DNA from: an uncultured virus (IMG/VR IMGVR_UViG_3300025845_000008)
Taxonomy: Duplodnaviria; Heunggongvirae; Uroviricota; Caudoviricetes
Strand: one strand, 5' to 3'
Length of the DNA stretch: 64,000 bases
IMG/VR virus record: IMGVR_UViG_3300025845_000008
Span: 1-64,000 of that record
Under the pieces are notes generated by a model that was not told the origin of the DNA, made no database searches, and saw only the letters and a list, made by a program, of their open reading frames with translations. Shown one piece after another: positions 1-64,000 of the stretch. Made by a program: the position numbers and the translations under genes. The first letter of the stretch is position 1. Every line of letters begins with the position of its first letter.

Positions 1-40
1 AATATCAGGAGGATTGGAGTTGGTTAACTGAAAAGTAAAC

Positions 41-48
41 CATAAATA
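41..48 (+). promoter_or_regulatory. putative late (gp55-dependent) promoter CATAAATA
   Basis: 7/8 match to T4 late consensus TATAAATA; ATAAATACTTATA (42-54) recurs exactly at 54248-54260. Confidence 0.5.
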
Positions 49-53
49 CTTAT

Positions 54-398
54 ATGAGATTTGTCAATTACATAACAGAAGACTATGAGACGGTTCGGGA
101 TTATAAAAAAGCAATCTTTGACTTGAAGGTTGCTTTGGGTGAAATAGATTTTCATGAAGATGAAAAGGTGCCTAGTGATCCTGAGAAGCATAAGTTATTT
201 AAACAGAAAAAGTTAGGTCTTAAACTTAAAGTTATAGCGTTAAAAGAAAAAATTCAGAAATTAGCTAAGGTTTTGGGTGAGTCAGGGGAAGAGGTTCCTC
301 AAGTAGAAGGTCTTAAAGATTTTCTTGATAGAGTTCCTGATAAAGATAGTGAAGAATCACAAACTCTACTAAAAAAGAGAGAGAGGTTTAGTAAATAA
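54..398 (+). CDS. hypothetical protein (possible head/internal protein)
   Basis: 114-aa ORF, stop overlaps gp13 start (TAATG); N-terminus MRFVNYITE. Confidence 0.7.
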   Translation: MRFVNYITEDYETVRDYKKAIFDLKVALGEIDFHEDEKVPSDPEKHKLFKQKKLGLKLKVIALKEKIQKLAKVLGESGEEVPQVEGLKDFLDRVPDKDSEESQTLLKKRERFSK

Positions 399-2146
399 TG
401 GCTATTTCACGTACACAATTAATGGATAAAGTTAAGAGACGATTGGGTGCCCCGATGGTTAAAGTGGAACTTTGTGATGAGCAGATTATTGACCATATAG
501 ACTATGCTCGACAAAAATGGATTAAATGGGCTATAGGAAATGCAACTCAAGAGACGTATTTTACTGTTATGTTACAGGCCGGTAAGAGATTTTACGATCT
601 ACCTGCAGGAGTTCAAGAGGTCGTTTCGTATGATGACTCCCCTATTAAATCAGGTGGTATTAACACACTTTTTACTATTGATAACTTTATGTTTTCTAAT
701 GGGTTTTATGGAAACGCTTTTCAAGGTGGATATGATTTAGTTTCATATCACCTCGTTTTGGATTTTATGACCACTTTATCAAAATATAGAACAACACCTT
801 ATAATTATAAGTATCATAAATCTACTAATCAGATAGAGATTGATCCTGCGCCACCCTTTGACGGAAAACAGAAGAGTGTTAATATCAACCATCCAGTTAC
901 AGGTTTGCCTACAAAAATGTATGTTGATTCACCCGGATGGGTTTTATTGAGAACTTATATGATACAGGGTGCCACGCTTCCAAATTATACCCCTGATTGG
1001 AGTATGATCCTCAAAGAACGCAAGACCATAGTTGAACAAAGGACATTAACAGAGGTGGAGGTTTTGAATAAATCAATCCTCTTGAATCATACCCCATTAG
1101 ATGATGATGTTGATAGAACCGACTTTAATATTGAAGAAGATACTACTGTTACTATCGGAGGTCTTGCGTCTGTGAAGGGCGTGGATTGGGACTTTCATTT
1201 TTATAATCCAAGGGTTATAACTTGGGCCCAACCAGAAAGACAGGATCCTTATGGATTTGACGGAAATGTTAGTGTTGGTGATCAAATAACCATCACATAT
1301 CCAGTCATATTTAATTCACAACACTATCCTGATGAATGGGATAATGTAACTGCCACTTCTACTGAGGTTGAACAGTATGTTTTGACACAATCAGACATAG
1401 ATAGAGGGTTTGTGAAGCTACAGAAGAAGGTGTTTAATAATAACATTAAAATGTCTATCGGCGGTATAGATCATTTATATGGTGAAGATTTTATTGTTAT
1501 TAATAATAAAATTCTTGATTGGAATGGTTTGTCCATCCAACCGGTGTTGACTGTTGGTGATGTCATTGTTGTTACATATGTGACGGTTACCAGTATGAAA
1601 CCGTCAGGTGGATCTACAGCCAAAATGCATGGTGTTAAAAAACAGTACACAACGAGAATAGAAAATTTTAATATCACACAAGATAATATTGATTCTAAAT
1701 CAATAACATTAGAAGAACCTATTTCTATGTATGACGGAGTTAAGCTTTCAGCGGGAGGTTTCGCTAAAGTTCTTGGTATTGATTTTAAAATTGACTCGTA
1801 TGACCCAAATGTTATTACTTGGAATGGTTTACAGATGGACGGTGATATATCACTTGACGATAATATTGTTGTTACGTATACATCAGCAAATCCTATTATA
1901 ACCGAACTCGAAGAACAGTTATACGATGAGGATTGGATTCTTGATTATGTTACAGCTTTATCAAAGATATCTCTTGGTATGATTAGACGTAAGCCGAGTA
2001 CGTTTTCGGGTCTTGGTAGTTCTGGTGTAGGTCTTGATGGATCTGATCTTATATCGGAAGGTAAAGAAGAAAAAGATGATCTTGAGACTAGATTGCGTGA
2101 TGAAGAAGCATATGAGGGTTACGGTATTGAAATAGGATTAATGTAA
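398..2146 (+). CDS. gp13: neck protein gp13-like with three-repeat insertion
   Basis: N-term VKRRLGAPMVKVELCDEQI and C-term WILDYVTALSK...G..LDGSDLISEGKEEK match T4 gp13; position before gp14/gp15/gp18. Confidence 0.88.
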   Translation: MAISRTQLMDKVKRRLGAPMVKVELCDEQIIDHIDYARQKWIKWAIGNATQETYFTVMLQAGKRFYDLPAGVQEVVSYDDSPIKSGGINTLFTIDNFMFSNGFYGNAFQGGYDLVSYHLVLDFMTTLSKYRTTPYNYKYHKSTNQIEIDPAPPFDGKQKSVNINHPVTGLPTKMYVDSPGWVLLRTYMIQGATLPNYTPDWSMILKERKTIVEQRTLTEVEVLNKSILLNHTPLDDDVDRTDFNIEEDTTVTIGGLASVKGVDWDFHFYNPRVITWAQPERQDPYGFDGNVSVGDQITITYPVIFNSQHYPDEWDNVTATSTEVEQYVLTQSDIDRGFVKLQKKVFNNNIKMSIGGIDHLYGEDFIVINNKILDWNGLSIQPVLTVGDVIVVTYVTVTSMKPSGGSTAKMHGVKKQYTTRIENFNITQDNIDSKSITLEEPISMYDGVKLSAGGFAKVLGIDFKIDSYDPNVITWNGLQMDGDISLDDNIVVTYTSANPIITELEEQLYDEDWILDYVTALSKISLGMIRRKPSTFSGLGSSGVGLDGSDLISEGKEEKDDLETRLRDEEAYEGYGIEIGLM

Positions 2147-2157
2147 AGGAGAATATT

Positions 2158-2445
2158 ATGATTGATGAACTGGTAGAAAAATATATTAACGAGTCAACAG
2201 AATGGTTTTATGTTGTTGATGATAAGACCAAAGAGGTTATGCATGACCTAAAAACAGGTGGAGTTGCAACTTTTGATACTCTGTTTAATACGAACCATAG
2301 TAAGGTTATCGCCTACAAGACACGGAAGGGTGCGGATAATAAGATAAAAAATATATCAACAAAGTCTAAATTGACCGTGATGAGTAGAAGTGAACTAAAA
2401 GATTATTATGATAAAATGGGTGTGTTAAGTAAGGGAGGTTCATAA
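2158..2445 (+). CDS. hypothetical protein
   Basis: 95-aa ORF with AAGGAG RBS. Confidence 0.7.
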   Translation: MIDELVEKYINESTEWFYVVDDKTKEVMHDLKTGGVATFDTLFNTNHSKVIAYKTRKGADNKIKNISTKSKLTVMSRSELKDYYDKMGVLSKGGS

Positions 2446-2669
2446 TGAGTACAATTGACCCTAAATGGCTACAGTATGATGAGAATAAGCTATCAATTAT
2501 TGATGATGGTGGTATTAATAAATTGAGCATTAAATCTGGTATCATACTTGATAGTGTATCTGTAGAGAAGGTTAACGATTCTAAAATTGAAATCAGAGAA
2601 ACAAGACAGGGTGCCCCACTTAACCCTGGTCCGTTGGATTTTTATATCGAAGTACCAGATAAGGTTTAA
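2445..2669 (+). CDS. hypothetical protein
   Basis: 74-aa ORF, GGAGG RBS, coupled to upstream stop. Confidence 0.65.
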   Translation: MSTIDPKWLQYDENKLSIIDDGGINKLSIKSGIILDSVSVEKVNDSKIEIRETRQGAPLNPGPLDFYIEVPDKV

Positions 2670-2679
2670 GGAGTTTTAA

Positions 2680-3804
2680 ATGGCAATATCCTGTCCACCA
2701 AACTGCGTTAAGGGTACCCCTTTATGGGATCTTTATGATGTAACGGATCAGAATCCCGAGTTTTGTTTATATGATTCTATTATATCAGAGTATGTGGACA
2801 TGGCGGGATTCCCTGTTATGTATTATCGTGCAAAATCTAAAATGGATCGCCTTTATGGGGAAGATCCTAATCAAGATTTTTATGAACCAGTACGCACAAA
2901 GCTTTATTATGAACCAACAGATGAACCTAACATTATAGATATGTTTGGAATTAGATCAGACGAAACTTTGGAATATTCTTTGATGCCTAAGTCAACGTTT
3001 TCTCGTGATGTTGTTGGTGTGGTACAAGGGATCCCTAAATCATTGAGTGTTGTTTTTGCTGGGAACGGATATTTTAATTCACAGTCAGTTCATACAATTG
3101 GTGGATCAGGTGAGGGTTTGAGAGTTGACATTAATGTAACTAATGGAGTTATTACTAAAATCAAAGTTAACACATTCAACAAGGGTTTTGGTTACAAAGT
3201 AGGTGACATTGTTTTGATTGATTCTGGTAACATTAATGCGGAATTTACAATAACATCAACAGTGGTTGAGGAAGTTATCCCGAGTCCGGGAGATGTTATT
3301 AAGACATTATGGAATAATAGAAATTATGAGATAGTTGATGTGGGCGCTGAACAAAATGTTTTCATGGCAAAAAAATTAGTATGGGAATTCATTTTGAGAC
3401 CATATCGTTTTAGTGAGCAGTCATTAAGATCTGAGGAAATACACAGAAGTTCTCCGGGATGGAATTATATATACATATATCCAGATGGTGTGTTGGCGGA
3501 TGTTATGTACTCTGATGGAAGTGAGGTTACAGGCATTCCTATAGATACTTTGGATATAGACCTTTCAGTATTGGAATGTGGATATAAATACAAGAGAAAT
3601 GAAGACGGAAGTGTTGAATTGATAGAGGAAGTCCTTATTTTTGATCCAGATGATTCATCTGATACTCATACCGGTCAGTCAGGGGAAACATCGAATCTTA
3701 AAGATAAAAGTTCTCGTGTTTATGGTGATGATTCTTGGGTCGAAGTTGAGTCTGATAAAATTGATGATTATTCGGATGTTGATTCGAAAATATTTGGATA
3801 TTAA
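2680..3804 (+). CDS. gp14: neck protein gp14-like (head closure) with Gly-rich insertion
   Basis: G.PVMYY...DRLYGED....F, MFGIRSDE and P.PGDVI motifs; synteny. Confidence 0.82.
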   Translation: MAISCPPNCVKGTPLWDLYDVTDQNPEFCLYDSIISEYVDMAGFPVMYYRAKSKMDRLYGEDPNQDFYEPVRTKLYYEPTDEPNIIDMFGIRSDETLEYSLMPKSTFSRDVVGVVQGIPKSLSVVFAGNGYFNSQSVHTIGGSGEGLRVDINVTNGVITKIKVNTFNKGFGYKVGDIVLIDSGNINAEFTITSTVVEEVIPSPGDVIKTLWNNRNYEIVDVGAEQNVFMAKKLVWEFILRPYRFSEQSLRSEEIHRSSPGWNYIYIYPDGVLADVMYSDGSEVTGIPIDTLDIDLSVLECGYKYKRNEDGSVELIEEVLIFDPDDSSDTHTGQSGETSNLKDKSSRVYGDDSWVEVESDKIDDYSDVDSKIFGY

Positions 3805-3837
3805 TCTCCAAATGTTCGGATACTATGGAGACATATA

Positions 3838-4566
3838 ATGCCATTATTAGCTATAAAATCATTTGCCAAGAAGATAGGAAAACCGGAATCAACCGTCGAG
3901 AAGTATTGGGAAGAAGCTAAGACTGAATCAGGGAAAGAATATAATAAGGAGACAGAGTCCAGAAAGTTCTACGGAACCGCTATGAAGATTCTTAAAAATA
4001 AATTGAAAAAACATGAAGGCTTAACTGAATCGAGATTTTTTAACTTCATCACTAAAGATGACGGTATTCACGAAGATAAATTTAATGGATATGTTGATCT
4101 TGATCATAAAGATATGGAACTCATAAAATTGTTTTCTGGTGACAAGAAAATAAATGATCACAAGGATTTTCATAAATTAGCAGAAGATTTAGGCTTAAAA
4201 GAGGCAGCTGAATTAGAGGAGAGAGCTTATGCGATGCTTCAATCTTTCTGGTCACAGGGTCGTGCTATGAAAAAGGGCATGGATTTCAAGGTTGATGAAA
4301 AGGAAGTTAAAATGGGGATGGAGGTAGAAAAAGAGCATACTGATAATCCTGTTATCGCATATCGTATTGCAATGGATCATTTAGCCGAAATGCCTGATTA
4401 TTATACCAAGCTTGCGAAGATGGAAAGTGAGGGTGGAGTAAATGAGTCAGACGAGATTTGGCATTGTGATGAATGTGGATGGGAAGGACCAAAATCCAAA
4501 TTAAAACAACCCGGTGATAAGTGCCCCAAGTGTGGTGCAAATCCCCCTGTTGTTCATAAAAAGTAA
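3838..4566 (+). CDS. DUF5661-like domain protein with C-terminal Zn ribbon
   Basis: MGMEVEKEHTD...IAMDHLAEMPDYYTKL motif; CDEC...CPKC. Confidence 0.65.
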   Translation: MPLLAIKSFAKKIGKPESTVEKYWEEAKTESGKEYNKETESRKFYGTAMKILKNKLKKHEGLTESRFFNFITKDDGIHEDKFNGYVDLDHKDMELIKLFSGDKKINDHKDFHKLAEDLGLKEAAELEERAYAMLQSFWSQGRAMKKGMDFKVDEKEVKMGMEVEKEHTDNPVIAYRIAMDHLAEMPDYYTKLAKMESEGGVNESDEIWHCDECGWEGPKSKLKQPGDKCPKCGANPPVVHKK

Positions 4567-4575
4567 GGAATAGTT

Positions 4576-5424
4576 ATGCCGAGACAACATTATTTTTATA
4601 ATGTGATGCGTAAAACAATCATTCAGTTTCTTGATATGTTTAATGATATTGTTATAGCTAGATATAATCAGGATACAGGTGCTGTAATTAAATACATTAA
4701 AGTTCCATTAAAATTTTCCCCTAAAACAAAACAGTGGTATTGGACTGAATTAAGGGAATCCGGTGATAGAAGAGATCAGGTACTTCCTATGATGGCTATT
4801 AATCTTGAGAATGTAGAATTTTCGTCAGATAGACAGGTCAATCGTAATGCAAAAATAGAAGCATTGAGTGAAGGTAGTAATTCAACCCAATTTTTTAATC
4901 CCGTACCTTATGATTTTTCTTTTAGTCTACAGATAGCGGCGGAGTATATGGTCGACGTTACGCAAATCGTTGAACAAATATTTCCATTTTTTACACCAGA
5001 GGCGTGGATTAGGGTTACTATACCAGAATTGAGTATAGACGGTCTTGCCAACAAAGACCAGTCTGGTTCTGATAAATTGGAGTTGAGAGTTACTTATGAG
5101 GGATCAAGTAAAGAGTCCCCGGTTGAATTGGATGAGGCTGGATATAGAGTTCTTCTCTGGAAATTGGATTTTAAGGTTCAGGGCTATCTATTTTCACCTA
5201 TTACTGAAAGTAAACCAATTCATAAAGTTATTCAGAGTTATTATATAACAGAAGATGCGTGGAACAGACAGGTGTCTGATAATGTGAATGAACCTGCGGA
5301 ACTAGGGTCATCTGCCATGCACGGGGTAACAAGTGCCTCATACATTCCACCAGAAGGTATTCCGGTGGACGATGAAATTAGAATGATGTACAAATATGAA
5401 CATTTTATAGAAGGTGAGGGATAG
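4576..5424 (+). CDS. gp15: tail sheath stabilizer/terminator gp15-like
   Basis: YFYNVMRKTIIQFLDMFNDI, IKVPL, PVPYDFSFSL, QIVEQIFPFFTP. Confidence 0.9.
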   Translation: MPRQHYFYNVMRKTIIQFLDMFNDIVIARYNQDTGAVIKYIKVPLKFSPKTKQWYWTELRESGDRRDQVLPMMAINLENVEFSSDRQVNRNAKIEALSEGSNSTQFFNPVPYDFSFSLQIAAEYMVDVTQIVEQIFPFFTPEAWIRVTIPELSIDGLANKDQSGSDKLELRVTYEGSSKESPVELDEAGYRVLLWKLDFKVQGYLFSPITESKPIHKVIQSYYITEDAWNRQVSDNVNEPAELGSSAMHGVTSASYIPPEGIPVDDEIRMMYKYEHFIEGEG

Positions 5425-5924
5425 TGAGACAAAACTTAAATAAAGCTACAGCAAGTAATTTTCAATTAATATTTCCAAAGATTCCTACTGGCAGCACTAT
5501 AAAAGATATGAAACAGTTGACGATGAATATTCATTCAACTGTTATACCGTCTCTGACCCTTGAAACAACAGATATATCATGGCAGGGTGGTATCTATCGA
5601 CAGGATATCGGAAGTCTTACATTTGAACCATGGTATGTAAATTTTACAGTCGATTCAACTTTTTCTAACTGGTTGACGTTATATAAATGGCTTACTTTTA
5701 TAAATAATAATAAGGATACATATGGACGTGCAACCAACGAGTATAAAGTTGATGCGACGTTACAAATTTTGGACAATTATAGACAAGAGATTCTCGTTAT
5801 GGATATCCACGGGATATTTATAAATATGTTAGGTGAGATTACACTGACGTATCGAGAGGGAACTCAGAATCTAGAATCTAGTGCAAATTTTACTTACGAT
5901 AGATATGAAATTAGAAATATCTGA
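5424..5924 (+). CDS. tail tube-fold protein (gp3-like tail completion)
   Basis: GTG start; LTFEPWYVNFTVDSTFSNWLTLYKW, DATLQILDN, ANFTYDRY. Confidence 0.7.
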   Translation: MRQNLNKATASNFQLIFPKIPTGSTIKDMKQLTMNIHSTVIPSLTLETTDISWQGGIYRQDIGSLTFEPWYVNFTVDSTFSNWLTLYKWLTFINNNKDTYGRATNEYKVDATLQILDNYRQEILVMDIHGIFINMLGEITLTYREGTQNLESSANFTYDRYEIRNI

Positions 5925-5949
5925 TAATAATTAGGAGGATAACAATATT

Positions 5950-8262
5950 ATGGCTTTCTACCTTTCCCCACTCGTAGACGTGAATGAAATTGATTTGTCT
6001 ACAACGATCCCAGCAGTTGCAACCAGTATAGGTGTGATTGTGCTTAGAAATACGTTTAAAGGACCAGAAAACACAAAACAACTGGTTACAGATGAAAATG
6101 ACTTGATCCGTACTTTTGGTGAACCGACAGGAACATCTTATGAGGATATTATGTCGGCTACAGGGTTTTTAAAGTTTGGTAATAAATTATACTGTACAAG
6201 GGTTATGCCTGATGACGCGAGATTTGCATCAGTTAAAATAGATGATGCGGGTGTATCTGGAAGACTTGAGACAGGTGGTGTAGGTCTTACGATAACATTT
6301 GGCGATGAGACTGGAAATGTTTCAACCCTTACCAGTGGAACACCACTATCAACTTTTTCTGGAGTTTCTAATGGTGTTCATGAAGTAACTCTAAATGGTG
6401 GTTTACTTGGTACAGGTATTAAATTAGAAATTACCGTTTCTGCTAACAGTATAACAAACACCACTATTCTTGATGGTGGTCAAGGGTTTGTTGCTGGAGA
6501 ACCGATAATTGTTAACGGAACTGATATCGGTGGATCTGGCGGTTCTGCCACTTACACCGTTGCGGTCGGAGGTCTTAGTGCTAATGCCGCAGGAGTTATT
6601 GATGCGGGCGAGTTGACACTTAACGATGGTGGTATTCGTTACGCAGCAGGTCAGGTTTATGAGGTAATGGGAACTGTAAGTGGCGGTGATGTTAATCCTG
6701 CAGGTAGTGGAGCATTTATCACTATTGATACTGTTGATGCGGTCGGAACTGTTCTTACTTATTCTATAACTTCACCCGGTAGTGAATATCAGGGTGGTCA
6801 ATTGTCATTGGCAGCTGTAACTAAAGCTGATGACCCTAATTCCATTATAGATATAGCAACCGCAACACTTGATGATTTGCCAACAGGGGACCCTGATAAT
6901 TTTGGTGATGATATGTCGGTTGCCGGTGGTGACCTCATGTGGTTTATTTCTTCGTCAAGAGGAGCTTGGGGTGACGAAATTCGTGTTGCTATTATTGATC
7001 AACCGACACAACAGGATCTTTTGTATGGAGTGACAAATGATACTCCGGGTTTGCCGTCAGAAGTATTCAGTTCTATTGATAGTCAACTTGAAAAAGCTAA
7101 TGACTTTTTGGTCATTGTTCAAGCTAAAGCACAAAGAAAAAATACATGGTCAACTGTTGAAATATTTAACGTTTCTTCTGACCCGAATGCACTTGATGAC
7201 ACAGGTACTACACGTTATGTTGAGAGTGTAATCAATCAAACATCGGAATATGTTCGAGTTGCTATTTCTTCCAATATTATCGGTGATGATGTTGATGCAG
7301 CCGTTCAAGCACATCTCGCAACTCTTTCCGCTGATGTTTGGTATAATTTTGGTGACGGTTTTAATGGAACAGGTCTCGCTGACGATGGTAATATAATTAA
7401 CGCTTATCGTCTTTATGAAAATTCTGAGGAAATTGATGTTAATCTTTTCATTGATTCAGGAAAGCCTGATACCGTTAAATCCGATCTTATTTCTTTATGT
7501 GAAGAGCGTCTTGACTGTATGGCAATTCTTGATTGTCCTAAAAACCTCATTCTTAATAATAGAGGAAATGAGGCACTTAATCTTCGTGATTGGAGAAATA
7601 TGACCATCGGAACATCTACATCATATGCGTCGTTGTATGGTAACTGGTTAGAAGTTTATGATAAGTTTAATCAGAAATATAGATGGATTCCTTCTTCTGG
7701 TTTTGTTGCTGGTGTTTATGCGAAAACTGATGATGTTCGTGATCCTTGGTGGGCACCCGCTGGTCTGAACCGAGCAATTTTAACCTCTGTTCGTAGACTG
7801 GCTTGGAATCCTAAACTTGGATATCGCGATATTCTATACGCAAATGGTATTAATCCGATTGTAACATTCCCCGGAGAAGGCAAAGTTATTTGGGGACAAA
7901 AAACAATGTTGTCCAAAGAATCTGCATTCAATCGTGTTAATGTTCGTAGATTGTTTTTGGTTCTTGAGAAGGCGATTTCTACCGCTGCGGTTTATTTCTT
8001 ATTTGAGCCTAATGACGCGGCTACAAGGAACTTGCTGGTTAATATGATTAATCCGTTCCTTCGTGATGTTAAGTCAAGAAGAGGTATTTACGATTTCAAG
8101 GTTGTTTGTGATGAAACTAACAACACACCAGCCCGTGTTGATAGAAATGAGTTGTGGTGTAATATTTTTATTAAACCCACTCGTACTGCTGAATTCATCG
8201 TTCTGAACTTTGTCGCAACAGCAACAGGCGCATCGTTCGAAGAAGCGGCTGCGGCTGTTTAA
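5950..8262 (+). CDS. gp18: contractile tail sheath protein
   Basis: LSPLVDVNEIDLS, PWWAPAGLNR, RVNVRRLFLVLEKAI, IKPTRTAEFIVLNF. Confidence 0.96.
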   Translation: MAFYLSPLVDVNEIDLSTTIPAVATSIGVIVLRNTFKGPENTKQLVTDENDLIRTFGEPTGTSYEDIMSATGFLKFGNKLYCTRVMPDDARFASVKIDDAGVSGRLETGGVGLTITFGDETGNVSTLTSGTPLSTFSGVSNGVHEVTLNGGLLGTGIKLEITVSANSITNTTILDGGQGFVAGEPIIVNGTDIGGSGGSATYTVAVGGLSANAAGVIDAGELTLNDGGIRYAAGQVYEVMGTVSGGDVNPAGSGAFITIDTVDAVGTVLTYSITSPGSEYQGGQLSLAAVTKADDPNSIIDIATATLDDLPTGDPDNFGDDMSVAGGDLMWFISSSRGAWGDEIRVAIIDQPTQQDLLYGVTNDTPGLPSEVFSSIDSQLEKANDFLVIVQAKAQRKNTWSTVEIFNVSSDPNALDDTGTTRYVESVINQTSEYVRVAISSNIIGDDVDAAVQAHLATLSADVWYNFGDGFNGTGLADDGNIINAYRLYENSEEIDVNLFIDSGKPDTVKSDLISLCEERLDCMAILDCPKNLILNNRGNEALNLRDWRNMTIGTSTSYASLYGNWLEVYDKFNQKYRWIPSSGFVAGVYAKTDDVRDPWWAPAGLNRAILTSVRRLAWNPKLGYRDILYANGINPIVTFPGEGKVIWGQKTMLSKESAFNRVNVRRLFLVLEKAISTAAVYFLFEPNDAATRNLLVNMINPFLRDVKSRRGIYDFKVVCDETNNTPARVDRNELWCNIFIKPTRTAEFIVLNFVATATGASFEEAAAAV

Positions 8263-8277
8263 TTAAAATAAGATAAA

Positions 8278-8299
8278 AGGGGGAGTTAATTCTCCCCCT
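8278..8299 (+). terminator. stem-loop between sheath and tube genes
   Basis: AGGGGGAG-TTAATT-CTCCCCCT perfect 8-bp stem; weak U-tract, so possibly a processing or stability hairpin. Confidence 0.6.
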
Positions 8300-8324
8300 G
8301 TTAGATAATTAGGAGGATACAAAC

Positions 8325-8861
8325 ATGGGATTTAATCTTGATGACATGATCGGTAAATATAGTGATTATGCTAGAGGGTATTTGTTTTACGCTCAAATAA
8401 CAAACCCTAAAGGCGGTGTTCCCGGCGACCACCCCTATCTAGTTAGTTCGACACAATTACCGACACAGACATTAGGTACAACAGAAGTTCAATGGCAAGG
8501 AAGTGTTTATAAATTCGGAACTACTCATGAATTTGAGACCATCGACATTACCTTCCGATCTGATACAGACCAAGAGTTGAGACGTTCGTTTTTGAGATGG
8601 CAACAAATAGCACATGATCCTGTAACAAATATGCACGGGAACCCGATTGATTATTTTGGAACGGTCGGACTGTCACAACTTGACGGTAAAGGTGAACCTA
8701 TTATGAAGTATGACCTGATTAATTGTTTTCCTAGTGTGGTAGGTGAAATTTCGTTGGATTATAGTTCAAAAGAAGTTTCTACTTTTAGTGTTACATTTGT
8801 ATATCAATATCACACTGTTGATGATGTTTTTGATACAGGTGCTAGTGGAGCAAGTGTTTAA
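8325..8861 (+). CDS. gp19: tail tube protein
   Basis: follows sheath; QLDGKGEPIMKYDLINCFPSVVGEISLDYSS, FSVTFVYQY. Confidence 0.9.
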   Translation: MGFNLDDMIGKYSDYARGYLFYAQITNPKGGVPGDHPYLVSSTQLPTQTLGTTEVQWQGSVYKFGTTHEFETIDITFRSDTDQELRRSFLRWQQIAHDPVTNMHGNPIDYFGTVGLSQLDGKGEPIMKYDLINCFPSVVGEISLDYSSKEVSTFSVTFVYQYHTVDDVFDTGASGASV

Positions 8862-8888
8862 GTTAAAATAAAAAAAGGAGTTTTATAA

Positions 8889-9638
8889 ATGAGTGATATT
8901 AAATCTGTGGATATCAGGGGACTACTTGATATATATGAATTCCCATATATTCTTCCCGGTAGTAGAAAGGAATTATTGATCAGACCTATTACTACAGGTC
9001 AAATGAAGAAAGTATTGGCATATGAGGACGAGACTGACCCCTATATCATCGAAGAAGCATTGGATAAATTGATTTCTGACTGTGTTGTTACGCCCGAATT
9101 TGATATTGGGAAAACCTATTTACAGGACAGGTTTTCCCTGTTACTTGAAATTCGTAGAGTCACTAAAGGTGATAATTATAATTTCACTAGAAAGTGTCAT
9201 TCATGTGGACTGATGAATGTAGAGAGTATCAAAATTTCGGAACTAGATGTGAAGCCCTTTATAAAAGTAGATAATATCTTGGTTATAAACGAAAGGCTAA
9301 AGTTTGAAGTTGATTTTCCAACACGAAATGATCAAAAGGATTCTATAAGAAGGAATAATGATAGTAGTATGAGTTTAAGATCTCGACACGCCGAGGTTCA
9401 AACAGGAACTTATGCGAATTCTATAAAAAAGGTGCATACCCCGGAAGGAGTGTTCGAGGATGTGTCTTATGAAGATAAGGTCTATATTTTAGAGAACATT
9501 TCAAGTGATGTTTTTGAGAGGTTCACCAAATGGTTCACTGAACATGATTTTGGTGTACAGTTTAAACAGGAACTTGTCTGTGTTGGATGCGGAAAGAAAG
9601 AAATAATCGAAATACCGTTATCCGATTTTTTCGTCTAA
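8889..9638 (+). CDS. gp26: baseplate hub/tail assembly chaperone gp26-like
   Basis: LPGSRKELLIRPIT, two CxxC pairs, ends PLSDFFV. Confidence 0.75.
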   Translation: MSDIKSVDIRGLLDIYEFPYILPGSRKELLIRPITTGQMKKVLAYEDETDPYIIEEALDKLISDCVVTPEFDIGKTYLQDRFSLLLEIRRVTKGDNYNFTRKCHSCGLMNVESIKISELDVKPFIKVDNILVINERLKFEVDFPTRNDQKDSIRRNNDSSMSLRSRHAEVQTGTYANSIKKVHTPEGVFEDVSYEDKVYILENISSDVFERFTKWFTEHDFGVQFKQELVCVGCGKKEIIEIPLSDFFV

Positions 9639-9820
9639 TATTCGTTCTCTGTAATGATTGTGATCTTGAGTCTATACTCAAGGAGCAATACTTTCTGGCA
9701 AGGGGATCGAATATAACAATAACAGATAGTAATTTAATGCCAGAGTTTGAAAGGAAGATCATTTTTGGTATGCTGTTAAAAGATCTTAAAGAAGAATCTA
9801 ACGCATATAAACAAAAATAA
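9587..9820 (+). CDS. gp51-like hub assembly protein, possibly made as a -1 frameshift extension of gp26
   Basis: EQYFLAR..NITITDSNLMPEFERKI resembles gp51-like proteins; lies in -1 frame overlapping T TTT TTC at 9626-9632. Confidence 0.6.
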   Translation: MRKERNNRNTVIRFFRLIFVLCNDCDLESILKEQYFLARGSNITITDSNLMPEFERKIIFGMLLKDLKEESNAYKQK

Positions 9821-9858
9821 CCATATTCTTAGGGATTGACCCTAATGAGGCTCTATTT

Positions 9859-9900
9859 ATGGGTCTAAGAGACTAAATACTCTTAGACCCATTTGTTTTT
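9859..9900 (+). terminator. intrinsic terminator
   Basis: 13-bp perfect stem ATGGGTCTAAGAG/CTCTTAGACCCAT, loop ACTAAATA, followed by TTGTTTTT. Confidence 0.8.
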
Positions 9901-9927
9901 ACCTTATATTTTTTGCGGAGACAGATC

Positions 9928-12900
9928 ATGGCTGGAAATTATGGATTAGATATCAAAAGATACCTCGAAAGTGAAAAGAAAAATATTAAAGCCAGAAGTG
10001 AAGCTTTGAGATTACAAGCCGAAGCCGAGGAAAATCTATCCGCCGAGAAACTTAAGATGAGAGAAAAGGGTCTCAAGGTGGCAAAGGAATACGAGAAAGC
10101 TGAGAGCGAAAGGGATGATCTTGCAATAAAAAAACTTAAGGATGAGATAGAGAATTCTAAACGGATTATTGAAGGTATTGAGGAGAGTAAAAAACACCAT
10201 GAAGAGATTATAAGACAAACTAGACTGGAATCTTTGAGATTAGAAAAAAGATCGGAGAAATATAAAGATCTAGGTGGTCAAATTTCAAACTTAGCCGGAA
10301 CAATATCTAAATCCTTGGGGGCAGAAGAGGCATATAAACGAACTCTTTCTGAAATGGTTATTGATGAAATACGCGAAAATAAGGAGATAGCTAAGGTCTA
10401 TAAAACAGGATCAGCTGAGGATAAGGATGTTGTTTTTGATCAAATGTTCAATAAACTTAGGGAAGTATTAGAAAAAAATAACCCAGAAGACAAAGATTTG
10501 ATAGAGAACGCAATAAAAGAACTTACCGATACTCATATGGATGAACTTGTCAGTAAAAGTGAGAATATGTTTCATCCATTAATCAAACAGTTAAAATCAA
10601 CTGCCGGTGCCGTTAGGAAACAAATGCAGAATATACCTTTAATAGGAAGATTGATGTCAGATGAGATGACGGAGCATTGGAGGTCTGCTGGTAAAGATAT
10701 ATTGGGTGAGATGAACACACATCTTGGATCTATACTGAAACCGATTGATGTTCTTGTTGGACCTTTTAGGTCTATAGGTAAAAGTCTTATGGTCGCATTT
10801 AAATCCTTGACAAGTGGACCGACAGAATATGAAAAGAGTGTTGTTGTGTATTTAAAGAAAATAGCGGGTGATGTATCAGAAGATAGATCGGTTGGTATTA
10901 AGGGATGGATGGAACAAAAGAAGCAATGGATTGGTGAGAAAAAACAATGGCTGTTTAGCAGAAAGCAGTGGGCTATAAGTCAAAGAGACAAAGCAAGGGA
11001 GTTATATGGAAGGAAGGATGAAGTGCTTGATGGTGTTAAAAAATTCTTTAAAAAGGGATTAATGTTTGTTATAGCGGCAGTTGGGCTTGCTGCGGGTGCC
11101 CTTGTTAAACAGATAATATACCCATTTGAGATTATGTTTAAATCTCTTAGAGCTATAGCTAAATTTCCTTTAATCTCAAATTTTATAACACAAGCTAGTA
11201 AATTTATCAATAGTTTACCGGTAATGGGCAAGGTTCTAGCAAACATCGGCGGTGTTATTGGGAAAGTTATAGGTATATTTAGTAGGGTTGGCTCATCTAT
11301 TGGTGGTTATATTAGAATAGGTTTAGATTTTTTGAAAAAGTCATCTCTGATTGCGGAATCTATGGGAAAATTTGTTAAAGGGTTTAAATTAGGGTTGGGT
11401 ATTATAGGTAAAGCTTTGTTTTGGGTCACAGCTATATTTGATTTTGTTAAAGGGTTCCTGAACACAGAAGGAACCATCCTTGATAAATTGTGGGGTGGTA
11501 TTGAGGGTGTCATTATAGGCTTTGTGAAGGCACCCGTAGTGATATTGAGTTGGTTGTTTGAAAAGGTTATGGGTTTCTTTGGCGTCGAAATTAAAGGTAC
11601 CGCAGATAGTATTATGTCTGGTGTAAAAAATATCCTTGGTTTCGTTAAAGACTCTATAGGGTTCTTATTCAAACCTCTGATGCTTTGGTGGGGTTTTATA
11701 AAGGATATGATAGTGATACCTTTTACTGCCGTATTTAATACCATAAAATCAGTGTTCACTGGTGTATGGGATGGTCTGGAGAAAATTTTTAGCGGTGACG
11801 TGGTAGAAGGTCTTTGGGAGATTATAAAATCAATCAATCCTATATCTATATTAGGTGATTTTTTGTATAACATATTTGACTCTATTGTTGATGTTTTTTC
11901 TGGAATAGTAGATAAGGTAAAAGATTTTTCTGGTAAGATTGGAGATTTTATTTCTAATTTAATACCGGATTGGGCTAAAAATTTATTAGGTATGGGAAAA
12001 GAAAAAAAAGATAAAGCTTATGAAGCTATGTCAGATTCATTGAATATGTATGACGAGGTTTCAAATGCCGGTGCGGTTGGTGTAAACGAAAGAGGCATGT
12101 CTTTTGGTACGGCCATGAAAAATGGTTATATTGATATTGATGAGTCACGTGAACTTGCATCACAGGACGGTAAATATAAGGTTCTTTCTAGGGAAGAGAA
12201 GAGTGAGTTAGAGAAATTATACAAGGCAGATTATGAGAGAAAAAGAGACGAGTATCTAGAGTTATCAAAACAACTCAAGTCGTCAGATGTTATGGGAGGT
12301 ATTAAAGATTTCTTTGTTGGAATATGGAATGATATCTCAAACTTCTTTGGTAAGGTTGGAGAGGTTTTTACTGACATTAAAAATGGTTTATTTGATGCAA
12401 TATCTACAATATTTAACAGAGTTCCTGAGATTCTATCTGATGTAAAAAATGGTATTTTTGGTGCGATATCATCGGTAGTTGATAGCTTTTCCGAAGTTTT
12501 TGTTGTAATGAGAGATGGTCTTTTTGATTCAATATCATCCATAGTTGATAAGATTGGAGGTATTTTTTCTAAGATAAAAGATGGTCTTTTTGGTGCAGCG
12601 AGTAAGATAGTAGATAAAGTGGTTAACATTTTTGGTTTTGGTGGTGATGATGAGGGTGATGAGAAAGAAGTTTCTACTAAAATTAACCTCCCCGAAACAA
12701 TTAAATCACCTGATATACCTGAAAGGAAGTGGCGTGGTGTAGAAGAAAAAGATCGCTTATATAACAATCAGACCAAAGATGAAGTTATTCCTAGAAGTAG
12801 ATTGGACGGTGATAATAAAATTATAAACAAAGATCAGACTTCTATGGTAGATGTTGCTGCCGCTAAGATTAAATATGAAGATGATCGCAATAAAAAAACA

Positions 12901-13092
12901 CAGGAAGAAATGGGAAGTGTTAATAAGGCGTTGAAGGAGAGTATCAATGTTATGAATAATAACACAGAAAAACAGATTTCTGTTATCAATAATAATAGTT
13001 CTACTAATAGTGTGGTAAATAAAAAACAGATACCTGATGGTGTTGAGAGTATAGCCGTTATGTTTGTTAATAAATCATGGGGGATGACATAA
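9928..13092 (+). CDS. tape measure protein
   Basis: ~1050 aa, coiled-coil N-term, amphipathic Gly/Phe/Ile repeats with 22-aa periodicity; ATG 9928 after GGAG; position after tube and chaperones. Confidence 0.8.
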   Translation: MAGNYGLDIKRYLESEKKNIKARSEALRLQAEAEENLSAEKLKMREKGLKVAKEYEKAESERDDLAIKKLKDEIENSKRIIEGIEESKKHHEEIIRQTRLESLRLEKRSEKYKDLGGQISNLAGTISKSLGAEEAYKRTLSEMVIDEIRENKEIAKVYKTGSAEDKDVVFDQMFNKLREVLEKNNPEDKDLIENAIKELTDTHMDELVSKSENMFHPLIKQLKSTAGAVRKQMQNIPLIGRLMSDEMTEHWRSAGKDILGEMNTHLGSILKPIDVLVGPFRSIGKSLMVAFKSLTSGPTEYEKSVVVYLKKIAGDVSEDRSVGIKGWMEQKKQWIGEKKQWLFSRKQWAISQRDKARELYGRKDEVLDGVKKFFKKGLMFVIAAVGLAAGALVKQIIYPFEIMFKSLRAIAKFPLISNFITQASKFINSLPVMGKVLANIGGVIGKVIGIFSRVGSSIGGYIRIGLDFLKKSSLIAESMGKFVKGFKLGLGIIGKALFWVTAIFDFVKGFLNTEGTILDKLWGGIEGVIIGFVKAPVVILSWLFEKVMGFFGVEIKGTADSIMSGVKNILGFVKDSIGFLFKPLMLWWGFIKDMIVIPFTAVFNTIKSVFTGVWDGLEKIFSGDVVEGLWEIIKSINPISILGDFLYNIFDSIVDVFSGIVDKVKDFSGKIGDFISNLIPDWAKNLLGMGKEKKDKAYEAMSDSLNMYDEVSNAGAVGVNERGMSFGTAMKNGYIDIDESRELASQDGKYKVLSREEKSELEKLYKADYERKRDEYLELSKQLKSSDVMGGIKDFFVGIWNDISNFFGKVGEVFTDIKNGLFDAISTIFNRVPEILSDVKNGIFGAISSVVDSFSEVFVVMRDGLFDSISSIVDKIGGIFSKIKDGLFGAASKIVDKVVNIFGFGGDDEGDEKEVSTKINLPETIKSPDIPERKWRGVEEKDRLYNNQTKDEVIPRSRLDGDNKIINKDQTSMVDVAAAKIKYEDDRNKKTQEEMGSVNKALKESINVMNNNTEKQISVINNNSSTNSVVNKKQIPDGVESIAVMFVNKSWGMT
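12379..12600 (+). repeat. 66-bp (22-aa) degenerate tandem repeat in tape measure gene
   Basis: K[ND]G[LI]F[DG]AIS-type units x4 at 66-bp spacing. Confidence 0.7.
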
Positions 13093-13823
13093 TGCCAGAT
13101 TTTTTTCCAGATTTTTATGACGCTAAGTTCAAAGGATCCCCTGATACTTTATGGTTAAGAGTTAGACCTAAAGAATTTAGACCTAACATACAAAAACAGA
13201 CCGGTGCTAATGAGGGATCTATCGTGGATGGTATTGATTATAGGTTCCTATTATCAGGATCTGTTAATATAGGCATCGATCATACTTGGACTTCTCTTGA
13301 TACAATTTCTGGTGAGATTCGAAACCTTAAAGCGAATGTGTCGAAAGCTGTAGCTCAAGCCGGTGCTGCCGGTGGTTCTTCGGCTGGTAATATTTTTAGT
13401 CAGGGTATCAGCAGTAAAAACGATAATCCTTTTATATACGAAGATACTCAGAGAAGAACTGTTAATATTGAATTGAAATTTGCCACATATAAAGATGCTT
13501 CGAAAGAGGTGTGGACTCCTATACAGAATCTTATGAGGTGGTCTTGTGCCGAATCTACCGAATCAGGGTCACTTGCCACTAATTTCAAATTTCCTTATGT
13601 ATTCGAGCTTAGAACTGTAACAGGTTCGGGTGAACTGACAGGTATGATAAATATACCAAATGCTGCATTGACGCAAATACTACCTACATACGAGGCACCT
13701 TATAAGAATGGATACCCCATGAGCGCCACTGTATCGGTGACATTTTCGGAAATAGATCCTGTGTACAGAAGTTCCTTGGTTATCAGAAAAAGTAAAGTTA
13801 GCTCTAATGTTCAAGGTGGGTGA
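13092..13823 (+). CDS. baseplate tail-tube initiator/cap (gp48/gp54-like)
   Basis: tube-fold features (RRTVNIELKF, FKFPYVF, GYPMSATVSVTFSEI); follows tape measure gene. Confidence 0.6.
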   Translation: MPDFFPDFYDAKFKGSPDTLWLRVRPKEFRPNIQKQTGANEGSIVDGIDYRFLLSGSVNIGIDHTWTSLDTISGEIRNLKANVSKAVAQAGAAGGSSAGNIFSQGISSKNDNPFIYEDTQRRTVNIELKFATYKDASKEVWTPIQNLMRWSCAESTESGSLATNFKFPYVFELRTVTGSGELTGMINIPNAALTQILPTYEAPYKNGYPMSATVSVTFSEIDPVYRSSLVIRKSKVSSNVQGG

Positions 13824-13828
13824 TTATA

Positions 13829-14194
13829 ATGACGATTAAAAGAGTTGAGAATGTTTTTAGGAATTTGCCTGTTAACTCAATGTTAAGGGCTTTTCCTGTT
13901 ATGGAAGATGAAGATAAAGTGCAACTTCTTAATATTTTCAGACCTTATACCATATCAGCGTTATCCAAAGAGAACCCCTATTTGTTTGAGTATTATCAGG
14001 TAGAAGAGAATGACTTTTTGGATACAATTGCATATAAGTTCTATGGTAACTCTGCTCTATGGTGGGTTGTGGCGGATTTTAATGACATAACTAATCCATA
14101 TGAGGCTCTTGAGGCAGGAACTTTACTAAAACTTATGCGTAGTGATTATTTGTATATATTATATGACGATGTTCAACTTATCGGAGATTTATAA
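13829..14194 (+). CDS. gp53: baseplate wedge gp53-like (LysM-like)
   Basis: YQVEENDFLDTIAYKFYGNSALWWVVADFN. Confidence 0.8.
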   Translation: MTIKRVENVFRNLPVNSMLRAFPVMEDEDKVQLLNIFRPYTISALSKENPYLFEYYQVEENDFLDTIAYKFYGNSALWWVVADFNDITNPYEALEAGTLLKLMRSDYLYILYDDVQLIGDL

Positions 14195-15519
14195 TGTCTA
14201 ATTCTACCGGATGGGAGATTATTGACATTGAGATATATACTACAGGTGTGTTTGAGAGTAAATGGACGTTAAGTTTTACTTCAATAGAACAAGCTTATAT
14301 CATTGAGGATATGTTTTCGTTTAGTATGACTGGTAAGATATCTTTTCATGACAGAATAGGTGTATCTGAGATAGGTCCATTGACAGGCGAAGAAAAAGTT
14401 AAAATAAAGTATGGTAACACAGACGGTGATGGTAAATATAAGGAGTATACTTTTCATATACTGGAAATACAAAGATTTGAGAGGAATATAACACTAAATC
14501 CCGCAGGTAATGATCTTATAACTCTGATATTGGTTGATGAATATTACCATAAATGGCATTCACATTTTTGGAGTAAATCTTGGAAGGATACAAAGATAGG
14601 TGATATTATTAAAGATATATCAGAAAATCATCTTGGTATAACAGTATTTAATGAGTTTGAATCAACGAAAGAGAAAATAGAGTATTTCGATACTCACCAA
14701 AGAACTCCCGCAGAATGTATCACATGGTTGATGAATAGGGCAAGTGGATCCATATCAGGCCAACCGGGATACCTGTATTGGATGTCTGGTGTAGCAGATT
14801 CTACGGAATTTAAACATTCATTTGTTACCATTGAGAAAATGCTGGCTAAGACTGGTTGGATGAAACCTTATGTTGAAACATCAGGTCTATATTCAGATGG
14901 GAATGGTATAGGGTCATATATATTTGATGGCAAAAATCCTGATTTTATCAATAAAATTCGTGATCATGAGGTTAGGAATGTTGACTTAAGTTCACTTAAA
15001 ACCCTTACTGGCGGTAAAGCTTTGGGGTATGATTCGAAGAGAAAAAAACTAATAAAACAAGAGTATACCTATCAAGACGCTCTGTCTAGATATACTTTGT
15101 TAGGAAAATTTTCATTATTTCCTTCGAGTCTTGAGATATCAAAACCTGTCATTATAATAGATGGATGTCATGACGAAAAGATTTTGGATAACATATGGTA
15201 CGGTAATTGGATAAAAGAGTATTCTAATCAATTACTGGTAAGTATAACAGTGGACGGTCATGTTGATAGGCATGCAGGAGGAATGATTCGTATTATTTGG
15301 CCGAGTCATGCCGAAAAGGATTCGGTGTCTGGGTTGTGGACACCCAAAGAAGAGGAATTTAATAAACAGCTTGATGGTAGATATATGGTTAAAAGTATAA
15401 CACATTATTTTGATAAAAATCAATCATATGGATGGCAACAGAAATTAGTGTGTATAAAGAATGGGTACAAAGACACTTTTAATAAAAACCTCATACCTGC
15501 GTCTAAGAAAAATTTGTAA
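14194..15519 (+). CDS. baseplate hub protein (gp27-like)
   Basis: IIEDMFSFSMTGKI..D, PLTGEE, DGRYMVKSITHYF; lies before gp5. Confidence 0.7.
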   Translation: MSNSTGWEIIDIEIYTTGVFESKWTLSFTSIEQAYIIEDMFSFSMTGKISFHDRIGVSEIGPLTGEEKVKIKYGNTDGDGKYKEYTFHILEIQRFERNITLNPAGNDLITLILVDEYYHKWHSHFWSKSWKDTKIGDIIKDISENHLGITVFNEFESTKEKIEYFDTHQRTPAECITWLMNRASGSISGQPGYLYWMSGVADSTEFKHSFVTIEKMLAKTGWMKPYVETSGLYSDGNGIGSYIFDGKNPDFINKIRDHEVRNVDLSSLKTLTGGKALGYDSKRKKLIKQEYTYQDALSRYTLLGKFSLFPSSLEISKPVIIIDGCHDEKILDNIWYGNWIKEYSNQLLVSITVDGHVDRHAGGMIRIIWPSHAEKDSVSGLWTPKEEEFNKQLDGRYMVKSITHYFDKNQSYGWQQKLVCIKNGYKDTFNKNLIPASKKNL

Positions 15520-15528
15520 GGAGAGTCC

Positions 15529-16602
15529 ATGTCAAGAATCGATTTAGCTCACATGCAACTAAAAACCAATAAATTTCACGGTATATATCGTGGGGTGGTG
15601 GAAGACAATGTTGACCCTGATATGATGGGGAGATGTCGTATTAGGGTTTGGGGTCTACATGATGACGTTAAAGTTTCTACCCCAGAGGAGGGTATACCTA
15701 CTGACCAATTACCTTGGGCCGAACCATGTCTTGGTCTTATAGAAGGGTCTGTGAGTGGGTTGGGATGTTTTTCCGTGCCATTACAAGGGTCACATGTTTT
15801 TATGTTCTTTGAGGGTGGTAATTGGGGATGTCCGAGGTTTTTCGCAACCGTACCAGGTAGACCTGTTGATGCCCCTGACACATCCAAAGGGTTTAATGAT
15901 CCTGACGGGGTTTACCCAAAATCCGATAGACTTGATGAACCAGATTATCCTAGACTTTCTCGTGGAGATATTACTGATACAATAATCGAAACTCGGAACA
16001 ACAATCTTGACACGGGCGTATCACTTGCCGGGGGTGGTAGTTGGGATGAACCACAATCAGCTTATGCGGCTGAATATCCTCAGAATATAGTCATTTCGAC
16101 TCACGGTGGAATAACCATAGAGATTGATAATACTCTTGATGCCGAAAGGTTACATGTATATCACCCATCAAACACATATATAGAGATAGATGTTGATGGT
16201 AATGTTGTGTTTGGGAATGAGGGTGACAGGTTTGAAATTACGAGACAGACACGGAATAAGCATATAATGGTGGATGATAACGAAACTATTGATGGGAATA
16301 AAACTTCAAAAGTTGGTAGTGACAGAACATCTCATATTATAAGTAATGATGATTTAACTGTTGGTAGTAACTGGTCTATAAACGTTGGTGGAAATATTAG
16401 CATTAGTGCCGGTGGTAATATAACAATGGACTCAGGTGGAAGTACGGAGATATCAGCGGGTAGTTCTTTAAGTGCTTCGGCTAGTAGCACTTTCAGTGCA
16501 TCGGCTGGTAGCACCGCAACAGTATCAGCGTCTGGACCAGCGACATTAGAAGGTTCTGTTGGTGTTGTTAAAGGAACCGCAAAAACTTTTACGGTGGCAT
16601 GA
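15529..16602 (+). CDS. gp5: baseplate central spike gp5-like (OB fold plus beta-helix, no lysozyme domain seen)
   Basis: GVVEDNVDPDMMGRCRIRVWGLH, LPWA, ERLHVYHPSNTYIEI, VG/ISAG beta-helix repeats. Confidence 0.88.
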   Translation: MSRIDLAHMQLKTNKFHGIYRGVVEDNVDPDMMGRCRIRVWGLHDDVKVSTPEEGIPTDQLPWAEPCLGLIEGSVSGLGCFSVPLQGSHVFMFFEGGNWGCPRFFATVPGRPVDAPDTSKGFNDPDGVYPKSDRLDEPDYPRLSRGDITDTIIETRNNNLDTGVSLAGGGSWDEPQSAYAAEYPQNIVISTHGGITIEIDNTLDAERLHVYHPSNTYIEIDVDGNVVFGNEGDRFEITRQTRNKHIMVDDNETIDGNKTSKVGSDRTSHIISNDDLTVGSNWSINVGGNISISAGGNITMDSGGSTEISAGSSLSASASSTFSASAGSTATVSASGPATLEGSVGVVKGTAKTFTVA

Positions 16603-16603
16603 T

Positions 16604-16912
16604 ATGGGATATGATATTTTACAGGTTGGTGATTCTGGTTCGGGTGTTTGTACGTCACATAAAAGCCCAAAATCCGTTGTAGGGACTATAACAACAGGGA
16701 TAGATGGTGCTGATAAGGATGGTATTTTGTTGGCAAAGGAAGGATCGGTTGTTAATTTAACATGTGGTCATACAGGGACTTTGATTGCGTCAGAATCCTC
16801 TATGAATGTTAGCGGTGATATTTTAGCAAAATTAGGGGACTCATGGGGTCCAGGTTCTGGTGCTACGACAGGGACAATTACATCAACATTAGGTGGAATT
16901 TCTGGAGAATAG
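16604..16912 (+). CDS. PAAR-like spike tip protein (gp5.4-like)
   Basis: GDSGSGVCTSH, CGHTGTLI, LAKLGD; directly after gp5. Confidence 0.75.
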   Translation: MGYDILQVGDSGSGVCTSHKSPKSVVGTITTGIDGADKDGILLAKEGSVVNLTCGHTGTLIASESSMNVSGDILAKLGDSWGPGSGATTGTITSTLGGISGE

Positions 16913-16951
16913 GTTTACATGCCTATGGTTTTTAAATAAATAAGACAGAGG

Positions 16952-17350
16952 ATGTTTATGTCAAAGATAACATATTGGAAAGACTTTGATAACAACTTTA
17001 CTAGAAAATCTGGTGGAGATGTTAATACTATGTCGAATATTGAAGCCATTTATAATTCGCTGACCAATATTTTTGAAACACTGAAAGGTGGTAGGCGCAT
17101 GTTACCGGAGTTTGCTCTACCTTTACATAATATACTATTTGAGCCTATAGATGACATGACCTCACAGGAACTTGGTGAGATGATATTAGCCGCTGTTCAT
17201 TTATGGGAAACTCGTATAGAGGTTGACAATGTTAATGTTATAGGTAGACCTGATAGAAATTACTATGAAATAAATTTAGAATTTAGAATAGTTAATGACC
17301 CTAGTTCTGATACCACAGAGGTATTTACTAGCGTTCTAAGGACAACATAA
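16952..17350 (+). CDS. gp25: baseplate wedge protein gp25
   Basis: AIYNSLTNIFETLKGGRRMLPEF, LFEPID, WETRIEV. Confidence 0.9.
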   Translation: MFMSKITYWKDFDNNFTRKSGGDVNTMSNIEAIYNSLTNIFETLKGGRRMLPEFALPLHNILFEPIDDMTSQELGEMILAAVHLWETRIEVDNVNVIGRPDRNYYEINLEFRIVNDPSSDTTEVFTSVLRTT

Positions 17351-19374
17351 TGAGTGTAAAATTTACCCCGGATTATAGAGATATTGATTACAAGACAATG
17401 GTAGCAAGGCTTAAAACCTTGTTATCAAAATTGGATTCTTTTAAGGATTATAATTTTGAAGGTTCTAATATATCAATGCTTATAGAACTTGTCTCATATG
17501 TCGGTGATCTCAATACATATTTTACCAATAAATTGGCACAGAACTTACATCCAGAGACTGCAAATGTTTATGAAATAGTCCATTCTTTGGTCAAACAACA
17601 GGGTTACAATCCAGTGGGGTATGTTGCTTCTGAATTGACGGTTACGATCAGAGTTTACAGGGTTGCTCTTGATGAGTTTGAGGCTGTATATAATGCTAAT
17701 GATCAAATATTCATACCACAGTGGTCAATCATTGACACTGGTATAAAGGATGATGTTAATGGTGATAATATTTATTACACTCTTACTGACTCATATAATT
17801 ATACTGTAACGGATGATGATGTTACGAATGGTTATATTGAATTTGATGTGGTTTTGAAACAAGGGGTTCCCGTAACATCACCTTTAACATACACGGGTTC
17901 TGATATAGTTGATAATCAGATTATCCTTCCGTTTAAGCAGTATGATATGGGAACATATCCTTATGATTTTTATACACCATCTATTGAGGTTCGTGTAGGA
18001 ACTGGTCAGGATAAATGGGTTCGTATCAATGACTTTTTTGATGGTATTTCTGGTCTTTTGGGTGAAAATAATACCTATATGTTTTCATATGACAAATATA
18101 GACGATATGTTATAAATTTTTCTAATACGAGAAATATACCTGATGTGTCAGATTCTATTCTAGTTTATCCCATAGAAACGCTAGGTTCTCTTGGTGCTGT
18201 TACAGCAAACACATTTTCTGTTGATAGAGATTCAGTAGCTACACATTATATACAAGATAGAGGGATTAGACCGGAAACAACTGATATATTGGGGATTGAA
18301 ACCCCTTTTATGACGAATTTAAGGACATCAACGGTTATTCCTGTTGATAACTATGTAATATATAATGTATCTGGTTCTTCTGGTGGTTCGGATCCACAAA
18401 CAATAGATGATCTTAAAATATCAGGATCCTCTGCAGCACAAAATCAACAAAGAAATTGTACGAGATATGATTATAAGGGTAATCTTGAATCTAGAGGGGA
18501 TGTGATTGTTGCCAATGCTTGGGGTGAACAAGAGGCGAATCCCGGAGCATTATATCTTGAAAACTATAACAAGGCATATATATCAGTTATACCAGCAGAG
18601 TGGTCAAATGGTGTTGCTAATAATGTAACGTTGAAACAATTAAGTGGTAGTGATATTGATGCTTATTTTACTGGTGGTGTGAATGTAACATTAGATTTCC
18701 CCCTTTCATATAATCCAGTGTGGGTTAATGATATATTATCATATATAGAGCCGAGAAAAATGATAGGTATATATGAGATATTTGTTACTCCCGAGGTGGT
18801 TAAATTTAGAATCGATTTTGGTCTTAAAATCAAAAGAACTTACAACTGGATAGAAGTCAAAGAAACAGTTCTTCGTAAATTAGAATATTACTTTTCCCCT
18901 GACAATAGAGAGTTTGGTGAGGTTATAGATTTTAGAGAAATAATCAATTATTTATTGGATCCTAGTGTAGCATCTAATACAGATGATTTTATGTTGGTTC
19001 GTGGTATAGATAGTTTGGTTATACGAGACATAATGATACATCGTGATCCTGAGTTGGTTGAAAGACTTAATGTTCAGAATGTATGTAATTTTATGGGTGG
19101 CAATATGATTGGTCAGTGTAGCAATACAAATTTCAGTGATGAAGCATCATGTAATGCTGCCGGTGAAGCGTGGAGTCTTGTGTGTAGCTTGGTTCCAGAC
19201 TCAATGTATATTTACCCGGAGAATGAATTGAGTTATTTTCCTCATTATATAGATCTTGGGTATACACATAGCACTAACGATGAAACTTATAATGATCTAT
19301 TACCCATACAATTAGGGTATAAACAATTTCCGCAGCTTGTTAAAGACTTGTGCGTATTTGTAAACGAAGGATAA
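17350..19374 (+). CDS. gp6: baseplate wedge protein gp6
   Basis: FKDYNFEGSNISMLIELVSY, SGGSDPQTIDDLK, QQRNCTRYDY. Confidence 0.88.
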   Translation: MSVKFTPDYRDIDYKTMVARLKTLLSKLDSFKDYNFEGSNISMLIELVSYVGDLNTYFTNKLAQNLHPETANVYEIVHSLVKQQGYNPVGYVASELTVTIRVYRVALDEFEAVYNANDQIFIPQWSIIDTGIKDDVNGDNIYYTLTDSYNYTVTDDDVTNGYIEFDVVLKQGVPVTSPLTYTGSDIVDNQIILPFKQYDMGTYPYDFYTPSIEVRVGTGQDKWVRINDFFDGISGLLGENNTYMFSYDKYRRYVINFSNTRNIPDVSDSILVYPIETLGSLGAVTANTFSVDRDSVATHYIQDRGIRPETTDILGIETPFMTNLRTSTVIPVDNYVIYNVSGSSGGSDPQTIDDLKISGSSAAQNQQRNCTRYDYKGNLESRGDVIVANAWGEQEANPGALYLENYNKAYISVIPAEWSNGVANNVTLKQLSGSDIDAYFTGGVNVTLDFPLSYNPVWVNDILSYIEPRKMIGIYEIFVTPEVVKFRIDFGLKIKRTYNWIEVKETVLRKLEYYFSPDNREFGEVIDFREIINYLLDPSVASNTDDFMLVRGIDSLVIRDIMIHRDPELVERLNVQNVCNFMGGNMIGQCSNTNFSDEASCNAAGEAWSLVCSLVPDSMYIYPENELSYFPHYIDLGYTHSTNDETYNDLLPIQLGYKQFPQLVKDLCVFVNEG

Positions 19375-19378
19375 GATA

Positions 19379-22300
19379 ATGAATAATTTTTGTGATTCAC
19401 CTTATTTTCTACTAAAAGATTTTGTACTGGAATTAACAAAGCCTTCAATTACTACAACAAACATTCCGTTGTATGTAAATCTCATACCTGAGATTAGGTT
19501 TAATGATATAATTTATGTCGGAAATGTTGATTATTATAATACCAGTAGACCCGGTGATCCTTTAGCAAAATATCCAAATTTCGATGAAGATGTTGATACT
19601 GCTAACATATTTGAGAATTCTAATCGTATCAATTGGAATGCTTTTATTGGTGTTAATGGTTTTGTTGGATATCACATTGATGACTTGAGTTTACCGGGTG
19701 TTGTGTTTAGAGGTCAAGAAAAATCTCTCATCGTTTCAGGTGGATCTCACATTGATCTTTATGCAAAAACTGATGATAAGTTTGTTGTTGTTAGGCTAAA
19801 GCCTTTACATGAGGAGCCTCTTGAAAAAACATATTTCCGTATGGATAAAGTGGAAATAAAAGTTCTGAATTATAATGGAACCTCTGTTAACTATGATTCT
19901 GAGTATACAGAAGGATATGAACCGATTTTACCTAATGGGTATCCGTCAGATACTGATGGGGATGATAGCTATGATGGGTCAAGATCATATAGATATCAGA
20001 CGTATGATTATACGTATACCACAGAATTTGCTACAAATACAGTATTAGAACCGGGAACAGAATTATATTTTAGAAAAGATAGTTACTTTCATGAATGGTT
20101 GCGTGATGGGGATAAAGCATCAAAATTTTATAAGGATGCATTTGACGAAGATTTTATTGCGAGAAACTATGTAAACACTGATAAAATGTTTATATATTTC
20201 GGCAAGGTCTATAATTCTGATACAGAGAGTGATACAATTCCGAGATATCAAGTTGTTTTTAGTGGGTTAAAGGATTGGATTGCTAGTGCTTTGCCTCCAA
20301 ACAATCGTAAAGAGTTGTTTATAGAGTTTCTTGATACATATTTTGATATGGTATATGGGGAAGGGTATCAACAACTCAAAGATGTTTGGTCACTTCGTGA
20401 TGCCATGGAGTGTAATGAAACCTTTTTGAGTTACGTTCCAACATTTTATGGAATAGAAAGATACGATGATATTCCAACATGGTTTACCGATATATACAGA
20501 GAATATGCTCGTGATGTTGTATGGTTGCTGAAACGTAAAGGAACCTATGCATCGATGTATATCATTAAAGATCTTTTTTGTAGAAATACCGAAAATAAAT
20601 TTGATGTATATGAGAGATGGCATGATAAAGATATTCAGATAGATAGTGAACCGTATTCTGGCGATTATCCCATAACAGTTCAAAGTGATAAATGGTCAGT
20701 AAAATCAACAGAAAACGGGATAACTACCGTTAATAGTACTCAAAGTACTATAACATTTGATATCCCGACAGGTCAAAGCTCTGTTGTTACTCTCGATAGA
20801 AATTTTATTGACAGCAGGGAAAGTTTTAGTCTTAGTACCTCGATGTCTCTTGAGACTGTAATACCTGTCACTGAGTATTCGGTTACAGGAGATCCTCAGA
20901 TTCAACCCCCAACAAATATAAGGTTTAATTGTATATCCGGTATGTTGTTATGGGATGCTAGTACAACAATAGGTGTTACTTATACGATAGAAAAATCTAA
21001 TAATAATTTTAGAGAATTTGAAACTGTTGTTGAGGATATAACGGACACCTCGTGGCTTATAGAGAAGTATGCATATGGCGATACGTATGTTCGTATTTTA
21101 TCAAAAAAAGTTGCTGCGAACACAACAGAAAACAACACTATATCGATGTTACAGGGCAATCCGATATTATATGATTATGATGATGAACGTCTTGGAATAT
21201 ATCTTCATGGCAATGTGGTGTATTCATATCGACCACGATCCCCGGTACCTCAAACAATAAACCCGATAAACAATAATGGTGAGGGTTATATTTATAGTAC
21301 TGATTATACGGCAACAGAAATTGATGTTGAAATAAATGCCGGTAGTGTTAGTGTTTTACCTTCAAATTCATATCAAGTTGGTGAAGTTTTAAGTTTGAGT
21401 GGATCTTCTGGTGGTACAGGGGCTTCTATTATCGTTAATAGTATCAACTCTAATACCGGTGAGATAGTGGGCTATACATTAAATAAAATTGGTTCAAAGG
21501 ATTATACTGCAAATTCACCTTTTTTATTGAATAGTTCAGTTAGCACAGGAAAAGGTGCCGTTTTCAGGATTGACCATGTTTTGACTAGTTTGTCTTATAA
21601 TGGGGTTCCATCACAACAGGGAAGTGATTACGGGTCGGGTGGTAACAATATTAATACTTCCGGTGGTAGTGGTGGTGGTCTTACAGTTAACTATCAAACT
21701 AATCAACATCAGGGTAAAGTACTAAGAGTATCAGCTTTATCTATTTCAAATGTCGTTCCTTATGATTCAGGTAATCATATTGTAAAGGTCTATAGCGATG
21801 CGGCGTTTACTAGTTGGAAAGGACTTAAGGTTTTAGTTAGCATAAGCACCACCAACGTGTGGTCACCTCTTAGTGTAGTTGACTCTGGATCCACCAACAC
21901 GTATTCTAACAATGAGACTGGATATTTAAACGCTAATGAGTTTGGTGGTAGTGGTAGTCTCCTAGTTAAAATAACGACATCAACCGAAACAGACAGTAAT
22001 ACAACGGGAACTGATGGTGTGGTTCTGACTATGAAACTTTTCGAATCGGCTAAGTCTTATGATATACGAGATGTTGATGGTAAGTCTTATGATGACTATC
22101 CAATGCCCGCAGAAGGGTCGAATGTGGTTCCTTGGAGATCTAATGTACCCATTTACTACCCGTATAGTACCGACCTTACCATTGATAATACAAATAATTC
22201 TAATATGAAGATAAATTTTAGGATTGTTAATCAAAGAGCGGAAATACAGTATTTAGTTAATACATCAAATCATAAGGATACTTCCTATGATACCACTCAT

Positions 22301-25300
22301 CCGACAAAATACTTTTTATATCCAGATCATTATATAATTACGGGTGATATTTGGGATAATCCCGTTCCGATTGTACTGGTTACTGATACTGTTTCGACAT
22401 CAACTACGACAACAACTACTAACGAAACCGTTGAGTCGGTTTCGTTAGTAAGTCAACCAAACCAAACACAAGAATTTAATCCCGGTACATATATTGATAC
22501 CGTATCAGGTGGTAGCGGGACTGGTTTGAGAATTTCATATACTATTGGTTCTGGTCCAATTATTAATAATGTAACGGTAATTGATAGTGGTAGCGGATAT
22601 AATGTTAATGACTCAGTATATTCAAGTATATCCGGCGGTCCGAGTCCTGTTTATTTTGGAGTGGATTCACTTGTAAGTCAGGTTACAAGTGTTACAGTTG
22701 CTTCTTATGGAAATATAGATGATTATAGGACTGGTGACACTTTAACTATTGCGGCTGGTAACAATGATGCTACGTTTTCTATAACTAACGTAACCAAAGG
22801 TTCCGTTGATAGCGTTTCAATGACTAATCCCGGTGCAACTTTAAAGTATGATGGTACTGTTACTAACCATACATGGGATTTATATTATCGAAGGGCACTT
22901 GATCCCGCAGTTAGTGATAACGGAGGCACTCCAAATAGTTGGACTCGTGGTCCAAGTGTCACTACTTCTGGGTACATTCTTAGTGGTTCTTATGATATAG
23001 AAGATCGTAAAACATTGTCTATATCCAATCTATCTTCCGGTCAATATGAATATTATATAAGATATGTCGGACAATCCACAGTACCATTAACTGGTGTGTC
23101 TTCGTATATAAACCGTTCAGTTGCCAATGAAGCATTTGTTACTACATTTGGATGGGATAAAATATCCCATCCAGCAGAACAAGCTATTTATAACATAGTA
23201 GACAAAACTATAGATGAGATAGTAAGAACCAATGAATCTATGAGTAATGCCTCGACTGTTAATTTCTCTCTACCAACAAAAAAAGCCAATGCTTATTATT
23301 ATAATAACAATGATGACATTTCTCCCGATAAAAGAGTTGTATTTATATACACCGAAAGTACACTTGCGTTAGTTAAGTATTATAATGAAATTGACAAAAT
23401 GTGGCATGACGGAGCCAGCGGTGGATTTGTCATAGGAGACAGGGACACGAGAGTTAGACATGGTAATTATGTTTATGTGCAAGGATCCACCCTTGGTAAA
23501 AGTATCCACAGATACGATCTTGCCAATGACAGTTGGTTCACTGTAGCAACCAATTTGGATATGTATCAAAATTCTACACTTGTTGTTTATAATATGAATG
23601 GTGAGGATTATTTGTATTATTTGAGTAATATTTTTGATAGTAGGATTAATTATATACCGTTAGAGGGAAGTATTGTAGAATACAGTATAGACATGAATAT
23701 GGACTTGTCATATAAAGACTGTAATGTAATGTTTGCAAAGAACAATAGAATGATTATAACTGGTGGCAATAGTTCGCCTATTCTTAATGTTCCATCTAAC
23801 ATTTATAAAATTAATATAAACCCAAGCGATGATAATGTAGGCGAAACACAAATTGTTGGTGAGGATGATTTGCCTAACGCTTTGATTCCAAGAACTTATT
23901 TTACATGGAGTAGAGGTGTAGATGAAACTCTTTCCGTCAAGGCTATTGGAGGAACGTTTGATCCTACAGGTAATAGTCTTGGATACAATCCTTATATTAT
24001 ATCTTTTGATGCTGACGCAGGAACAGGGACATTTCAATCATCAGGTGTTGAATTTAATACCTGTCCTGTATGGACAAGTACATCAACCTCTTCTATTTTA
24101 GGGTTTTTTATCAGCGCAACTAACTATAAAGGGGTTCCTGTAGACATTATCAAGGCGACTTTGGAGGTTTCCACCCCAACTATTTCGAATACAGGTGGTG
24201 GTATATGGAATGTTGAATTTACTTCTGACGCTACTATTGATGGTGCGCCTAGAACTTTTCGACAAGAAATTCAGTATAACCCACAATCAAGTCCAATAGA
24301 AACCATAACACCATCTGTTATATATGATTCTCTTAGAAGTAATATTAAAATAAGTTTTAATGGTGATGATACTCCTGATATAGATACTTTTGTTAGAGGT
24401 GATATAGGAAATAAATGGAGTTTGAGATATTCAGCAAACAACCCATCATTTGGTAGGATATTATTTAAAGTTAATGGTTTACATGTGGATTATGGATATT
24501 TCGGGGATTATACGATATTAAATAGTATAAATGATTTTGTTGATTATGAGTACACCGGTTTTTATAATCACAACGCTCCTGTGAGATACTATCCTCGCAA
24601 TGCGGTCGAAGAATATCCGAATGAAAGGTTTAATGTTTATAACAATGGTGCCGTATTTTCCGTAAAACTGGATGATCCTAATAATAGAATATATTTCAAA
24701 TTAAAGACATTTGATACTAATATAGGATCGTCTGTAGATGTTGTGTTTGAGTATGAAGTGTATCAGTCAAGTTTTGGTTCTGTGAGGAGTGTGTCACTTA
24801 CAGGTGATGATTTAGACATTGTAAATGGTCGTATTATAGAAACATTTGACTTTGATAACGCTGAGGAGAGAACTTGGTCTTCGAATGGTGGTCTTATGAG
24901 AATTACCGTTTATGGTGACGGGGAATCAGAGGCAGAATATTATCACGGATTTACTGATCTTACCGAAAAAGTTCTTGTTCGGGTGAAAGTTATAAGTGTG
25001 GAAAGTGTTGGAACTGGTGATGTCAGAATGTCTATTGGTGATAGATGGTCTGTTGACGATGATAATGTTGTTTTGAAAAATACTGATATTCAAGATGAAT
25101 ATTTTTTCTCTACAAATATATTAAGTGATTTCACAAAGGACTATACAGTTGAAAGTATTATAGCTGATTTAGGATATCCTGATTGGGTTACCGGTTATCC
25201 TGATGGTTATATAAGCTCAACCAATGAAAGACTTTCTACGATGTATAGGGCAAGGTTGGGATTAAACCATCAACCACTGTCGGCATTAAAAATCATGCCA

Positions 25301-26989
25301 AAACAGATCGCTGATAATTTATATAGAAATTGGGAAATGACACGACCAGTTAATAGACAAGCTATATATGAATTTTTCTATGAACCGTCAACTGATTTGT
25401 TGAGTAAATATTATTCTATTTACACCGGTGAATATGCGGGTCAATCATTATCAAAAGTTATCGATAACGTAAAGTTTGATGATGATAATTATATCCATAT
25501 ACAAGGTGATGTATCATCTTCGTGGAGGGTTAAACATAACCTTGACAGTGAGGTTATAGTACATGCTATGGATGAGAATCAGATCGAAATTGTCCCTGAG
25601 TCTATAGTATGGGTTTCTTCTAATGTAATTAATATCAATTTCTCTGAAAGTATTCAGGGTATTGCGGTTGTAACAAAAGCTAAAAGTTGTGCTTATTTAA
25701 ACTCAACTTATAGAATGTTTCATGGATTTGGTCGAAATGAAGTTTTTGTTCAGATAAGAAACAACACGACTAATGAAATAGATACTCCTTCAACCATAAA
25801 CACTGTTACCAAGAATTTTGTGTATATACCTGAGATGGATGAGGGTGAAAGTTATGCATATCTTAGTAGGAAGGGTTTTGCTCAAACAACGGTTGATTTT
25901 GTCGACACAAAACCTTCGAGTACCTTCGTTGGAATTGTTCCTGGTGTTTATTCGGTGACCGTAAATGGATCTAGCGGAACTGGAATGCAGATAGATATTA
26001 CATATTCCGGTGGAAAGATAGTATCAACGGTTATTGTAAATGAAGGAATTGGTTGGGTTGAGGGCGAAGAGGTTGTGGTTAATTATGACGACCTTGTTGG
26101 TTCTGGTGCAACATCAGGGAGCGTGACATATAAGGTTACTCTCGTGAACACTCATGAAGGTTTACCTGTTGATGCATCTATATGGACGTTCCCTTATGGA
26201 TGCAGGGAGGGCGGTTCTTGTTCCATTGGTGATCATGGAACTAGAGGCGAATGTGAGAGTTCAGGTGGTGTGTGGACATCAAACGGCGAATGGTATTGGG
26301 ATATATACCATGGATACAGTGAAAACCTTTTCATGGTCGATTGTTATGACTCTTCTAATGAAAAGATAGTACCATTAAATGTAGATATGAGTCCGTTGGA
26401 TGAGAACACTAATCCTTATATAATTGTAACATTTAGTGAGGATATATCGGGTTTTGCTGCCATATGGCATGTTGGTAATCTTAATTCGTTTGCAGGTTTG
26501 ATACCAAGATCCCCTGACGGGTCACTTTTACCTTTGGAGTGGAGAATTACTATCAGCGATGGTAGTAAAATTATATCATCATTTAAAGAAAATTCTGAAT
26601 ACGAAAGCAGATATAGATATAGTAAGATTCCTGTTGAATTTTGGGATGGTGATTTGAATAATAAAAACTTTGTGTATGGTGACACTGATTTTCAGGAAGA
26701 GGATGAATTTTGGTATTATTACACATTTACAGTAACAGATGAAGCTCTATCTCTTTTAAATGTCAGTGAATATGATATCCTTGACATAGAACTTATAAAT
26801 ACTGATATACCTCGTATTGATAAACAACAAGTTGCTGTCAGTAGGGTTAGCGGTATATATAAACCTTCTGGGGTTAACTTTGTATGTAGATTTAAAGTAT
26901 GGAGAAACCCTTATGGGTTTGATTCAGCATTACAAGACCATTTGGATATCAATCTTCTTGATAACAATGAAGGATTCTTGTATATATAA
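19379..26989 (+). CDS. giant baseplate wedge protein, gp7-like, multidomain
   Basis: follows gp6; FIEFLDTYF...LLKRKGT core; FN3-like (PPTNIRF..LLWDAS), Kelch-like and Gly-rich segments. Confidence 0.65.
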   Translation: MNNFCDSPYFLLKDFVLELTKPSITTTNIPLYVNLIPEIRFNDIIYVGNVDYYNTSRPGDPLAKYPNFDEDVDTANIFENSNRINWNAFIGVNGFVGYHIDDLSLPGVVFRGQEKSLIVSGGSHIDLYAKTDDKFVVVRLKPLHEEPLEKTYFRMDKVEIKVLNYNGTSVNYDSEYTEGYEPILPNGYPSDTDGDDSYDGSRSYRYQTYDYTYTTEFATNTVLEPGTELYFRKDSYFHEWLRDGDKASKFYKDAFDEDFIARNYVNTDKMFIYFGKVYNSDTESDTIPRYQVVFSGLKDWIASALPPNNRKELFIEFLDTYFDMVYGEGYQQLKDVWSLRDAMECNETFLSYVPTFYGIERYDDIPTWFTDIYREYARDVVWLLKRKGTYASMYIIKDLFCRNTENKFDVYERWHDKDIQIDSEPYSGDYPITVQSDKWSVKSTENGITTVNSTQSTITFDIPTGQSSVVTLDRNFIDSRESFSLSTSMSLETVIPVTEYSVTGDPQIQPPTNIRFNCISGMLLWDASTTIGVTYTIEKSNNNFREFETVVEDITDTSWLIEKYAYGDTYVRILSKKVAANTTENNTISMLQGNPILYDYDDERLGIYLHGNVVYSYRPRSPVPQTINPINNNGEGYIYSTDYTATEIDVEINAGSVSVLPSNSYQVGEVLSLSGSSGGTGASIIVNSINSNTGEIVGYTLNKIGSKDYTANSPFLLNSSVSTGKGAVFRIDHVLTSLSYNGVPSQQGSDYGSGGNNINTSGGSGGGLTVNYQTNQHQGKVLRVSALSISNVVPYDSGNHIVKVYSDAAFTSWKGLKVLVSISTTNVWSPLSVVDSGSTNTYSNNETGYLNANEFGGSGSLLVKITTSTETDSNTTGTDGVVLTMKLFESAKSYDIRDVDGKSYDDYPMPAEGSNVVPWRSNVPIYYPYSTDLTIDNTNNSNMKINFRIVNQRAEIQYLVNTSNHKDTSYDTTHPTKYFLYPDHYIITGDIWDNPVPIVLVTDTVSTSTTTTTTNETVESVSLVSQPNQTQEFNPGTYIDTVSGGSGTGLRISYTIGSGPIINNVTVIDSGSGYNVNDSVYSSISGGPSPVYFGVDSLVSQVTSVTVASYGNIDDYRTGDTLTIAAGNNDATFSITNVTKGSVDSVSMTNPGATLKYDGTVTNHTWDLYYRRALDPAVSDNGGTPNSWTRGPSVTTSGYILSGSYDIEDRKTLSISNLSSGQYEYYIRYVGQSTVPLTGVSSYINRSVANEAFVTTFGWDKISHPAEQAIYNIVDKTIDEIVRTNESMSNASTVNFSLPTKKANAYYYNNNDDISPDKRVVFIYTESTLALVKYYNEIDKMWHDGASGGFVIGDRDTRVRHGNYVYVQGSTLGKSIHRYDLANDSWFTVATNLDMYQNSTLVVYNMNGEDYLYYLSNIFDSRINYIPLEGSIVEYSIDMNMDLSYKDCNVMFAKNNRMIITGGNSSPILNVPSNIYKININPSDDNVGETQIVGEDDLPNALIPRTYFTWSRGVDETLSVKAIGGTFDPTGNSLGYNPYIISFDADAGTGTFQSSGVEFNTCPVWTSTSTSSILGFFISATNYKGVPVDIIKATLEVSTPTISNTGGGIWNVEFTSDATIDGAPRTFRQEIQYNPQSSPIETITPSVIYDSLRSNIKISFNGDDTPDIDTFVRGDIGNKWSLRYSANNPSFGRILFKVNGLHVDYGYFGDYTILNSINDFVDYEYTGFYNHNAPVRYYPRNAVEEYPNERFNVYNNGAVFSVKLDDPNNRIYFKLKTFDTNIGSSVDVVFEYEVYQSSFGSVRSVSLTGDDLDIVNGRIIETFDFDNAEERTWSSNGGLMRITVYGDGESEAEYYHGFTDLTEKVLVRVKVISVESVGTGDVRMSIGDRWSVDDDNVVLKNTDIQDEYFFSTNILSDFTKDYTVESIIADLGYPDWVTGYPDGYISSTNERLSTMYRARLGLNHQPLSALKIMPKQIADNLYRNWEMTRPVNRQAIYEFFYEPSTDLLSKYYSIYTGEYAGQSLSKVIDNVKFDDDNYIHIQGDVSSSWRVKHNLDSEVIVHAMDENQIEIVPESIVWVSSNVININFSESIQGIAVVTKAKSCAYLNSTYRMFHGFGRNEVFVQIRNNTTNEIDTPSTINTVTKNFVYIPEMDEGESYAYLSRKGFAQTTVDFVDTKPSSTFVGIVPGVYSVTVNGSSGTGMQIDITYSGGKIVSTVIVNEGIGWVEGEEVVVNYDDLVGSGATSGSVTYKVTLVNTHEGLPVDASIWTFPYGCREGGSCSIGDHGTRGECESSGGVWTSNGEWYWDIYHGYSENLFMVDCYDSSNEKIVPLNVDMSPLDENTNPYIIVTFSEDISGFAAIWHVGNLNSFAGLIPRSPDGSLLPLEWRITISDGSKIISSFKENSEYESRYRYSKIPVEFWDGDLNNKNFVYGDTDFQEEDEFWYYYTFTVTDEALSLLNVSEYDILDIELINTDIPRIDKQQVAVSRVSGIYKPSGVNFVCRFKVWRNPYGFDSALQDHLDINLLDNNEGFLYI

Positions 26990-27000
26990 CGGAGGAAAGA

Positions 27001-28977
27001 ATGCCCAAATTTTATACATTTAATGCGCCAGAAATAGGTTCTATTACAGGTGCAGAAATATTCACGATATATCAGGAGTATGATACTAAATCCGTCACAT
27101 TGCAGCAGGTGTGGAATGAAATGCCATCACAGCCAATGTCTCTGTATAACTTAGATGATACTGAGTATTCACTCAAAACATGGAAAGATGTTACAGATCA
27201 GAGTACATATTGGCCTGTTATAACTGATGGTGTATGGAACGGGACTTATTATGAGCCTAGAGATCTTGGTGACGGTGGATGGTCGGACCTGTATATAAGA
27301 ACGGGTGATTCTACTTGGGTTAAAGGTTTCAGACCAACACATGTAAGAATTACCCTTGGTGTGGATCCCGGCGATATTTATTTTCGTGTATATAATCCAA
27401 ACCTTGATTATATTGTTGATGTTGATCCTTCTTTTGATAATATATTAGAGTCAGGTAAATCTTATAAAATAGGTTATCTGAATGGAATGGATATAGAAAG
27501 AATACGTATAGTGTCAGATACTGATAAATATTTTACCGTCGAGAAGATTGAATTTTTATATGGTAATACCGGAGAAGAAATAGAACATTTAAGTTGTCTT
27601 GTATATGATTATGATTCACAGAAATGGATTAATAATAACAATGTTTTTGAATTTCATCACGTAGAGGCAACACAGTTAACAGGAAGTCCAAAAATAACAT
27701 GGAGAGATATATGGGAAGAAGGTGATGATGGTCCTGATGTTAATTTTCTCGAAATGTATCGTCCAAGGAATGAATTAAGCTATGATAGCGAGGATACGTG
27801 TATAGAAATTGGACCTCAGGGACCATACATATTTCGTAATTTCGAATACGAAACTGGTTTTACCATAGAGCAGCATAGATCATATGAGAATCTTCTTGTA
27901 TTACGCCATGTATATCCTAATACATACAGTCAAGGTGATTTTATTGTATGTAACAAGGCGATAAACGAATTTGCCAATGTGAGAGTTTTTAATATTGACC
28001 GAGATGGTATAGTCTATGCTAATGGTTATAATTATAGTGGCGGGGTCACGACAAATTTAGGAACCATAAGTGGCTCATGGAATATTGACATGTCAGGTTT
28101 TAATGAGAGATGGTTTAAGGCAATAACAGGATCATCAATGACATTTACTATTACCAATCCTCCGGATGATGCGATGTCTTTGATATTTGATTTAAAAACC
28201 ACTGCGGATATAACAGTGACTTTTATAGATTCTCAACCGTCAGAGTTCATGTTGAGTTCGGATCTAATATATCGTTTTACTGTAACAATGTACGATGATG
28301 GGTCATGGCCTTCTTATTGGGTTCGGTGTGATGAACTTGGCAGTGATAATAATGGAGGTGTTACTAGAGATGTTTCTAATATTATTGCTACCGGTGATGA
28401 ACAGGGTGTATTTGTACAACCAGCCATGAGTTCGAGTATATCGGATGTTGACGTGTGGGTCAATGGAATCAAATTGGTTCGATCATTGGAACATACCTCG
28501 GATGGAACTTTTATCAATATACTTAACCCTGCGATTTTGGCTGGAGATGATGTTGAAATTATAGTTTGGAATGGAACTCCAATAAGTGGAAGGTGGGAAC
28601 CATACTTTGATAACACGTTCTGGGTACCTTCATGGGATTCTTCAGCGTCATGGTCAGTTGCACAGTCAGCTTGGGAGTTTGGTCTCGTAACGTATGTCAA
28701 TGGATACGGAATAATCCTCAACGCAATCGGTTCATGGTCAACTGAGTTGAGACCTACTGCCATGAGATTTAGTGTAAGTCAGGATATTGATAATTTTATT
28801 TTAAAGGATAAGTGGGGTGTTGATATCGTAAACGTTATCGGTCCCTTTAGTGCAAATACGTTACATGAAATACCTATAACAGGTCAAACAGCAGCCATTG
28901 ATCAGATAGTGTTTGAACAAGCTGCCGCTATATGGCCAAGTTATTTTACATCGTTTGAGTTATATGTATCCTATTGA
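27001..28977 (+). CDS. virion structural/fibre-associated protein
   Basis: 658 aa, GGAGG RBS, internal duplicated W-rich domain (..W...[FL]RPT..R), VDVWVNGIKL module. Confidence 0.6.
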   Translation: MPKFYTFNAPEIGSITGAEIFTIYQEYDTKSVTLQQVWNEMPSQPMSLYNLDDTEYSLKTWKDVTDQSTYWPVITDGVWNGTYYEPRDLGDGGWSDLYIRTGDSTWVKGFRPTHVRITLGVDPGDIYFRVYNPNLDYIVDVDPSFDNILESGKSYKIGYLNGMDIERIRIVSDTDKYFTVEKIEFLYGNTGEEIEHLSCLVYDYDSQKWINNNNVFEFHHVEATQLTGSPKITWRDIWEEGDDGPDVNFLEMYRPRNELSYDSEDTCIEIGPQGPYIFRNFEYETGFTIEQHRSYENLLVLRHVYPNTYSQGDFIVCNKAINEFANVRVFNIDRDGIVYANGYNYSGGVTTNLGTISGSWNIDMSGFNERWFKAITGSSMTFTITNPPDDAMSLIFDLKTTADITVTFIDSQPSEFMLSSDLIYRFTVTMYDDGSWPSYWVRCDELGSDNNGGVTRDVSNIIATGDEQGVFVQPAMSSSISDVDVWVNGIKLVRSLEHTSDGTFINILNPAILAGDDVEIIVWNGTPISGRWEPYFDNTFWVPSWDSSASWSVAQSAWEFGLVTYVNGYGIILNAIGSWSTELRPTAMRFSVSQDIDNFILKDKWGVDIVNVIGPFSANTLHEIPITGQTAAIDQIVFEQAAAIWPSYFTSFELYVSY

Positions 28978-29572
28978 TGTTCATATACTAACGCTTCCCG
29001 GTGAAGACAAAAGATTGTTTGATATTTGTCTGGACTCATTAAAAAACGAGCCAGTAAATATTCACATATGTGAAGGTATTGTTGGTTGTACTGGAACAGC
29101 AAGAGCAAATGCGTTTTTAAAGGGAACAGCAAAATATGTGTCGTTTGTTGATCCCGATGACTACATTGAACCGGGTATATTTGATAAATGTCTTGAAGTA
29201 TTAGAATCAAAAAACTGTAATGTATACACAACTGAAAATTATGTTGATGATGGCGGTAACTTTTTAATGGTTGGACCACAATCAACACATCCTTGGTCTT
29301 ATACATCGATGAGACGAATGTATGTGTTGGTTCACCATCTTGTAGTGTATCAAAGGGTGGTAGTTGAAAAACATCTTCATTGGATTAGAGGTGTATCTTC
29401 ATTATCGGAATATATGTTAAACCTTCTATGTTCTTTGGATGTACCATTTGAGCATATTAACGAAGTTGGTTATTATTGGAGACAATTAAATAAGGATCGC
29501 TCATTAAGAAACCTGAGTAATTCACATGAAAATATTTCTCGTATCTGTAAATACATAAAGGAACAGAGATAG
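28964..29572 (+). CDS. glycosyltransferase family 2-like
   Basis: CLDSL, GTARANAF, YVSFVDPDD (DxD), GYYWRQ. Confidence 0.8.
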   Translation: MYPIDVHILTLPGEDKRLFDICLDSLKNEPVNIHICEGIVGCTGTARANAFLKGTAKYVSFVDPDDYIEPGIFDKCLEVLESKNCNVYTTENYVDDGGNFLMVGPQSTHPWSYTSMRRMYVLVHHLVVYQRVVVEKHLHWIRGVSSLSEYMLNLLCSLDVPFEHINEVGYYWRQLNKDRSLRNLSNSHENISRICKYIKEQR

Positions 29573-29606
29573 AGTGTTATATAAACCAAAAACAATGGAG
29601 TAACAA

Positions 29607-30595
29607 ATGGCCGAGAGAAAACCAGCAAAAAAATATAGATAAATTGAGATTAGAAGCGGGTGAAGAACAAATTTTGACATCAGATTTTACCCAATTTGAA
29701 CCTTTAACATCATACAAGCTTGGGTCATCAACTTTTGCTGTTGATATGACGAGTAGTGACTGGCCTTTACTTGGCAAAGGTATTGTTAACACAAGTAAGG
29801 CATCTGATATTTATGGAACTCAGCAATATCAACCAAAAGCTACAAATTATATATACACGAGACGATGGGATGAAACACCGCCTTCCCCGAGTGATGATTT
29901 TAATAGTGTTTCTCTTGATACTGATGTGTGGAATCTTGTGAGTGGTAATATAAGTCTTGTTACCTACCCCGGTAATTTGGCGTTTGAATGGAATGCTAAT
30001 GTGTCTTCGAAATGGAGTATATCCAGTGCATTGTCATGGGGGGGTTGATATAGGAGTAGATTTCCCATCACCTTTAACAGGAGGTAATTCGATTGCCCTT
30101 ATATTTCAATTTTCGGGGGGTTCTATTGCGGGATTTCAGTTCGGAGCGTCTGGTGGTCTTGGAACCATATATGGTGGTGTCTCATGGGCATATCACGGCA
30201 TCGATTTTGGTCCACAGACACTATCCATAAGAAGGGCTGAAAACACTATATCATTGTATAAAAATGATGTTCTTTTAAGACAGGGTGTTAGTGGGTTTCA
30301 TGGTCAAGATGTGGTAAAATTTTATATATCTGTTAGTGGGTTTGCTCCAACCAAAATTGACCATGTAACAGTTGTTGATGGTTTGGTTACCGGGCTTATC
30401 GGGACGGCTCATTGGTCGCCGTGGTTTGAACAGCTTGATGCACAATCCCAATCGGATGCAAACCAAAGTCAGATAGATGTTGCTCTACTTACACACGAAA
30501 CAAATAAACATGCTACCGGTGTGACCGGATCATTTACCACTACTGACGGAAAAACTGTAACAATTACCGACGGAATGGTAACCAGTATAGTTTAA
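29607..30595 (+). pseudogene. virion protein gene interrupted by two +1 homopolymer frameshifts (or sequencing errors)
   Basis: ATG 29607 with GGAG RBS; A7 run (29627-29633) and G7 run (30038-30044) join ORFs 29644-30048 and 29957-30595; C-term GSFTTTDGKTVTITDGMVTSI is fibre-like. Confidence 0.6.
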
Positions 30596-30634
30596 ATGAT
30601 AAATAGATATAGACTAAAAACAATGGAGTAACAA

Positions 30635-31684
30635 ATGGCTAGAAAACATTATTGGCAGTTTCTTGTTACAGATGAGGGTGTTCCAGTTGAAAATGCACAG
30701 ATATCGGTATATCTTGCAGGAACCAATGACCCCGTGTGGATTTACACAGATGAATTTAGTATTAGGGGTACTGCTATAGTACCACAAACAATATCAAGTC
30801 TTAAGGGTTATTTTGAGTTTTGGATTGCTGACGAGTCTGATACCTCACATGGGTATGATATATCAACAAAGTTTAAGATTGCTTGGTCTGCCACAGGAGT
30901 ATCAAGTGGTTACATTGACCATGTTGACATATTTTCAACTTTTATCCAAAAAGTTGATGTTACTGATGATAGTGATTTAATTAACAAGATGATTTCTAAT
31001 TCCTTAGCTAAAGGATGGGAGAGTCATAAAAACTCTGTTATAGTTGACGGTGAAATTCATGGTATTTCTAGTGTTAACACTGATAGCTCAGATGACGTTA
31101 TAAATAAATTGATATCAAACTATCAAGGTCATACATGGGAATTACATTCAAGAACTATGTATAATGGTGATGTATCGACTGCTATTTCACCTAATTTACC
31201 AACATCCGTACATGGCATAGAACAAGTAGATTTATCTGACACGGTATCAATAACAAAAAATAAATTAGTTTCCAATCAAATGGCTCGGTTATGGAATGAC
31301 CACGCGAATGATGTAACTGTTAATCCACACCCACAATATGTTGCTATAGATGGATCTACCTCATTTACAGAACCAGTTGGATATGCTGACAGTAGTATCA
31401 TCTATTCTGCATCACCTGATGATTTTGTCACACTATCATATGTAGATAATAAAAGATATGTAGAATATATACCATCATTGTCGTTTATGTATGATGCTAT
31501 AACTAAATCATATTACTATGATATAGTTCATGGTACAAACACTCAATGTCCCATCATCCAATGTTGGGATAATAGCACATCATATAGTATTGTCCCTGTT
31601 GGATACAAATGTATTAACGATGATACTGTTAGAGTTTTTATGTATACAAATACTATATCTTTGTTGGTGAGGGTTATAACGTAA
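30635..31684 (+). CDS. virion structural protein with three VD..D....NK.[IV]SN.....W..H repeats
   Basis: ORF with GGAG RBS; repeats and NPHPQY motif visible. Confidence 0.65.
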   Translation: MARKHYWQFLVTDEGVPVENAQISVYLAGTNDPVWIYTDEFSIRGTAIVPQTISSLKGYFEFWIADESDTSHGYDISTKFKIAWSATGVSSGYIDHVDIFSTFIQKVDVTDDSDLINKMISNSLAKGWESHKNSVIVDGEIHGISSVNTDSSDDVINKLISNYQGHTWELHSRTMYNGDVSTAISPNLPTSVHGIEQVDLSDTVSITKNKLVSNQMARLWNDHANDVTVNPHPQYVAIDGSTSFTEPVGYADSSIIYSASPDDFVTLSYVDNKRYVEYIPSLSFMYDAITKSYYYDIVHGTNTQCPIIQCWDNSTSYSIVPVGYKCINDDTVRVFMYTNTISLLVRVIT

Positions 31685-32040
31685 TGAGACTCTATAAGTA
31701 CCTTTCAATATCATCCGATGACGAAACGAGCGCCTTTCGATCACTAAATATTGATTTGGTTGATGAAGATACAGGTAATGTTGACCTTGTTAGGGTTGTT
31801 GCTAGTAGATACGGTCTTGATGTTGTCACTCTCAGTTTACTAGAAAGAGCTAATAAAGAGTTGAAGAAGATGTATAGAGGTAAGTTTAAATTTGATTTTT
31901 GTCTTGAGGATCAAGGATTTAATCCAGAAAACATAAACATAGATAAAAGAAAGGCGAGGCAGATAAAAGAAAAGTGGTTTAAGTTTAATAATGAATTGTC
32001 TGAGATACAGATGAATTTGGAAAAAAGTTTACAAAAGTGA
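31684..32040 (+). CDS. hypothetical protein
   Basis: 118-aa ORF coupled to upstream stop. Confidence 0.6.
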   Translation: MRLYKYLSISSDDETSAFRSLNIDLVDEDTGNVDLVRVVASRYGLDVVTLSLLERANKELKKMYRGKFKFDFCLEDQGFNPENINIDKRKARQIKEKWFKFNNELSEIQMNLEKSLQK

Positions 32041-32056
32041 TATATAATGATACTAT
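32027..32056 (+). promoter_or_regulatory. T4-type early (sigma70) promoter for gp55
   Basis: A-tract, GTTTACA, 17 bp, TACTAT. Confidence 0.65.
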
Positions 32057-32089
32057 ATGTGGTATTAAATATCATATATGGAGGAATAT

Positions 32090-32539
32090 ATGCCAGAAGG
32101 AACAGTTTCAGATGAAACATCTCATTATGTGAGGAATAAAGATCTCATACCTGAGATTAAGGAATTTAATAAATCAGGCAGAATATCAGAAGAATTAGGA
32201 AGAATGTTACTTTTGATAGCTAAAAATCTTTCCAATAAAGGTAATTTTATAAACTATACTTGGAAGGATGATATGATACAAGAAGCGGTATTAACCTGTT
32301 GTAAATATTTAAAGAACTTTGATTTAGAAGTATCAAACAATCCGTTTGCTTATATTACAACAATTTGTAGTCACGCATTTGTGAACTACATTAATAAACA
32401 AAAAAGACACAGTGATATAAAGGATACATTGTTTCATAATCGTATGGACATGGATGATGAATCATCCTCTTATAGATATAAGGCAATTGATTACACTGTA
32501 ATGTCGGATGATATAAAGAAGAAAAAGAATTCCAAGTGA
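32090..32539 (+). CDS. gp55: late transcription sigma factor
   Basis: HYVRNKDL, NFINYTWKDDMIQEAV, NFD...SNNPFAYITTI..AF..YI.KQK. Confidence 0.93.
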   Translation: MPEGTVSDETSHYVRNKDLIPEIKEFNKSGRISEELGRMLLLIAKNLSNKGNFINYTWKDDMIQEAVLTCCKYLKNFDLEVSNNPFAYITTICSHAFVNYINKQKRHSDIKDTLFHNRMDMDDESSSYRYKAIDYTVMSDDIKKKKNSK

Positions 32540-32560
32540 TGATCTCGGAGGAAAAAATTA

Positions 32561-35500
32561 ATGGCCGTTAACAGAATTTATGGCGCTATTTCAATAACAA
32601 ACAACCCTACAGGACTGACAACCAATCCAGAAAACGGTTCATTGAAGGGTATTAGTAAGGATATAATTTCCGATGGTGATATGGCTGTGGTTAGGGATAT
32701 CACCGGAGAATCCATTCATTTCTATACGTATGATGAATCTTCTAGCGCCATGGATGATAACGTTAAAGTCGTAAAACCGGAAGGCGGATCTGTTGGAAGG
32801 TGGTTAGTAACCTCGCCTAAGTATTTTGCTGAAAACATAATTGTTGACAGCGACAAGATGGTTCTTGTTAATAAAATAGCTCCTAATGGATCAAATCTTG
32901 TATTAAGTTATAACGGTACGTCTATTGATCTATCTATAGGATCATCTAACATAACCATAACAAAACCGCTAATAACAGATAAACAAATAACATCCACGGT
33001 CGTTGATGGTACTCCTGCATTTATTATATCAAGTTCTACTATGATCCCCAATTTAAGGGCTGAATATATAGGAAATACTTTACATAGTAATGTGTGGACT
33101 AAAGATGCATCTATTGCAGTTACAGGTGTTCCGGTTCTTGATGGTACATTAGATTCAATAACATCCATAACAAACGCAAGACATTTAACAACAAAAGATT
33201 ATGTTGATAATAAAATTTCCATTGTTAACTCTTCTTTTACAAAAGTACATAACAATCTTACAGGTCTAACTACAGGTGACCCTCATACCCAATATATGTT
33301 GGTAGATGGGTCAAGACCATTCAATAATAATATTAATTTCCCTAGAGTAAGCACGGATCTGGTAAACCCCATTAATACATATGATCTTGTTCATAAGAAA
33401 TATGTTGATGATAGGATTACTCTCATATCACAGGGAGATCTTTTTGTTACTGTTGACGGAAGTAGCATAGTAACCGCACCGATTTTATACGATGGTGCTG
33501 TTGATTTTTCTGCTTTGGATGCCCAAGATCAAGCCTTTGCTTCTGTTGATTATGTAAAGCAATCGTTTATCAATCATAATACCGGAATCACTCATACAGA
33601 GTACCTTATAAACAGTAGTAATGATACTATTGATGGTCATTTGTCCACGACACAGGCAGTAACTACAGCATCTAATCAATATATTACTAGAGGTGAGATT
33701 GATGCTTTCTTACGTGGAGTTTATAAAAACACTTACATGTCAGATTATTATATTGATATTGGTTCTGTTGTATATAATTCAAATATTGTAAGAAAAGATA
33801 GACCACGATCTGATAGTAATTATACATTCTCAAAGTTAGAATCATCAGGTTTAAATCTTGTGAGCTATGAATATCTTAGATCAAAAATATATAACATATT
33901 ACAAGGAAGTCCTGATGTAATCATAGGTGATGTTTTACGTTCTACCCTTATTAGCGGTAGTGATGGATACCTTAATGGTTCTGATGTAACTGTTCGTGGT
34001 GGCAGTGGAACTGGTATGGTTATTAATATAACCACTGACGGATCTGGAACTATAACAAGCTATAATATTGTTGATAGTGGAATGAATTATGTTGAACTTG
34101 ATACTGTATATGTAAATGGTACAAGTGGTGGATATGTTGTGGGGGATATCGTATCGGTTGATTCTTCGTTAAATGGCATTGGTGGTGAATTACGGGTAAC
34201 AGAGGTTGATTCTTATGGAAAAGTTATACAAGTTTCTGTATCCTTGTCAGGAAGTGGATATCAAGATGAAACGTGTACAACAACAGCTATACAGGGTCAA
34301 GGAACGGGTCTGACTGTTGATATAGTTGAAATTACGGTAGATGGACTTCTGTCGACACCAGAGGTAAGTATAAATCAATCAGGTGATGGTGACGGGAGAT
34401 ATAAAGTTGGTGACACAGTACGTTTGGTTGGTGGTAACAATGATACCGTTATAACTATTGATACTGTATTAGAATCAGGAGAAGTTACCGATTTTACAGT
34501 TACGAATGGTGGCACAGGTGGTATCTCCACAGGAACATACACAACTACATCGTTGTCAGGCGATGGTTTGGGTTTGACCTTTGATGTTGTTGATGGCGGG
34601 GACGGCATAGTTCAACAAGGTGAAATTAATATAAATGTACCCGGAACTGTACACGCATCGATACGACTGGACGAAACGGTTCGTGGTGCTTATCATTCAT
34701 ATCTCATTGGTAGTGGTGTGGGTGATGATCATACTCAATATATGCATATTGATTGTAGAAGAGGTTTTGATAATTCATTAAATTATCCACGAGTCAATAA
34801 TAGTAGTATAGAACCAACACAGCCGGGAGATCTCATAACTAAAAGTTATTTTGATAGTCGGGCGGGTTTATCTCAGAAATACCCTCATTACTATTTTACA
34901 CAGAATGTTGATACCTCTAATGACGAATCTAAAGAAAAGGTTAGAAAGGATTATGTTGATAGATATGTAGGATTATCCCTTGTATCTCCCACAGACAAAC
35001 ATTTTGACTATCTGTCAGAATCTTTTGTTGGTAATGGATGGGTTGGGGCATTGGATTCAACTTATAATGATGGTTCTGATAATGGTATCATTATAACAAA
35101 TAACTTCAAAAATTATGGAACAATTGTTAATTTTAATTTGATCAATGGTGGTAGTAATTTATTATCTATTAGTGCTGAACTAGATAGAATACCTTTAAAT
35201 TATCCAAGAAGTATTGGTGATTCTTCAACTTCGAGTGCCGAGGGTAGTGGCTTGTCCGTTGATACTACAATATCCGATGGATATGTTACCTATGTATCAC
35301 TTACGTATGGGGGTACGTCATACACTACTAACGGTTCTGGAGTATCAACGACAAGTTCTGGGTCTGGAATGGGTCTTTTGGTTTCGATTGAAAGTGATGG
35401 GAATTCTGTCACGAAAGTTACCGTGGATTCGGGAGGTTCAGGATATGTCACGGACGATGTTGTTTCTATATCAGGATCAGGTAATGGTGATGCAACTTTA

Positions 35501-36985
35501 GTGGTACAGTCAGTTTCGGATGGGGTTGTGACTGGTGTATCTATTAATGATGGTGGTGTTGATTATTCAGTTAATGATGTATTATCCATAGGAAATGTTG
35601 TAGGTTATAAAAATGGGGACACTGTAACTGTTGATGGAGGTACTACATTAGCATCTATTACTATAACAGGGGTTACCCCTTATGGTGATGTATTAACATT
35701 TACGGTTACGGATGGTGGTACAGGATATTCTATGGGAACAGATATATCAACAACAACTACTTCGGGTTTAGGTATTGGATTAACTTTTGATATAAATCCA
35801 ATTGATGGTATTTTAAGTACCGGTAGAGTTACTTTATCTAATAAAGGTACGTTAACAAAGTGCTTGGCTAGAGTTACATCGGCTGATGTTAACGGTACTG
35901 TTTCATCTTTGTCAATTATTCATGGTGGATCTGGTTATGCTTCACTGACAGAAGAAACAACAACTGGTATTGGCTATCCAACAATGGATATTTCAGGTAT
36001 AAATGTTAATCGAACAGAAACAAGTGTTGTTTTAGATGAATCAGGTGGAGGAGGAACAACTCTTGGTATAGTTCCGAGAATTATTGGTTCGATACAATTT
36101 GTATCTATAATTAATAGTGGTTATGGTTATCAGGTTGGTGATACAATTGATTGGTCAGGTGATGGTTCTTATGGTACATGGAAAGTTTCTGGTGTTGGAC
36201 CAGAAGGTCAGATATCGAAAGTATCAAGGCTATATTCTTCCGTATCTCAATGGTCAACCATTTCCATGAGAAGCATATCAACGACAAATGGTTATGGTGC
36301 CGTGGTAAAACCATACCTTGTTGGGTCAATTTCTGATTTTATATTAGAAGGAGGTTCCGGTTATGTGGCTAACAATTTTACTTATGATCCAACTAACTCA
36401 ACAAATGATGGGTTCTTTTGGTCTGGTTATGGAACCGCCGCAGGTGATACTAATTCAACTTCTACTAACTTTACGTTCCTTAACCAGCGAGATGAAAGGT
36501 TGGAGATTGGTCATTATGGCTCAGGTACTCTTGAGTCGAATGTCGGAGGAAGTGGTAGTTTCACTGTACCAGCAAGTTCGTCTATAACCGGAGTTCAATT
36601 TGATACATATGGTCATATAACAAACATATTAACCGGAATAACAACTATATCAGAATCTTGGTCTAAACAAACCAGTGATTTCGTATCCTCATTCGGATAT
36701 GCGTATTTTGTTGATACCAGTTCTGGTGCTATTACTGTTCAGTTGCCAGATACCGTTTCAGGTACAATCTTACCATCTATAGGGGATATTTTAATAATTG
36801 ATGATTATAAAGGCTCATCATCTGTTAATAATATAAAGATTCGAGCGCATGATAATGATGGAGGATCTAATAATATAATTATTGAGGGGGTGTCGTCTCA
36901 AGATTTAATTTTAGATGTTGATGGTGCTAAATTAACAATGATTTATGTTGATGCTGTTTATGGATGGAGATATAAAATATCATAA
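32561..36985 (+). CDS. long tail-fibre-like protein
   Basis: 1474 aa; HLTTKDYVD, DPHTQY/DDHTQY, many GGSG.G...G.GY repeats; C-term YFVDTSSGAITVQLP module. Confidence 0.75.
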   Translation: MAVNRIYGAISITNNPTGLTTNPENGSLKGISKDIISDGDMAVVRDITGESIHFYTYDESSSAMDDNVKVVKPEGGSVGRWLVTSPKYFAENIIVDSDKMVLVNKIAPNGSNLVLSYNGTSIDLSIGSSNITITKPLITDKQITSTVVDGTPAFIISSSTMIPNLRAEYIGNTLHSNVWTKDASIAVTGVPVLDGTLDSITSITNARHLTTKDYVDNKISIVNSSFTKVHNNLTGLTTGDPHTQYMLVDGSRPFNNNINFPRVSTDLVNPINTYDLVHKKYVDDRITLISQGDLFVTVDGSSIVTAPILYDGAVDFSALDAQDQAFASVDYVKQSFINHNTGITHTEYLINSSNDTIDGHLSTTQAVTTASNQYITRGEIDAFLRGVYKNTYMSDYYIDIGSVVYNSNIVRKDRPRSDSNYTFSKLESSGLNLVSYEYLRSKIYNILQGSPDVIIGDVLRSTLISGSDGYLNGSDVTVRGGSGTGMVINITTDGSGTITSYNIVDSGMNYVELDTVYVNGTSGGYVVGDIVSVDSSLNGIGGELRVTEVDSYGKVIQVSVSLSGSGYQDETCTTTAIQGQGTGLTVDIVEITVDGLLSTPEVSINQSGDGDGRYKVGDTVRLVGGNNDTVITIDTVLESGEVTDFTVTNGGTGGISTGTYTTTSLSGDGLGLTFDVVDGGDGIVQQGEININVPGTVHASIRLDETVRGAYHSYLIGSGVGDDHTQYMHIDCRRGFDNSLNYPRVNNSSIEPTQPGDLITKSYFDSRAGLSQKYPHYYFTQNVDTSNDESKEKVRKDYVDRYVGLSLVSPTDKHFDYLSESFVGNGWVGALDSTYNDGSDNGIIITNNFKNYGTIVNFNLINGGSNLLSISAELDRIPLNYPRSIGDSSTSSAEGSGLSVDTTISDGYVTYVSLTYGGTSYTTNGSGVSTTSSGSGMGLLVSIESDGNSVTKVTVDSGGSGYVTDDVVSISGSGNGDATLVVQSVSDGVVTGVSINDGGVDYSVNDVLSIGNVVGYKNGDTVTVDGGTTLASITITGVTPYGDVLTFTVTDGGTGYSMGTDISTTTTSGLGIGLTFDINPIDGILSTGRVTLSNKGTLTKCLARVTSADVNGTVSSLSIIHGGSGYASLTEETTTGIGYPTMDISGINVNRTETSVVLDESGGGGTTLGIVPRIIGSIQFVSIINSGYGYQVGDTIDWSGDGSYGTWKVSGVGPEGQISKVSRLYSSVSQWSTISMRSISTTNGYGAVVKPYLVGSISDFILEGGSGYVANNFTYDPTNSTNDGFFWSGYGTAAGDTNSTSTNFTFLNQRDERLEIGHYGSGTLESNVGGSGSFTVPASSSITGVQFDTYGHITNILTGITTISESWSKQTSDFVSSFGYAYFVDTSSGAITVQLPDTVSGTILPSIGDILIIDDYKGSSSVNNIKIRAHDNDGGSNNIIIEGVSSQDLILDVDGAKLTMIYVDAVYGWRYKIS

Positions 36986-37012
36986 AAAATAAATGATTTA
37001 GTTATATTCACA

Positions 37013-37020
37013 TATAAATA
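37013..37020 (+). promoter_or_regulatory. T4 late promoter TATAAATA
   Basis: exact consensus, intergenic, 48 bp before the first radical SAM gene. Confidence 0.7.
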
Positions 37021-37068
37021 CATTTATGGTATTATTTTGTAAATAAAGAATCGGGAGATATTTAAGTT

Positions 37069-38193
37069 TTGAAGTCATTAACAGTTGAATATGTTATAAC
37101 AGAACAATGCAATCTTAATTGTGAATATTGCTATATGAAAAATAGTAATACATATATGGATCTCGAAGGAACCCTTCATTTTATCGAAAATGTCCATAAA
37201 TTAATGGAAGTATATGGTAGTGATAAATACAATATATCATATTTTGGCGGAGAGCCTTTAATGAATTGGGGGTTGATTGAAAAGTCAGCCCCTTTATTCA
37301 AACAAGACCCTAGATGTGAACATCAGATAATAATAAGCAACGGTCTTCTTCTTGATGAAAATAAAATAAATTTCATAAAAGAAAATGAGATTGGATTTTC
37401 TTTCTCCTTTGATGGATTGTGGCAGAATAAAAATCGTCCACATGTATCACACGAGGATGTGTTTTCATTATATATGAAAAAAATTCCCCTTGTAAAAAAA
37501 CTTGTCGGTAATGGTGGGGGTAAAGTTATGGTATCCCCTAGTAATATTGATACAATGACAGAAAATTTTGAATTTTTTGTAAACGAAATTGGAGCTTATT
37601 TTCCAGATTTCAGTCTAGTTCGAGATGATATTTGGAGTGAGGATGATGTAAAAAGGTTCAAGGTTGAGAGCCGGAGACTTGCTGATAGAATTGTAAAATA
37701 TTACGAAGACGGTAAGGCGGTTTTTGTTGGGTTTTTTGGATTACATCTCATCGATTCTATATTAGGTTATAATAAAGGTAAAAGACCTTTTGGGTGTTTT
37801 GCGGGATGTTCTGGTGTTGGTTATATGCCAGACAAACAATTTTATTTATGTGCCAGATACGGATCAGGTGATTCTGATAAAAGTGGTCTTATAATGGATG
37901 TTAATGGTAATTTAAATCATGATTTGATTAATAAATATTTAGATCCAAATATTCATAACCCTAAATGTTACGAGGAATGCAAGGCATGTGATCTGTATAA
38001 ATTTTGTAATGCTGGTTGTACTTATTCACAGACACGTGAAGATGAACAAGGTAATATAACAGCAAAACCAGTAAAAAATGTATGTGAATTATATCATATT
38101 ATACAAGATGATGTATTTTATTTACACGATAAATTAAAAGATAATAAGTTATATATTGATTGTATGGTGAATCGTTATGGTAAATACTTTTAA
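37069..38193 (+). CDS. radical SAM/SPASM protein
   Basis: CNLNCEYC, FGGEPL, CFAG...C...CKACDLYKFCNAGC; TTG start after GGGAGA. Confidence 0.92.
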   Translation: MKSLTVEYVITEQCNLNCEYCYMKNSNTYMDLEGTLHFIENVHKLMEVYGSDKYNISYFGGEPLMNWGLIEKSAPLFKQDPRCEHQIIISNGLLLDENKINFIKENEIGFSFSFDGLWQNKNRPHVSHEDVFSLYMKKIPLVKKLVGNGGGKVMVSPSNIDTMTENFEFFVNEIGAYFPDFSLVRDDIWSEDDVKRFKVESRRLADRIVKYYEDGKAVFVGFFGLHLIDSILGYNKGKRPFGCFAGCSGVGYMPDKQFYLCARYGSGDSDKSGLIMDVNGNLNHDLINKYLDPNIHNPKCYEECKACDLYKFCNAGCTYSQTREDEQGNITAKPVKNVCELYHIIQDDVFYLHDKLKDNKLYIDCMVNRYGKYF

Positions 38194-38205
38194 GGAGAAA
38201 ATGCA

Positions 38206-38562
38206 ATGAGTGTAAAAAATATGTCAGAAGTTGTTAGAAAAATGATGGATATTGTTAATTTAATGGAAGAATGCCCTAGTACTCCCGAAAAGGATGCTAT
38301 TGTAAACTCCATGCTTAAATTATCATCCATGGTATTGAATAATTTGATGAATGGAAAATCGCCGATGAAGAATGATGGGAAGTGTGATAATCCTGATTGT
38401 AAGTGTGGTGGCAAAAACAATCAAGACGGTAATGGGTGTAATGGTCATACAAGTCAAGGTGGTAATCTTAGGTCTAATAATATATTACCTTCTGTTGATT
38501 TAAATTCTACGATAGAGAAAATAAGAGAAGAAATTAAAAATAGTAAAAATGAAAAAGACTAA
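38206..38562 (+). CDS. small Cys/Gly/Asn-rich protein in radical SAM cluster
   Basis: AAGGAG RBS; KCDNPDCKCGG...GCNGHTS. Confidence 0.7.
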   Translation: MSVKNMSEVVRKMMDIVNLMEECPSTPEKDAIVNSMLKLSSMVLNNLMNGKSPMKNDGKCDNPDCKCGGKNNQDGNGCNGHTSQGGNLRSNNILPSVDLNSTIEKIREEIKNSKNEKD

Positions 38563-39370
38563 TATTATATATTTGACGACAAGATGTAACCTTGGATGTG
38601 AGTATTGTTACGAGTCAAGAAAAAATCAGATACAGAGTGATGTCACGAAGGATCAAATTGATGAGTTTATATCTGAGATAGAAGTTCGTGAATCAGAATA
38701 CAATCAACACACGGTTGTTATTATGGGTGGTGAGCCAACTATAGTTCCCGATATGGTTGAGTATATAGCAGAAAAAATGATTTCTTCTAAAAAAACATTT
38801 AATGTTCATATGAACACTAACGGTATATTATTGGATAATGATGACTACAGGAATAAATTTTATGACTTGATTGAAAGATCTTCTGATAATGGTGTTAGTT
38901 GGCTAGTTTTGGTTAGTTATGATTGGAAAAATAACAACAAGAGGAAATTTAAAAGCGGTGAAACGTCTACTCATATAGTGGAGAGTACTTTACGTAAACT
39001 TAGTAATGAGGATAGACAGTTCGGTATATCATGCACTGTTTCATATGATAACTGTGAAGAACTTATGGACTATAGCATTAATATATTAGAAAGATATAAA
39101 ATTGTTAGATTGGTTTTTTCTTGGAATTACCAGAATATATCGAATCATATAGGACCTGGTTATATAAAACAGTTACAAGAGTATTATGATCCGTATATGG
39201 CTGAATTACAAAGAATGTACGATGTTAATATCTGTGGTTTTAATGGAAAAACGTGTTTTGAATGTGGAAATTGTGCAGGAATAGATTATGATGGTAATTT
39301 ATATTTAAGCCCAACAAAGGGTATATTGATAGAACCATCTACAACTTTCAAAGAGTTTGATAGATTTTAG
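38549..39370 (+). CDS. radical SAM protein
   Basis: CNLGCEYC, MGGEPT, TNG; short C-term CFECGNC. Confidence 0.9.
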   Translation: MKKTNIIYLTTRCNLGCEYCYESRKNQIQSDVTKDQIDEFISEIEVRESEYNQHTVVIMGGEPTIVPDMVEYIAEKMISSKKTFNVHMNTNGILLDNDDYRNKFYDLIERSSDNGVSWLVLVSYDWKNNNKRKFKSGETSTHIVESTLRKLSNEDRQFGISCTVSYDNCEELMDYSINILERYKIVRLVFSWNYQNISNHIGPGYIKQLQEYYDPYMAELQRMYDVNICGFNGKTCFECGNCAGIDYDGNLYLSPTKGILIEPSTTFKEFDRF

Positions 39371-39388
39371 GAACAATAAGGATTATGG

Positions 39389-40483
39389 ATGAGAATATTT
39401 CATATAGATATAAATTCGACAAGACAATGTAATTTAAGATGTAAGTATTGCTATGAGGCTAATAATAGTCTTATGGAGAATGAGTCATATAAAGATCCTG
39501 AAAACTTCATCAAGTTCTGTAAAGATTTCATGGAGTCCGATTTCTTTAAGAGTAATTATGATGCAATTAAAGTAAATTTTTGGGGCGGAGAGCCTTCACT
39601 TAACAAAGAATTATTTAACCATTTAATGGATGAGTTCTTAGAAGATAATAGAGTTATCTTTTTTATGTTTTCTAATGGATTTTATATAGATGATTATTAC
39701 ATAAATTTATTTAAAATGTTACAGAAGATAAAAATTAATAGCGAACCTAAATTTGTCATGCAGGTCAGTTATGATGGTGAAATTATTCATGACATAGATA
39801 GGGTTGATGTTAAGGGTAAAGGTTCTTCTGAGAAGGTTAGACAAACTCTACAGAAGCTTATTGATAACAATATATATTATGTTATGAAAAGTACTATATC
39901 CCCTAAAAACTTTAAACACTTGTATGAAGCATATCTTGATGTAAGTAAATTTTTACCCCAAGGACGTAGCTACTTTCCGACGATAGATTTGCATCTTTCT
40001 TATGAGGAAGGTGATGATAGTTATAAACAACATGGTCAAGATTTATATGAGCAATTGATAAAAATATCATCATACCAAAAACAAAACGGATTGGATAATT
40101 TTGTGTTTTTCTTTCCCAATAAAGCATTGTGTGCTGCCGGTGTTAGTATGATAGCAGTGGATATTAATGGTAATATATTACCATGTCATGGGGCTTTATA
40201 TACCAATTATGATGAACATCTTATTGGTAATGTTTCGGACGAGGATGCTATTGATAAAGTTATAAATAGTTCAAATTGGTTTAAAGACTTCTATACAAAC
40301 GTTCCAGAAGAATGTAAAGGATGTACAAATAAGTTTTGTTTGAAGTGTAATGTTGTGAAGTATGAGCATAGTGAGAAAGATAAATATGAGGAAAAATGGA
40401 CTGATCATACCTGTCAACCTTATCAATGTTATTTTTTTGATATAATAGATTTGGTTAGTAGGGCACATAGAATGGTTAGTTAA
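39389..40483 (+). CDS. radical SAM/SPASM protein
   Basis: CNLRCKYC, WGGEPS, CAAG..PCHG..CKGCTNKFCLKC. Confidence 0.92.
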   Translation: MRIFHIDINSTRQCNLRCKYCYEANNSLMENESYKDPENFIKFCKDFMESDFFKSNYDAIKVNFWGGEPSLNKELFNHLMDEFLEDNRVIFFMFSNGFYIDDYYINLFKMLQKIKINSEPKFVMQVSYDGEIIHDIDRVDVKGKGSSEKVRQTLQKLIDNNIYYVMKSTISPKNFKHLYEAYLDVSKFLPQGRSYFPTIDLHLSYEEGDDSYKQHGQDLYEQLIKISSYQKQNGLDNFVFFFPNKALCAAGVSMIAVDINGNILPCHGALYTNYDEHLIGNVSDEDAIDKVINSSNWFKDFYTNVPEECKGCTNKFCLKCNVVKYEHSEKDKYEEKWTDHTCQPYQCYFFDIIDLVSRAHRMVS

Positions 40484-40494
40484 GGAATTTAATT

Positions 40495-41565
40495 ATGGCA
40501 TGTAATGGGCATGTAAGTAGTACGGGTTGTCATGGTCATACCCTAACGGGGTGTGTAGGTCACATTAACTCATGTGGTGGTCATTCTGGATATTATCCAT
40601 CAAGGGCTGTTGCATTTACTAATAATGTAGCGGATTCTGGTGATATCATAGACTATGAGAATGAACTTAATGAATTAAGAGATGAACTGAATTATGAGGC
40701 GTCTAGGAGAGGATTAACTAATCTATTAATTCCCGTATTTGATCAACCAGTGGATGCACTTGAAATAAGAACCATGAGAGATACTTATGTGAGTATAACA
40801 GGGAACTGTGCAGATACCCCTATAAGTGATGCAGACATTGTAACAGGTGAACTAATACGTCCAATTACAGTAGAATCCATGTTAGAAGGATTTATCGATT
40901 GGGCATCTAATTGTACGTGTAACTGTAACTACTCTTGTACGTGTAACTGTAACTACTCTTGTACGTGTAACTGTAACTACTCTTGTACGTGTAACTGTAA
41001 CTATTGTGCATGTGATTGTGATTATTGTACATGTCAGTGTGCTTATGCTTGTACTTGTGATTGTAATTATGCTTGTACATGTGAGTGTAACTATTGTGCA
41101 TGTGATTGTAATTATGTTTGTACTTGTGATTGTAATTATGCTTGTACATGTCAGTGTGATAATGAGTGTAATTGTGATTGTAATTATGCTTGTACATGTC
41201 AGTGTGATTATGCTTGTACCTGCGATTGTAATCATGACTGTATTTGCGATTGTAATCATGCTTCATGTAGTTGTGATTATGCTTGTACCTGCGATTGTAA
41301 TCATGACTGTATTTGCGATTGTAATCATGACTGTATTTGCGATTGTAATCATGCCTGTATTTGCGATTGTAATCATGCCTGTATTTGCGATTGTAATCAT
41401 GCCTGTATTTGCGATTGTAATCATGCCTGTATTTGCGATTGTAATCATGCCTGTATTTGCGATTGTGCTTATGCTTGTACTTGTGATTGTAATCATGCCT
41501 GTATTTGTGATTGTTATTATGTAACATCGTATGTTCCTAGTGGATGTTATAGTCACAAAAATTAA
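40495..41565 (+). CDS. Cys-rich repeat protein, putative radical SAM substrate
   Basis: AAGGA RBS; 4x CxGH N-term, ~110-aa linker domain, 26 CxCxC-x-[YH] units. Confidence 0.8.
   Translation: MACNGHVSSTGCHGHTLTGCVGHINSCGGHSGYYPSRAVAFTNNVADSGDIIDYENELNELRDELNYEASRRGLTNLLIPVFDQPVDALEIRTMRDTYVSITGNCADTPISDADIVTGELIRPITVESMLEGFIDWASNCTCNCNYSCTCNCNYSCTCNCNYSCTCNCNYCACDCDYCTCQCAYACTCDCNYACTCECNYCACDCNYVCTCDCNYACTCQCDNECNCDCNYACTCQCDYACTCDCNHDCICDCNHASCSCDYACTCDCNHDCICDCNHDCICDCNHACICDCNHACICDCNHACICDCNHACICDCNHACICDCAYACTCDCNHACICDCYYVTSYVPSGCYSHKN
40912..41514 (+). repeat. 21/24-bp coding tandem repeat array
   Basis: TGTACGTGTAACTGTAACTACTCT x3+ and TGTATTTGCGATTGTAATCATGCC x5 plus degenerate copies. 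Confidence 0.95.
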
Positions 41566-41579
41566 TAGGAGGTTAAAAA

Positions 41580-42164
41580 ATGTTGGCTGTTAAGATATTT
41601 CCTTTAGATGAAAAGAAAGCTAGAATAACAGGTTCTGGTGATATACCAGAAGGGAGCAGTGATCCTACAGTGTATATAGGTGTTTCAGATGAAGTGTATA
41701 AATTTGTATGTGATAACATCGAAGAACATATATTAATCTGTCCTAGAAACGTGGAAGAATTGAAAGTGGATATGATAGAGGTTAAGGCTGCCAATATTCT
41801 AATAGAGTTAAAACATACAGCTGTAAAGGCATACAAAAATTTCCATTTGGGTAGAGTTATGGATCCAGAATTTCTCATTACATTTATAGATTATACCATG
41901 TTGAATAATAAATTTTGTTCACATGGGTTTTTTATAACACAGGATAATAAAGAAGAGATGTATCTTGACATACTGAATACCGGTGATATGTCACTTATAG
42001 AATCATTGGAGCGATACCTTAATGTTTCTGATAAAATATGTGAGTATTGGTGCCATACGGATAATTTAATTAAATTCAAAGAAGAAATTTATAATGCCGA
42101 AAGTAGGGAAGAATTGGAAGAGATATATAAAAGGTATTGTTACGGTCAAAGTTTCATTAAGTAA
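41580..42164 (+). CDS. hypothetical protein (possible fibre assembly chaperone)
   Basis: AGGAGG RBS; C-term KEEIYNAESREELEEI. Confidence 0.6.
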   Translation: MLAVKIFPLDEKKARITGSGDIPEGSSDPTVYIGVSDEVYKFVCDNIEEHILICPRNVEELKVDMIEVKAANILIELKHTAVKAYKNFHLGRVMDPEFLITFIDYTMLNNKFCSHGFFITQDNKEEMYLDILNTGDMSLIESLERYLNVSDKICEYWCHTDNLIKFKEEIYNAESREELEEIYKRYCYGQSFIK

Positions 42165-42168
42165 TTAA

Positions 42169-43035
42169 ATGTTTAGCGATAAAAACATTATATTATTCGG
42201 TTTGGTATTAGATGCCGAATCTAACATTACTCCAATGGGGTCATTATATGACGCATTGGAGTATTTTATGTTTATATATAAGCATAACAAAGATGTACAT
42301 CTCATCTTTAATATAATTAAGATTAATCGGTATGTTAAGGATGTAAAAATAGAAAGTATAAAGAATGAAATAGTAAAAATAATCAATGGTAAATATGACA
42401 TAAGCGATTACTCATTTATGGGTAATGTTCATGTTCTGAATTTAAAAGACTTGTTCTTTAAAAATAAACCAAATATAGTCATGACTGTTGATCTTACGAT
42501 GCCTTTCGGCTTTAAAAATTTTATGTGTAGAGCTAAAGAAGTCATAATAATACCTGAATATACGACCAGTATGTATTACTATAAATCAAAAAAGAATAAG
42601 GTTACCTATTTTACTGAAATGTCATTTTGTTATTCAGATGTCCCTTATAAAATGAAGATTGATTTTGAATCGCATAAGAAGATAGATAAGTTTGATAATA
42701 AATTATATGTTAATTATCCAAAGTATGATGCTAAAAATAGACCAGAAGTGTTAGATTTTGCCTGTGATATAGGCAAAGAATTGTTGATTAAAGAAGATCG
42801 ATATTTCTATGATCTTCATGAAAGGTTTGATGAATATGTTTATTTTCAATCGGATAGATGGTTTGATCCTCACCCAAGATTATTTCATGAATGTAAATTA
42901 TACAATAAACCCTATCACTATAAGAGTATTGGTGTAAAGGATGGATCTTATTATCGATATAAAGATAGTCTGGCCGAGAATCTTAGTGACCGACAACTGA
43001 CAAAGGATGATATTATTGTTAAAATGATGTCTTAA
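42169..43035 (+). CDS. GT-B-like glycosyltransferase candidate
   Basis: DPHPRLFHE..LYNKP resembles the [DE]x7E motif; weak similarity to 53434-54261. Confidence 0.45.
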   Translation: MFSDKNIILFGLVLDAESNITPMGSLYDALEYFMFIYKHNKDVHLIFNIIKINRYVKDVKIESIKNEIVKIINGKYDISDYSFMGNVHVLNLKDLFFKNKPNIVMTVDLTMPFGFKNFMCRAKEVIIIPEYTTSMYYYKSKKNKVTYFTEMSFCYSDVPYKMKIDFESHKKIDKFDNKLYVNYPKYDAKNRPEVLDFACDIGKELLIKEDRYFYDLHERFDEYVYFQSDRWFDPHPRLFHECKLYNKPYHYKSIGVKDGSYYRYKDSLAENLSDRQLTKDDIIVKMMS

Positions 43036-43056
43036 TTAATAATTTGTGAGGTACCT

Positions 43057-44169
43057 ATGAAGGTTTTTTCTGAGAATGAGTGGAGTCCCCTGAAAGAAGT
43101 TATTGTTGGTTCTGCTTTTTCTGATTACGTTTTTGATGTCGACCTATCTTTTAAGTTGTTTTTTCGTGATAATTATTCTTGGGGAGCCAGAAAAGGATCC
43201 CCAGAAAGAATTGTAATAAAAAAGAAATATGTAGATGAATTACAAGAAGATGTTGAATGTTTTTCCGAAACACTCACAGACTTAGGTATTAATGTACACA
43301 GACCAAATGATATAAAAAAGGTCGTTAGGGTTAAAACTCCTCATTGGTCAACAGAAATAATTCCAGCACTGAATGTTCGTGATCAGACCGTTATACTCGG
43401 TGATACTATTCTTGAAACATCACCATGTGTGAGGAATAGATATTTTGAAAACGACCTCATGAAAGACATTTTTTATGAGGGTTTTCTTGATGGGGCTAAT
43501 TGGATGGTGATGCCTAGACCTATCATGACCGATAACAGTTTTGACAGGAACCTTTTAGATCACAAGTCAAAGTTGAACTCAATACCAGACAAACCGTTCG
43601 ATCATAGCGATTTGTTCCTAAACCCAAACGATATCATACCTGATGCTAATGACCTGAAAATACATGAAATGATGATTGATGGCGCTCAACTGGTACGTTT
43701 TGGGAAAGATATCATAATCAATATTTCCAACAAAAATCATTACTTGGGGTACCTGTGGATTAAAAGACAATTCCCTCAGTATAATTACCATCCAGTTTAT
43801 TCGCTGTGTGATAACCATTTGGATACACTGATAGTTCCTCTATGCGAAGGTGTTTTGTTGTTAAGGTCTAAGAAGTTTGAAGAATTCCTACCCCCATTTC
43901 TAAAAGATTGGAAGATCATATATCCACCTGAGATAAGAAGTGATATGTTCCCTAAATATGATTCAACCGACCTTATATTAACATCACCATATATTGACAT
44001 GAACATATTATCGGTTGATGGTAATAAGATAATTGTAAATGAGTTGTTCCCTGAACTATCTGAACTGTTGTATAGTGAGGGGTTTGATCCCATTCCAGTG
44101 CGACACAGACATAGGAAGATATTTGCTGGTGGATTCCACTGTTTCACATTGGATCTGTTGAGAGGTTAG
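43057..44169 (+). CDS. amidinotransferase (glycine/inosamine-phosphate amidinotransferase family)
   Basis: ENEWSPLKEVIVG, NVRD, HLD, GGFHCFTLDL (catalytic Cys). Confidence 0.9.
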   Translation: MKVFSENEWSPLKEVIVGSAFSDYVFDVDLSFKLFFRDNYSWGARKGSPERIVIKKKYVDELQEDVECFSETLTDLGINVHRPNDIKKVVRVKTPHWSTEIIPALNVRDQTVILGDTILETSPCVRNRYFENDLMKDIFYEGFLDGANWMVMPRPIMTDNSFDRNLLDHKSKLNSIPDKPFDHSDLFLNPNDIIPDANDLKIHEMMIDGAQLVRFGKDIIINISNKNHYLGYLWIKRQFPQYNYHPVYSLCDNHLDTLIVPLCEGVLLLRSKKFEEFLPPFLKDWKIIYPPEIRSDMFPKYDSTDLILTSPYIDMNILSVDGNKIIVNELFPELSELLYSEGFDPIPVRHRHRKIFAGGFHCFTLDLLRG

Positions 44170-44925
44170 ATGGAAGTACAAGGAAAAAGGGTGATGTTTG
44201 GGCCACCAAGAGGATATACATCTTCTATATGGGATTATTTTAAGGTTCTTCCCGATTATCATACTCACAAAACCAAAGAGTTTGACAGGGATACGATTCA
44301 TGCCATGTCTGACGAAGATGCTTACAAAGAGTATTTACAAGGATATGATGGTTCGAAGCCATTTATAGATTGTTGTTTGTTGTATTATAACAACCATGCC
44401 AACTTATCGTTTATTAAGGATTTGTTATTTACCGATCTGGACTGCTCTGTGTATAATGTCAGGTCATACAAAGCCGCCGTAAAATCTTATTATCTAATGG
44501 TTATGAGAACCATGAATAAATTTTATATGGTCGATGATTTTGAATACTACGACCAAGCAGGTAAAGATAGGTTGTTTGATTTTGCATATAACCGATTCTC
44601 TGTTGAATGGCATCTAAACTATATTAAAAATACCTGTAGGTATAAAGGTGATGTATATTTCGTGCAAGGTGTTGATATACATGAAGTGATGAACACCTTT
44701 AATATGAGAATACCGAATTATGGATTACAGAAACTTAATTCGACAGCATCACATCTTGTGATTAAACCAAGACTCAAGTATATGCTTGAAAGGTTTAGAG
44801 AGTTCGAGCGGTACTGGTCAGACAATATAGAAAAATGTCATGCTGTTAGGGAGAACAACATTAAGATACTGAAAGAATCAAGATTCATAGGGAAATTTGA
44901 CGAGGATTTATATAGACGTGAATAA
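44170..44925 (+). CDS. sulfotransferase-like P-loop protein
   Basis: MFGPPRGYTSSIWDY...H.HKTKEFD resembles the PAPS-binding N-terminus. Confidence 0.55.
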   Translation: MEVQGKRVMFGPPRGYTSSIWDYFKVLPDYHTHKTKEFDRDTIHAMSDEDAYKEYLQGYDGSKPFIDCCLLYYNNHANLSFIKDLLFTDLDCSVYNVRSYKAAVKSYYLMVMRTMNKFYMVDDFEYYDQAGKDRLFDFAYNRFSVEWHLNYIKNTCRYKGDVYFVQGVDIHEVMNTFNMRIPNYGLQKLNSTASHLVIKPRLKYMLERFREFERYWSDNIEKCHAVRENNIKILKESRFIGKFDEDLYRRE

Positions 44926-45898
44926 CAACCAAAAAATAAATCGAAAGTATTTAGAGCCTTTAATGAACTGGTGTCAAGAACATCCTTTAAGTGAGTTTGG
45001 TGTCATATATGATAATGAGAGATACTTTGCTGATTATCTTGGCGTTAAGACATTCAAGTTTGTGAATTCTGGCACATCAGCATTAGATTTGATAATGAAG
45101 AGAATATCTATCGATAGACCTAAACCTCTGATCTATGGACCCTCATTCTGTCATGTATCATGGATCAATGTTTGTGAATGGAATGACTTTGAATATTATT
45201 TTGTTGATGTTAAGGAAGATACCCTATCTATTGATCCCGTAAAATTGAAGGAGATGATCGTAGAAAAAGGAGTTCCTGATATCGTTGTTATGGTTGATAT
45301 GGGTGGTTACGTTGGCGATGATACGTTGACTGTGAGGGAGATATGCGACTCTCATGGTATAATTTTGGTTGAAGATGCCGCGAATGCCTTCGGTCAACAG
45401 TATAAGGGTTATAAGGCTGGAACTATTGGTGATTTCTCATTCTTCTCATTTTCCAATCCCAAACTTCTGACGTGTGGTGAGGGGGGTGCTATTGTATGTA
45501 ATGGTGACGACTTTAATGATTCTTTTGAGGAAATGATTTATCAGGGTGGATGGTATAAATACGGAAAGTCCAGACGAACAAATGGTCTAAATTATATTAT
45601 GTCTAACTGGATGACTCAGTTATTAAGATATCAATTAGATGATGTAAACGTGATACAAAAAGAACGTCATGATCAGTTTTTAGTATATTCAGATAAATTT
45701 AATTTATTTAGATATGAATCTGATAATAAATATTATTCACCAAGTTACTACTGCTACAGACAGAAGGGGATATCAAAGAAGATCCTTGAAAGGGTGCCTA
45801 GTCTTGAAATGCACCGATATAGGAATCATGACTCTCGTTGCACTGTTGGTGGGATTCTAGAGGACGAACTTGTATATCTCCCCATGGAGTATAAATGA
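44897..45898 (+). CDS. DegT/DnrJ/EryC1/StrS PLP aminotransferase
   Basis: VNSGTSALDL, EDAANAFG, SFSNPKLLTCGEGG; true start may be GTG 44918. Confidence 0.92.
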   Translation: MTRIYIDVNNNQKINRKYLEPLMNWCQEHPLSEFGVIYDNERYFADYLGVKTFKFVNSGTSALDLIMKRISIDRPKPLIYGPSFCHVSWINVCEWNDFEYYFVDVKEDTLSIDPVKLKEMIVEKGVPDIVVMVDMGGYVGDDTLTVREICDSHGIILVEDAANAFGQQYKGYKAGTIGDFSFFSFSNPKLLTCGEGGAIVCNGDDFNDSFEEMIYQGGWYKYGKSRRTNGLNYIMSNWMTQLLRYQLDDVNVIQKERHDQFLVYSDKFNLFRYESDNKYYSPSYYCYRQKGISKKILERVPSLEMHRYRNHDSRCTVGGILEDELVYLPMEYK

Positions 45899-47205
45899 AA
45901 GTATTACTTATAGATCTACCATTATTAAACTTCAAAACAGATGACTATAATATTGGGTTGTGCTATCTATTGGGGTACATGAAGCATAACAACGTGGAAT
46001 GTGAGTCAATAGATTTTCGTTATAGTGATTATGTGCAGAGTCATATAAAGAATCCAACCGTATACACTTCCACAGAAAAGTATGAGAAGTTTAGAAACGA
46101 CAAGAAGAGGGCTGACTGGTTTAGAGAGACAGTAGAAAAGCCTAGATTATATGTTGAGTTTTGATGTTATAGCGTTCAGTATATTCTTTGAACTAAACAA
46201 GATACATTTTGATGAAATGTATGAGATAATAAAACCTCATCTAAAACCACACCACAAGGTTGTGGTTGGTGGTAATTATCTCAGCCACTACGACCATCAT
46301 CTTGAATTCGAAGACCTTGATGTTGATGTTGTTGTTGGACCCGGCGAACCCTACTTTGAGAAATTATTTGATCTTCCACATATAGATCTATATTCGTATA
46401 ACCAAGTTCTGCCTAGACACCTTCCAGCAGCATCTATGCCCGTTTTAGTGGGTTTGGTTGTATCCATAAATGTTTGTTCTGTACTCACAGAAGACAGAAA
46501 TTCTTCTACAGGAAGGTTGACTACATCATCAAGGAAATGTTGTACTGGAAACGCACAACAGGTCGGTTCAGATTTAACATCAGAACAGATAATATATTCA
46601 ATAATTATAAGTACTTAAATGACCTAACAAAAAAGTTGACCATAGTCAATAGATCATGGGATGGTGAAAAACTCCAATGGTCTGCCAATGCGACACTATG
46701 GGATTTTGATGGATTCATGAAGAACGTTAATAAGAATGACTTCATAAAGTCTGGATGCAGGATATTAAGTGTAGGTGTTGAGTCTTTTAATAAAGAAGTT
46801 CGTGACTCTATGAATAAGCCTGAATATGAGAATGAAGAGTTAGCTAAATGGTTTGATTTTGCGTTGGAGAACGATATAAAAATATATGTGTATCTTATGG
46901 TTGGTTATATAACAGAAACGGATCAACAGTTTGATGATGGTTTGATCGCTCTCAAAGGGTTTTTTGACAGGTACAGTGCTTGTATAGGGGATGTTGCTAT
47001 CTCTTTTTATACGATTCATAGCGAATATAATTATATCGGATATGAGGATCAAATAACATTTGATAGTGATGGTAATTGGATATACAAAGATAATATACAT
47101 GAGAAAAGAGTAGACAGGGTTAGAAGGCTTAAAGAACTTTCGATGAACTATGATGTTCATCCAAGATTAATGGGTACAGATGATAATGAAAAAAATGAGG
47201 TATGA
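45895..47205 (+). pseudogene. B12-binding radical SAM enzyme split by two frameshifts (or sequencing errors)
   Basis: NIGLCYLLGYMK / DVIAFS..VVGGNY..VVGPGE / GCIHKCLFC...SGCRILSVGVESFN..YLMVGY..ET spread over ORFs 45895, 46151 and 46474. Confidence 0.75.
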
Positions 47206-47208
47206 ATA

Positions 47209-48332
47209 ATGTTATATTATAATCCGTTTGCTATAGATAAACTTCTACGAAGGAGGGATGAGGCGTATGGATTATTCCATCTTAATAGAGCCGCCGCGCA
47301 TAAATTTGATAGAACTGGCCTTTTTACCATGTTTGATGTAGGAGATAAAATCAATTTCAAATCAATGTTTGGTCTGCCTGATTTCTCTACACCATATAAC
47401 AAGAACTTCGAAGACACTGCTATGGCAACGGCACAAAGAATTGTCGAGAACAACGAACCATTTAACCTTTATTGGTCTGGTGGTTTAGATTCAACAACCG
47501 TTCTGATATGCCTCCATCAGTGGTGTGACCGCATAAAAAACCGAATGAAGGTTATAATGACAGAGGCTTCTATAAGAGATAATAAGTATGCTTATGATAC
47601 TATAATTAAGCCTAATTATGAACACGTGGTCTGTGAGGATTTCGGTGGAGCGCAGAATAATTATTCACTGGATTATATGAATGTGACTGGTGATGCTAGT
47701 GAAGCCATTTATGGATGGTCTGGTATTCTCCAAAACTTCATGAAGGAACTTGGGGTGAAAGGTTTGTATATAAAGCTCAAAGATATCCCCAAATTAAAGA
47801 GCAGATTAAGTCCAGATAATTATACAACATTTGAATATTATTTGAAATTGTATGAACTGATCAAGGTGACCCTACCAGCATGTCCTATTGATATTGTTGA
47901 TATTCAGGATCTTAACTGGTGGTTCGTGTTTAATTTCTGCTATCAATATGACGTGTTGAGGTTCATGGTTCCTTATTACAGGAACTATGAAAAGTGTTGG
48001 GCGAACATGAACGCTTTTTTGCTAATGATGACTGGCAGTTATGGATATATAACACATACGAATCTACCATGAAGGGCGTAACCGACTTCAACTATATGAA
48101 GAAAGATGAGATTAATTTCATAAAGAGACATTATCCGAAGATTGATCTGTCTCATACGTTACCAAGAAAGACAAACGTTCATCTGAAATACCTAGCACCA
48201 AAGGACTTCTTACTGATAGGTGATGACTATAACATTGTTGATTGTCCTGGCTATCTAGAGACGACAAAAAAGGAAATGATGGAGAATTATAAGAACAAAC
48301 CACTAGAAGAAGTGCAAATGTTGTTTGATTGA
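47209..48332 (+). pseudogene. PP-loop (SGGLDS) adenine-nucleotide alpha-hydrolase-like protein, frameshifted at T6
   Basis: YWSGGLDST, VTGDASEAIYG, WWFVFNF; -1 shift at T6 (48015-48020) continues FFANDDWQLW. Confidence 0.65.
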
Positions 48333-49153
48333 TGAGAACTACTACGCTTGTACTGACAACGGATTGTAACTGGAATTGTAGCTACTGTAACGTGGCAAAG
48401 TTCGGTAAATATATGACCAGTAGAGAGAAGATTGATCGCCACCTTCCCTATATTATGGAGTTGATAGGAGACTATAACTTCGTTTTAGCGGGGGGTGAGA
48501 TTGGTCTGGTAGATCCTGATATCATTTCTAATCTGATGGTATCCATAGGAAAGCCAGTTACAATCAATACTAACGGGTTGTTTATGGAAATGGGGTATCA
48601 CAATATACCAGAAATACGTAATAATATCGACAAGATATACTACCATGTTAATGATAGACCAAATACTGCCCCGATCTATATCGACAAAGACCTTGATATA
48701 CTGTATGGTATAGTTAGTGATAATATTGAGACTATAATAAGTTTTATATCAGCCAACAAAAACCTTGATATCTCGTATATAGGTCTGGATAGTGCTTTCG
48801 ATGATACACACATGGATTACTTCAAGTTATTGCTATTGGCTAGAGAGTTTTTTAATGTGACCGATGATGCTGTACGTCAATTAGAGCATTACTGTTTAAA
48901 ATACAACCACTTAGGGAAGTATCGCAGGTACTGCAAGGCAACCAGTTTCACCATTGATCTAGCTAAAGAGGTCATATGTCTCTGTGCTTTTAGGAACAAG
49001 CATATTGATATTCCTCTGACCAGAGACAATTTGAAGAAAGTTATATCGCAGACGAATGTCTTTCAAGGTGATGACAGTTGTGACACATGCACCAGAGTGT
49101 GTCTGGATACAAACATAGAGGTAAACATTAGAGATATGTTGAGGAGACGATGA
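48329..49153 (+). CDS. radical SAM protein
   Basis: CNWNCSYC, GGEIGL, TNGLFME, C-term CDTCTRVC. Confidence 0.88.
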   Translation: MMRTTTLVLTTDCNWNCSYCNVAKFGKYMTSREKIDRHLPYIMELIGDYNFVLAGGEIGLVDPDIISNLMVSIGKPVTINTNGLFMEMGYHNIPEIRNNIDKIYYHVNDRPNTAPIYIDKDLDILYGIVSDNIETIISFISANKNLDISYIGLDSAFDDTHMDYFKLLLLAREFFNVTDDAVRQLEHYCLKYNHLGKYRRYCKATSFTIDLAKEVICLCAFRNKHIDIPLTRDNLKKVISQTNVFQGDDSCDTCTRVCLDTNIEVNIRDMLRRR

Positions 49154-50082
49154 AGAAGACAACCTTTGCTGATTTTAAAAAACAATGGTATTTCAGTTTA
49201 ACCGAATATTGTAGTTGGAAGTGTTCTTATTGTGACTTTCCATGTAAAACTGACCCAAAAGTTGCTCCAATTGAATATGTAGAGGAAGTATTTGACCGCA
49301 TCAAGAGGATCACCAATTATGACCAATCCATAGAGTATTGCCTTGAAGGTGGAGAGATTGGGTTGTTTGATCAGGATTATCTCGATAGAGTGTTTAATAG
49401 TGGTCTTTCTGAAACATACAACGTTGCTACTAATGGTCTGTTCATGGAGAAAAGTTATCATAAGAGATATTCCGACAAAATCCATTATATTCTATATCAC
49501 ATTGCTCCTGAGATATATGACGGGGTGAAGTATAAGGAGTATGATTTTGGTGATATTCTGTGTTACTATACCTTTGTTATAAACAAAAATAACCTACCTA
49601 TTTTGGATAAGTTTCTAACGGATAATCTTGATTCTAAACACCGGTTTCTGCCTCATATACTTCAACCAAGAACACCCGGTTTGGATCTGTTGACCTATGA
49701 TGACTTTATACAAATGTATGATATCATTAAGGATAAATCGAATGTGAAACCAGATTTCATTGAGAGAGTGGTGAGGATTATTGAACGGCACAATGATGAA
49801 CCGTGGTTGGACTCTCACAGAAAAATTTGTGCCAGTGTGTATACACAACCTATCTTTGATTTACCAAATAAGAGGGTTAACCGATGTTGTATATCAATCA
49901 CTGGTGATTCAGTTGATATTACAGATGATAATTTAGAAAGGTTGTATAAAAATAAAATAATGTTTAGTTCATTGAAAGATTCTGTGTGTGATGGGTGTAT
50001 TGCTAATTTTTTATGGCACGATTGGAGACACAGGAGATATATGAAAGAGATTATTAAGATACATAAGGGTTTTAGTTCATGA
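49150..50082 (+). CDS. radical SAM protein
   Basis: CSWKCSYC, GGEIGL, TNGLFME, RCC...CDGC. Confidence 0.88.
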   Translation: MKKTTFADFKKQWYFSLTEYCSWKCSYCDFPCKTDPKVAPIEYVEEVFDRIKRITNYDQSIEYCLEGGEIGLFDQDYLDRVFNSGLSETYNVATNGLFMEKSYHKRYSDKIHYILYHIAPEIYDGVKYKEYDFGDILCYYTFVINKNNLPILDKFLTDNLDSKHRFLPHILQPRTPGLDLLTYDDFIQMYDIIKDKSNVKPDFIERVVRIIERHNDEPWLDSHRKICASVYTQPIFDLPNKRVNRCCISITGDSVDITDDNLERLYKNKIMFSSLKDSVCDGCIANFLWHDWRHRRYMKEIIKIHKGFSS

Positions 50083-51035
50083 AAGCTTATGTCGGGATAA
50101 CAAACAATTGTAATGCCAAGTGTTTCACCTGTAATAGACAAGTTCTTAAAGGATACAGGCATAATGGTGAAATGACCATAAATGTTATAGACAAGATCCT
50201 TGATGCGTCAAGTACTATCGCATATATAGGTGAAATGGGAGACTTTATTTTTCACCCCAAAAGTCTTGATATAGCCCGAAGAACAGTAGAGCGTGGGGTT
50301 GATATGGATGTGGATACCATAGGGAGCATTCATGGCGAGGATTACTGGACGGTGTTGGGTAAGATATGTAACAAAGAGAACACTGTTATACGTTTCGTGT
50401 TGGATGATCTTATCACCGATCCACACAGACAGGTGGATACTGAAAAGGCGTTAAAGAACCTACAGACATTCATTGATGCTGGTGGTAACGCCCATGTCAA
50501 GACGATTCTATTCAATTTCAATCAACACATAATTGAAGATATGGCTGATTATCTCAAGAACATGGGAGTAAATCACTACGAGACGATCAGGTCACGGTTG
50601 TATATGGACGAAGGACCACTTTCAGCACCAACGGTTAATTATAAGTCATGTCTGGATCTATTAGAGAATGTTCAACGCAGGGCACCAAAGGATTGTATGT
50701 GGCACAAGTACGAAATGTACTATGTTAATGAGTTAGGAGAGGTTAAGATTTGTTGTCATTTGCCTTTTGAGGGTATACGTAACGCAGATTCCATAGAACC
50801 CTTCATGGAACCATATGTTGGTATGACTATGTTTGGTGATATAATGGATGTATATGACAGGGGTAGAGAGGACATGAATTTGAACAACGATTGGGTGACA
50901 GTAGAGTCGGCTTTGAACAGTGAATTCAATCAGTACATGTTGAATAACAAACACAAGAACACGATATGTCGATTCAGGTGTAGTGACCAAGAACAGGTGA
51001 GAAACCTCATGTTCCAACACACAAGGATATTCTAA
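50079..51035 (+). CDS. radical SAM protein (twitch-like C-term)
   Basis: CNAKCFTC, GEMGDFIFHP, GEVKICC, CRFRC. Confidence 0.88.
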   Translation: MKAYVGITNNCNAKCFTCNRQVLKGYRHNGEMTINVIDKILDASSTIAYIGEMGDFIFHPKSLDIARRTVERGVDMDVDTIGSIHGEDYWTVLGKICNKENTVIRFVLDDLITDPHRQVDTEKALKNLQTFIDAGGNAHVKTILFNFNQHIIEDMADYLKNMGVNHYETIRSRLYMDEGPLSAPTVNYKSCLDLLENVQRRAPKDCMWHKYEMYYVNELGEVKICCHLPFEGIRNADSIEPFMEPYVGMTMFGDIMDVYDRGREDMNLNNDWVTVESALNSEFNQYMLNNKHKNTICRFRCSDQEQVRNLMFQHTRIF

Positions 51036-52018
51036 TGTACGAGAATGTTAACATAGGTATAGTTTCATATTGTAACGCTAAATGTTACCTTTGTAACAGA
51101 CAGACCGTACCAGAATTCCCACGTGTCACCATGTCCATAGAAACCTTCCGAAAGGTCATTCCTTATGCAAAAAAGATGTCCTTTATCGGCGGGTTTGGAG
51201 ATTTCATAAATCACCCACAAAGCCTTGATTTTGTTAGAGAGATAGGCGACAAACCTTTCATGATAGAAACCAATGCAGGTATTCGTGATGAGAGCTACTG
51301 GAAGGAACTTGCATCTATGGCCAATGATGCCGATCATTATGTACAGTTTTCTGTTGATGAAGTGTTTGAAAGTCAGAACCCTTACCGTATGGTAGACACA
51401 AAAATAGTGTTACATAACCTCAAGACGTTCATTGACGCCGGTGGATATGCTGTTGTTAAAACTATCAGATTTAATTTTAACGAAGATAAAATACCTATTA
51501 TGACTGAGTTTTTTAAGAGCATTGGAGTTAAAGAGTATCACACACAATTGTCGATATATTATCCAGATAAAGGTGATTCCATTTTATCCGCACCACATGT
51601 ACCGGGTGTTTTTGTAAATGGAACGTTACCACTTGTTTACAAAATTAACGAAAAGTTCAGCAAATCAGGGGTGAAATGTGGGTGGAAGGAAGGTCGATGG
51701 TTGTACATAGTCGAGAATGGAGAAGTTCACAGGTGTTGTAAATTATCGATATATATCAATGGTATGCAGGATAACGCCCCTGCCCCTATATCGAAGTACA
51801 CACAGGATGAGTATTATGATGATATATCTGAAATTTATTATCGTAACAAGGAATTAATAAACCTTAACACCGATGGTGTTACTATGGAAACTATACAGAA
51901 TAACGAGTATTTCAGATACATTGAAGAGAAGTTTAAGCACGTTAAAAGATGTAAAATATCTTGTGCTTTAAGGTATGATATTGCCAATAGAATGCTAGGA
52001 TTAAAGAGGATATTTTGA
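51035..52018 (+). CDS. radical SAM protein, paralog of 50079-51035
   Basis: CNAKCYLC, GGFGDFINHP, GEVHRCC, CKISC. Confidence 0.88.
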   Translation: MYENVNIGIVSYCNAKCYLCNRQTVPEFPRVTMSIETFRKVIPYAKKMSFIGGFGDFINHPQSLDFVREIGDKPFMIETNAGIRDESYWKELASMANDADHYVQFSVDEVFESQNPYRMVDTKIVLHNLKTFIDAGGYAVVKTIRFNFNEDKIPIMTEFFKSIGVKEYHTQLSIYYPDKGDSILSAPHVPGVFVNGTLPLVYKINEKFSKSGVKCGWKEGRWLYIVENGEVHRCCKLSIYINGMQDNAPAPISKYTQDEYYDDISEIYYRNKELINLNTDGVTMETIQNNEYFRYIEEKFKHVKRCKISCALRYDIANRMLGLKRIF

Positions 52019-52890
52019 ACGTATTTTTTGTAGAGTTTCTTGCCACATATAACTGCGACCAGAACTGTTATTACTGTGATATAATAAACAAGGGTATAAA
52101 CACTTATACAGAAATGGATATGGATAAGTTTAAATGGACTATTGATATCCTTGGATCTGAGACGAAGAATCTCATGGTCGAGATTTGTGGTGGCGAGACA
52201 GGTCTGATTAGTAACGTGGAAGACGTGATAAGGTTTTTGAAGGACCATAAGTCAGTCAAGAAGACTCAGATAATGTCCAACGGTCTTTTACGTGTACAAC
52301 ACCCTGAAATTATTAAGGAATTTGATTATTACAATGAACATCTTGTCAGGGATATCATAGGAAGGGATGTACAGAAATTCCATGATATAGAATTTTGTAG
52401 TGATGATAACGCTAAAACCGTCATTGTCATGACAGAGAACACAGTAAGATCATTATTAGAGAATGAAGAATATTATAGAGATATTATCGAATCAGAATCA
52501 TTTTGGTTCAAAATATTCATTGAGAGAAGTGTTGATATCTCTACCAATCATTTAGATATGATGAGGGAGTTTTATAATAAATATAATGTGATGTTTTGTG
52601 ATTTTTATATGAATAAATTGGAGATGAAGAATGATTCATTTTCTAAAAGTTTGTGTACAAAATATCCATTTTTACCGGTTATAGATATGGAGAATAATGA
52701 TATAATTCATTGTGCATATTATAATTTTACCAATAAAGTGACTAAAGATTTGAACGAAAACAATCTAAGGGATTTGGTTAACAAAAAACTATTTATTACG
52801 GAATCACCTGATTATTGTTGCTCATGTTATGATTATTATCAAGATCCTCATTTTCTTATAAGAAGGAATAAAAGTAATAAACAATTATGA
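52015..52890 (+). CDS. radical SAM protein
   Basis: CDQNCYYC, GGETGL, SNGL, CCSC. Confidence 0.88.
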   Translation: MNVFFVEFLATYNCDQNCYYCDIINKGINTYTEMDMDKFKWTIDILGSETKNLMVEICGGETGLISNVEDVIRFLKDHKSVKKTQIMSNGLLRVQHPEIIKEFDYYNEHLVRDIIGRDVQKFHDIEFCSDDNAKTVIVMTENTVRSLLENEEYYRDIIESESFWFKIFIERSVDISTNHLDMMREFYNKYNVMFCDFYMNKLEMKNDSFSKSLCTKYPFLPVIDMENNDIIHCAYYNFTNKVTKDLNENNLRDLVNKKLFITESPDYCCSCYDYYQDPHFLIRRNKSNKQL

Positions 52891-53453
52891 TATTTCAGAT
52901 AAATTACAAATCAAATGGTAAGTATGATGAGTATTTTGATAAGAATAGATCCATATCCAGTAAACTCAATCATGTTATATACGAGGATGAATTTATTGAT
53001 GATTTTCTTGATTCTTATGGATACAGGGAGTGGGTCGAATCTGTCAAAATAACAAGGAACTATAAACATTTAAGGATTCCTATCATATGTGATCTTATAC
53101 GACTATTGATTTTGTATGAAAAAGGTGGCATATATATTGATGCTGATACTATATTCAAAGATAAAATGTTAGAACTTGAGAGTAATATGGAGAAATATGG
53201 AAATAGAAATGTATTTCTTGATAACAAAAACTTAGGATTCGTGAGAGGTATAAAGCACTCTGGTTATTTAAAGAAAGTATTAGCCGCATATAAAGCTAAA
53301 GAATTGACTGTTGATAAATTTATGGTTTATGATAGAAAGTTGTCGAACAATCATAAGGAGTTGTTTCTGCTGCCCTATGATCATGTAAATAGGTACTTTA
53401 CCCATTTATATGATCATAACAATAGCACTAAAAATGAAGATAATAACCTTTGA
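52887..53453 (+). CDS. DxD glycosyltransferase (GT32/Och1-like)
   Basis: DLIRLLILYEKGGIYIDAD. Confidence 0.85.
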   Translation: MIFQINYKSNGKYDEYFDKNRSISSKLNHVIYEDEFIDDFLDSYGYREWVESVKITRNYKHLRIPIICDLIRLLILYEKGGIYIDADTIFKDKMLELESNMEKYGNRNVFLDNKNLGFVRGIKHSGYLKKVLAAYKAKELTVDKFMVYDRKLSNNHKELFLLPYDHVNRYFTHLYDHNNSTKNEDNNL

Positions 53454-54261
53454 TATGTCAATAAACGGTAATATGTTGAATGCCGTTGATATGCAGAATT
53501 ATTTTGGGTGTGATCTGATTGTATTGGAACAAAAACCAATACGTTATTTCAATGTAAGTAAAGGTATATATAGACCTTTCAGGTGCTTTATAACCAACAA
53601 AATACCTGATGATGATGTTTTTATTATAGATTATAAGGCATTTTTGTATATATTAGAAAATAGTGTATCTTTTGGTTGTGATAAAATGATAGTTATGGAC
53701 TGTCTTGAGCTAACACTACAACAATTAGATATGACCTATCATAAATATTATAAAAAAATATCTAATATGGAGTGTTTGTTTGAGGGTCTATTCCCCAAAA
53801 CGGAAATTCAGTTTTTAATGCCCAAAAACAATTTTGATATATTTGATTTAGGGTTTCCTTGTGACGTGTTTCATAAGAAAATAAATTTTGATATTATGAA
53901 TTTTCCTTCATTTATGGATGATAATTTTGTATATAGACCCGATGTTGATAATAGTGTTTTATTGTCATGCTATTCAGAAGCGAATGAATGTGATCTAGGT
54001 AAAGACTTATTTAAGTCAAAAAATTTTATATATCAGAGGCGAAGTACTCTTGGATTCATTGAACAATTTGGTAGAATGGTGTTCGAATTATATTATACAA
54101 ATCGTGACATATGGACTGTCGGTGATATTTTTGATGGAAATGATGGTCTGACAGAGCATTTAAGATTATTAGATGCCAGTGTTATTGACAGTAAATTATA
54201 TATTCCTAACATAGAAGACATCAACATGAATAACTATAACTATATGGATAAATACTTATAA
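53434..54261 (+). CDS. GT-B-like glycosyltransferase candidate
   Basis: EQFGRMVFE fits the Ex7E motif; alternative start 53410. Confidence 0.5.
   Translation: MKIITFDMSINGNMLNAVDMQNYFGCDLIVLEQKPIRYFNVSKGIYRPFRCFITNKIPDDDVFIIDYKAFLYILENSVSFGCDKMIVMDCLELTLQQLDMTYHKYYKKISNMECLFEGLFPKTEIQFLMPKNNFDIFDLGFPCDVFHKKINFDIMNFPSFMDDNFVYRPDVDNSVLLSCYSEANECDLGKDLFKSKNFIYQRRSTLGFIEQFGRMVFELYYTNRDIWTVGDIFDGNDGLTEHLRLLDASVIDSKLYIPNIEDINMNNYNYMDKYL
54247..54254 (+). promoter_or_regulatory. putative late promoter GATAAATA
   Basis: 7/8 match to TATAAATA, 40 bp before a fibre gene; same 13-mer as at 42-54. Confidence 0.5.
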
Positions 54262-54294
54262 TAGTTTGTAACTAAAAGGATTATAGGAGTAAAA

Positions 54295-57054
54295 ATGACA
54301 AGAATTTCTGAAAAGTTTAACACTGAACTTTATTTATCGGGTGCTAATGCTGGGGTTATAGAAGTACCGCCAACGTTCACAGATAATAATAACGGAACCT
54401 ATGATATTAGTGATTTCACGTGTCTTTTATATGACAATGATTCACATGCGAACAGTTTATACACATATAATATAAGCACTGCAAATGGGTTTACCATGAT
54501 AGGTAGGGATATTTCTGACACTCCTAACGAGGTTCGTTATTTGGTTGTAGATAATACTATCGCTGGATCTCCTGTTCTTAGAGATTTGACATATGCCGAA
54601 CTATCATTGATCAATGAATCGGATATTATTCCTGTTATAACAATGTATAACGAAGATAATACATTGATTCATTATATAGGTTGGGATACTTTAGGTAAGG
54701 GTCTCTCTAATATGATTCATAAGAGACTTGTTAAAACCGATAGATTTAAAAGGGAATCAGGTCTCGCTTTATCTGTCACGGATCCCACAAAGTCAGTTCA
54801 AATTGGTTCAGGTCTTGTCTGGATTGGTGCCGTAGAAAATACTTTGGGTGCTTTTAGTTCGGCAACAGCCACATATAGATGGTATCATTGGCATAATAGT
54901 GGAGTAAACTTAACCGTTAATATCACTACAGTTGGTGGTGGTGGGGATGTTACTGCCGCTGCAATTAATACCGCAGGAACAGGTTATATGGCAGGTATGG
55001 ATTATCCTGTTCTTGGTGGAACTGGTACAGGATTTGTAGTTACCATTGATACTGTTGGTGCCACAGGAAACGTTACGGCAATTTCAATTTCCGCTGCTGG
55101 TACTGGATATCTTGATACAGATGATAACCTTTCTGTATACCAAGGTTGGCAGAGAATGTTGTGGACTGATGGTTCTGGAACATATAATAACTCTCACTAT
55201 GATGGTGGTTCTGCTGTTGGTGTTCTTCCATTAACTAACAACTATTACACGGTCAATTGGGTATACCGTGACCTTGAAAATAGCCCTCATGCTGGATTTG
55301 TTCTTGGTGGCAACTATCAGACGTATGCTGAGGCGCTTGCGTCACAACCAAGAACCGACCTTCCAAATGAATTTCATGTTATGTCAACTCTTGTTGGTCG
55401 TATTATTACACAAGAAGGTCTTACGGTTGCAACAAGTACAAGTTCCCTAGTAGAGAGTGCTTATGAAACTATATATTCAGGTCAACCAGTATCATTTCAT
55501 AACGATTTGGGTGAATTACAAGGTGGTACTACAAACGAGTATTATCACGTAACATCAGCACAATCCACTGGTATTGTTGCACAAAACCCAACAGTTCTTG
55601 GTGCCGATTGGCTTCACGGTATGGGTGATGTTGCCACAACACTCGCATTTGATAATGTTACCCATATTTTCACACTATCAGGAACAAACTTCAAGTATTA
55701 CTATCAAGGTAAAGAGGTAACTGTTGCCTCTTCTGTCACGATAGATTTGGATACTGCTGGTGGAATTACCTTCCCTGTACAGGGGGAATCATATTTCATC
55801 TATTTCGCTGATACTACAGGTGTATTAACCGCATCCGAGGGGCCTTGGGATTTGAACATACATGTTCCTGTTGCACTTATTACATGGAATAGTGCCACCA
55901 CAACTGGTACCGCCGCTGTATTTGATGAGAGACATGGATATAGACGTGACCTTCAATGGCATTTATGGGCACACTCAACCGTTAATACAAGGTACTTGAG
56001 TGGTTTTGTTAAGACACTACCTACAGGTGCTACACCTAATGACCTTAGTATAGGTGGTGGTTCGATTGCTGATGAAGATATTATTCACACTATTGGTGCC
56101 AAGACTACCGCAAGGATTTGGTATGAGGTTTCTGCTGGTGTTTGGACGTTCAAAGATGACGTTCTTCCTTACTACGATACAACGACCCCCGGCGGTGGTA
56201 GTCCTGAATGGCCTTTGACTACTTCAGCGTATGCGTTAACTCCATTAGCCGCAGCAAAATATATGCCGACTTGGTGTTATGCTTCTCCTGATATCACTGA
56301 GCCAATATATATTATTGTTCCGTCAATGACCTCAACAGGACTTTATAATAGTGCTACAGAGGCACGACAAGCCCCTATACCTTCTGTTCCAGAAATACAA
56401 GAAATGAAATTGTTGTATAGGTTCGTTTGGAGTAATACTGGCGCTTTAAGTTATGACGCAACACAGGATGACTTTAGAACCAGTGGTTTGATTGCTTCTG
56501 CTGGCGTATCTCAAAATGTCTCCGCTTCACAAGTTTCTTTTGCTCCTACTGGAAATGTAACATCCATAAGTGTACAGGGTGCAATAGAAGAAATAATCAG
56601 TGATATTAGACCTACTTATTCTGAACTGGTGATGACCACTACAGGTACCTTGACCGTGACTACCGCTGGTACATACTACGTAATGAACGATACAAACGTG
56701 ACAGGCACAACCAACTTCGTATTAGGACAAAGTGTTAATGTAACCACTAACGCAAATGCTTGTACGTTTACGATTGTTGATGCTGGTGTTTATGAAGTTA
56801 TTTTTAATGCTTCATATAATAACACTAACGTAAACAGAGTCAATAGAGGTAGATTCTATGTAGATACAGTACAACAAACAGGTGGATTTAATAATTCTGG
56901 TACCAATACTGCTTCCGCATCACAGAATGTTATGGCGAGTCAGTATTTGAGTTTGACGGCAGGACAAGTCATTGATTTTAGATTGACTGCTGACACGTCA
57001 GGTACGGTTCAGAATTTCACGATGGTTAATTTCAGAATCAGAAGAATCGCATAA
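54295..57054 (+). CDS. tail-fibre-like virion protein with possible C1q/TNF-like C-terminal domain
   Basis: Thr/Gly-rich; HNDLGELQGGTTNEYYH; C-term FTIVDAGVYEVIFNASY...LSLTAGQVIDFR. Confidence 0.7.
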   Translation: MTRISEKFNTELYLSGANAGVIEVPPTFTDNNNGTYDISDFTCLLYDNDSHANSLYTYNISTANGFTMIGRDISDTPNEVRYLVVDNTIAGSPVLRDLTYAELSLINESDIIPVITMYNEDNTLIHYIGWDTLGKGLSNMIHKRLVKTDRFKRESGLALSVTDPTKSVQIGSGLVWIGAVENTLGAFSSATATYRWYHWHNSGVNLTVNITTVGGGGDVTAAAINTAGTGYMAGMDYPVLGGTGTGFVVTIDTVGATGNVTAISISAAGTGYLDTDDNLSVYQGWQRMLWTDGSGTYNNSHYDGGSAVGVLPLTNNYYTVNWVYRDLENSPHAGFVLGGNYQTYAEALASQPRTDLPNEFHVMSTLVGRIITQEGLTVATSTSSLVESAYETIYSGQPVSFHNDLGELQGGTTNEYYHVTSAQSTGIVAQNPTVLGADWLHGMGDVATTLAFDNVTHIFTLSGTNFKYYYQGKEVTVASSVTIDLDTAGGITFPVQGESYFIYFADTTGVLTASEGPWDLNIHVPVALITWNSATTTGTAAVFDERHGYRRDLQWHLWAHSTVNTRYLSGFVKTLPTGATPNDLSIGGGSIADEDIIHTIGAKTTARIWYEVSAGVWTFKDDVLPYYDTTTPGGGSPEWPLTTSAYALTPLAAAKYMPTWCYASPDITEPIYIIVPSMTSTGLYNSATEARQAPIPSVPEIQEMKLLYRFVWSNTGALSYDATQDDFRTSGLIASAGVSQNVSASQVSFAPTGNVTSISVQGAIEEIISDIRPTYSELVMTTTGTLTVTTAGTYYVMNDTNVTGTTNFVLGQSVNVTTNANACTFTIVDAGVYEVIFNASYNNTNVNRVNRGRFYVDTVQQTGGFNNSGTNTASASQNVMASQYLSLTAGQVIDFRLTADTSGTVQNFTMVNFRIRRIA

Positions 57055-57055
57055 A

Positions 57056-57085
57056 GTTTACATATCACATTTAATACGTTATACT
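57056..57085 (+). promoter_or_regulatory. T4-type early promoter for gp47 operon
   Basis: GTTTACA, 17 bp, TATACT. Confidence 0.7.
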
Positions 57086-57121
57086 CCCTATATGGTAAAA
57101 ACTGTATAGGGAGTTTTATTT
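57083..57121 (+). terminator. intrinsic terminator overlapping gp47 RBS
   Basis: ACTCCCTATATGGT-AAAA-ACTGTATAGGGAGT stem followed by TTTATTT. Confidence 0.7.
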
Positions 57122-58162
57122 GTGAAGAGAATTTTAGTAACTGACACCCACTTGGGTCATAAGAAGGCAAATCAGAGATATCTTGATTTAACCCTTGAAT
57201 TGTTTGAAGACATAGGTAACTATGCAGAAGAGCATGACATTAAAGAGTTAATACACCTTGGTGATTTCTTCGATAATCGTAGAAATATGTCATTGATGAC
57301 GCTTCATTACGCACGTAGAATTGGTCTAAACTTGCGTCATAGGTTTGACAGGTCTTATTTTATTTTAGGTAATCACGATCTTTATTATAAAGACAGATAT
57401 TTGCCCAATTCCCATGAAATTTTCTACTCCATGCCCCATATTCAAGTGGTAGATGAACTGACTGAGGTTGGTAATATGCTCCTTGTACCTTGGATTGTAG
57501 AGGGTTCTGATTGGATTGACCCTGTAGAATTCTTAAAACCTCTTCATGAAACCACCAAAGAATATTGTCTTGGTCATTGGGAAATCAATGGTGCCAAGAT
57601 GAACGTATCAGGTCGTGTGGCAGAGGGAAGTAAGTTCAGTTGTACCGATTTTAGAAAGTTTAAGAAGACCTTTTCTGGTCACTTTCATACCCCCGGCACA
57701 TATCCCATGAATATTCAGTACTTAGGTGCATCACACCACATGGATTTTAACGATTCAGGTCCGAGGGGGTGGTATGTATTTGATGATGAGGATGGTTCCC
57801 TTGAGTTCATTCGTTGGGATAAATCCCCGAAGTATATCAAATGGAGAGCATTACCTGACAATATCGTTCAGGGTGAATTTACCGACCAAATTGTTAAGAT
57901 TGTCTTTGATGAGGATTATGGCACAACAATAAATAACCAAATAATTTCAGATGTTTATGGTACCAATCCCCTACAGGTATTCACTGAGTACAAGTTTACG
58001 AAAGTGACCACAGATGATACAGTAGAGGAAGAATTGGAATTGTCTGGTCCTGTAGAGGTCCATAAGGGATTTGTTGAGAAGTCAGAGGTTCCTAAACACC
58101 TTAGTAAAAAGATTCTATCTAAGTTTATCGACCAAATTTATGAGGAAGTCAATGCCCAGTAG
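57122..58162 (+). CDS. gp47: recombination endonuclease subunit (Mre11/SbcD-like)
   Basis: DTHLG, LGDFFDNR, GNHD, SGHFH metallophosphoesterase motifs. Confidence 0.93.
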   Translation: MKRILVTDTHLGHKKANQRYLDLTLELFEDIGNYAEEHDIKELIHLGDFFDNRRNMSLMTLHYARRIGLNLRHRFDRSYFILGNHDLYYKDRYLPNSHEIFYSMPHIQVVDELTEVGNMLLVPWIVEGSDWIDPVEFLKPLHETTKEYCLGHWEINGAKMNVSGRVAEGSKFSCTDFRKFKKTFSGHFHTPGTYPMNIQYLGASHHMDFNDSGPRGWYVFDDEDGSLEFIRWDKSPKYIKWRALPDNIVQGEFTDQIVKIVFDEDYGTTINNQIISDVYGTNPLQVFTEYKFTKVTTDDTVEEELELSGPVEVHKGFVEKSEVPKHLSKKILSKFIDQIYEEVNAQ

Positions 58163-58781
58163 AATGATACACGATATTTTACATCAAATTCTTGAGACAA
58201 GTGATGTGGAAATGCGTCACGAATCACAACGAACAACACGTACAAGTGGTGATTATTTTCAAAATTTGTATATGGGTGCATTTAGACCCCAATTGATATT
58301 GAGAAGGGTGGTCAGACATAGTGAAATTAAAAACCTTCCCGCAGATGTGTACACGGAATTGTTAGATTTGTTTCAAAGAATGGTCAGAACTGGCGAACCA
58401 GTTAATATCAGTAGAAGATTCCGTGATGTGAGACTTTCAAGAGCGGAAATGTTACCAAACCAACATTCATTCGAATATGATATACGACTTGAATTTGTGT
58501 TGAGTGATTTGGATGAAGACCATTGGCGTAATGAATTAGAAGAAGACTCACGTTATGTGCCGGATTGGGGTGGCCGTAGACGTAGCGCACAAGTTCAACT
58601 TGACGGTCAGGGTAGGATACACCCACGTTATTTTGGTGAATCAACAGGTGGTATTGAACCTGTTTATAATACTAAGCACCGCTACCGTGCCGCGTGGCCC
58701 GATGATGTTGAGATTTTCGGTCAAAAACCTGTAAAAAAGAAACAAGAGAAACACTTTGAGGATGACCTGTTTGAATTATGA
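58152..58781 (+). CDS. hypothetical protein
   Basis: ATG 58152 after GAGG; ends HFEDDLFEL. Confidence 0.6.
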   Translation: MPSRMIHDILHQILETSDVEMRHESQRTTRTSGDYFQNLYMGAFRPQLILRRVVRHSEIKNLPADVYTELLDLFQRMVRTGEPVNISRRFRDVRLSRAEMLPNQHSFEYDIRLEFVLSDLDEDHWRNELEEDSRYVPDWGGRRRSAQVQLDGQGRIHPRYFGESTGGIEPVYNTKHRYRAAWPDDVEIFGQKPVKKKQEKHFEDDLFEL

Positions 58782-59353
58782 AAAGATATGTATACAGAAA
58801 TCACCAACAATGTACATGTCCTACCAGACGTGAGATACGGGAAGCAGTTCATAATGATATGAACGAAAGACCACAACCGATGAGTCAGATTGTGGTTCCA
58901 GTTATACCGAGTATGCCACCCGCTAGTCTTGAACATATGAGATATGATGTTGGTGACTCGTTCAGGATGACAAGATATATTTTTGAAACAGTGTGTTTCA
59001 CAACTGCTATATGGGTAGAAGAACATGTAGAGAACGGTGTTTCATGTGGTCATTACACTACACACCACAGTTACTTTCAGGTTCCCGAAGGGGTGGAGTT
59101 ACCACAAACAGAGTTGTTGAATGAAGGTCATTCTTTTCATGACGAACATATTGAAGTATACCGAGGGTTGGATGGCGAAGCATATTATAGATACAGAATG
59201 TTTGAACTGGAAAGACGATTAAGAGAACTGGAAGATACAAGAGTTATACTTCCTAGAGAAGATATTGATGATATACACGCAGGTAGAGCGATTATTGATA
59301 ATCAACCTGTACGTCTGGAGTATTTTGAAGATGATGAAATTTTTAACATCTAA
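58778..59353 (+). CDS. hypothetical protein
   Basis: ATGA overlap; ends YFEDDEIFNI. Confidence 0.65.
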   Translation: MKRYVYRNHQQCTCPTRREIREAVHNDMNERPQPMSQIVVPVIPSMPPASLEHMRYDVGDSFRMTRYIFETVCFTTAIWVEEHVENGVSCGHYTTHHSYFQVPEGVELPQTELLNEGHSFHDEHIEVYRGLDGEAYYRYRMFELERRLRELEDTRVILPREDIDDIHAGRAIIDNQPVRLEYFEDDEIFNI

Positions 59354-59537
59354 AAGATGGCAAACAATTAAAGATTGGTGTTGGTGGAAATTTGTGATTA
59401 AGGAAGATGAATTTCATCACAGTTTGAGTATAGACATGATTAAGGTCTTAAATGGTAAGACGACATTAGATGCAGAGTTAAAACGTATCGAGCCTCTTCG
59501 TGAGAGGGCGCATAAATTAGATTTAAAATGGGGTTAA
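59265..59537 (+). CDS. hypothetical protein (start uncertain)
   Basis: fills gap in the operon. Confidence 0.45.
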   Translation: MMIYTQVERLLIINLYVWSILKMMKFLTSKRWQTIKDWCWWKFVIKEDEFHHSLSIDMIKVLNGKTTLDAELKRIEPLRERAHKLDLKWG

Positions 59538-59878
59538 TAATGACAGATAATGTGAGTTGTGACGTATGTGGTGCCACAGAAGACATTGAGTGTGAGATTC
59601 TATTGAAAGGTGAACAGGTAGATAGAATTTATCACCTATGTCCTGAACATTGGATTAAGGTTTACAGGAAAACTTTGGAAGATTTTTTGGAAGCAAACGA
59701 GTATAAATGTAATTCGTATATTAAAATGGCGGTGGACAAGTTGATTTCTGATGCAGTAACCAGTACAAAAATTAAGCAATTTTCCGATGAAGATGGTTTG
59801 GTTGATGTTGCACGTCTTGACCCACAAGAACTAAGAAGATTGCGTCCATATGAAATTGATGATGAGGATGATATATGA
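59528..59878 (+). CDS. hypothetical Zn-finger-like protein
   Basis: CDVC...LCPEH. Confidence 0.6.
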   Translation: MGLIMTDNVSCDVCGATEDIECEILLKGEQVDRIYHLCPEHWIKVYRKTLEDFLEANEYKCNSYIKMAVDKLISDAVTSTKIKQFSDEDGLVDVARLDPQELRRLRPYEIDDEDDI

Positions 59879-60378
59879 GTAATTATCATAAACATGCAAT
59901 AGAGGAAATGAAGAGGATAGGATTCAGGTTTGTTGAAGATGGCTATCCAATTCAAGACCCAAATGAAGAATTTGATGTGAATGCGGAAATGGCTATGTGT
60001 GTCTTGGATATTCTTGATGTGTTTGGTAAACAAGGTCATTCAGGTATGTCAGCGTCATATTGTTTGCAGATTCTTGAGAAGGTCATGAAGTTTGAGCCTA
60101 TAACACCCCTAACAGGTGATGATGATGAGTGGAATTGTATTGCTGATGAACGTACCAATGGTGAAGAGATTTATCAAAATAAGCGATGTTCACACGTTTT
60201 CAAAAGGAACGGACAAGCGTATGATATAGATGGTAAGGTGTTTTGGGAATGGTATACTGATGGGGTAACTGGCGAGAGACATAAAACTTATTATACCTGT
60301 TCAGAGAGTCATGTAGACATAGAGTTTCCGTATACACCAACAAGAGTTGAAGAATATATGGAGAGTGGTTGTGAGTGA
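59875..60378 (+). CDS. conserved phage hypothetical protein
   Basis: QGHSGMSA, PITPLTGDDDEW, YQNKRCSHVFK. Confidence 0.7.
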   Translation: MSNYHKHAIEEMKRIGFRFVEDGYPIQDPNEEFDVNAEMAMCVLDILDVFGKQGHSGMSASYCLQILEKVMKFEPITPLTGDDDEWNCIADERTNGEEIYQNKRCSHVFKRNGQAYDIDGKVFWEWYTDGVTGERHKTYYTCSESHVDIEFPYTPTRVEEYMESGCE

Positions 60379-60562
60379 AGATGTTCAAGTATTTAAAATA
60401 TGTGACAACGAAGGATCAACAGTTTATCTTGAGCATGACGAAAATGTTATGAGAATACTGCAAGGTTTTGTTGACTGGGCCGAACCAAAACAAAAAATGA
60501 TCGTTGAGGTTGTCGTGGTATCCAGAGAAGATTTGAATAAATTGCCAAGGAGTATGATCTAA
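60347..60562 (+). CDS. hypothetical protein (start uncertain)
   Basis: short ORF abutting gp46. Confidence 0.45.
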   Translation: MKNIWRVVVSEDVQVFKICDNEGSTVYLEHDENVMRILQGFVDWAEPKQKMIVEVVVVSREDLNKLPRSMI

Positions 60563-62778
60563 TGGGCAAAATAAACGTTGATAAGGTTGAATTAAAAAAT
60601 TTCCTGTCATATGGGAATCAGTGGACAGTTTTTGATTTCCAGACAGGAATTAACGTTGTTCTTGGTCACGATAAAGATAAAGAACGATCAAATGGTGCTG
60701 GTAAGACCAGTTTTCTAGAGGCTATTCCCTTTGCTCTGTTTGGTCAGATTAATAAAGGTATATCATTACCGAAAATTGTGAATTGGCGAAACGGTAAACA
60801 ATGTGAGGTAAAACTTCACTTCCGTAAGGATGGTGTGTCTTACATGATCCACCGTGGAATTAAGCCCGGAATCTTAACATTGTTTAAAGATGGTGTTGAG
60901 GTTCCAAAATTATCCGATAAGAGGTTGTTTCAGGCAGAACTTGAAGATGATTTGATTGGTATGGACTTTAAAGCCGCACAAGCACTCTTGTTTCAGAATG
61001 CTAATAACATGGTTTCGATGTTTAATACTCCAAAGGCAGACAAACGTAGATTTGTTGAGAAGTTCTTTAATCTTGAGATTTATTCTAAGGCAACAGAGGT
61101 CACCAATAAGAAGCTGAAAGGTGTTGATGACAAGATTTCAGAGATTAGGGTAGATGTGTCATATAAACAGAAGTCAATAGATGACCTCACCGCTAAGATA
61201 GAGTCATTTGTGGCACCTGATTTGGATGTATATCAAGGTAAAGTGGTATCTATTCAAACATTATATGACACATTCACGGAAAATAATCCAGACCTTGAAG
61301 AACGTTTGAAAAATTTAAACAATTTATGCACAGAGTTGACCAAGAAGCGAGATGAACTGAATACTAAGGTTTCAAAAACCAAAGAGAAGCTTGGTGATGT
61401 GCGTCTTGAGGTTCGAGCATTAGAAACGGAAGCAACAACGAAACGTCAGCGTATAGAAAAGATCGGTGATTTATCGGAACAGACAGATAAACTTATTAGG
61501 GTTAAGAGTGAGTTAATTAAGCTTTCAGACCTTAATAGAGAACCCACTAAAACTGAAATTGATAATCTTCTTGATGAATTGGGTAAACAAAAACAACTTC
61601 TAACGGAATGTAATACTTACATTCGCCAATACAAGAATGAGATTGAAAGCTTTGAAAATATGGAGACAACATCTGAATCGGTATGTCCCACTTGTTTTCA
61701 AGAAGTTGATCATGAACATATTAAAAACCATATCGAGTCACAAGTTGCGGGACTGAAACAAGAATTAGTTATTAAAAATGGTCATTTGTCTAACATTGAA
61801 GAGAATATCATCGAACTTAGCCACAAACACAAAGAAAAAAGTGATCTTCTTGATGGTATAAACTATAAGATTGAACAAAAAAATAAGTTAGAACAAGCAC
61901 TTGCAAAACTATCAGGTGTTGAAGAAAAAGAGATAGAACTATCAGAGTTAAAAGTTCGTATTGATGAGATTGACACAGTTATTCTACCAGAGTATCGTGA
62001 TAAAGAATCTGCGTTGGTTGCTCAGATTGAAGCGGAAGATCTGGAATATAAGGATTCATTACTTGAAGTTAACAATAACAATGCACTTATTGATAAATGT
62101 AAAGACACTATAAGAGAACGAGATAAGTTGTTGAATGAACTTGATACTGCTACGAGTATCCTTGATAATCAAAAGGAAATCCATGACAGGTTGATTGGTG
62201 AAAATGAAGCAAATATTGCGACTAAAGTAAAACTTGAGTCCGAGATTGTATCTACCCAAGCCGAAGTTAGAAAATTAGAAATAATGAAGGATTACCTAGA
62301 GCATATCAAGTTCACCTTAAAAGACGAGAATGTTAAACAATATGCTATTAGTAGTATTATCCCGTACTTACAGCAACAGATGAACCATTATCTCTCCGAG
62401 ACAGGGAATTACTACGTTGAGTTGGATAACTGGTTGGACGGAACGATTAAAGGTTTTGGTGTCGGTGAATGTGACTTTGGAAATATGTCAGGTGGAGAGG
62501 GTAAGTCTATTGACCTCGCGTTAAAATTCGCTATGATGGATGTTGCACGTAGACAAGCTGGATCATATCTTGATATTCTAGTACTAGATGAACTATTGGA
62601 CAGTTCTATAGATAGTCATGGTTTAGATAAAATGATGGATATTGTCAGAATGAAACAAAGAGAAGACAACTTGAAGGTCTTTATCGTCTCTCATAGAGAG
62701 GAAGTTGCATCTTTTGATGCCGACAGAACATTTGTTGTGGAAAAAGAGCAAGGAATGTCCAATATTAGGGAATTATAA
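60562..62778 (+). CDS. gp46: recombination endonuclease ATPase subunit (Rad50/SbcC-like)
   Basis: LKNFLSYG, NGAGKT Walker A, CPTC hook, MSGGEG signature, LVLDE Walker B. Confidence 0.95.
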   Translation: MGKINVDKVELKNFLSYGNQWTVFDFQTGINVVLGHDKDKERSNGAGKTSFLEAIPFALFGQINKGISLPKIVNWRNGKQCEVKLHFRKDGVSYMIHRGIKPGILTLFKDGVEVPKLSDKRLFQAELEDDLIGMDFKAAQALLFQNANNMVSMFNTPKADKRRFVEKFFNLEIYSKATEVTNKKLKGVDDKISEIRVDVSYKQKSIDDLTAKIESFVAPDLDVYQGKVVSIQTLYDTFTENNPDLEERLKNLNNLCTELTKKRDELNTKVSKTKEKLGDVRLEVRALETEATTKRQRIEKIGDLSEQTDKLIRVKSELIKLSDLNREPTKTEIDNLLDELGKQKQLLTECNTYIRQYKNEIESFENMETTSESVCPTCFQEVDHEHIKNHIESQVAGLKQELVIKNGHLSNIEENIIELSHKHKEKSDLLDGINYKIEQKNKLEQALAKLSGVEEKEIELSELKVRIDEIDTVILPEYRDKESALVAQIEAEDLEYKDSLLEVNNNNALIDKCKDTIRERDKLLNELDTATSILDNQKEIHDRLIGENEANIATKVKLESEIVSTQAEVRKLEIMKDYLEHIKFTLKDENVKQYAISSIIPYLQQQMNHYLSETGNYYVELDNWLDGTIKGFGVGECDFGNMSGGEGKSIDLALKFAMMDVARRQAGSYLDILVLDELLDSSIDSHGLDKMMDIVRMKQREDNLKVFIVSHREEVASFDADRTFVVEKEQGMSNIREL

Positions 62779-62840
62779 TGGGTGTGGATAAAAAGACCAT
62801 AGATGCAAAAAAATGTTGAGTGGGAGGATCTATTTGAGAT

Positions 62841-63106
62841 ATGAATAACTTCAAGAATGAAGATGATTGGGATTTTTTTTTAATAACATCTTTGATAGTT
62901 ACACAGAAGATGATTGGGGGATAATAGATAAAGTTGAGTATGGTAGCTGTTGTCTTAGAGAGTCACCGTTTGTCTCTATTGAGGGTATTCAGAAACAAAT
63001 TGACAGTATCGAGTGTCCAACTGCTTTGGTATACTATGTACTTGTTGAAAATGGGGAAGTGTACATAAAACATCGTGCATTGGAGGTAGAATTATATCAT
63101 GAGTGA
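62841..63106 (+). CDS. hypothetical protein, frameshift at T9 run
   Basis: ATG 62841 after GGGAGG; T9 (62873-62881) shifts into ORF 62867-63106. Confidence 0.4.
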
Positions 63107-63260
63107 AGAAGAGAGATTATTAAGAGAGTTGATGTATACAATACGAATTGCACATCTTGATATGTCAGGAAAACACAGATATGCTCTTAACCACAAATCA
63201 CATCATTTGATTAATGAAATTAAAATTTATCTTTATGAGAAGGATACGAAAAAAGAGTGA
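63099..63260 (+). CDS. hypothetical 53-aa protein
   Basis: GGAGG RBS; MSEEERLLRELMYTIRIAHLD. Confidence 0.5.
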   Translation: MSEEERLLRELMYTIRIAHLDMSGKHRYALNHKSHHLINEIKIYLYEKDTKKE

Positions 63261-63418
63261 GTTCTACCAATAGAGGTGGTGCTACTGACTCCATTGAATA
63301 TCAACATTGTGTATGACAAAAAGGGTATCATCCAGAATTTACATAATTAAAGATTTTATGGGGATTGTATTAACAAACAATCTATTTTTTGGTATTATGG
63401 TTTTGAGAGGATAGAATA

Positions 63419-63685
63419 ATGTATACAGCACTGTATTTACCCGCAAGTTATGACTATGACCCTACACGATCAGGATTTATTTCAGAAGATAAAGCTATTG
63501 ATTTTGTTGTAAAAAATCACCTATGTCATTGCTGTGAAGATGAGGGGTGGGGGTCTGCGTGTGCATCAGAATGGATTATTATCAAAACCGATGAAATGGG
63601 AATGTGTGAGACTGTCGGTGATATTTTTGATGCAGCAGGATATACGAGAGTGGAAAACTGTCTTGATGTTAAGGATCGCGAATGA
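63419..63685 (+). CDS. hypothetical protein
   Basis: 88 aa, CHCC..CASEW, GAGG RBS. Confidence 0.6.
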   Translation: MYTALYLPASYDYDPTRSGFISEDKAIDFVVKNHLCHCCEDEGWGSACASEWIIIKTDEMGMCETVGDIFDAAGYTRVENCLDVKDRE

Positions 63686-64000
63686 AATGTGTAATTGCCG
63701 GAAGTAGAGATTTAGGAACTTATCGTGATAAGGAAAATCGAAGAATTCAGATGTCTTTGATCGATTGTCCTTGGTTTGAAGAGGCCATGGGACAGTTTGA
63801 TTGGAAAGACCGTATCACAGAAATAGTTAGCGGTGCTGCACTTGGTGTTGACACTTTGGGTGAACAATATGCCGATAAGTATGGTATAGAGAAAAGTATT
63901 TTTCCTGCTAAATGGTCAGAATTTGGTCGTCGAGCAGGATCGCTTCGTAATGAAGATATGGCAAAGTATGCAGATGTGGCAGTTGTCATGATGGTCAAAG
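63682..64000 (+). CDS. SLOG family (YspA/DUF2493-like) protein, truncated by window end
   Basis: manual translation MKCVIAGSRD...EIVSGAALGVDTLGEQYA...FPAKWSEFGRRAGSLRNEDMAKYAD. Confidence 0.8.
   Translation, partial: MKCVIAGSRDLGTYRDKENRRIQMSLIDCPWFEEAMGQFDWKDRITEIVSGAALGVDTLGEQYADKYGIEKSIFPAKWSEFGRRAGSLRNEDMAKYADVAVVMMVK

Follow-up and report, generated by a model that had tools for sequence, protein, structure and literature searches.

The locus is a 17-kb operon of 19 co-oriented genes on the + strand (37069-54261) of an uncultured T4-like phage, located between the late sigma gene gp55 and gp47/gp46 (Table 1); the window is the whole stretch of DNA that was analysed, 64,000 nucleotides long. 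Neighbouring ORFs abut or overlap throughout. The original prediction had described these genes as co-oriented and mostly abutting, which holds, although its count of about 17 has to be corrected to 19. All nine proteins credited with a CxxxCxxC motif do carry CX3CX2C (9/9), eight of them found by regular expression and the ninth read as GCIHKCLFC from the frame translation of the B12-type gene. Each of the nine matched Pfam Radical_SAM at E ≤ 0.0016, and only four passed the curated cut-off.

The genes had been described as lying behind an exact TATAAATA. The word does precede the operon, but it is no commoner in the window than chance predicts (12 found vs 12.0 expected); its position in the 83-nt gap is the one feature that makes it a possible T4-type late promoter, and the operon may be expressed late. 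The Cys-repeat gene is flanked by two large structural-type genes. The upstream product, a homologue of which holds the same position ahead of the cassette in records L016 and L017, is a probable fibre or structural protein. The downstream product, with no family matches in Pfam or PHROGs, is a probable fibre protein. The fibre-like character claimed for both neighbours extends as far as partial matches to tail fiber or structural annotations.

Table 1. Features of the operon and its flanks, with positions counted from the first nucleotide of the window.
Feature	Position	Strand	Matches and remarks
gp55-type late sigma gene	32078-32539		
Upstream neighbour, 1474 aa	32561..36985	+	Weak PHROG matches; partial tblastn matches to "putative structural protein"
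TATAAATA word	37013..37020	+	Exact match, in 83-nt gap ahead of operon
rSAM1, radical SAM/SPASM, 374 aa	37069..38193	+	Pfam Radical_SAM 3.5e-10
ORF118, small helical protein	38206..38562	+	Middle Cys/Gly/Asn-rich
rSAM2, short radical SAM enzyme, 273 aa	38549..39370	+	Pfam 4.4e-14; C-terminal Cys cluster
rSAM3, radical SAM/SPASM, 364 aa	39389..40483	+	Pfam Radical_SAM and SPASM PF13186 (26.9 bits, cut-off 21.5)
Cys-repeat protein, 356 aa	40495..41565	+	83 Cys; 25 regex units C.C.C..
ORF194, conserved partner	41580..42164	+	Directly 3' of Cys-repeat gene
ORF288, GT-B-fold protein	42169..43035	+	
Amidinotransferase, StrB1/AGAT family	43057..44169	+	PDB 1bwd 6.1e-44; AGAT 6e-31
ORF251	44170..44925	+	30% homologue in L017
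DegT/DnrJ/EryC1-family sugar aminotransferase	44897..45898	+	Pfam 2.8e-45
B12-binding radical SAM gene, two frameshifts	45895..47205	+	B12-binding and Radical_SAM Pfam matches; three frames
PP-loop-like gene (SGGLDST), one frameshift at T6 run	47209..48332	+	Two frames
rSAM5 and rSAM6, small paralogues, 274 and 310 aa	48329..50082	+	PHROG radical SAM families
rSAM7 and rSAM8, tandem paralogues, 318 and 327 aa	50079..52018	+	phrog_21308
rSAM9, small radical SAM enzyme, 291 aa	52015..52890	+	Pfam 3e-5, below cut-off
GT-A-type glycosyltransferase, 188 aa	52887..53453	+	Gly_transf_sug 4.3e-10, above cut-off; DXD as "DAD" in translation
ORF283, EX7E-like motif (read by eye)	53410..54261	+	Homologues in L017, L022/23, L036
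Downstream neighbour, 919 aa	54295..57054	+	Partial matches to "tail fiber protein" and "virion structural protein"

Comparison of rSAM1-3 with NCBIfam revealed the PapB ranthipeptide maturase as the top model for all three (rSAM1, 5e-33, 114.7 bits; rSAM2, 6.7e-17, 61.7 bits; rSAM3, 1.5e-29, 103.3 bits; each vs a cut-off of 340), and the remaining top models were mostly peptide maturases, all scores lying far below every equivalog cut-off. rSAM3 also matched TIGR04463, the CrpC family, well under cut-off (6.1e-15). The closest solved structure is 5wgg/5why, to which rSAM1 aligns over residues 10-321 (chain residues 103-420, 2.9e-15) and rSAM2 at 1.1e-6; an excerpt of published work identifies PDB 5WHY as CteB (PMC13692751). 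The prediction of two SPASM-type enzymes is borne out by rSAM3, which exceeds the SPASM cut-off, and by rSAM1, which follows 5wgg through residue 321 and has CX3CX2C at residue 14 and 10 Cys past residue 150. Judged on these alignments, rSAM1-3 appear to resemble peptide thioether maturases best (PapB model, CteB structure 5wgg). CteB and CrpC use an N-terminal RRE domain, whereas rSAM1-3 have no N-terminal RRE, their radical SAM motif beginning at residue 13-14 and the 5wgg alignment at chain residue 103. ORF118 had no family matches in Pfam, PHROGs or NCBIfam; in L017, L018, L019, L022, L030, L035, and L037 the space between rSAM1 and the following radical SAM gene is likewise occupied by a small ORF (100-177 aa), with N- and C-terminal helices similar to those of ORF118.

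The Cys-repeat ORF encodes exactly 83 Cys, as predicted. Four CxGH motifs (residues 3-30) are followed by a conserved helical middle and, from residue 140, by about 25 units of C-[TI]-C-[DNQE]-C-[ND]-[YH]-x, seen in the DNA as a 24-nt period with 26 copies (TRF). Position 4 of the unit is D/N/Q/E in 25/25 units and position 6 is N/D in 22/25, giving C-X-X-[D/N/Q/E] in every unit and a second C-X-X-[N/D] in 22 of 25. The family comprises 366 proteins at E ≤ 1e-3, with lengths of 200-850 aa; one allele, P0001, is 92% identical to the window protein and has only about 6 units. The window protein has no S74 domain (Pfam). Among 12 family members scanned, Peptidase_S74 starts directly past the last repeat in five, and one has an F5/8 type C (discoidin) domain; these chaperone domains behind the repeats strengthen the earlier view of a fibre or virion protein. 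In 9 of 23 loci from outside the window, an ORF194 homologue immediately follows the Cys-repeat gene. The AlphaFold model of ORF194 (pLDDT 86.7) displays a small beta domain with long helices, for which structural comparison gave no convincing match, and the Atlas pointed weakly to tail proteins of the DUF4376/XkdW type, with every lead under 0.9.

Further downstream, the amidinotransferase was confirmed by its PDB match, with no Pfam match at E ≤ 0.01, and the DegT aminotransferase by Pfam, its top NCBIfam models being NDP-4-amino-sugar transaminases, every one below equivalog cut-off. The expectation of glycosyltransferase-like proteins held for the DXD enzyme and for ORF288, which is likely a glycosyltransferase. 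ORF251, once called sulfotransferase-like, had no matches in Pfam, NCBIfam, PHROGs or PDB, and ORF283 had no family or PDB matches and no detectable kinship with ORF288 (hhalign probability 1.4%). The B12-binding radical SAM gene has the expected family matches but is not an intact single gene, being split by two frameshifts at T runs; an intact 435-aa orthologue exists at L010:15401-16708. The PP-loop-like gene has its motif, although its Pfam PP-loop and Asn_synthase matches are sub-threshold only (E 0.12-0.26); the frame is uninterrupted in the L010 orthologue, homologues with an intact frame measure about 374 aa, and one 80%-identical homologue likewise stops, at 287 aa. Contigs from 4/4 runs had no indel at the frameshift sites of the two genes. 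Given these frameshifts, part of the operon may be decaying. rSAM5 and rSAM6 share 26% identity (E 5e-15; Pfam Radical_SAM below cut-off) and have homologues in L017, L022/23, and L035/36. rSAM7 and rSAM8 share 35% identity (E 3.8e-58), and a PDB search gave no informative match for them. rSAM9, with CX3CX2C at residue 14, has a 37% homologue in L036.

The conserved unit is not the whole operon; it consists of rSAM1-(rSAM2)-rSAM3, the Cys-repeat gene, ORF194, and GT-B-like ORFs. The neighbourhood of Cys-repeat and radical SAM genes extends beyond the window, the order rSAM1-(rSAM2)-rSAM3-CysRepeat-ORF194 being kept on one strand at 25-57% identity in uncultured viral contigs (L016-L019, L022/23, L030, L035-L037, and others), and an rSAM3-like gene lies directly 5' of the Cys-repeat gene in MAG contigs L054 and L055. 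The original prediction had staked itself on the co-occurrence of the two in related phages, and Radical_SAM matches, 140 in total, occur in 20 of the 25 viral records carrying the Cys-repeat gene; within 3 kb of that gene there are 39, vs 8.7 expected under an even spread. Two large relatives without the Cys-repeat gene, G026 (98% complete) and G027 (85% complete), had no radical SAM gene in an alignment search that detected the positive control, G025. The other five of the 25 records show no radical SAM gene: L029 carries the Cys-repeat gene mid-contig with 10 kb on each side, and L020, L021, L025, and L027 each lack such genes over a stretch of 10 kb or more upstream. L056 has none within -4.5/+8 kb. 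The amidinotransferase (4/25 records) and DegT (5/25) do not track the Cys-repeat gene and form a variable shell. A minimal cassette in L016, at the same locus (gp55-fibre ... gp47), holds only an rSAM2-type gene, its sole radical SAM gene (41% identity), with the Cys-repeat gene, ORF194, and an SDR sugar enzyme.

These observations suggest, with moderate confidence, that a virion fibre protein is stapled by RiPP-like thioether links, by analogy with CrpC acting on CrpA, and is also decorated with glycans: the phage probably cross-links one of its own particle proteins and perhaps glycosylates the same protein. The operon would be an enlarged form of a mobile phage cassette in which chemistry taken over from RiPP pathways serves to mature a single fibre-type protein. 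The likely substrate is the Cys-repeat protein, with its helical middle and its C-x-C-[D/N/Q/E]-C-[N/D]-[Y/H]-x units. Each of the three upstream enzymes would abstract a hydrogen from an acceptor residue, whose carbon would then be joined to a neighbouring cysteine sulfur, leaving along the repeat a ladder of small thioether rings with C-X-X-D/N spacing. The stapled repeat could form the distal rod of a trimeric appendage on the virion, whose folding would be templated in relatives by the self-cleaving S74 chaperone; in the window phage, ORF194 may help folding in its place. DegT, the amidinotransferase, and the other small radical SAM enzymes may supply an unusual amino or guanidino sugar, which the GT-B-like and DXD glycosyltransferases would attach to the Cys-repeat protein or a neighbouring fibre. 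Set beside the counts for the amidinotransferase and DegT, this glycan half of the model is weak. Counting against the model as a whole are the scores of rSAM1-3 far below the equivalog cut-offs, their missing RRE, the Cys-repeat records in which no radical SAM gene shows, the scattered arrangement in Campylobacter phages, the two frameshifted genes, and the lack of S74 in the window protein.

The same enzymes could instead serve a sugar or small-molecule pathway. An aminoglycoside-like or guanidino sugar, destined for virion proteins or the surface of the infected cell, would then be the joint product of most or all radical SAM enzymes, DegT, the amidinotransferase, the B12-type methyltransferase, and the glycosyltransferases, and the Cys-repeat protein would be an ordinary fibre part that shares a variable locus. 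We consider this unlikely. The pairing of a StrB1-family amidinotransferase with DegT, the B12-type gene, the GT-B-fold and DXD proteins, and the SDR enzyme of the minimal cassette all fit it, as do cyanophage S-SCSM2R, which has a comparable enzyme set and no Cys-repeat match found, and phage CP220, whose module of five radical SAM genes and an amidinotransferase lies far from its repeat gene. However, rSAM1-3 look like peptide maturases rather than sugar-modifying enzymes and keep tight synteny with the Cys-repeat gene, whereas the presence of the sugar enzymes varies, and Pfam and NCBIfam found no NDP-sugar 4,6-dehydratase or nucleotidyltransferase in the operon.

Somewhat less likely still is a metal-binding or disulfide-locked needle, a trimeric beta-helical rod whose inward cysteines are paired in disulfides or hold iron or zinc, the Fe-S enzymes being adjacent for another reason or drawing on the protein for stored Fe-S or sulfur. 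The alternation of Cys in a 7-8-residue repeat and the N-terminal CxGH motifs are consistent with it, and a trimeric rod is suggested because relatives carry the S74 chaperone. The triple beta-helix of T4 gp5 is formed by eight-residue repeats, and T4 gp37 binds iron through HxH motifs. Metal binding is also suspected for CrpA by its authors, in an excerpt of their report (PMC13692751). Such a needle leaves unexplained the conserved adjacency of SPASM enzymes and the invariant D/N/Q/E three residues past the first Cys of each unit. Stapling and metal binding are not exclusive, and stapled repeats could bind metal.

Decoration of phage DNA by the operon enzymes is very improbable. The locus between the late sigma gene and gp47/gp46 recalls T4, where the DNA alpha-glucosyltransferase sits between gp55 and gp47, and Campylobacter Firehammervirus DNA is modified. 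That T4 enzyme appears among the GT-B fold matches of ORF288, at ranks 35-46, but protein- and lipid-directed GT-B enzymes score higher, the PP-loop-like gene matches no QueC model, TGT/DpdA or QueC families occur in 0/3 records of the window phage (32-68% complete), and the Cys-repeat gene is left unexplained. We give hardly any credence to a peptide with antimicrobial or signalling function that is cleaved from the repeat protein and exported during infection, which the RiPP-type enzymes and a speculation on "antibiotic synthesis genes" in an excerpt of the S-SCSM2R report (PMC12801897) would favour, but which Pfam, PHROGs, and NCBIfam, finding no protease, transporter or leader-cleavage motif in the operon, the fusion of relatives to fibre chaperones and a discoidin domain, and Cys-repeat protein lengths of 200-850 aa argue against.

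The original prediction rightly pointed to Campylobacter phages with unexplained radical SAM genes, and the parallel is closer than it knew because a protein of CTC[DN]CNY repeats is present in these phages as well. CP220 and CPt10 have the same parts as the window operon, but dispersed: homologues of rSAM1 (37% identity to CP220 gp023), rSAM2, rSAM3 (33% to CPt10 gp141), ORF194, ORF288, rSAM7/8 (weakly similar to CP220 gp080), and the amidinotransferase (32.6% to CP220 gp086). An identical set of 15 Firehammervirus records carries the repeat protein and the rSAM1 homologue, and the CPt10 repeat gene adjoins a gp63-like tail-fibre attachment gene. Clustering is not obligatory, since most radical SAM genes of these phages lie tens of kb away from the repeat gene. 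The window example stands as an extreme, strain-variable allele (about 25 units vs about 6) and as one consolidated operon. In S-SCSM2R the order is three GTs, DegT-like, radical SAM, GT, amidinotransferase, and GT2. For the stapling itself, the likeness we propose is to CrpC acting on CrpA; in an excerpt of the published account, a repeat protein of 28.8 kDa that has C-X-X-Q/D motifs receives its ranthionine links from a SPASM radical SAM enzyme (PMC13692751).

The operon resides in a phage that, to judge by its sequence, is a T4-like myophage. Genes matching PHROGs for tail sheath, tube, baseplate hub and wedge, and tape measure are located at 4.5-19 kb of the window, the G+C content of which is 30-40% all along; the record as a whole, of which the window is the first 64 kb, spans 75,472 bases and is 32% complete according to CheckV. 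The baseplate wedge genes are followed by a 2536-aa ORF, probably encoding a giant baseplate or fibre protein, whose only match was a short HNH-like or phrog_21918 one near residue 2030-2100. Near-identical DNA occurs in 24 public DNA runs labelled as aquifer and hot-spring metagenomes; most of these may be the record's own source, and none is an RNA run.

All long ORFs from 37069 to 54261 share the + strand, each abutting or overlapping the next, in agreement with the original prediction, which had given about 17 genes where we count 19. The word TATAAATA, which had been proposed as a late promoter, does sit in the 83-nt gap preceding the operon; it is not enriched (12 found versus 12.0 expected in the window), and the sole argument for a putative late promoter there is its position before the first gene. 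A scan for sigma-70 promoters and terminators defined no operon boundary (106 promoter-like sites versus 108 expected), and GenBank phages gave no match to the operon in a megablast search.

Positions of the operon genes and neighbouring features in the window (nt)
Feature	Start	End
2536-aa ORF	19379	26989
gp55-type late sigma factor	32078	32539
rSAM1	37069	
ORF118	38206	
rSAM2	38549	
rSAM3	39389	
Cys-repeat gene	40495	41565
C-x-[GST]-H repeat (residues 3-30)	40501	40590
By-product ORFs of the repeat array	40882	41556
ORF194	41580	
ORF288	42169	
Amidinotransferase	43057	
Predicted 'sulfotransferase-like' gene	44170	44925
DegT aminotransferase	44897	
Point of allele divergence	45781	
B12-type radical SAM gene	45895	47205
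First frameshift site	46150	46165
Second frameshift site	about 46400	46450
PP-loop-like gene	47209	48332
Third frameshift site	48010	48020
rSAM5/6	48329	50082
rSAM7/8	50079	52018
rSAM9	52015	
DXD glycosyltransferase	52887	
ORF283	53410	
SbcD (gp47) homologue	57122	
SbcC (gp46) homologue	60562	

The candidate substrate was borne out as a Cys-rich protein, 356 residues long with 83 cysteines. Starting at residue 140, 25 units fit the pattern C.C.C.., with a spacing of 8 residues, or 7 in a few, and TRF describes the array as a 24-nt period in 26 copies. Within the unit, position 4 is occupied by D, N, Q or E in 25/25 cases and position 6 by N or D in 22/25, which results in two C-X-X-(acid/amide) motifs per unit. 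The gene starts 11 nt after rSAM3, and the arrangement is that of a candidate CrpA-like substrate: an adjoining Cys-rich repeat protein in which Cys stands a fixed distance ahead of an acid or amide acceptor. This region also contains ORFs of 97-206 aa, on the opposite strand or in other frames, which were considered and rejected as by-products of the repeat array.

A search with residues 1-175 gave 684 candidates, of which 366 are related at E <= 1e-3; mostly 195-300 aa long, they make up a large and almost entirely uncultured family. Its members share N-terminal C-x-[GST]-H motifs of variable copy number, a conserved middle domain with invariant E60, E68, R71 and R72, and C-T-C-x-C-N-Y arrays ranging from 4 to more than 12 units; many of them end in S-D-E-R-L-K-x-x-I. 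A full Peptidase_S74 intramolecular chaperone begins exactly at this point in five of the 12 members scanned, and an F5/8 type C domain was found in one member. Such chaperones are C-terminal in trimeric phage fibres and spikes, directly after trimeric rods. Since the chaperone starts right after the repeat in these relatives, the Cys repeat, by analogy, most likely makes up the distal rod of a trimeric appendage. Pfam detected no PF13884 in the window protein or in the short allele P0001.

The window protein has by far the longest array among the family members examined. P0001, a protein of 198 aa encoded on a 217,819-base contig, is 92% identical to it outside the repeat and has only ~6 units compared to ~25, a roughly fourfold difference indicating that copy number shifts between close strains. 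In the variant contig L012, the array is one unit longer than that of the window. The N-terminal C-x-[GST]-H motifs of the window protein form a second repeat with a spacing of 8-9 residues, present in 1 to ~8 copies in family members P0002-P0037, which could bind metal or be the target of a second modification. Three members of 520-851 aa (P0039, P0043, P0123) carry after the repeat a C-terminal domain starting C-F-L-A-G-T-P-V-L, which by eye looks Hint/intein-like and would be a second kind of self-cleaving module, positioned where other members have S74; this domain had no Pfam match, and three longer fused forms (682-851 aa) showed no Pfam domain. Searching GenBank phages by tblastn with the window protein and family members P0004 and P0097 retrieved an S74 fragment only, a result in which the low-complexity filter may hide repeats, and a DNA pattern with the 8-residue spacing found 0 stretches in the genome contigs.

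All nine proteins predicted to be radical SAM enzymes contain the CX3CX2C motif and match PF04055 at E <= 0.0016, 4/9 above the curated cut-off. The SPASM type foreseen for two of them was also recovered: rSAM3 scores 26.9 bits with PF13186 (cut-off 21.5), and rSAM1 carries CX2CX5CX3C at residues 304-317 in an alignment to 5wgg that reaches residue 321. For rSAM2 and rSAM5-9 there are only C-terminal Cys clusters, by residue count. The best NCBIfam model for rSAM1, rSAM2 and rSAM3 is the PapB ranthipeptide maturase (5e-33, 6.7e-17 and 1.5e-29), and their further top matches are mostly peptide maturases (nif11, QhpD, SCIFF, CXXX-repeat, Cys-every-fifth and CrpC TIGR04463), with the anaerobic sulfatase maturase likewise among them. 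Scores nevertheless fall far below every curated cut-off, so that none of the three belongs to a named family: the PapB model NF047865 gave 114.7, 61.7 and 103.3 bits versus an equivalog cut-off of 340; CXXX-repeat maturase TIGR04115 gave 69.2 bits (4.4e-19) for rSAM1 and 64.6 bits (1.1e-17) for rSAM3 versus 350; and TIGR04463 gave 54.9 bits for rSAM3 versus 525 and is absent from the best 25 families for rSAM1 or rSAM2.

The nearest solved structure for rSAM1 (2.9e-15) and rSAM2 (1.1e-6) is 5wgg/5why. The alignment begins at chain residue 103 of 5wgg, indicating that the phage enzymes are devoid of the N-terminal leader-binding domain. Consistently, no N-terminal RRE was found: the radical SAM motif of rSAM1-3 begins at residue 13-14, and no operon protein matched PqqD. 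The pairs rSAM5/6 (26% identical) and rSAM7/8 (35%) are old paralogues; these proteins and rSAM9 have 5-7 C-terminal cysteines each. NCBIfam offered no informative family for rSAM5-9, and rSAM7 searched against the PDB gave one meaningless match.

If repeat protein and enzymes act together, as the original prediction supposed, they should co-occur in related phages, and largely they do. The family alignment located 26 viral loci, and 20 of the 25 records searched with PF04055 contained matches, 140 altogether. Of these matches, 39 lie no more than 3 kb from the Cys-repeat gene, versus 8.7 expected under an even spread in the same records. The order rSAM1-(rSAM2)-rSAM3-CysRepeat-ORF194 recurs at only 25-57% identity (tblastn), and genes like ORF283 and ORF288 often come next; seven loci keep a small ORF118-like ORF in its position after rSAM1, and an rSAM3-like gene lies just upstream of the repeat gene in 2/3 MAG contigs. 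Another locus, L016, whose gp55 is 71% identical, has the cassette in the same place in minimal form: gp55, fibre, rSAM2-type, CysRepeat, ORF194, SDR sugar enzyme, gp47. Two large relatives (98% and 85% complete, with tail proteins 62% and 56% identical) have neither a Cys-repeat gene, in an alignment search that detects the positive control, nor a radical SAM match; this control comprises two genomes, as single-protein queries reached close relatives only. Against the linkage, a radical SAM gene is lacking from 5/25 Cys-repeat records. The Cys-repeat gene is <2 kb from a contig end in four of these, yet none of them shows a radical SAM gene over at least 10 kb upstream, and in the fifth, L029, it is in mid-contig. 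Locus L056 has no radical SAM gene from -4.5 to +8 kb of the repeat gene. For ORF194, single-protein and profile searches of the PDB found no match, and Foldseek gave a best E of 0.22 in the PDB and 2.4e-3 in BFVD, the latter to uncharacterised phage proteins.

Two genes in the second half of the operon are interrupted. The radical SAM gene predicted to bind B12 is of the B12 type, as claimed, and is not intact, being spread over three frames. The PP-loop-like gene is spread over two; its class is suggested by an SGGLDST motif seen by eye, and matches of its intact homologues to PF01171, PF00733 and PF06508 were all sub-threshold (E 0.12-0.26). The frameshift sites are at T4-T6 runs, the one in the PP-loop-like gene at a T6 run, and show no indel in contigs from four runs, so that the breaks are real in the strain and not the errors of one assembly. 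In the variant contig L010 (15287-17589), the B12-type gene is intact with 435 aa and the PP-loop-like gene reads through; a PP-loop-like homologue on another contig, 80% identical, likewise ends at 287 aa, compared to ~374 aa for intact ones. The frameshifts could reflect decay or programmed slippage. L010 and L012 are 99.7-99.9% identical to the window up to 45781 and diverged beyond, where the B12-type gene shows 40-62% amino acid identity and the next gene 76% nucleotide identity. Both alleles are found together in two of the four runs (depths 12.4 versus 5.6 and 53 versus 286), and position 45781 has the look of a breakpoint of recombination within the operon. Distinctive in the window are a repeat allele that is extreme and varies between strains, the layout as a single operon, the allelic replacement beyond 45781 and the three frameshifts.

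The remaining enzymes point to sugar tailoring. Prediction of a StrB1/AGAT-type amidinotransferase agrees with PDB matches to 1bwd (6.1e-44) and 2jdx (6.4e-31 over residues 3-369), and its translation reads GGFHCFT near the C-terminus, which we take to be the catalytic motif with the catalytic Cys. The DegT aminotransferase is likewise confirmed (PF01041, 155.6 bits versus cut-off 19.8, E 2.8e-45), with no NCBIfam equivalog cut-off reached. Pfam identifies a DXD glycosyltransferase (E 4.3e-10), and ORF288 conforms to the two-Rossmann GT-B fold. The 'sulfotransferase-like' assignment found no support in Pfam, PHROGs, NCBIfam or the PDB. The ORF283 profile had no PDB match, and hhalign gave a 1.4% probability of kinship between ORF288 and ORF283. 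At the end of the L016 cassette, the gene at 11274-12116 resembles an SDR-type NDP-sugar epimerase/dehydratase, with YxxxK seen by eye, and even this smallest version therefore keeps a sugar enzyme. ORF288-like genes are present in 7/23 loci and ORF194 in 9/23. With the amidinotransferase in 4/25 Cys-repeat records and DegT in 5/25, the sugar-tailoring enzymes thus form a variable shell around a conserved core, as is frequent for glycan genes. The glycan may go to the repeat protein, a neighbouring fibre or another target.

By analogy, we propose that the cassette performs protein-level stapling of the RiPP type, moved into the virus particle and joined to glycan enzymes. Position-specific radical SAM enzymes would turn each C-x-C-x-C-N-Y unit into stacked thioether rings, and the product would be a rod resistant to protease and reduction. 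Repeat expansion, ~6 versus ~25 units between strains, would set the rod length, and the rod's surface would then receive a guanidino or amino sugar that varies between strains. That phages took over RiPP chemistry to this full extent, with a stapled virion fibre, a repeat-tuned rod length and a strain-variable guanidino/amino-sugar coat, is a possibility we hold tentatively. The operon enzymes could instead constitute a pure sugar pathway, which accounts for the variable enzyme shell; we regard this as unlikely, for it leaves unexplained the peptide-maturase character and the synteny of rSAM1-3. Were the sugar reading right instead, the operon would still be an unusual phage-borne amino/guanidino-sugar pathway. 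It is doubtful that the protein is simply a metal-binding or disulfide needle, a role that fits the repeat, could hold in addition to stapling, and does not explain the repeat's partner genes. DNA modification is very improbable, given that TGT-family DpdA was found in 0/3 records (G000, G024, G025, of this phage; 32-68% complete) and the QueC family in 0/3 of these partial records, and so is a released peptide, for which the operon contains no protease or exporter.

To our knowledge, small peptides are so far the known targets of radical SAM thioether stapling, joined in 2026 by a single archaeal protein. If the stapling proposal is true, it would be a viral route to harden or diversify a particle protein and a new class of post-translational modification of virus particles. 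A three-Cys repeat of 7-8 residues with strain-level copy change would be a new structural element of fibres, and rSAM1-3, as RRE-less protein-modifying maturases, would be of enzymological interest.

The nearest characterised system is CrpA/CrpC, from which the proposed phage mechanism is borrowed. According to PMC13692751 (2026), CrpC, a SPASM enzyme of Methanococcus voltae, puts ranthionine links on CrpA, which is a protein and not a peptide, of 28.8 kDa with ten 17-residue Cys repeats whose C-X-X-Q/D motifs have the Cys ahead of the acceptor. Both systems place a SPASM enzyme gene beside a large protein with a C-terminal Cys-rich tandem repeat and C-X-X-(acid/amide) motifs, and a second small protein in the cluster may help, a further likeness to the phage cassette. 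In contrast, the phage enzymes are three, have no RRE and are not TIGR04463 members; the phage repeat is 7-8 residues with three Cys versus 17 residues; and the phage setting is a structural region with S74 chaperones and glycosyltransferases. PapB/PapA (freyrasin) and CteB/CteA (SCIFF, PDB 5WGG/5WHY) share the radical SAM core with SPASM auxiliary clusters and the Cys-rich repeated acceptor pattern, whereas their substrates are peptides of ~45 residues and not a 356-aa structural-type candidate; the phage enzymes also score far below the equivalog cut-offs and have no RRE, and the operon contains no leader peptidase or exporter. The CXXX-repeat system (TIGR04115) likewise combines a SPASM maturase and a Cys-periodic target, but the phage repeat is C-x-C-x-C-N-Y and not CXXX, with scores far below the cut-off. 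S74 fibre and spike proteins of the endosialidase type resemble the Cys-repeat relatives in which S74 directly follows the repeat, while the window protein has no PF13884. In literature searches, one of them covering titles and abstract starts, we found no S74 protein with a Cys repeat or radical SAM partners and no description of the cassette.

Related gene sets are found in other phages. The cyanophage S-SCSM2R (L013) has a related GT/DegT-like/radical SAM/amidinotransferase block, which its authors could not explain (PMC12801897). Its virion proteome reportedly includes a 'glycine amidinotransferase', ORF266, which is distinct from the ORF309 amidinotransferase, the match to the window enzyme. 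The Campylobacter group II phages CP220/CPt10 have 11-12 radical SAM genes of unexplained function and an 'interchangeable module' of five radical SAM genes and a glycine amidinotransferase, and the accessible text of the 2010 report (PMC2853527) draws no link between radical SAM genes and a repeat protein. These phages contain homologues of rSAM1 (37% identity), rSAM3 (33%), rSAM2 (29%), ORF288 (26%), the amidinotransferase (33%), rSAM7/8 and ORF194 (46% over 61 residues). A further protein of theirs, 534 aa long, has six to seven CTC[DN]CNY units, and its gene adjoins a gp63-like tail-fibre attachment gene, with the rSAM3 homologue 3 kb away; this protein and the rSAM1 homologue are found in the same 15 Firehammervirus records. 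Campylobacter group II phages are cultured and used as biocontrol agents, which makes the stapling idea directly testable by virion mass spectrometry and, if it is true, would give a role to their 11-12 radical SAM genes, unexplained since 2010. In the Campylobacter phages the parts are dispersed over the genome, whereas in the window they form one operon, which argues that the scattered parts work together.

Follow-up and report, generated by a model that had tools for sequence, protein, structure and literature searches.

Three radical SAM genes stand in a row in the window, by which we mean the whole 64,000-nucleotide stretch of phage DNA analysed here, and directly downstream of them, just as the earlier note had pointed out, lies the gene for a protein of 356 aa that contains 83 Cys (Table 1). 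The sequencing runs examined are aquifer and hot-spring metagenomes. The genes of this cassette are tightly spaced and uninterrupted by any predicted terminator, there is a ribosome-binding site, and the cassette comes after tail, baseplate and fibre genes. The gene of the 1474-aa fibre-like protein itself follows sheath, tape measure and baseplate genes, and segments homologous to this protein adjoin the cassette in three related loci (L015, L017 and L054).

AAGGA lies 9 nt before the ATG of the Cys-repeat gene, and 11 nt separate this gene from rSAM3. The remaining long ORFs over the array, on both strands, are by-products of the repeat, the N-terminal domain with its homologues being found only in the frame given in Table 1. 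Two metatranscriptome runs yield only pieces of 151 nt and 54 nt, which do not demonstrate transcription. Among the neighbours, the 194-aa partner has homologues in 22 of 33 related loci by blastp; its AF2 model (mean pLDDT 91) combines a beta/alpha N-domain with a helical bundle, for which Foldseek gave no match at E<=1e-3 and VIA-align a best Z of 8.3 on generic helical hairpins, results that speak neither for nor against an RRE-like fold. The 118-aa ORF has a blastp match outside the window's phage in L054 only (E 7e-6). Homologues of the 288-aa ORF occur in L012, L015, L020/21, L022, L024, L026 and L033.

Table 1. The Cys-repeat cassette and flanking genes, in positions of the window
Feature	Position	Strand	Description
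1474-aa fibre-like structural protein	32561..36985	+	ends tail/baseplate/fibre module just upstream of cassette
rSAM1	37069..38193	+	radical SAM; C-terminal SPASM-type 7-Cys motif; no N-terminal RRE extension; Pfam Radical_SAM 40.7 bits
118-aa small ORF	38206..38562	+	mostly helical; after rSAM1 in most related loci; sequence poorly conserved
rSAM2	38549..39370	+	273 aa; radical SAM; four Cys clustered near C terminus; Pfam Radical_SAM 53.4 bits
rSAM3	39389..40483	+	radical SAM/SPASM; Pfam Radical_SAM 32.7 bits, SPASM 26.9 bits (cut-off 21.5)
Cys-repeat gene	40495..41565	+	356 aa
Cys-repeat protein, residues 1-33	40495..40593	+	four C-x-x-H motifs
Cys-repeat protein, residues 34-139	40594..40911	+	folded domain (AF2, alignment); three helices; conserved E-x-x-R-R-G motif
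Cys-repeat array, residues 140-343	40912..41523	+	25 canonical + 1 degenerate unit, C-[T/I]-C-[D/N/Q/E]-C-N-[Y/H]-(A/S/D/C/V)
C-terminal tail and stop codon	41524..41565	+	short; lacks the S-D-x-R-L-K motif and S74 domain of many relatives
194-aa partner	41580..42164	+	directly downstream of Cys-repeat gene in most related loci; phrog_25260
288-aa ORF	42169..43035	+	often syntenic with cassette; phrog_14526

The Cys-repeat protein and its family

The part of the protein before the array measures 139 aa, not the roughly 110 aa first reported, and opens with C-x-x-H motifs at C3, C12, C20 and C27; in the family alignment their number varies from none to about nine. What follows had been taken for a possible leader or virion anchor. 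AF2, run on a natural 198-aa form of the protein with a 52-sequence alignment, instead predicts with confidence a folded domain of ~100 aa, with 10-residue block means of 79-95 over residues 31-140 and helices at 54-71, 88-102 and 123-137, which is not a short leader. Against PDB and BFVD, Foldseek found no match for the protein model at E<=1e-3, and the best VIA-align match, the BARA domain 3vp7 (Z 7.2, rmsd 3.5, 109 aligned), lies within the noise range of that tool. For the monomeric array pLDDT is about 40, so a rod is neither backed nor contradicted by structure.

Tandem Repeats Finder describes the array as a 24-bp period in 26.0 copies (82% matches, score 452) at 40911-41521. The 26 CxCxC units of the earlier note survive as 25 canonical units plus one degenerate, but not as 26 intact ones, since one has Ser for its first Cys. 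Neighbouring units (24 spacings) are 8 residues apart in 20 cases, 7 in three and 15 in the one that spans the degenerate unit; with 7, 8 and 15 side by side, the array is not purely 8-periodic. Identical 24-bp units do lie near both ends, three CTCNCNYS opening the array and five CICDCNHA standing near its end, and the shift from Tyr to His is confirmed: of the 25 canonical units, 14 have Y and 10 have H at position 7, with H in the second half, where the variant unit also has I for T. Cysteine makes up 38% of the array. The total of about 83 was right, whereas 78 rather than 77 Cys lie from residue 140 onward. In two DNA runs the array breaks the Logan contigs, so the copy number is not checkable from them. 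Forms of 198, 356 and 364 aa may be true variants in array length or may reflect collapse during assembly.

The protein is no isolated oddity: HMMER returned 331 relatives at E<=1e-3 (84 at E<=1e-10) from 1.84 billion representatives, the window protein being the most expanded member found. The matches span the N-domain and the repeats, over query residues 1-200 (P0005, E 2e-47, query 19-207; P0006, E 2.3e-47). HMMER was needed to reveal the family: a word-based search with residues 1-140 gave a single match, the short form from the window's own phage, and the whole protein, run by tblastn against 50,697 phage records, gave none, probably because of the low-complexity filter, for blastn did recover the repeats of Campylobacter phages. 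Among the 149 matches listed (leaving out the phage's own short form), 127 hold at least three C-x-C-x-C units. The median is 6 units and the maximum 18, so that the window array is the longest among the matches listed. With its 25-26 units where half that many would already be well above the family median of 6, we propose that this array is an extreme one, expanded recently, in a protein that has lost its chaperone tail.

Family members share a folded N-domain with an E-x-x-R-R-G helix and tandem units of 7 or 8 residues, C-T-C-[NDQ]-C-N-Y with A/S/G added, and their genes usually adjoin those of rSAM1/2/3 orthologues and of the 194-aa partner. The window protein has the first feature by HMMER and alignments, the second also through a match to phrog_26958 (E 4.3e-10), and the third by its gene order. 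Across 838 units in 127 proteins the consensus reads C, T (71%), C, N (62%; D 22%, Q 9%), C, N (85%), Y (85%), closed optionally by A/S/G, with spacings of 7 residues 367 times and of 8 residues 304 times; all seven positions are conserved. Scanning genome contigs with a degenerate DNA pattern of the unit gave six loci, of which three, all on MAG contigs, carry family members, two of these with radical SAM homologues upstream; at the other three there is no Cys-repeat ORF. Searches of 52 family members against NCBIfam gave nothing meaningful. As a lead only, PF27846 appears on 19% of the members of one Atlas cluster near the Cys-repeat protein.

Enzyme linkage and fibre neighbours

The genes for these proteins travel with the enzymes, and they do so in both directions. 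Leaving out the three loci of the window's own phage, 27 of 33 Cys-protein loci have at least one homologue of rSAM1/2/3 within 8 kb; all three are present in 18 of those 27, mostly directly upstream on the same strand. Conversely, an ORF of at least three units lies within 10 kb in 27 of 36 loci with an rSAM1 homologue (>=34% identity), against none of 41 loci whose radical SAM genes are <=31% identical. Of 22 contigs that this reverse search added to the Cys-protein search, 14 carry such an ORF, and two more hold a truncated one and a family member with 6-residue units. The flanks examined contain no partner in six of the 33 forward and nine of the 36 reverse loci. Five family-bearing contigs are without any radical SAM match, an absence that proves nothing because these contigs are only 7-33% complete. 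In Campylobacter phages the cassette genes are dispersed. Adjacency alone is weaker in this window than in other phages, because by Pfam at least six more radical-SAM-like genes lie downstream, bringing the phage to nine or more. It is the conserved, two-way linkage that makes a substrate role in thioether-type cross-linking the best inference. That much of the earlier proposal is strengthened by linkage across distant phages; its picture of a RiPP natural-product precursor is not, given what follows the array in some relatives.

In 15 of 131 family members a tail of 66-90 aa comes straight after the last unit, and in 12 of these 15 it scores above the Pfam cut-off for PF13884, Peptidase_S74, from profile position 1. 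A further 49 of the 131 keep a short S-D-x-x-L-K stub. Peptidase_S74 is the intramolecular chaperone of tail fibres and tailspikes of the endosialidase and phage T5 fibre type, and in known fibres it normally follows triple beta-helices free of cysteine repeats. Here the domain sits directly behind the array at a conserved S-D-x-R-L-K start in the 15 long-tailed members. Many of the PHROG tail-fibre families end in a sequence that the tail of P0066 matches, and 8 of 12 examined loci have tail or tail-fibre PHROGs within 10 kb of the cassette. A profile of the long-tailed members found no match among PDB sequences. Together, S74 domains and tail-fibre neighbours favour a structural protein that is modified over a RiPP natural product. 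The window protein itself has no Pfam match and no S-D-x-R-L-K motif; lacking S74 domain and stub, it owes its fibre character to its relatives and its position.

Enzyme families and known systems

Radical SAM enzymes that mature peptides are sorted into curated families, and none claims the three in this cassette. PapB (NF047865), a maturase of ranthipeptides, is the best NCBIfam match for each: rSAM1 scores 114.7, rSAM2 61.7 and rSAM3 103.3 bits against a cut-off of 340. The next matches are to QhpD, SCIFF, CXXX-repeat and anSME models, all far under their cut-offs: 69.4 (rSAM1) and 48.2 bits (rSAM3) against 425 for SCIFF (TIGR03974), and 69.2 and 64.6 bits against 350 for the CXXX-repeat family (TIGR04115). 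With all family scores so low, the chemistry of the enzymes is not readable from homology. Among solved structures, CteB (5WGG/5WHY; E 2.9e-15, query 10-321 on chain 103-420) comes closest to rSAM1. The invariant Cys of rSAM1 in 15 orthologues are C14, C18, C21, C243, C261, C304, C307, C313, C317 and C339, and C243, C261, C304-x2-C307-x5-C313-x3-C317 and C339 make the SPASM pattern, although Pfam does not report the domain. Neither does Pfam detect SPASM in rSAM2, whose orthologues in related loci are 25-41% identical.

PapA/PapB (freyrasin) and CteA/CteB (SCIFF) are thus the systems to which the enzymes lie nearest. PapB and CteB act on repeated Cys with Asp, Asn or Thr acceptors nearby. Their substrates, PapA and CteA, are short peptides that carry leaders, whereas the phage candidates are proteins of 150-360 aa with a folded domain and, in relatives, S74. 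The earlier view that the repeat spacing is unlike that of known RiPP precursors has stood up, in that the NCBIfam families for SCIFF (six Cys in 45), CXXX-repeat and Cys-every-fifth precursors do not match the protein; the TIGR04117 target model is touched by one of 52 family members, at E 0.23. CXXX-repeat systems likewise pair a Cys-repeat target with a SPASM maturase, but their Cys comes at every fourth residue and that of the phage at every second.

The closest characterised analogue is CrpA/CrpC (TIGR04463) of Methanococcus voltae (Dieter et al. 2026, PMC13692751). In that paper, where MS/MS was applied before and after desulfurisation, a SPASM radical SAM enzyme makes ranthionine bridges at C-X-X-Q/D motifs of CrpA, a 28.8-kDa Cys-repeat protein. 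CrpA and the phage protein are both full-size proteins with a folded or conserved N-terminal part, a C-terminal Cys array and an adjacent SPASM radical SAM gene, and to the motifs of CrpA, where ranthionines are shown, correspond two overlapping C-x-x-[N/D/Q] in each phage unit. The differences are these: the CrpA unit is 17 residues, ten times over, against 7/8 residues up to 26 times; a single enzyme, equipped with an RRE, serves CrpA, where the phage has three that lack an N-terminal RRE extension; and CrpA is cellular and archaeal, whereas the phage cassette lies in a tail-fibre module. Nor is rSAM3 a member of the CrpC family, scoring 54.9 bits against a cut-off of 525.

Among cultured phages, the module was found in Campylobacter phages alone, in 15 of the 50,697 records. 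CP220 gp140, CP21_105 and the CPt10 homologue (phrog_26958) carry six C-T-C-D-C-N-Y units in a 21-bp repeat, and the same genomes contain homologues of rSAM1 and rSAM3, as the cassette does, the latter 2.3 kb from the Cys-repeat gene (L034/L035). The gp140-type protein differs in its length of 534 aa, its larger and different N-terminal part and its dispersed genes; its C-terminal part contains Cys. In the portion of the 2010 Campylobacter phage genome paper available (PMC2853527), a DNA repeat inside a CDS is all that is remarked. The main text of the IBB_35 virion proteome paper makes no mention of a Cys-repeat homologue, and literature on radical SAM, RiPP or thioether chemistry in phages and tail fibres yielded no description of the cassette.

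A possible thioether-stapled fibre

The longest Cys array found in its family, travelling with three enzymes of a peptide-cross-linking type beside tail-fibre genes, suggests that this phage probably staples a part of its own particle. The account we lean towards, at a little better than evens, is that the protein belongs to the virion, as a fibre-type component, and that the three enzymes cross-link its repeats, with Cys thioethers as the probable links. The sequence, the family, the linkage in both directions, the S74 domains of relatives and the class of the enzymes are observed; enzyme action on the protein, thioether chemistry, virion location and oligomeric state are what we infer here. 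In this view the Cys-repeat protein is the putative substrate of the cassette, alongside three radical SAM enzymes, two of them with SPASM, a small ORF and a helical partner. That substrate appears built like a small fibre component: a C-x-x-H stretch, a folded domain of ~100 aa that may serve in docking or recognition, and a presumed C-x-C-x-C-N-Y rod, followed in some relatives by what would be the intramolecular chaperone/autoprotease domain of trimeric tail fibres. In the reducing cytoplasm of the infected cell, the enzymes would turn repeat Cys into thioether bridges, of ranthionine or sactionine type, to neighbouring side chains, the two overlapping motifs in each unit being the candidate sites. 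The product may be a redox-insensitive, protease-resistant rod, part of or attached to the tail-fibre apparatus. Tyr/His cyclophanes, an earlier alternative, might instead form in the array.

One might object that the repeat needs no modification at all. Beta-solenoids typically show ladders of Asn, Tyr, Thr and Cys, and the conservation of these residues here, within units conserved at all seven positions, recalls them; S74 domains, usual after triple beta-helices, follow the array in relatives too. The array could then fold as a solenoid or triple beta-helix, with disulfides or packing to hold it together, while the enzymes act on another fibre protein, the small ORF or a sugar or cofactor pathway, the window having many other radical-SAM-like and sugar-modifying genes nearby. 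We think this unlikely. The two-way linkage is specific to orthologues of the three enzymes, even though rSAM1 orthologues in linked phages are only 34-57% identical; a strictly periodic fold sits ill with spacings of 7 and 8 mixed in one array; AF2 predicts no solenoid despite the 52 sequences supplied; and disulfides would be improbable in the cytoplasm of hosts that, to judge from the aquifer and hot-spring runs, live in anoxic or microaerobic habitats.

The same S74 tails bear on two further readings, each with slightly less to be said for it than the last. A true RiPP-like product, with the N-domain as leader and the modified rod released by cleavage or lysis to act on host or competitors, would suit the leader-plus-repeated-core architecture, the peptide-maturase type of the enzymes and the tandem paralogues in L043 (three) and L045 (four). 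The Ser and Lys of S-D-x-x-L-K could, we presume from the S74-domain mechanism, even be its release site. It is nevertheless improbable, for Pfam, NCBIfam and PHROG recognise neither protease nor exporter gene in the cassette, tail-fibre genes adjoin it in the 8 loci counted above, and S74 domains are known from fibres and spikes, with matching PHROGs that are tail-fibre families. About as improbable is a metal- or Fe-S-binding polymer with free Cys and His, metallothionein-like or an iron/sulfur store or scaffold, that serves the nine or more radical-SAM-like proteins of the phage. The share of Cys in the array, the His of its second half and the N-terminal C-x-x-H motifs could be read in this way, conservation of the whole unit would fit a metal site as well, and one related cassette contains what we take to be an A-type Fe-S carrier gene (L040:5749-6078). 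Yet Pfam and NCBIfam give no metallothionein or Fe-S family match, conservation of Asn and Tyr equals that of Cys, unlike in metallothioneins, His occupies position 7 in only 4% of family units, and a cytoplasmic metal store is ill-fitted to the chaperone domain in relatives.

Taken to its full extent, the stapled-fibre account becomes bolder, and we offer it tentatively, as rather less than an even bet. Three radical SAM enzymes might be dedicated, in many large phages, to stapling a fibre of the virion after translation. Each unit of 7/8 residues would form a small cage held by two or three thioether bridges, at least 50 of them per chain here. The covalently laddered rod would take the place of disulfides, independently of oxygen, in phages whose hosts are anaerobic or microaerophilic, and would be the first component of a virus particle with a RiPP-type maturation. 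So far, small antibiotics and a handful of cellular proteins are where the chemistry of radical SAM peptide maturases is known. Were the enzymes to cross-link the Cys-repeat protein, this chemistry would build virus particles too, a new post-translational modification of virions. It would also account for the many radical SAM genes of Campylobacter phages and their environmental relatives, whose abundance in the former the 2010 genome paper posed as a puzzle (PMC2853527). Protein rods with many thioether bridges could, in that case, be made on a natural scaffold that can be expanded by genetic means. For such work the 356-aa protein and the 198-aa form that occurs naturally would be handy substrates, with many identical units in a long and a short version.

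The repeat gene of the window and its variants

The open frame of the Cys-repeat gene spans 356 codons, with AAGGA 9 nt before its ATG. Its product carries 83 cysteines, and 78 of these lie at residue 140 or beyond. As the earlier note had it, three radical SAM genes (rSAM1, rSAM2 and rSAM3) lie directly before the gene. The spacer measures 11 nt. Tandem Repeats Finder gives the array a 24-bp period (26.0 copies, 82% matches, score 452), and as protein it parses into 25 units of canonical C-x-C-x-C form and a degenerate one. The note's account of 26 Cys-rich copies holds, but the spacing is a mixture of 7 and 8 residues rather than uniform: of 24 spacings, 20 are 8 residues, three are 7 and one, across the degenerate unit, is 15. 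Exact 24-bp repeats were indeed present at both ends (three identical units at the opening, five near the end), and so was the Tyr-to-His gradient, with Tyr at unit position 7 in 14 units giving way to His in 10 in the second half. The non-repetitive part, put at about 110 residues, is 139 residues long.

The window comes from a 75,472-bp virus record with an estimated completeness of 32%, and the long ORFs all lie on one strand. PHROG matches run through tail sheath, tape measure, baseplate hub and wedge to very large proteins, one of which, fibre-like and 1474 aa long, follows the baseplate genes and ends at 36985. For the tail sheath, identity to cultured phages does not exceed 31%; a T4-like Pelagibacter phage comes closest. 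Three further virus contigs carry the same phage, with Cys-repeat proteins of 364, 356 and 356 aa that differ by one unit and one Ala/Asp change. On a 217,819-bp contig we found a 198-aa form (P0004) with identical ends and only ~6 units, ~20 fewer than in the window protein. Contigs of public runs (aquifer and hot-spring metagenomes) break at the array, and the short form may be either a genuine deletion or the product of assembly collapse.

The family and its linkage to radical SAM genes

Searching 1.84 billion representatives with HMMER returned 331 relatives at E<=1e-3, of which 84 reach E<=1e-10, with matches extending over the non-repetitive part (e.g. E 2e-47 across query 19-207). At least three units occur in 127 of the 149 matches listed, which leave out the window's own short form. 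Members open with an M-A-C-x-G-H-type start and a variable number of C-x-x-H motifs, followed by an E-x-x-R-R-G helix domain and the array. A consensus drawn from 838 units reads C, T (71%), C, N/D/Q (62/22/9%), C, N (85%), Y (85%) and an optional A/S/G, with units spaced at 7 residues 367 times and at 8 residues 304 times. Among the matches listed, the number of units has a median of 6 and reaches 18, and the window's array, at 25-26, is the longest; its Ile/His-containing units are unusual, position-7 His being found in only 4% of family units. Some members run on into other domains after the array (P0016, 520 aa; P0015, 682 aa), and others have a second, N-terminal set of units. In one member the sequence after the array starts C-F-L-A-G-T-P-V-L, which we take to resemble a Hint/intein-type autoprocessing start.

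Among 50,697 phage records, the module turned up in no cultured phages other than those of Campylobacter: CP220, CPt10 and CP21 encode a 534-aa protein with six C-T-C-D-C-N-Y units. There the rSAM3 homologue lies 2.3 kb from the Cys-repeat gene and the rSAM1 homologue elsewhere in the genome; on a MAG contig, a CP220-type protein has rSAM2 and rSAM3 homologues directly upstream. Of the array, the accessible text of the CP220 genome paper says only that a CDS contains a 21-bp repeat; it remarks that having so many radical SAM genes is highly unusual (PMC2853527). Our full-text literature search turned up no paper that describes the cassette or the unit motif.

A forward search from the Cys protein family, with the three loci from the phage of the window set aside, covered 33 loci (several of them near-duplicates). 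In 27 of these, one or more of the three enzymes had a homologue within 8 kb, and in 18 all three did. The usual order is radical SAM homologues directly upstream on the same strand, then the Cys gene, then a homologue of the 194-aa partner. Six loci had no such homologue; one is cut at the contig edge, and the other five have no radical SAM match anywhere on their contigs, which are 7-33% complete. In the reverse direction, an alignment of rSAM1 orthologues led to 78 loci. With the window's own phage excluded, an ORF with at least three units lay within 10 kb in 27 of 36 loci at >=34% identity, and in none of 41 at <=31%. On the 22 contigs absent from the forward search, 14 had such an ORF, one more a 71-aa family remnant and one a six-residue-unit variant. 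This linkage is orthologue-specific and runs both ways across phages with enzymes only 34-57% identical, and it indicates that the Cys-repeat gene and the three radical SAM genes form a functional unit. Loci without partners in the available DNA count against this reading, and the many further radical-SAM-like genes in the window weaken the adjacency argument at the window locus.

The three enzymes each have the radical SAM motif at the very N-terminus. A Pfam SPASM domain is present in rSAM3, while rSAM1 carries seven SPASM cysteines conserved across 15 orthologues; in the short rSAM2 no SPASM domain was detected. The top NCBIfam match of all three is the ranthipeptide maturase PapB (114.7, 61.7 and 103.3 bits for rSAM1, rSAM2 and rSAM3; cut-off 340), followed by QhpD, SCIFF, CXXX-repeat, anSME and other peptide maturases. 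As no cut-off is reached, none belongs to a named family. The nearest solved structure to rSAM1 is 5WGG/5WHY (E 2.9e-15), aligned from chain residue 103, i.e. without the N-terminal part of that enzyme; 5WHY is CteB (PMC13692751).

Fibre-like tails and a candidate substrate

This enzyme class acts on peptides and proteins at cysteines, and the Cys unit is the only strictly conserved, repeated feature adjoining rSAM1-3. Within each unit, C-x-x-[N/D/Q] occurs twice in overlapping register, from C1 to position 4 and from C3 to position 6. CrpA, a 28.8-kDa Cys-repeat protein of Methanococcus voltae, shares this type of motif with the phage unit; in CrpA the motif bears ranthionine bridges, and a SPASM enzyme modifies the protein (PMC13692751). 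From linkage, enzyme class, the sole conserved Cys unit and the CrpA-type motif together, we take the Cys-repeat protein to be the putative substrate of thioether cross-linking, and one enzyme per cysteine of the unit would be an attractive idea. The array might instead be an unmodified ladder solenoid, or a binder of metal or Fe-S. AF2, run on the 198-aa form with 52 relatives, gave a confident three-helix domain at residues ~35-140 and a pLDDT of ~40 over the array, a value that speaks neither for nor against a rod. Fold searches with this model gave no convincing match. The 194-aa partner is predicted to be a small beta/alpha domain with a helical bundle (mean pLDDT 91), for which fold searches gave no informative match.

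A further alternative is that the protein is a released RiPP-like product. Among 131 members, the last unit is immediately followed by a short S-D-x-x-L-K stub in 49 and by a tail of 66-90 residues in 15; 67 have neither. Of the 15 long tails, 12 score above the Pfam cut-off for PF13884 (Peptidase_S74, 'chaperone of endosialidase'), from profile position 1 and with a best score of 62 bits. The P0066 tail has matches in many PHROG tail-fibre families, at their C-termini. Scanning 12 related loci (57 of 179 ORFs of at least 170 aa, mostly upstream), we found tail or tail-fibre PHROGs no further than 10 kb from the cassette in 8. Given that relatives have the S74 domain and that the cassette sits in tail-fibre modules, the protein is probably a fibre-type virion component and not a secreted peptide. 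The window's own protein has no S74 tail by sequence or Pfam, which counts against a fibre substrate.

Paralogues and neighbouring genes

Some phages carry two to four tandem Cys-repeat paralogues. In L043 only the middle one has a full S74 domain, its neighbours a short stub, which would fit mixed assemblies with one chain supplying the chaperone. A single divergent member, in L080, has six-residue units, C-x-C-[ND]-x-[ND], without the third cysteine; it directly follows rSAM1 and rSAM3 homologues, and no rSAM2 homologue was found in that locus.

Coordinates of the cassette, its neighbours and related features
Feature	Location	Remark
2536-aa structural protein	window 19379-26989	
Cys-repeat gene	window 40495-41565 (+)	
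24-bp repeat array	window 40911-41521	
370-aa ORF	window 43057-44169	phrog_25854
DegT-type aminotransferase	window 44897-45898	
B12-binding match	window 46151-46618	weak, below cut-off
Radical SAM ORF	window 46474-47205	overlaps B12-binding match; possibly one split gene
Five further radical-SAM-like ORFs	window 48329-52890	weak
Glycosyltransferase	window 52887-53453	
Tandem Cys-repeat paralogues	L043:7491-9548	
	L045:6129-8693	
	L010:7911-9055	
	L012:7407-8555	
	L018:7923-9145	
Divergent Cys-repeat member	L080:12427-12894	
Small ORF	L040:5749-6078	C-terminal C-G-C-G
phrog_9148 genes	L061:8079-8810	
	L065:6327-7064	
	L070:8147-8887	
	L072:8129-8869	
	L084:8177-8911	

The small ORF of L040 lies between rSAM1 and rSAM2 homologues and, with its C-terminal motif, resembles an A-type (IscA/HesB-like) Fe-S carrier. 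In one five-locus subgroup, phrog_9148 (annotated UDP-glucose dehydrogenase) is matched by a ~245-aa gene near the rSAM3 homologue; this gene is directly upstream in four loci and ~1.8 kb upstream in L065. Downstream of the window's cassette, a second block (44897-53453) resembles a sugar or cofactor modification pathway. The 370-aa ORF has a 54%-identical homologue adjoining the cassette in L015, and it ends with G-G-F-H-C-x-T, a motif of amidinotransferase/deiminase-type enzymes. At residues ~2029-2102 the 2536-aa protein locally matches PHROGs of an HNH-endonuclease family; since these PHROGs also match repeatedly within a tail fibre of 1576 aa in L066, they may reflect a repeat of fibre proteins, not a nuclease.
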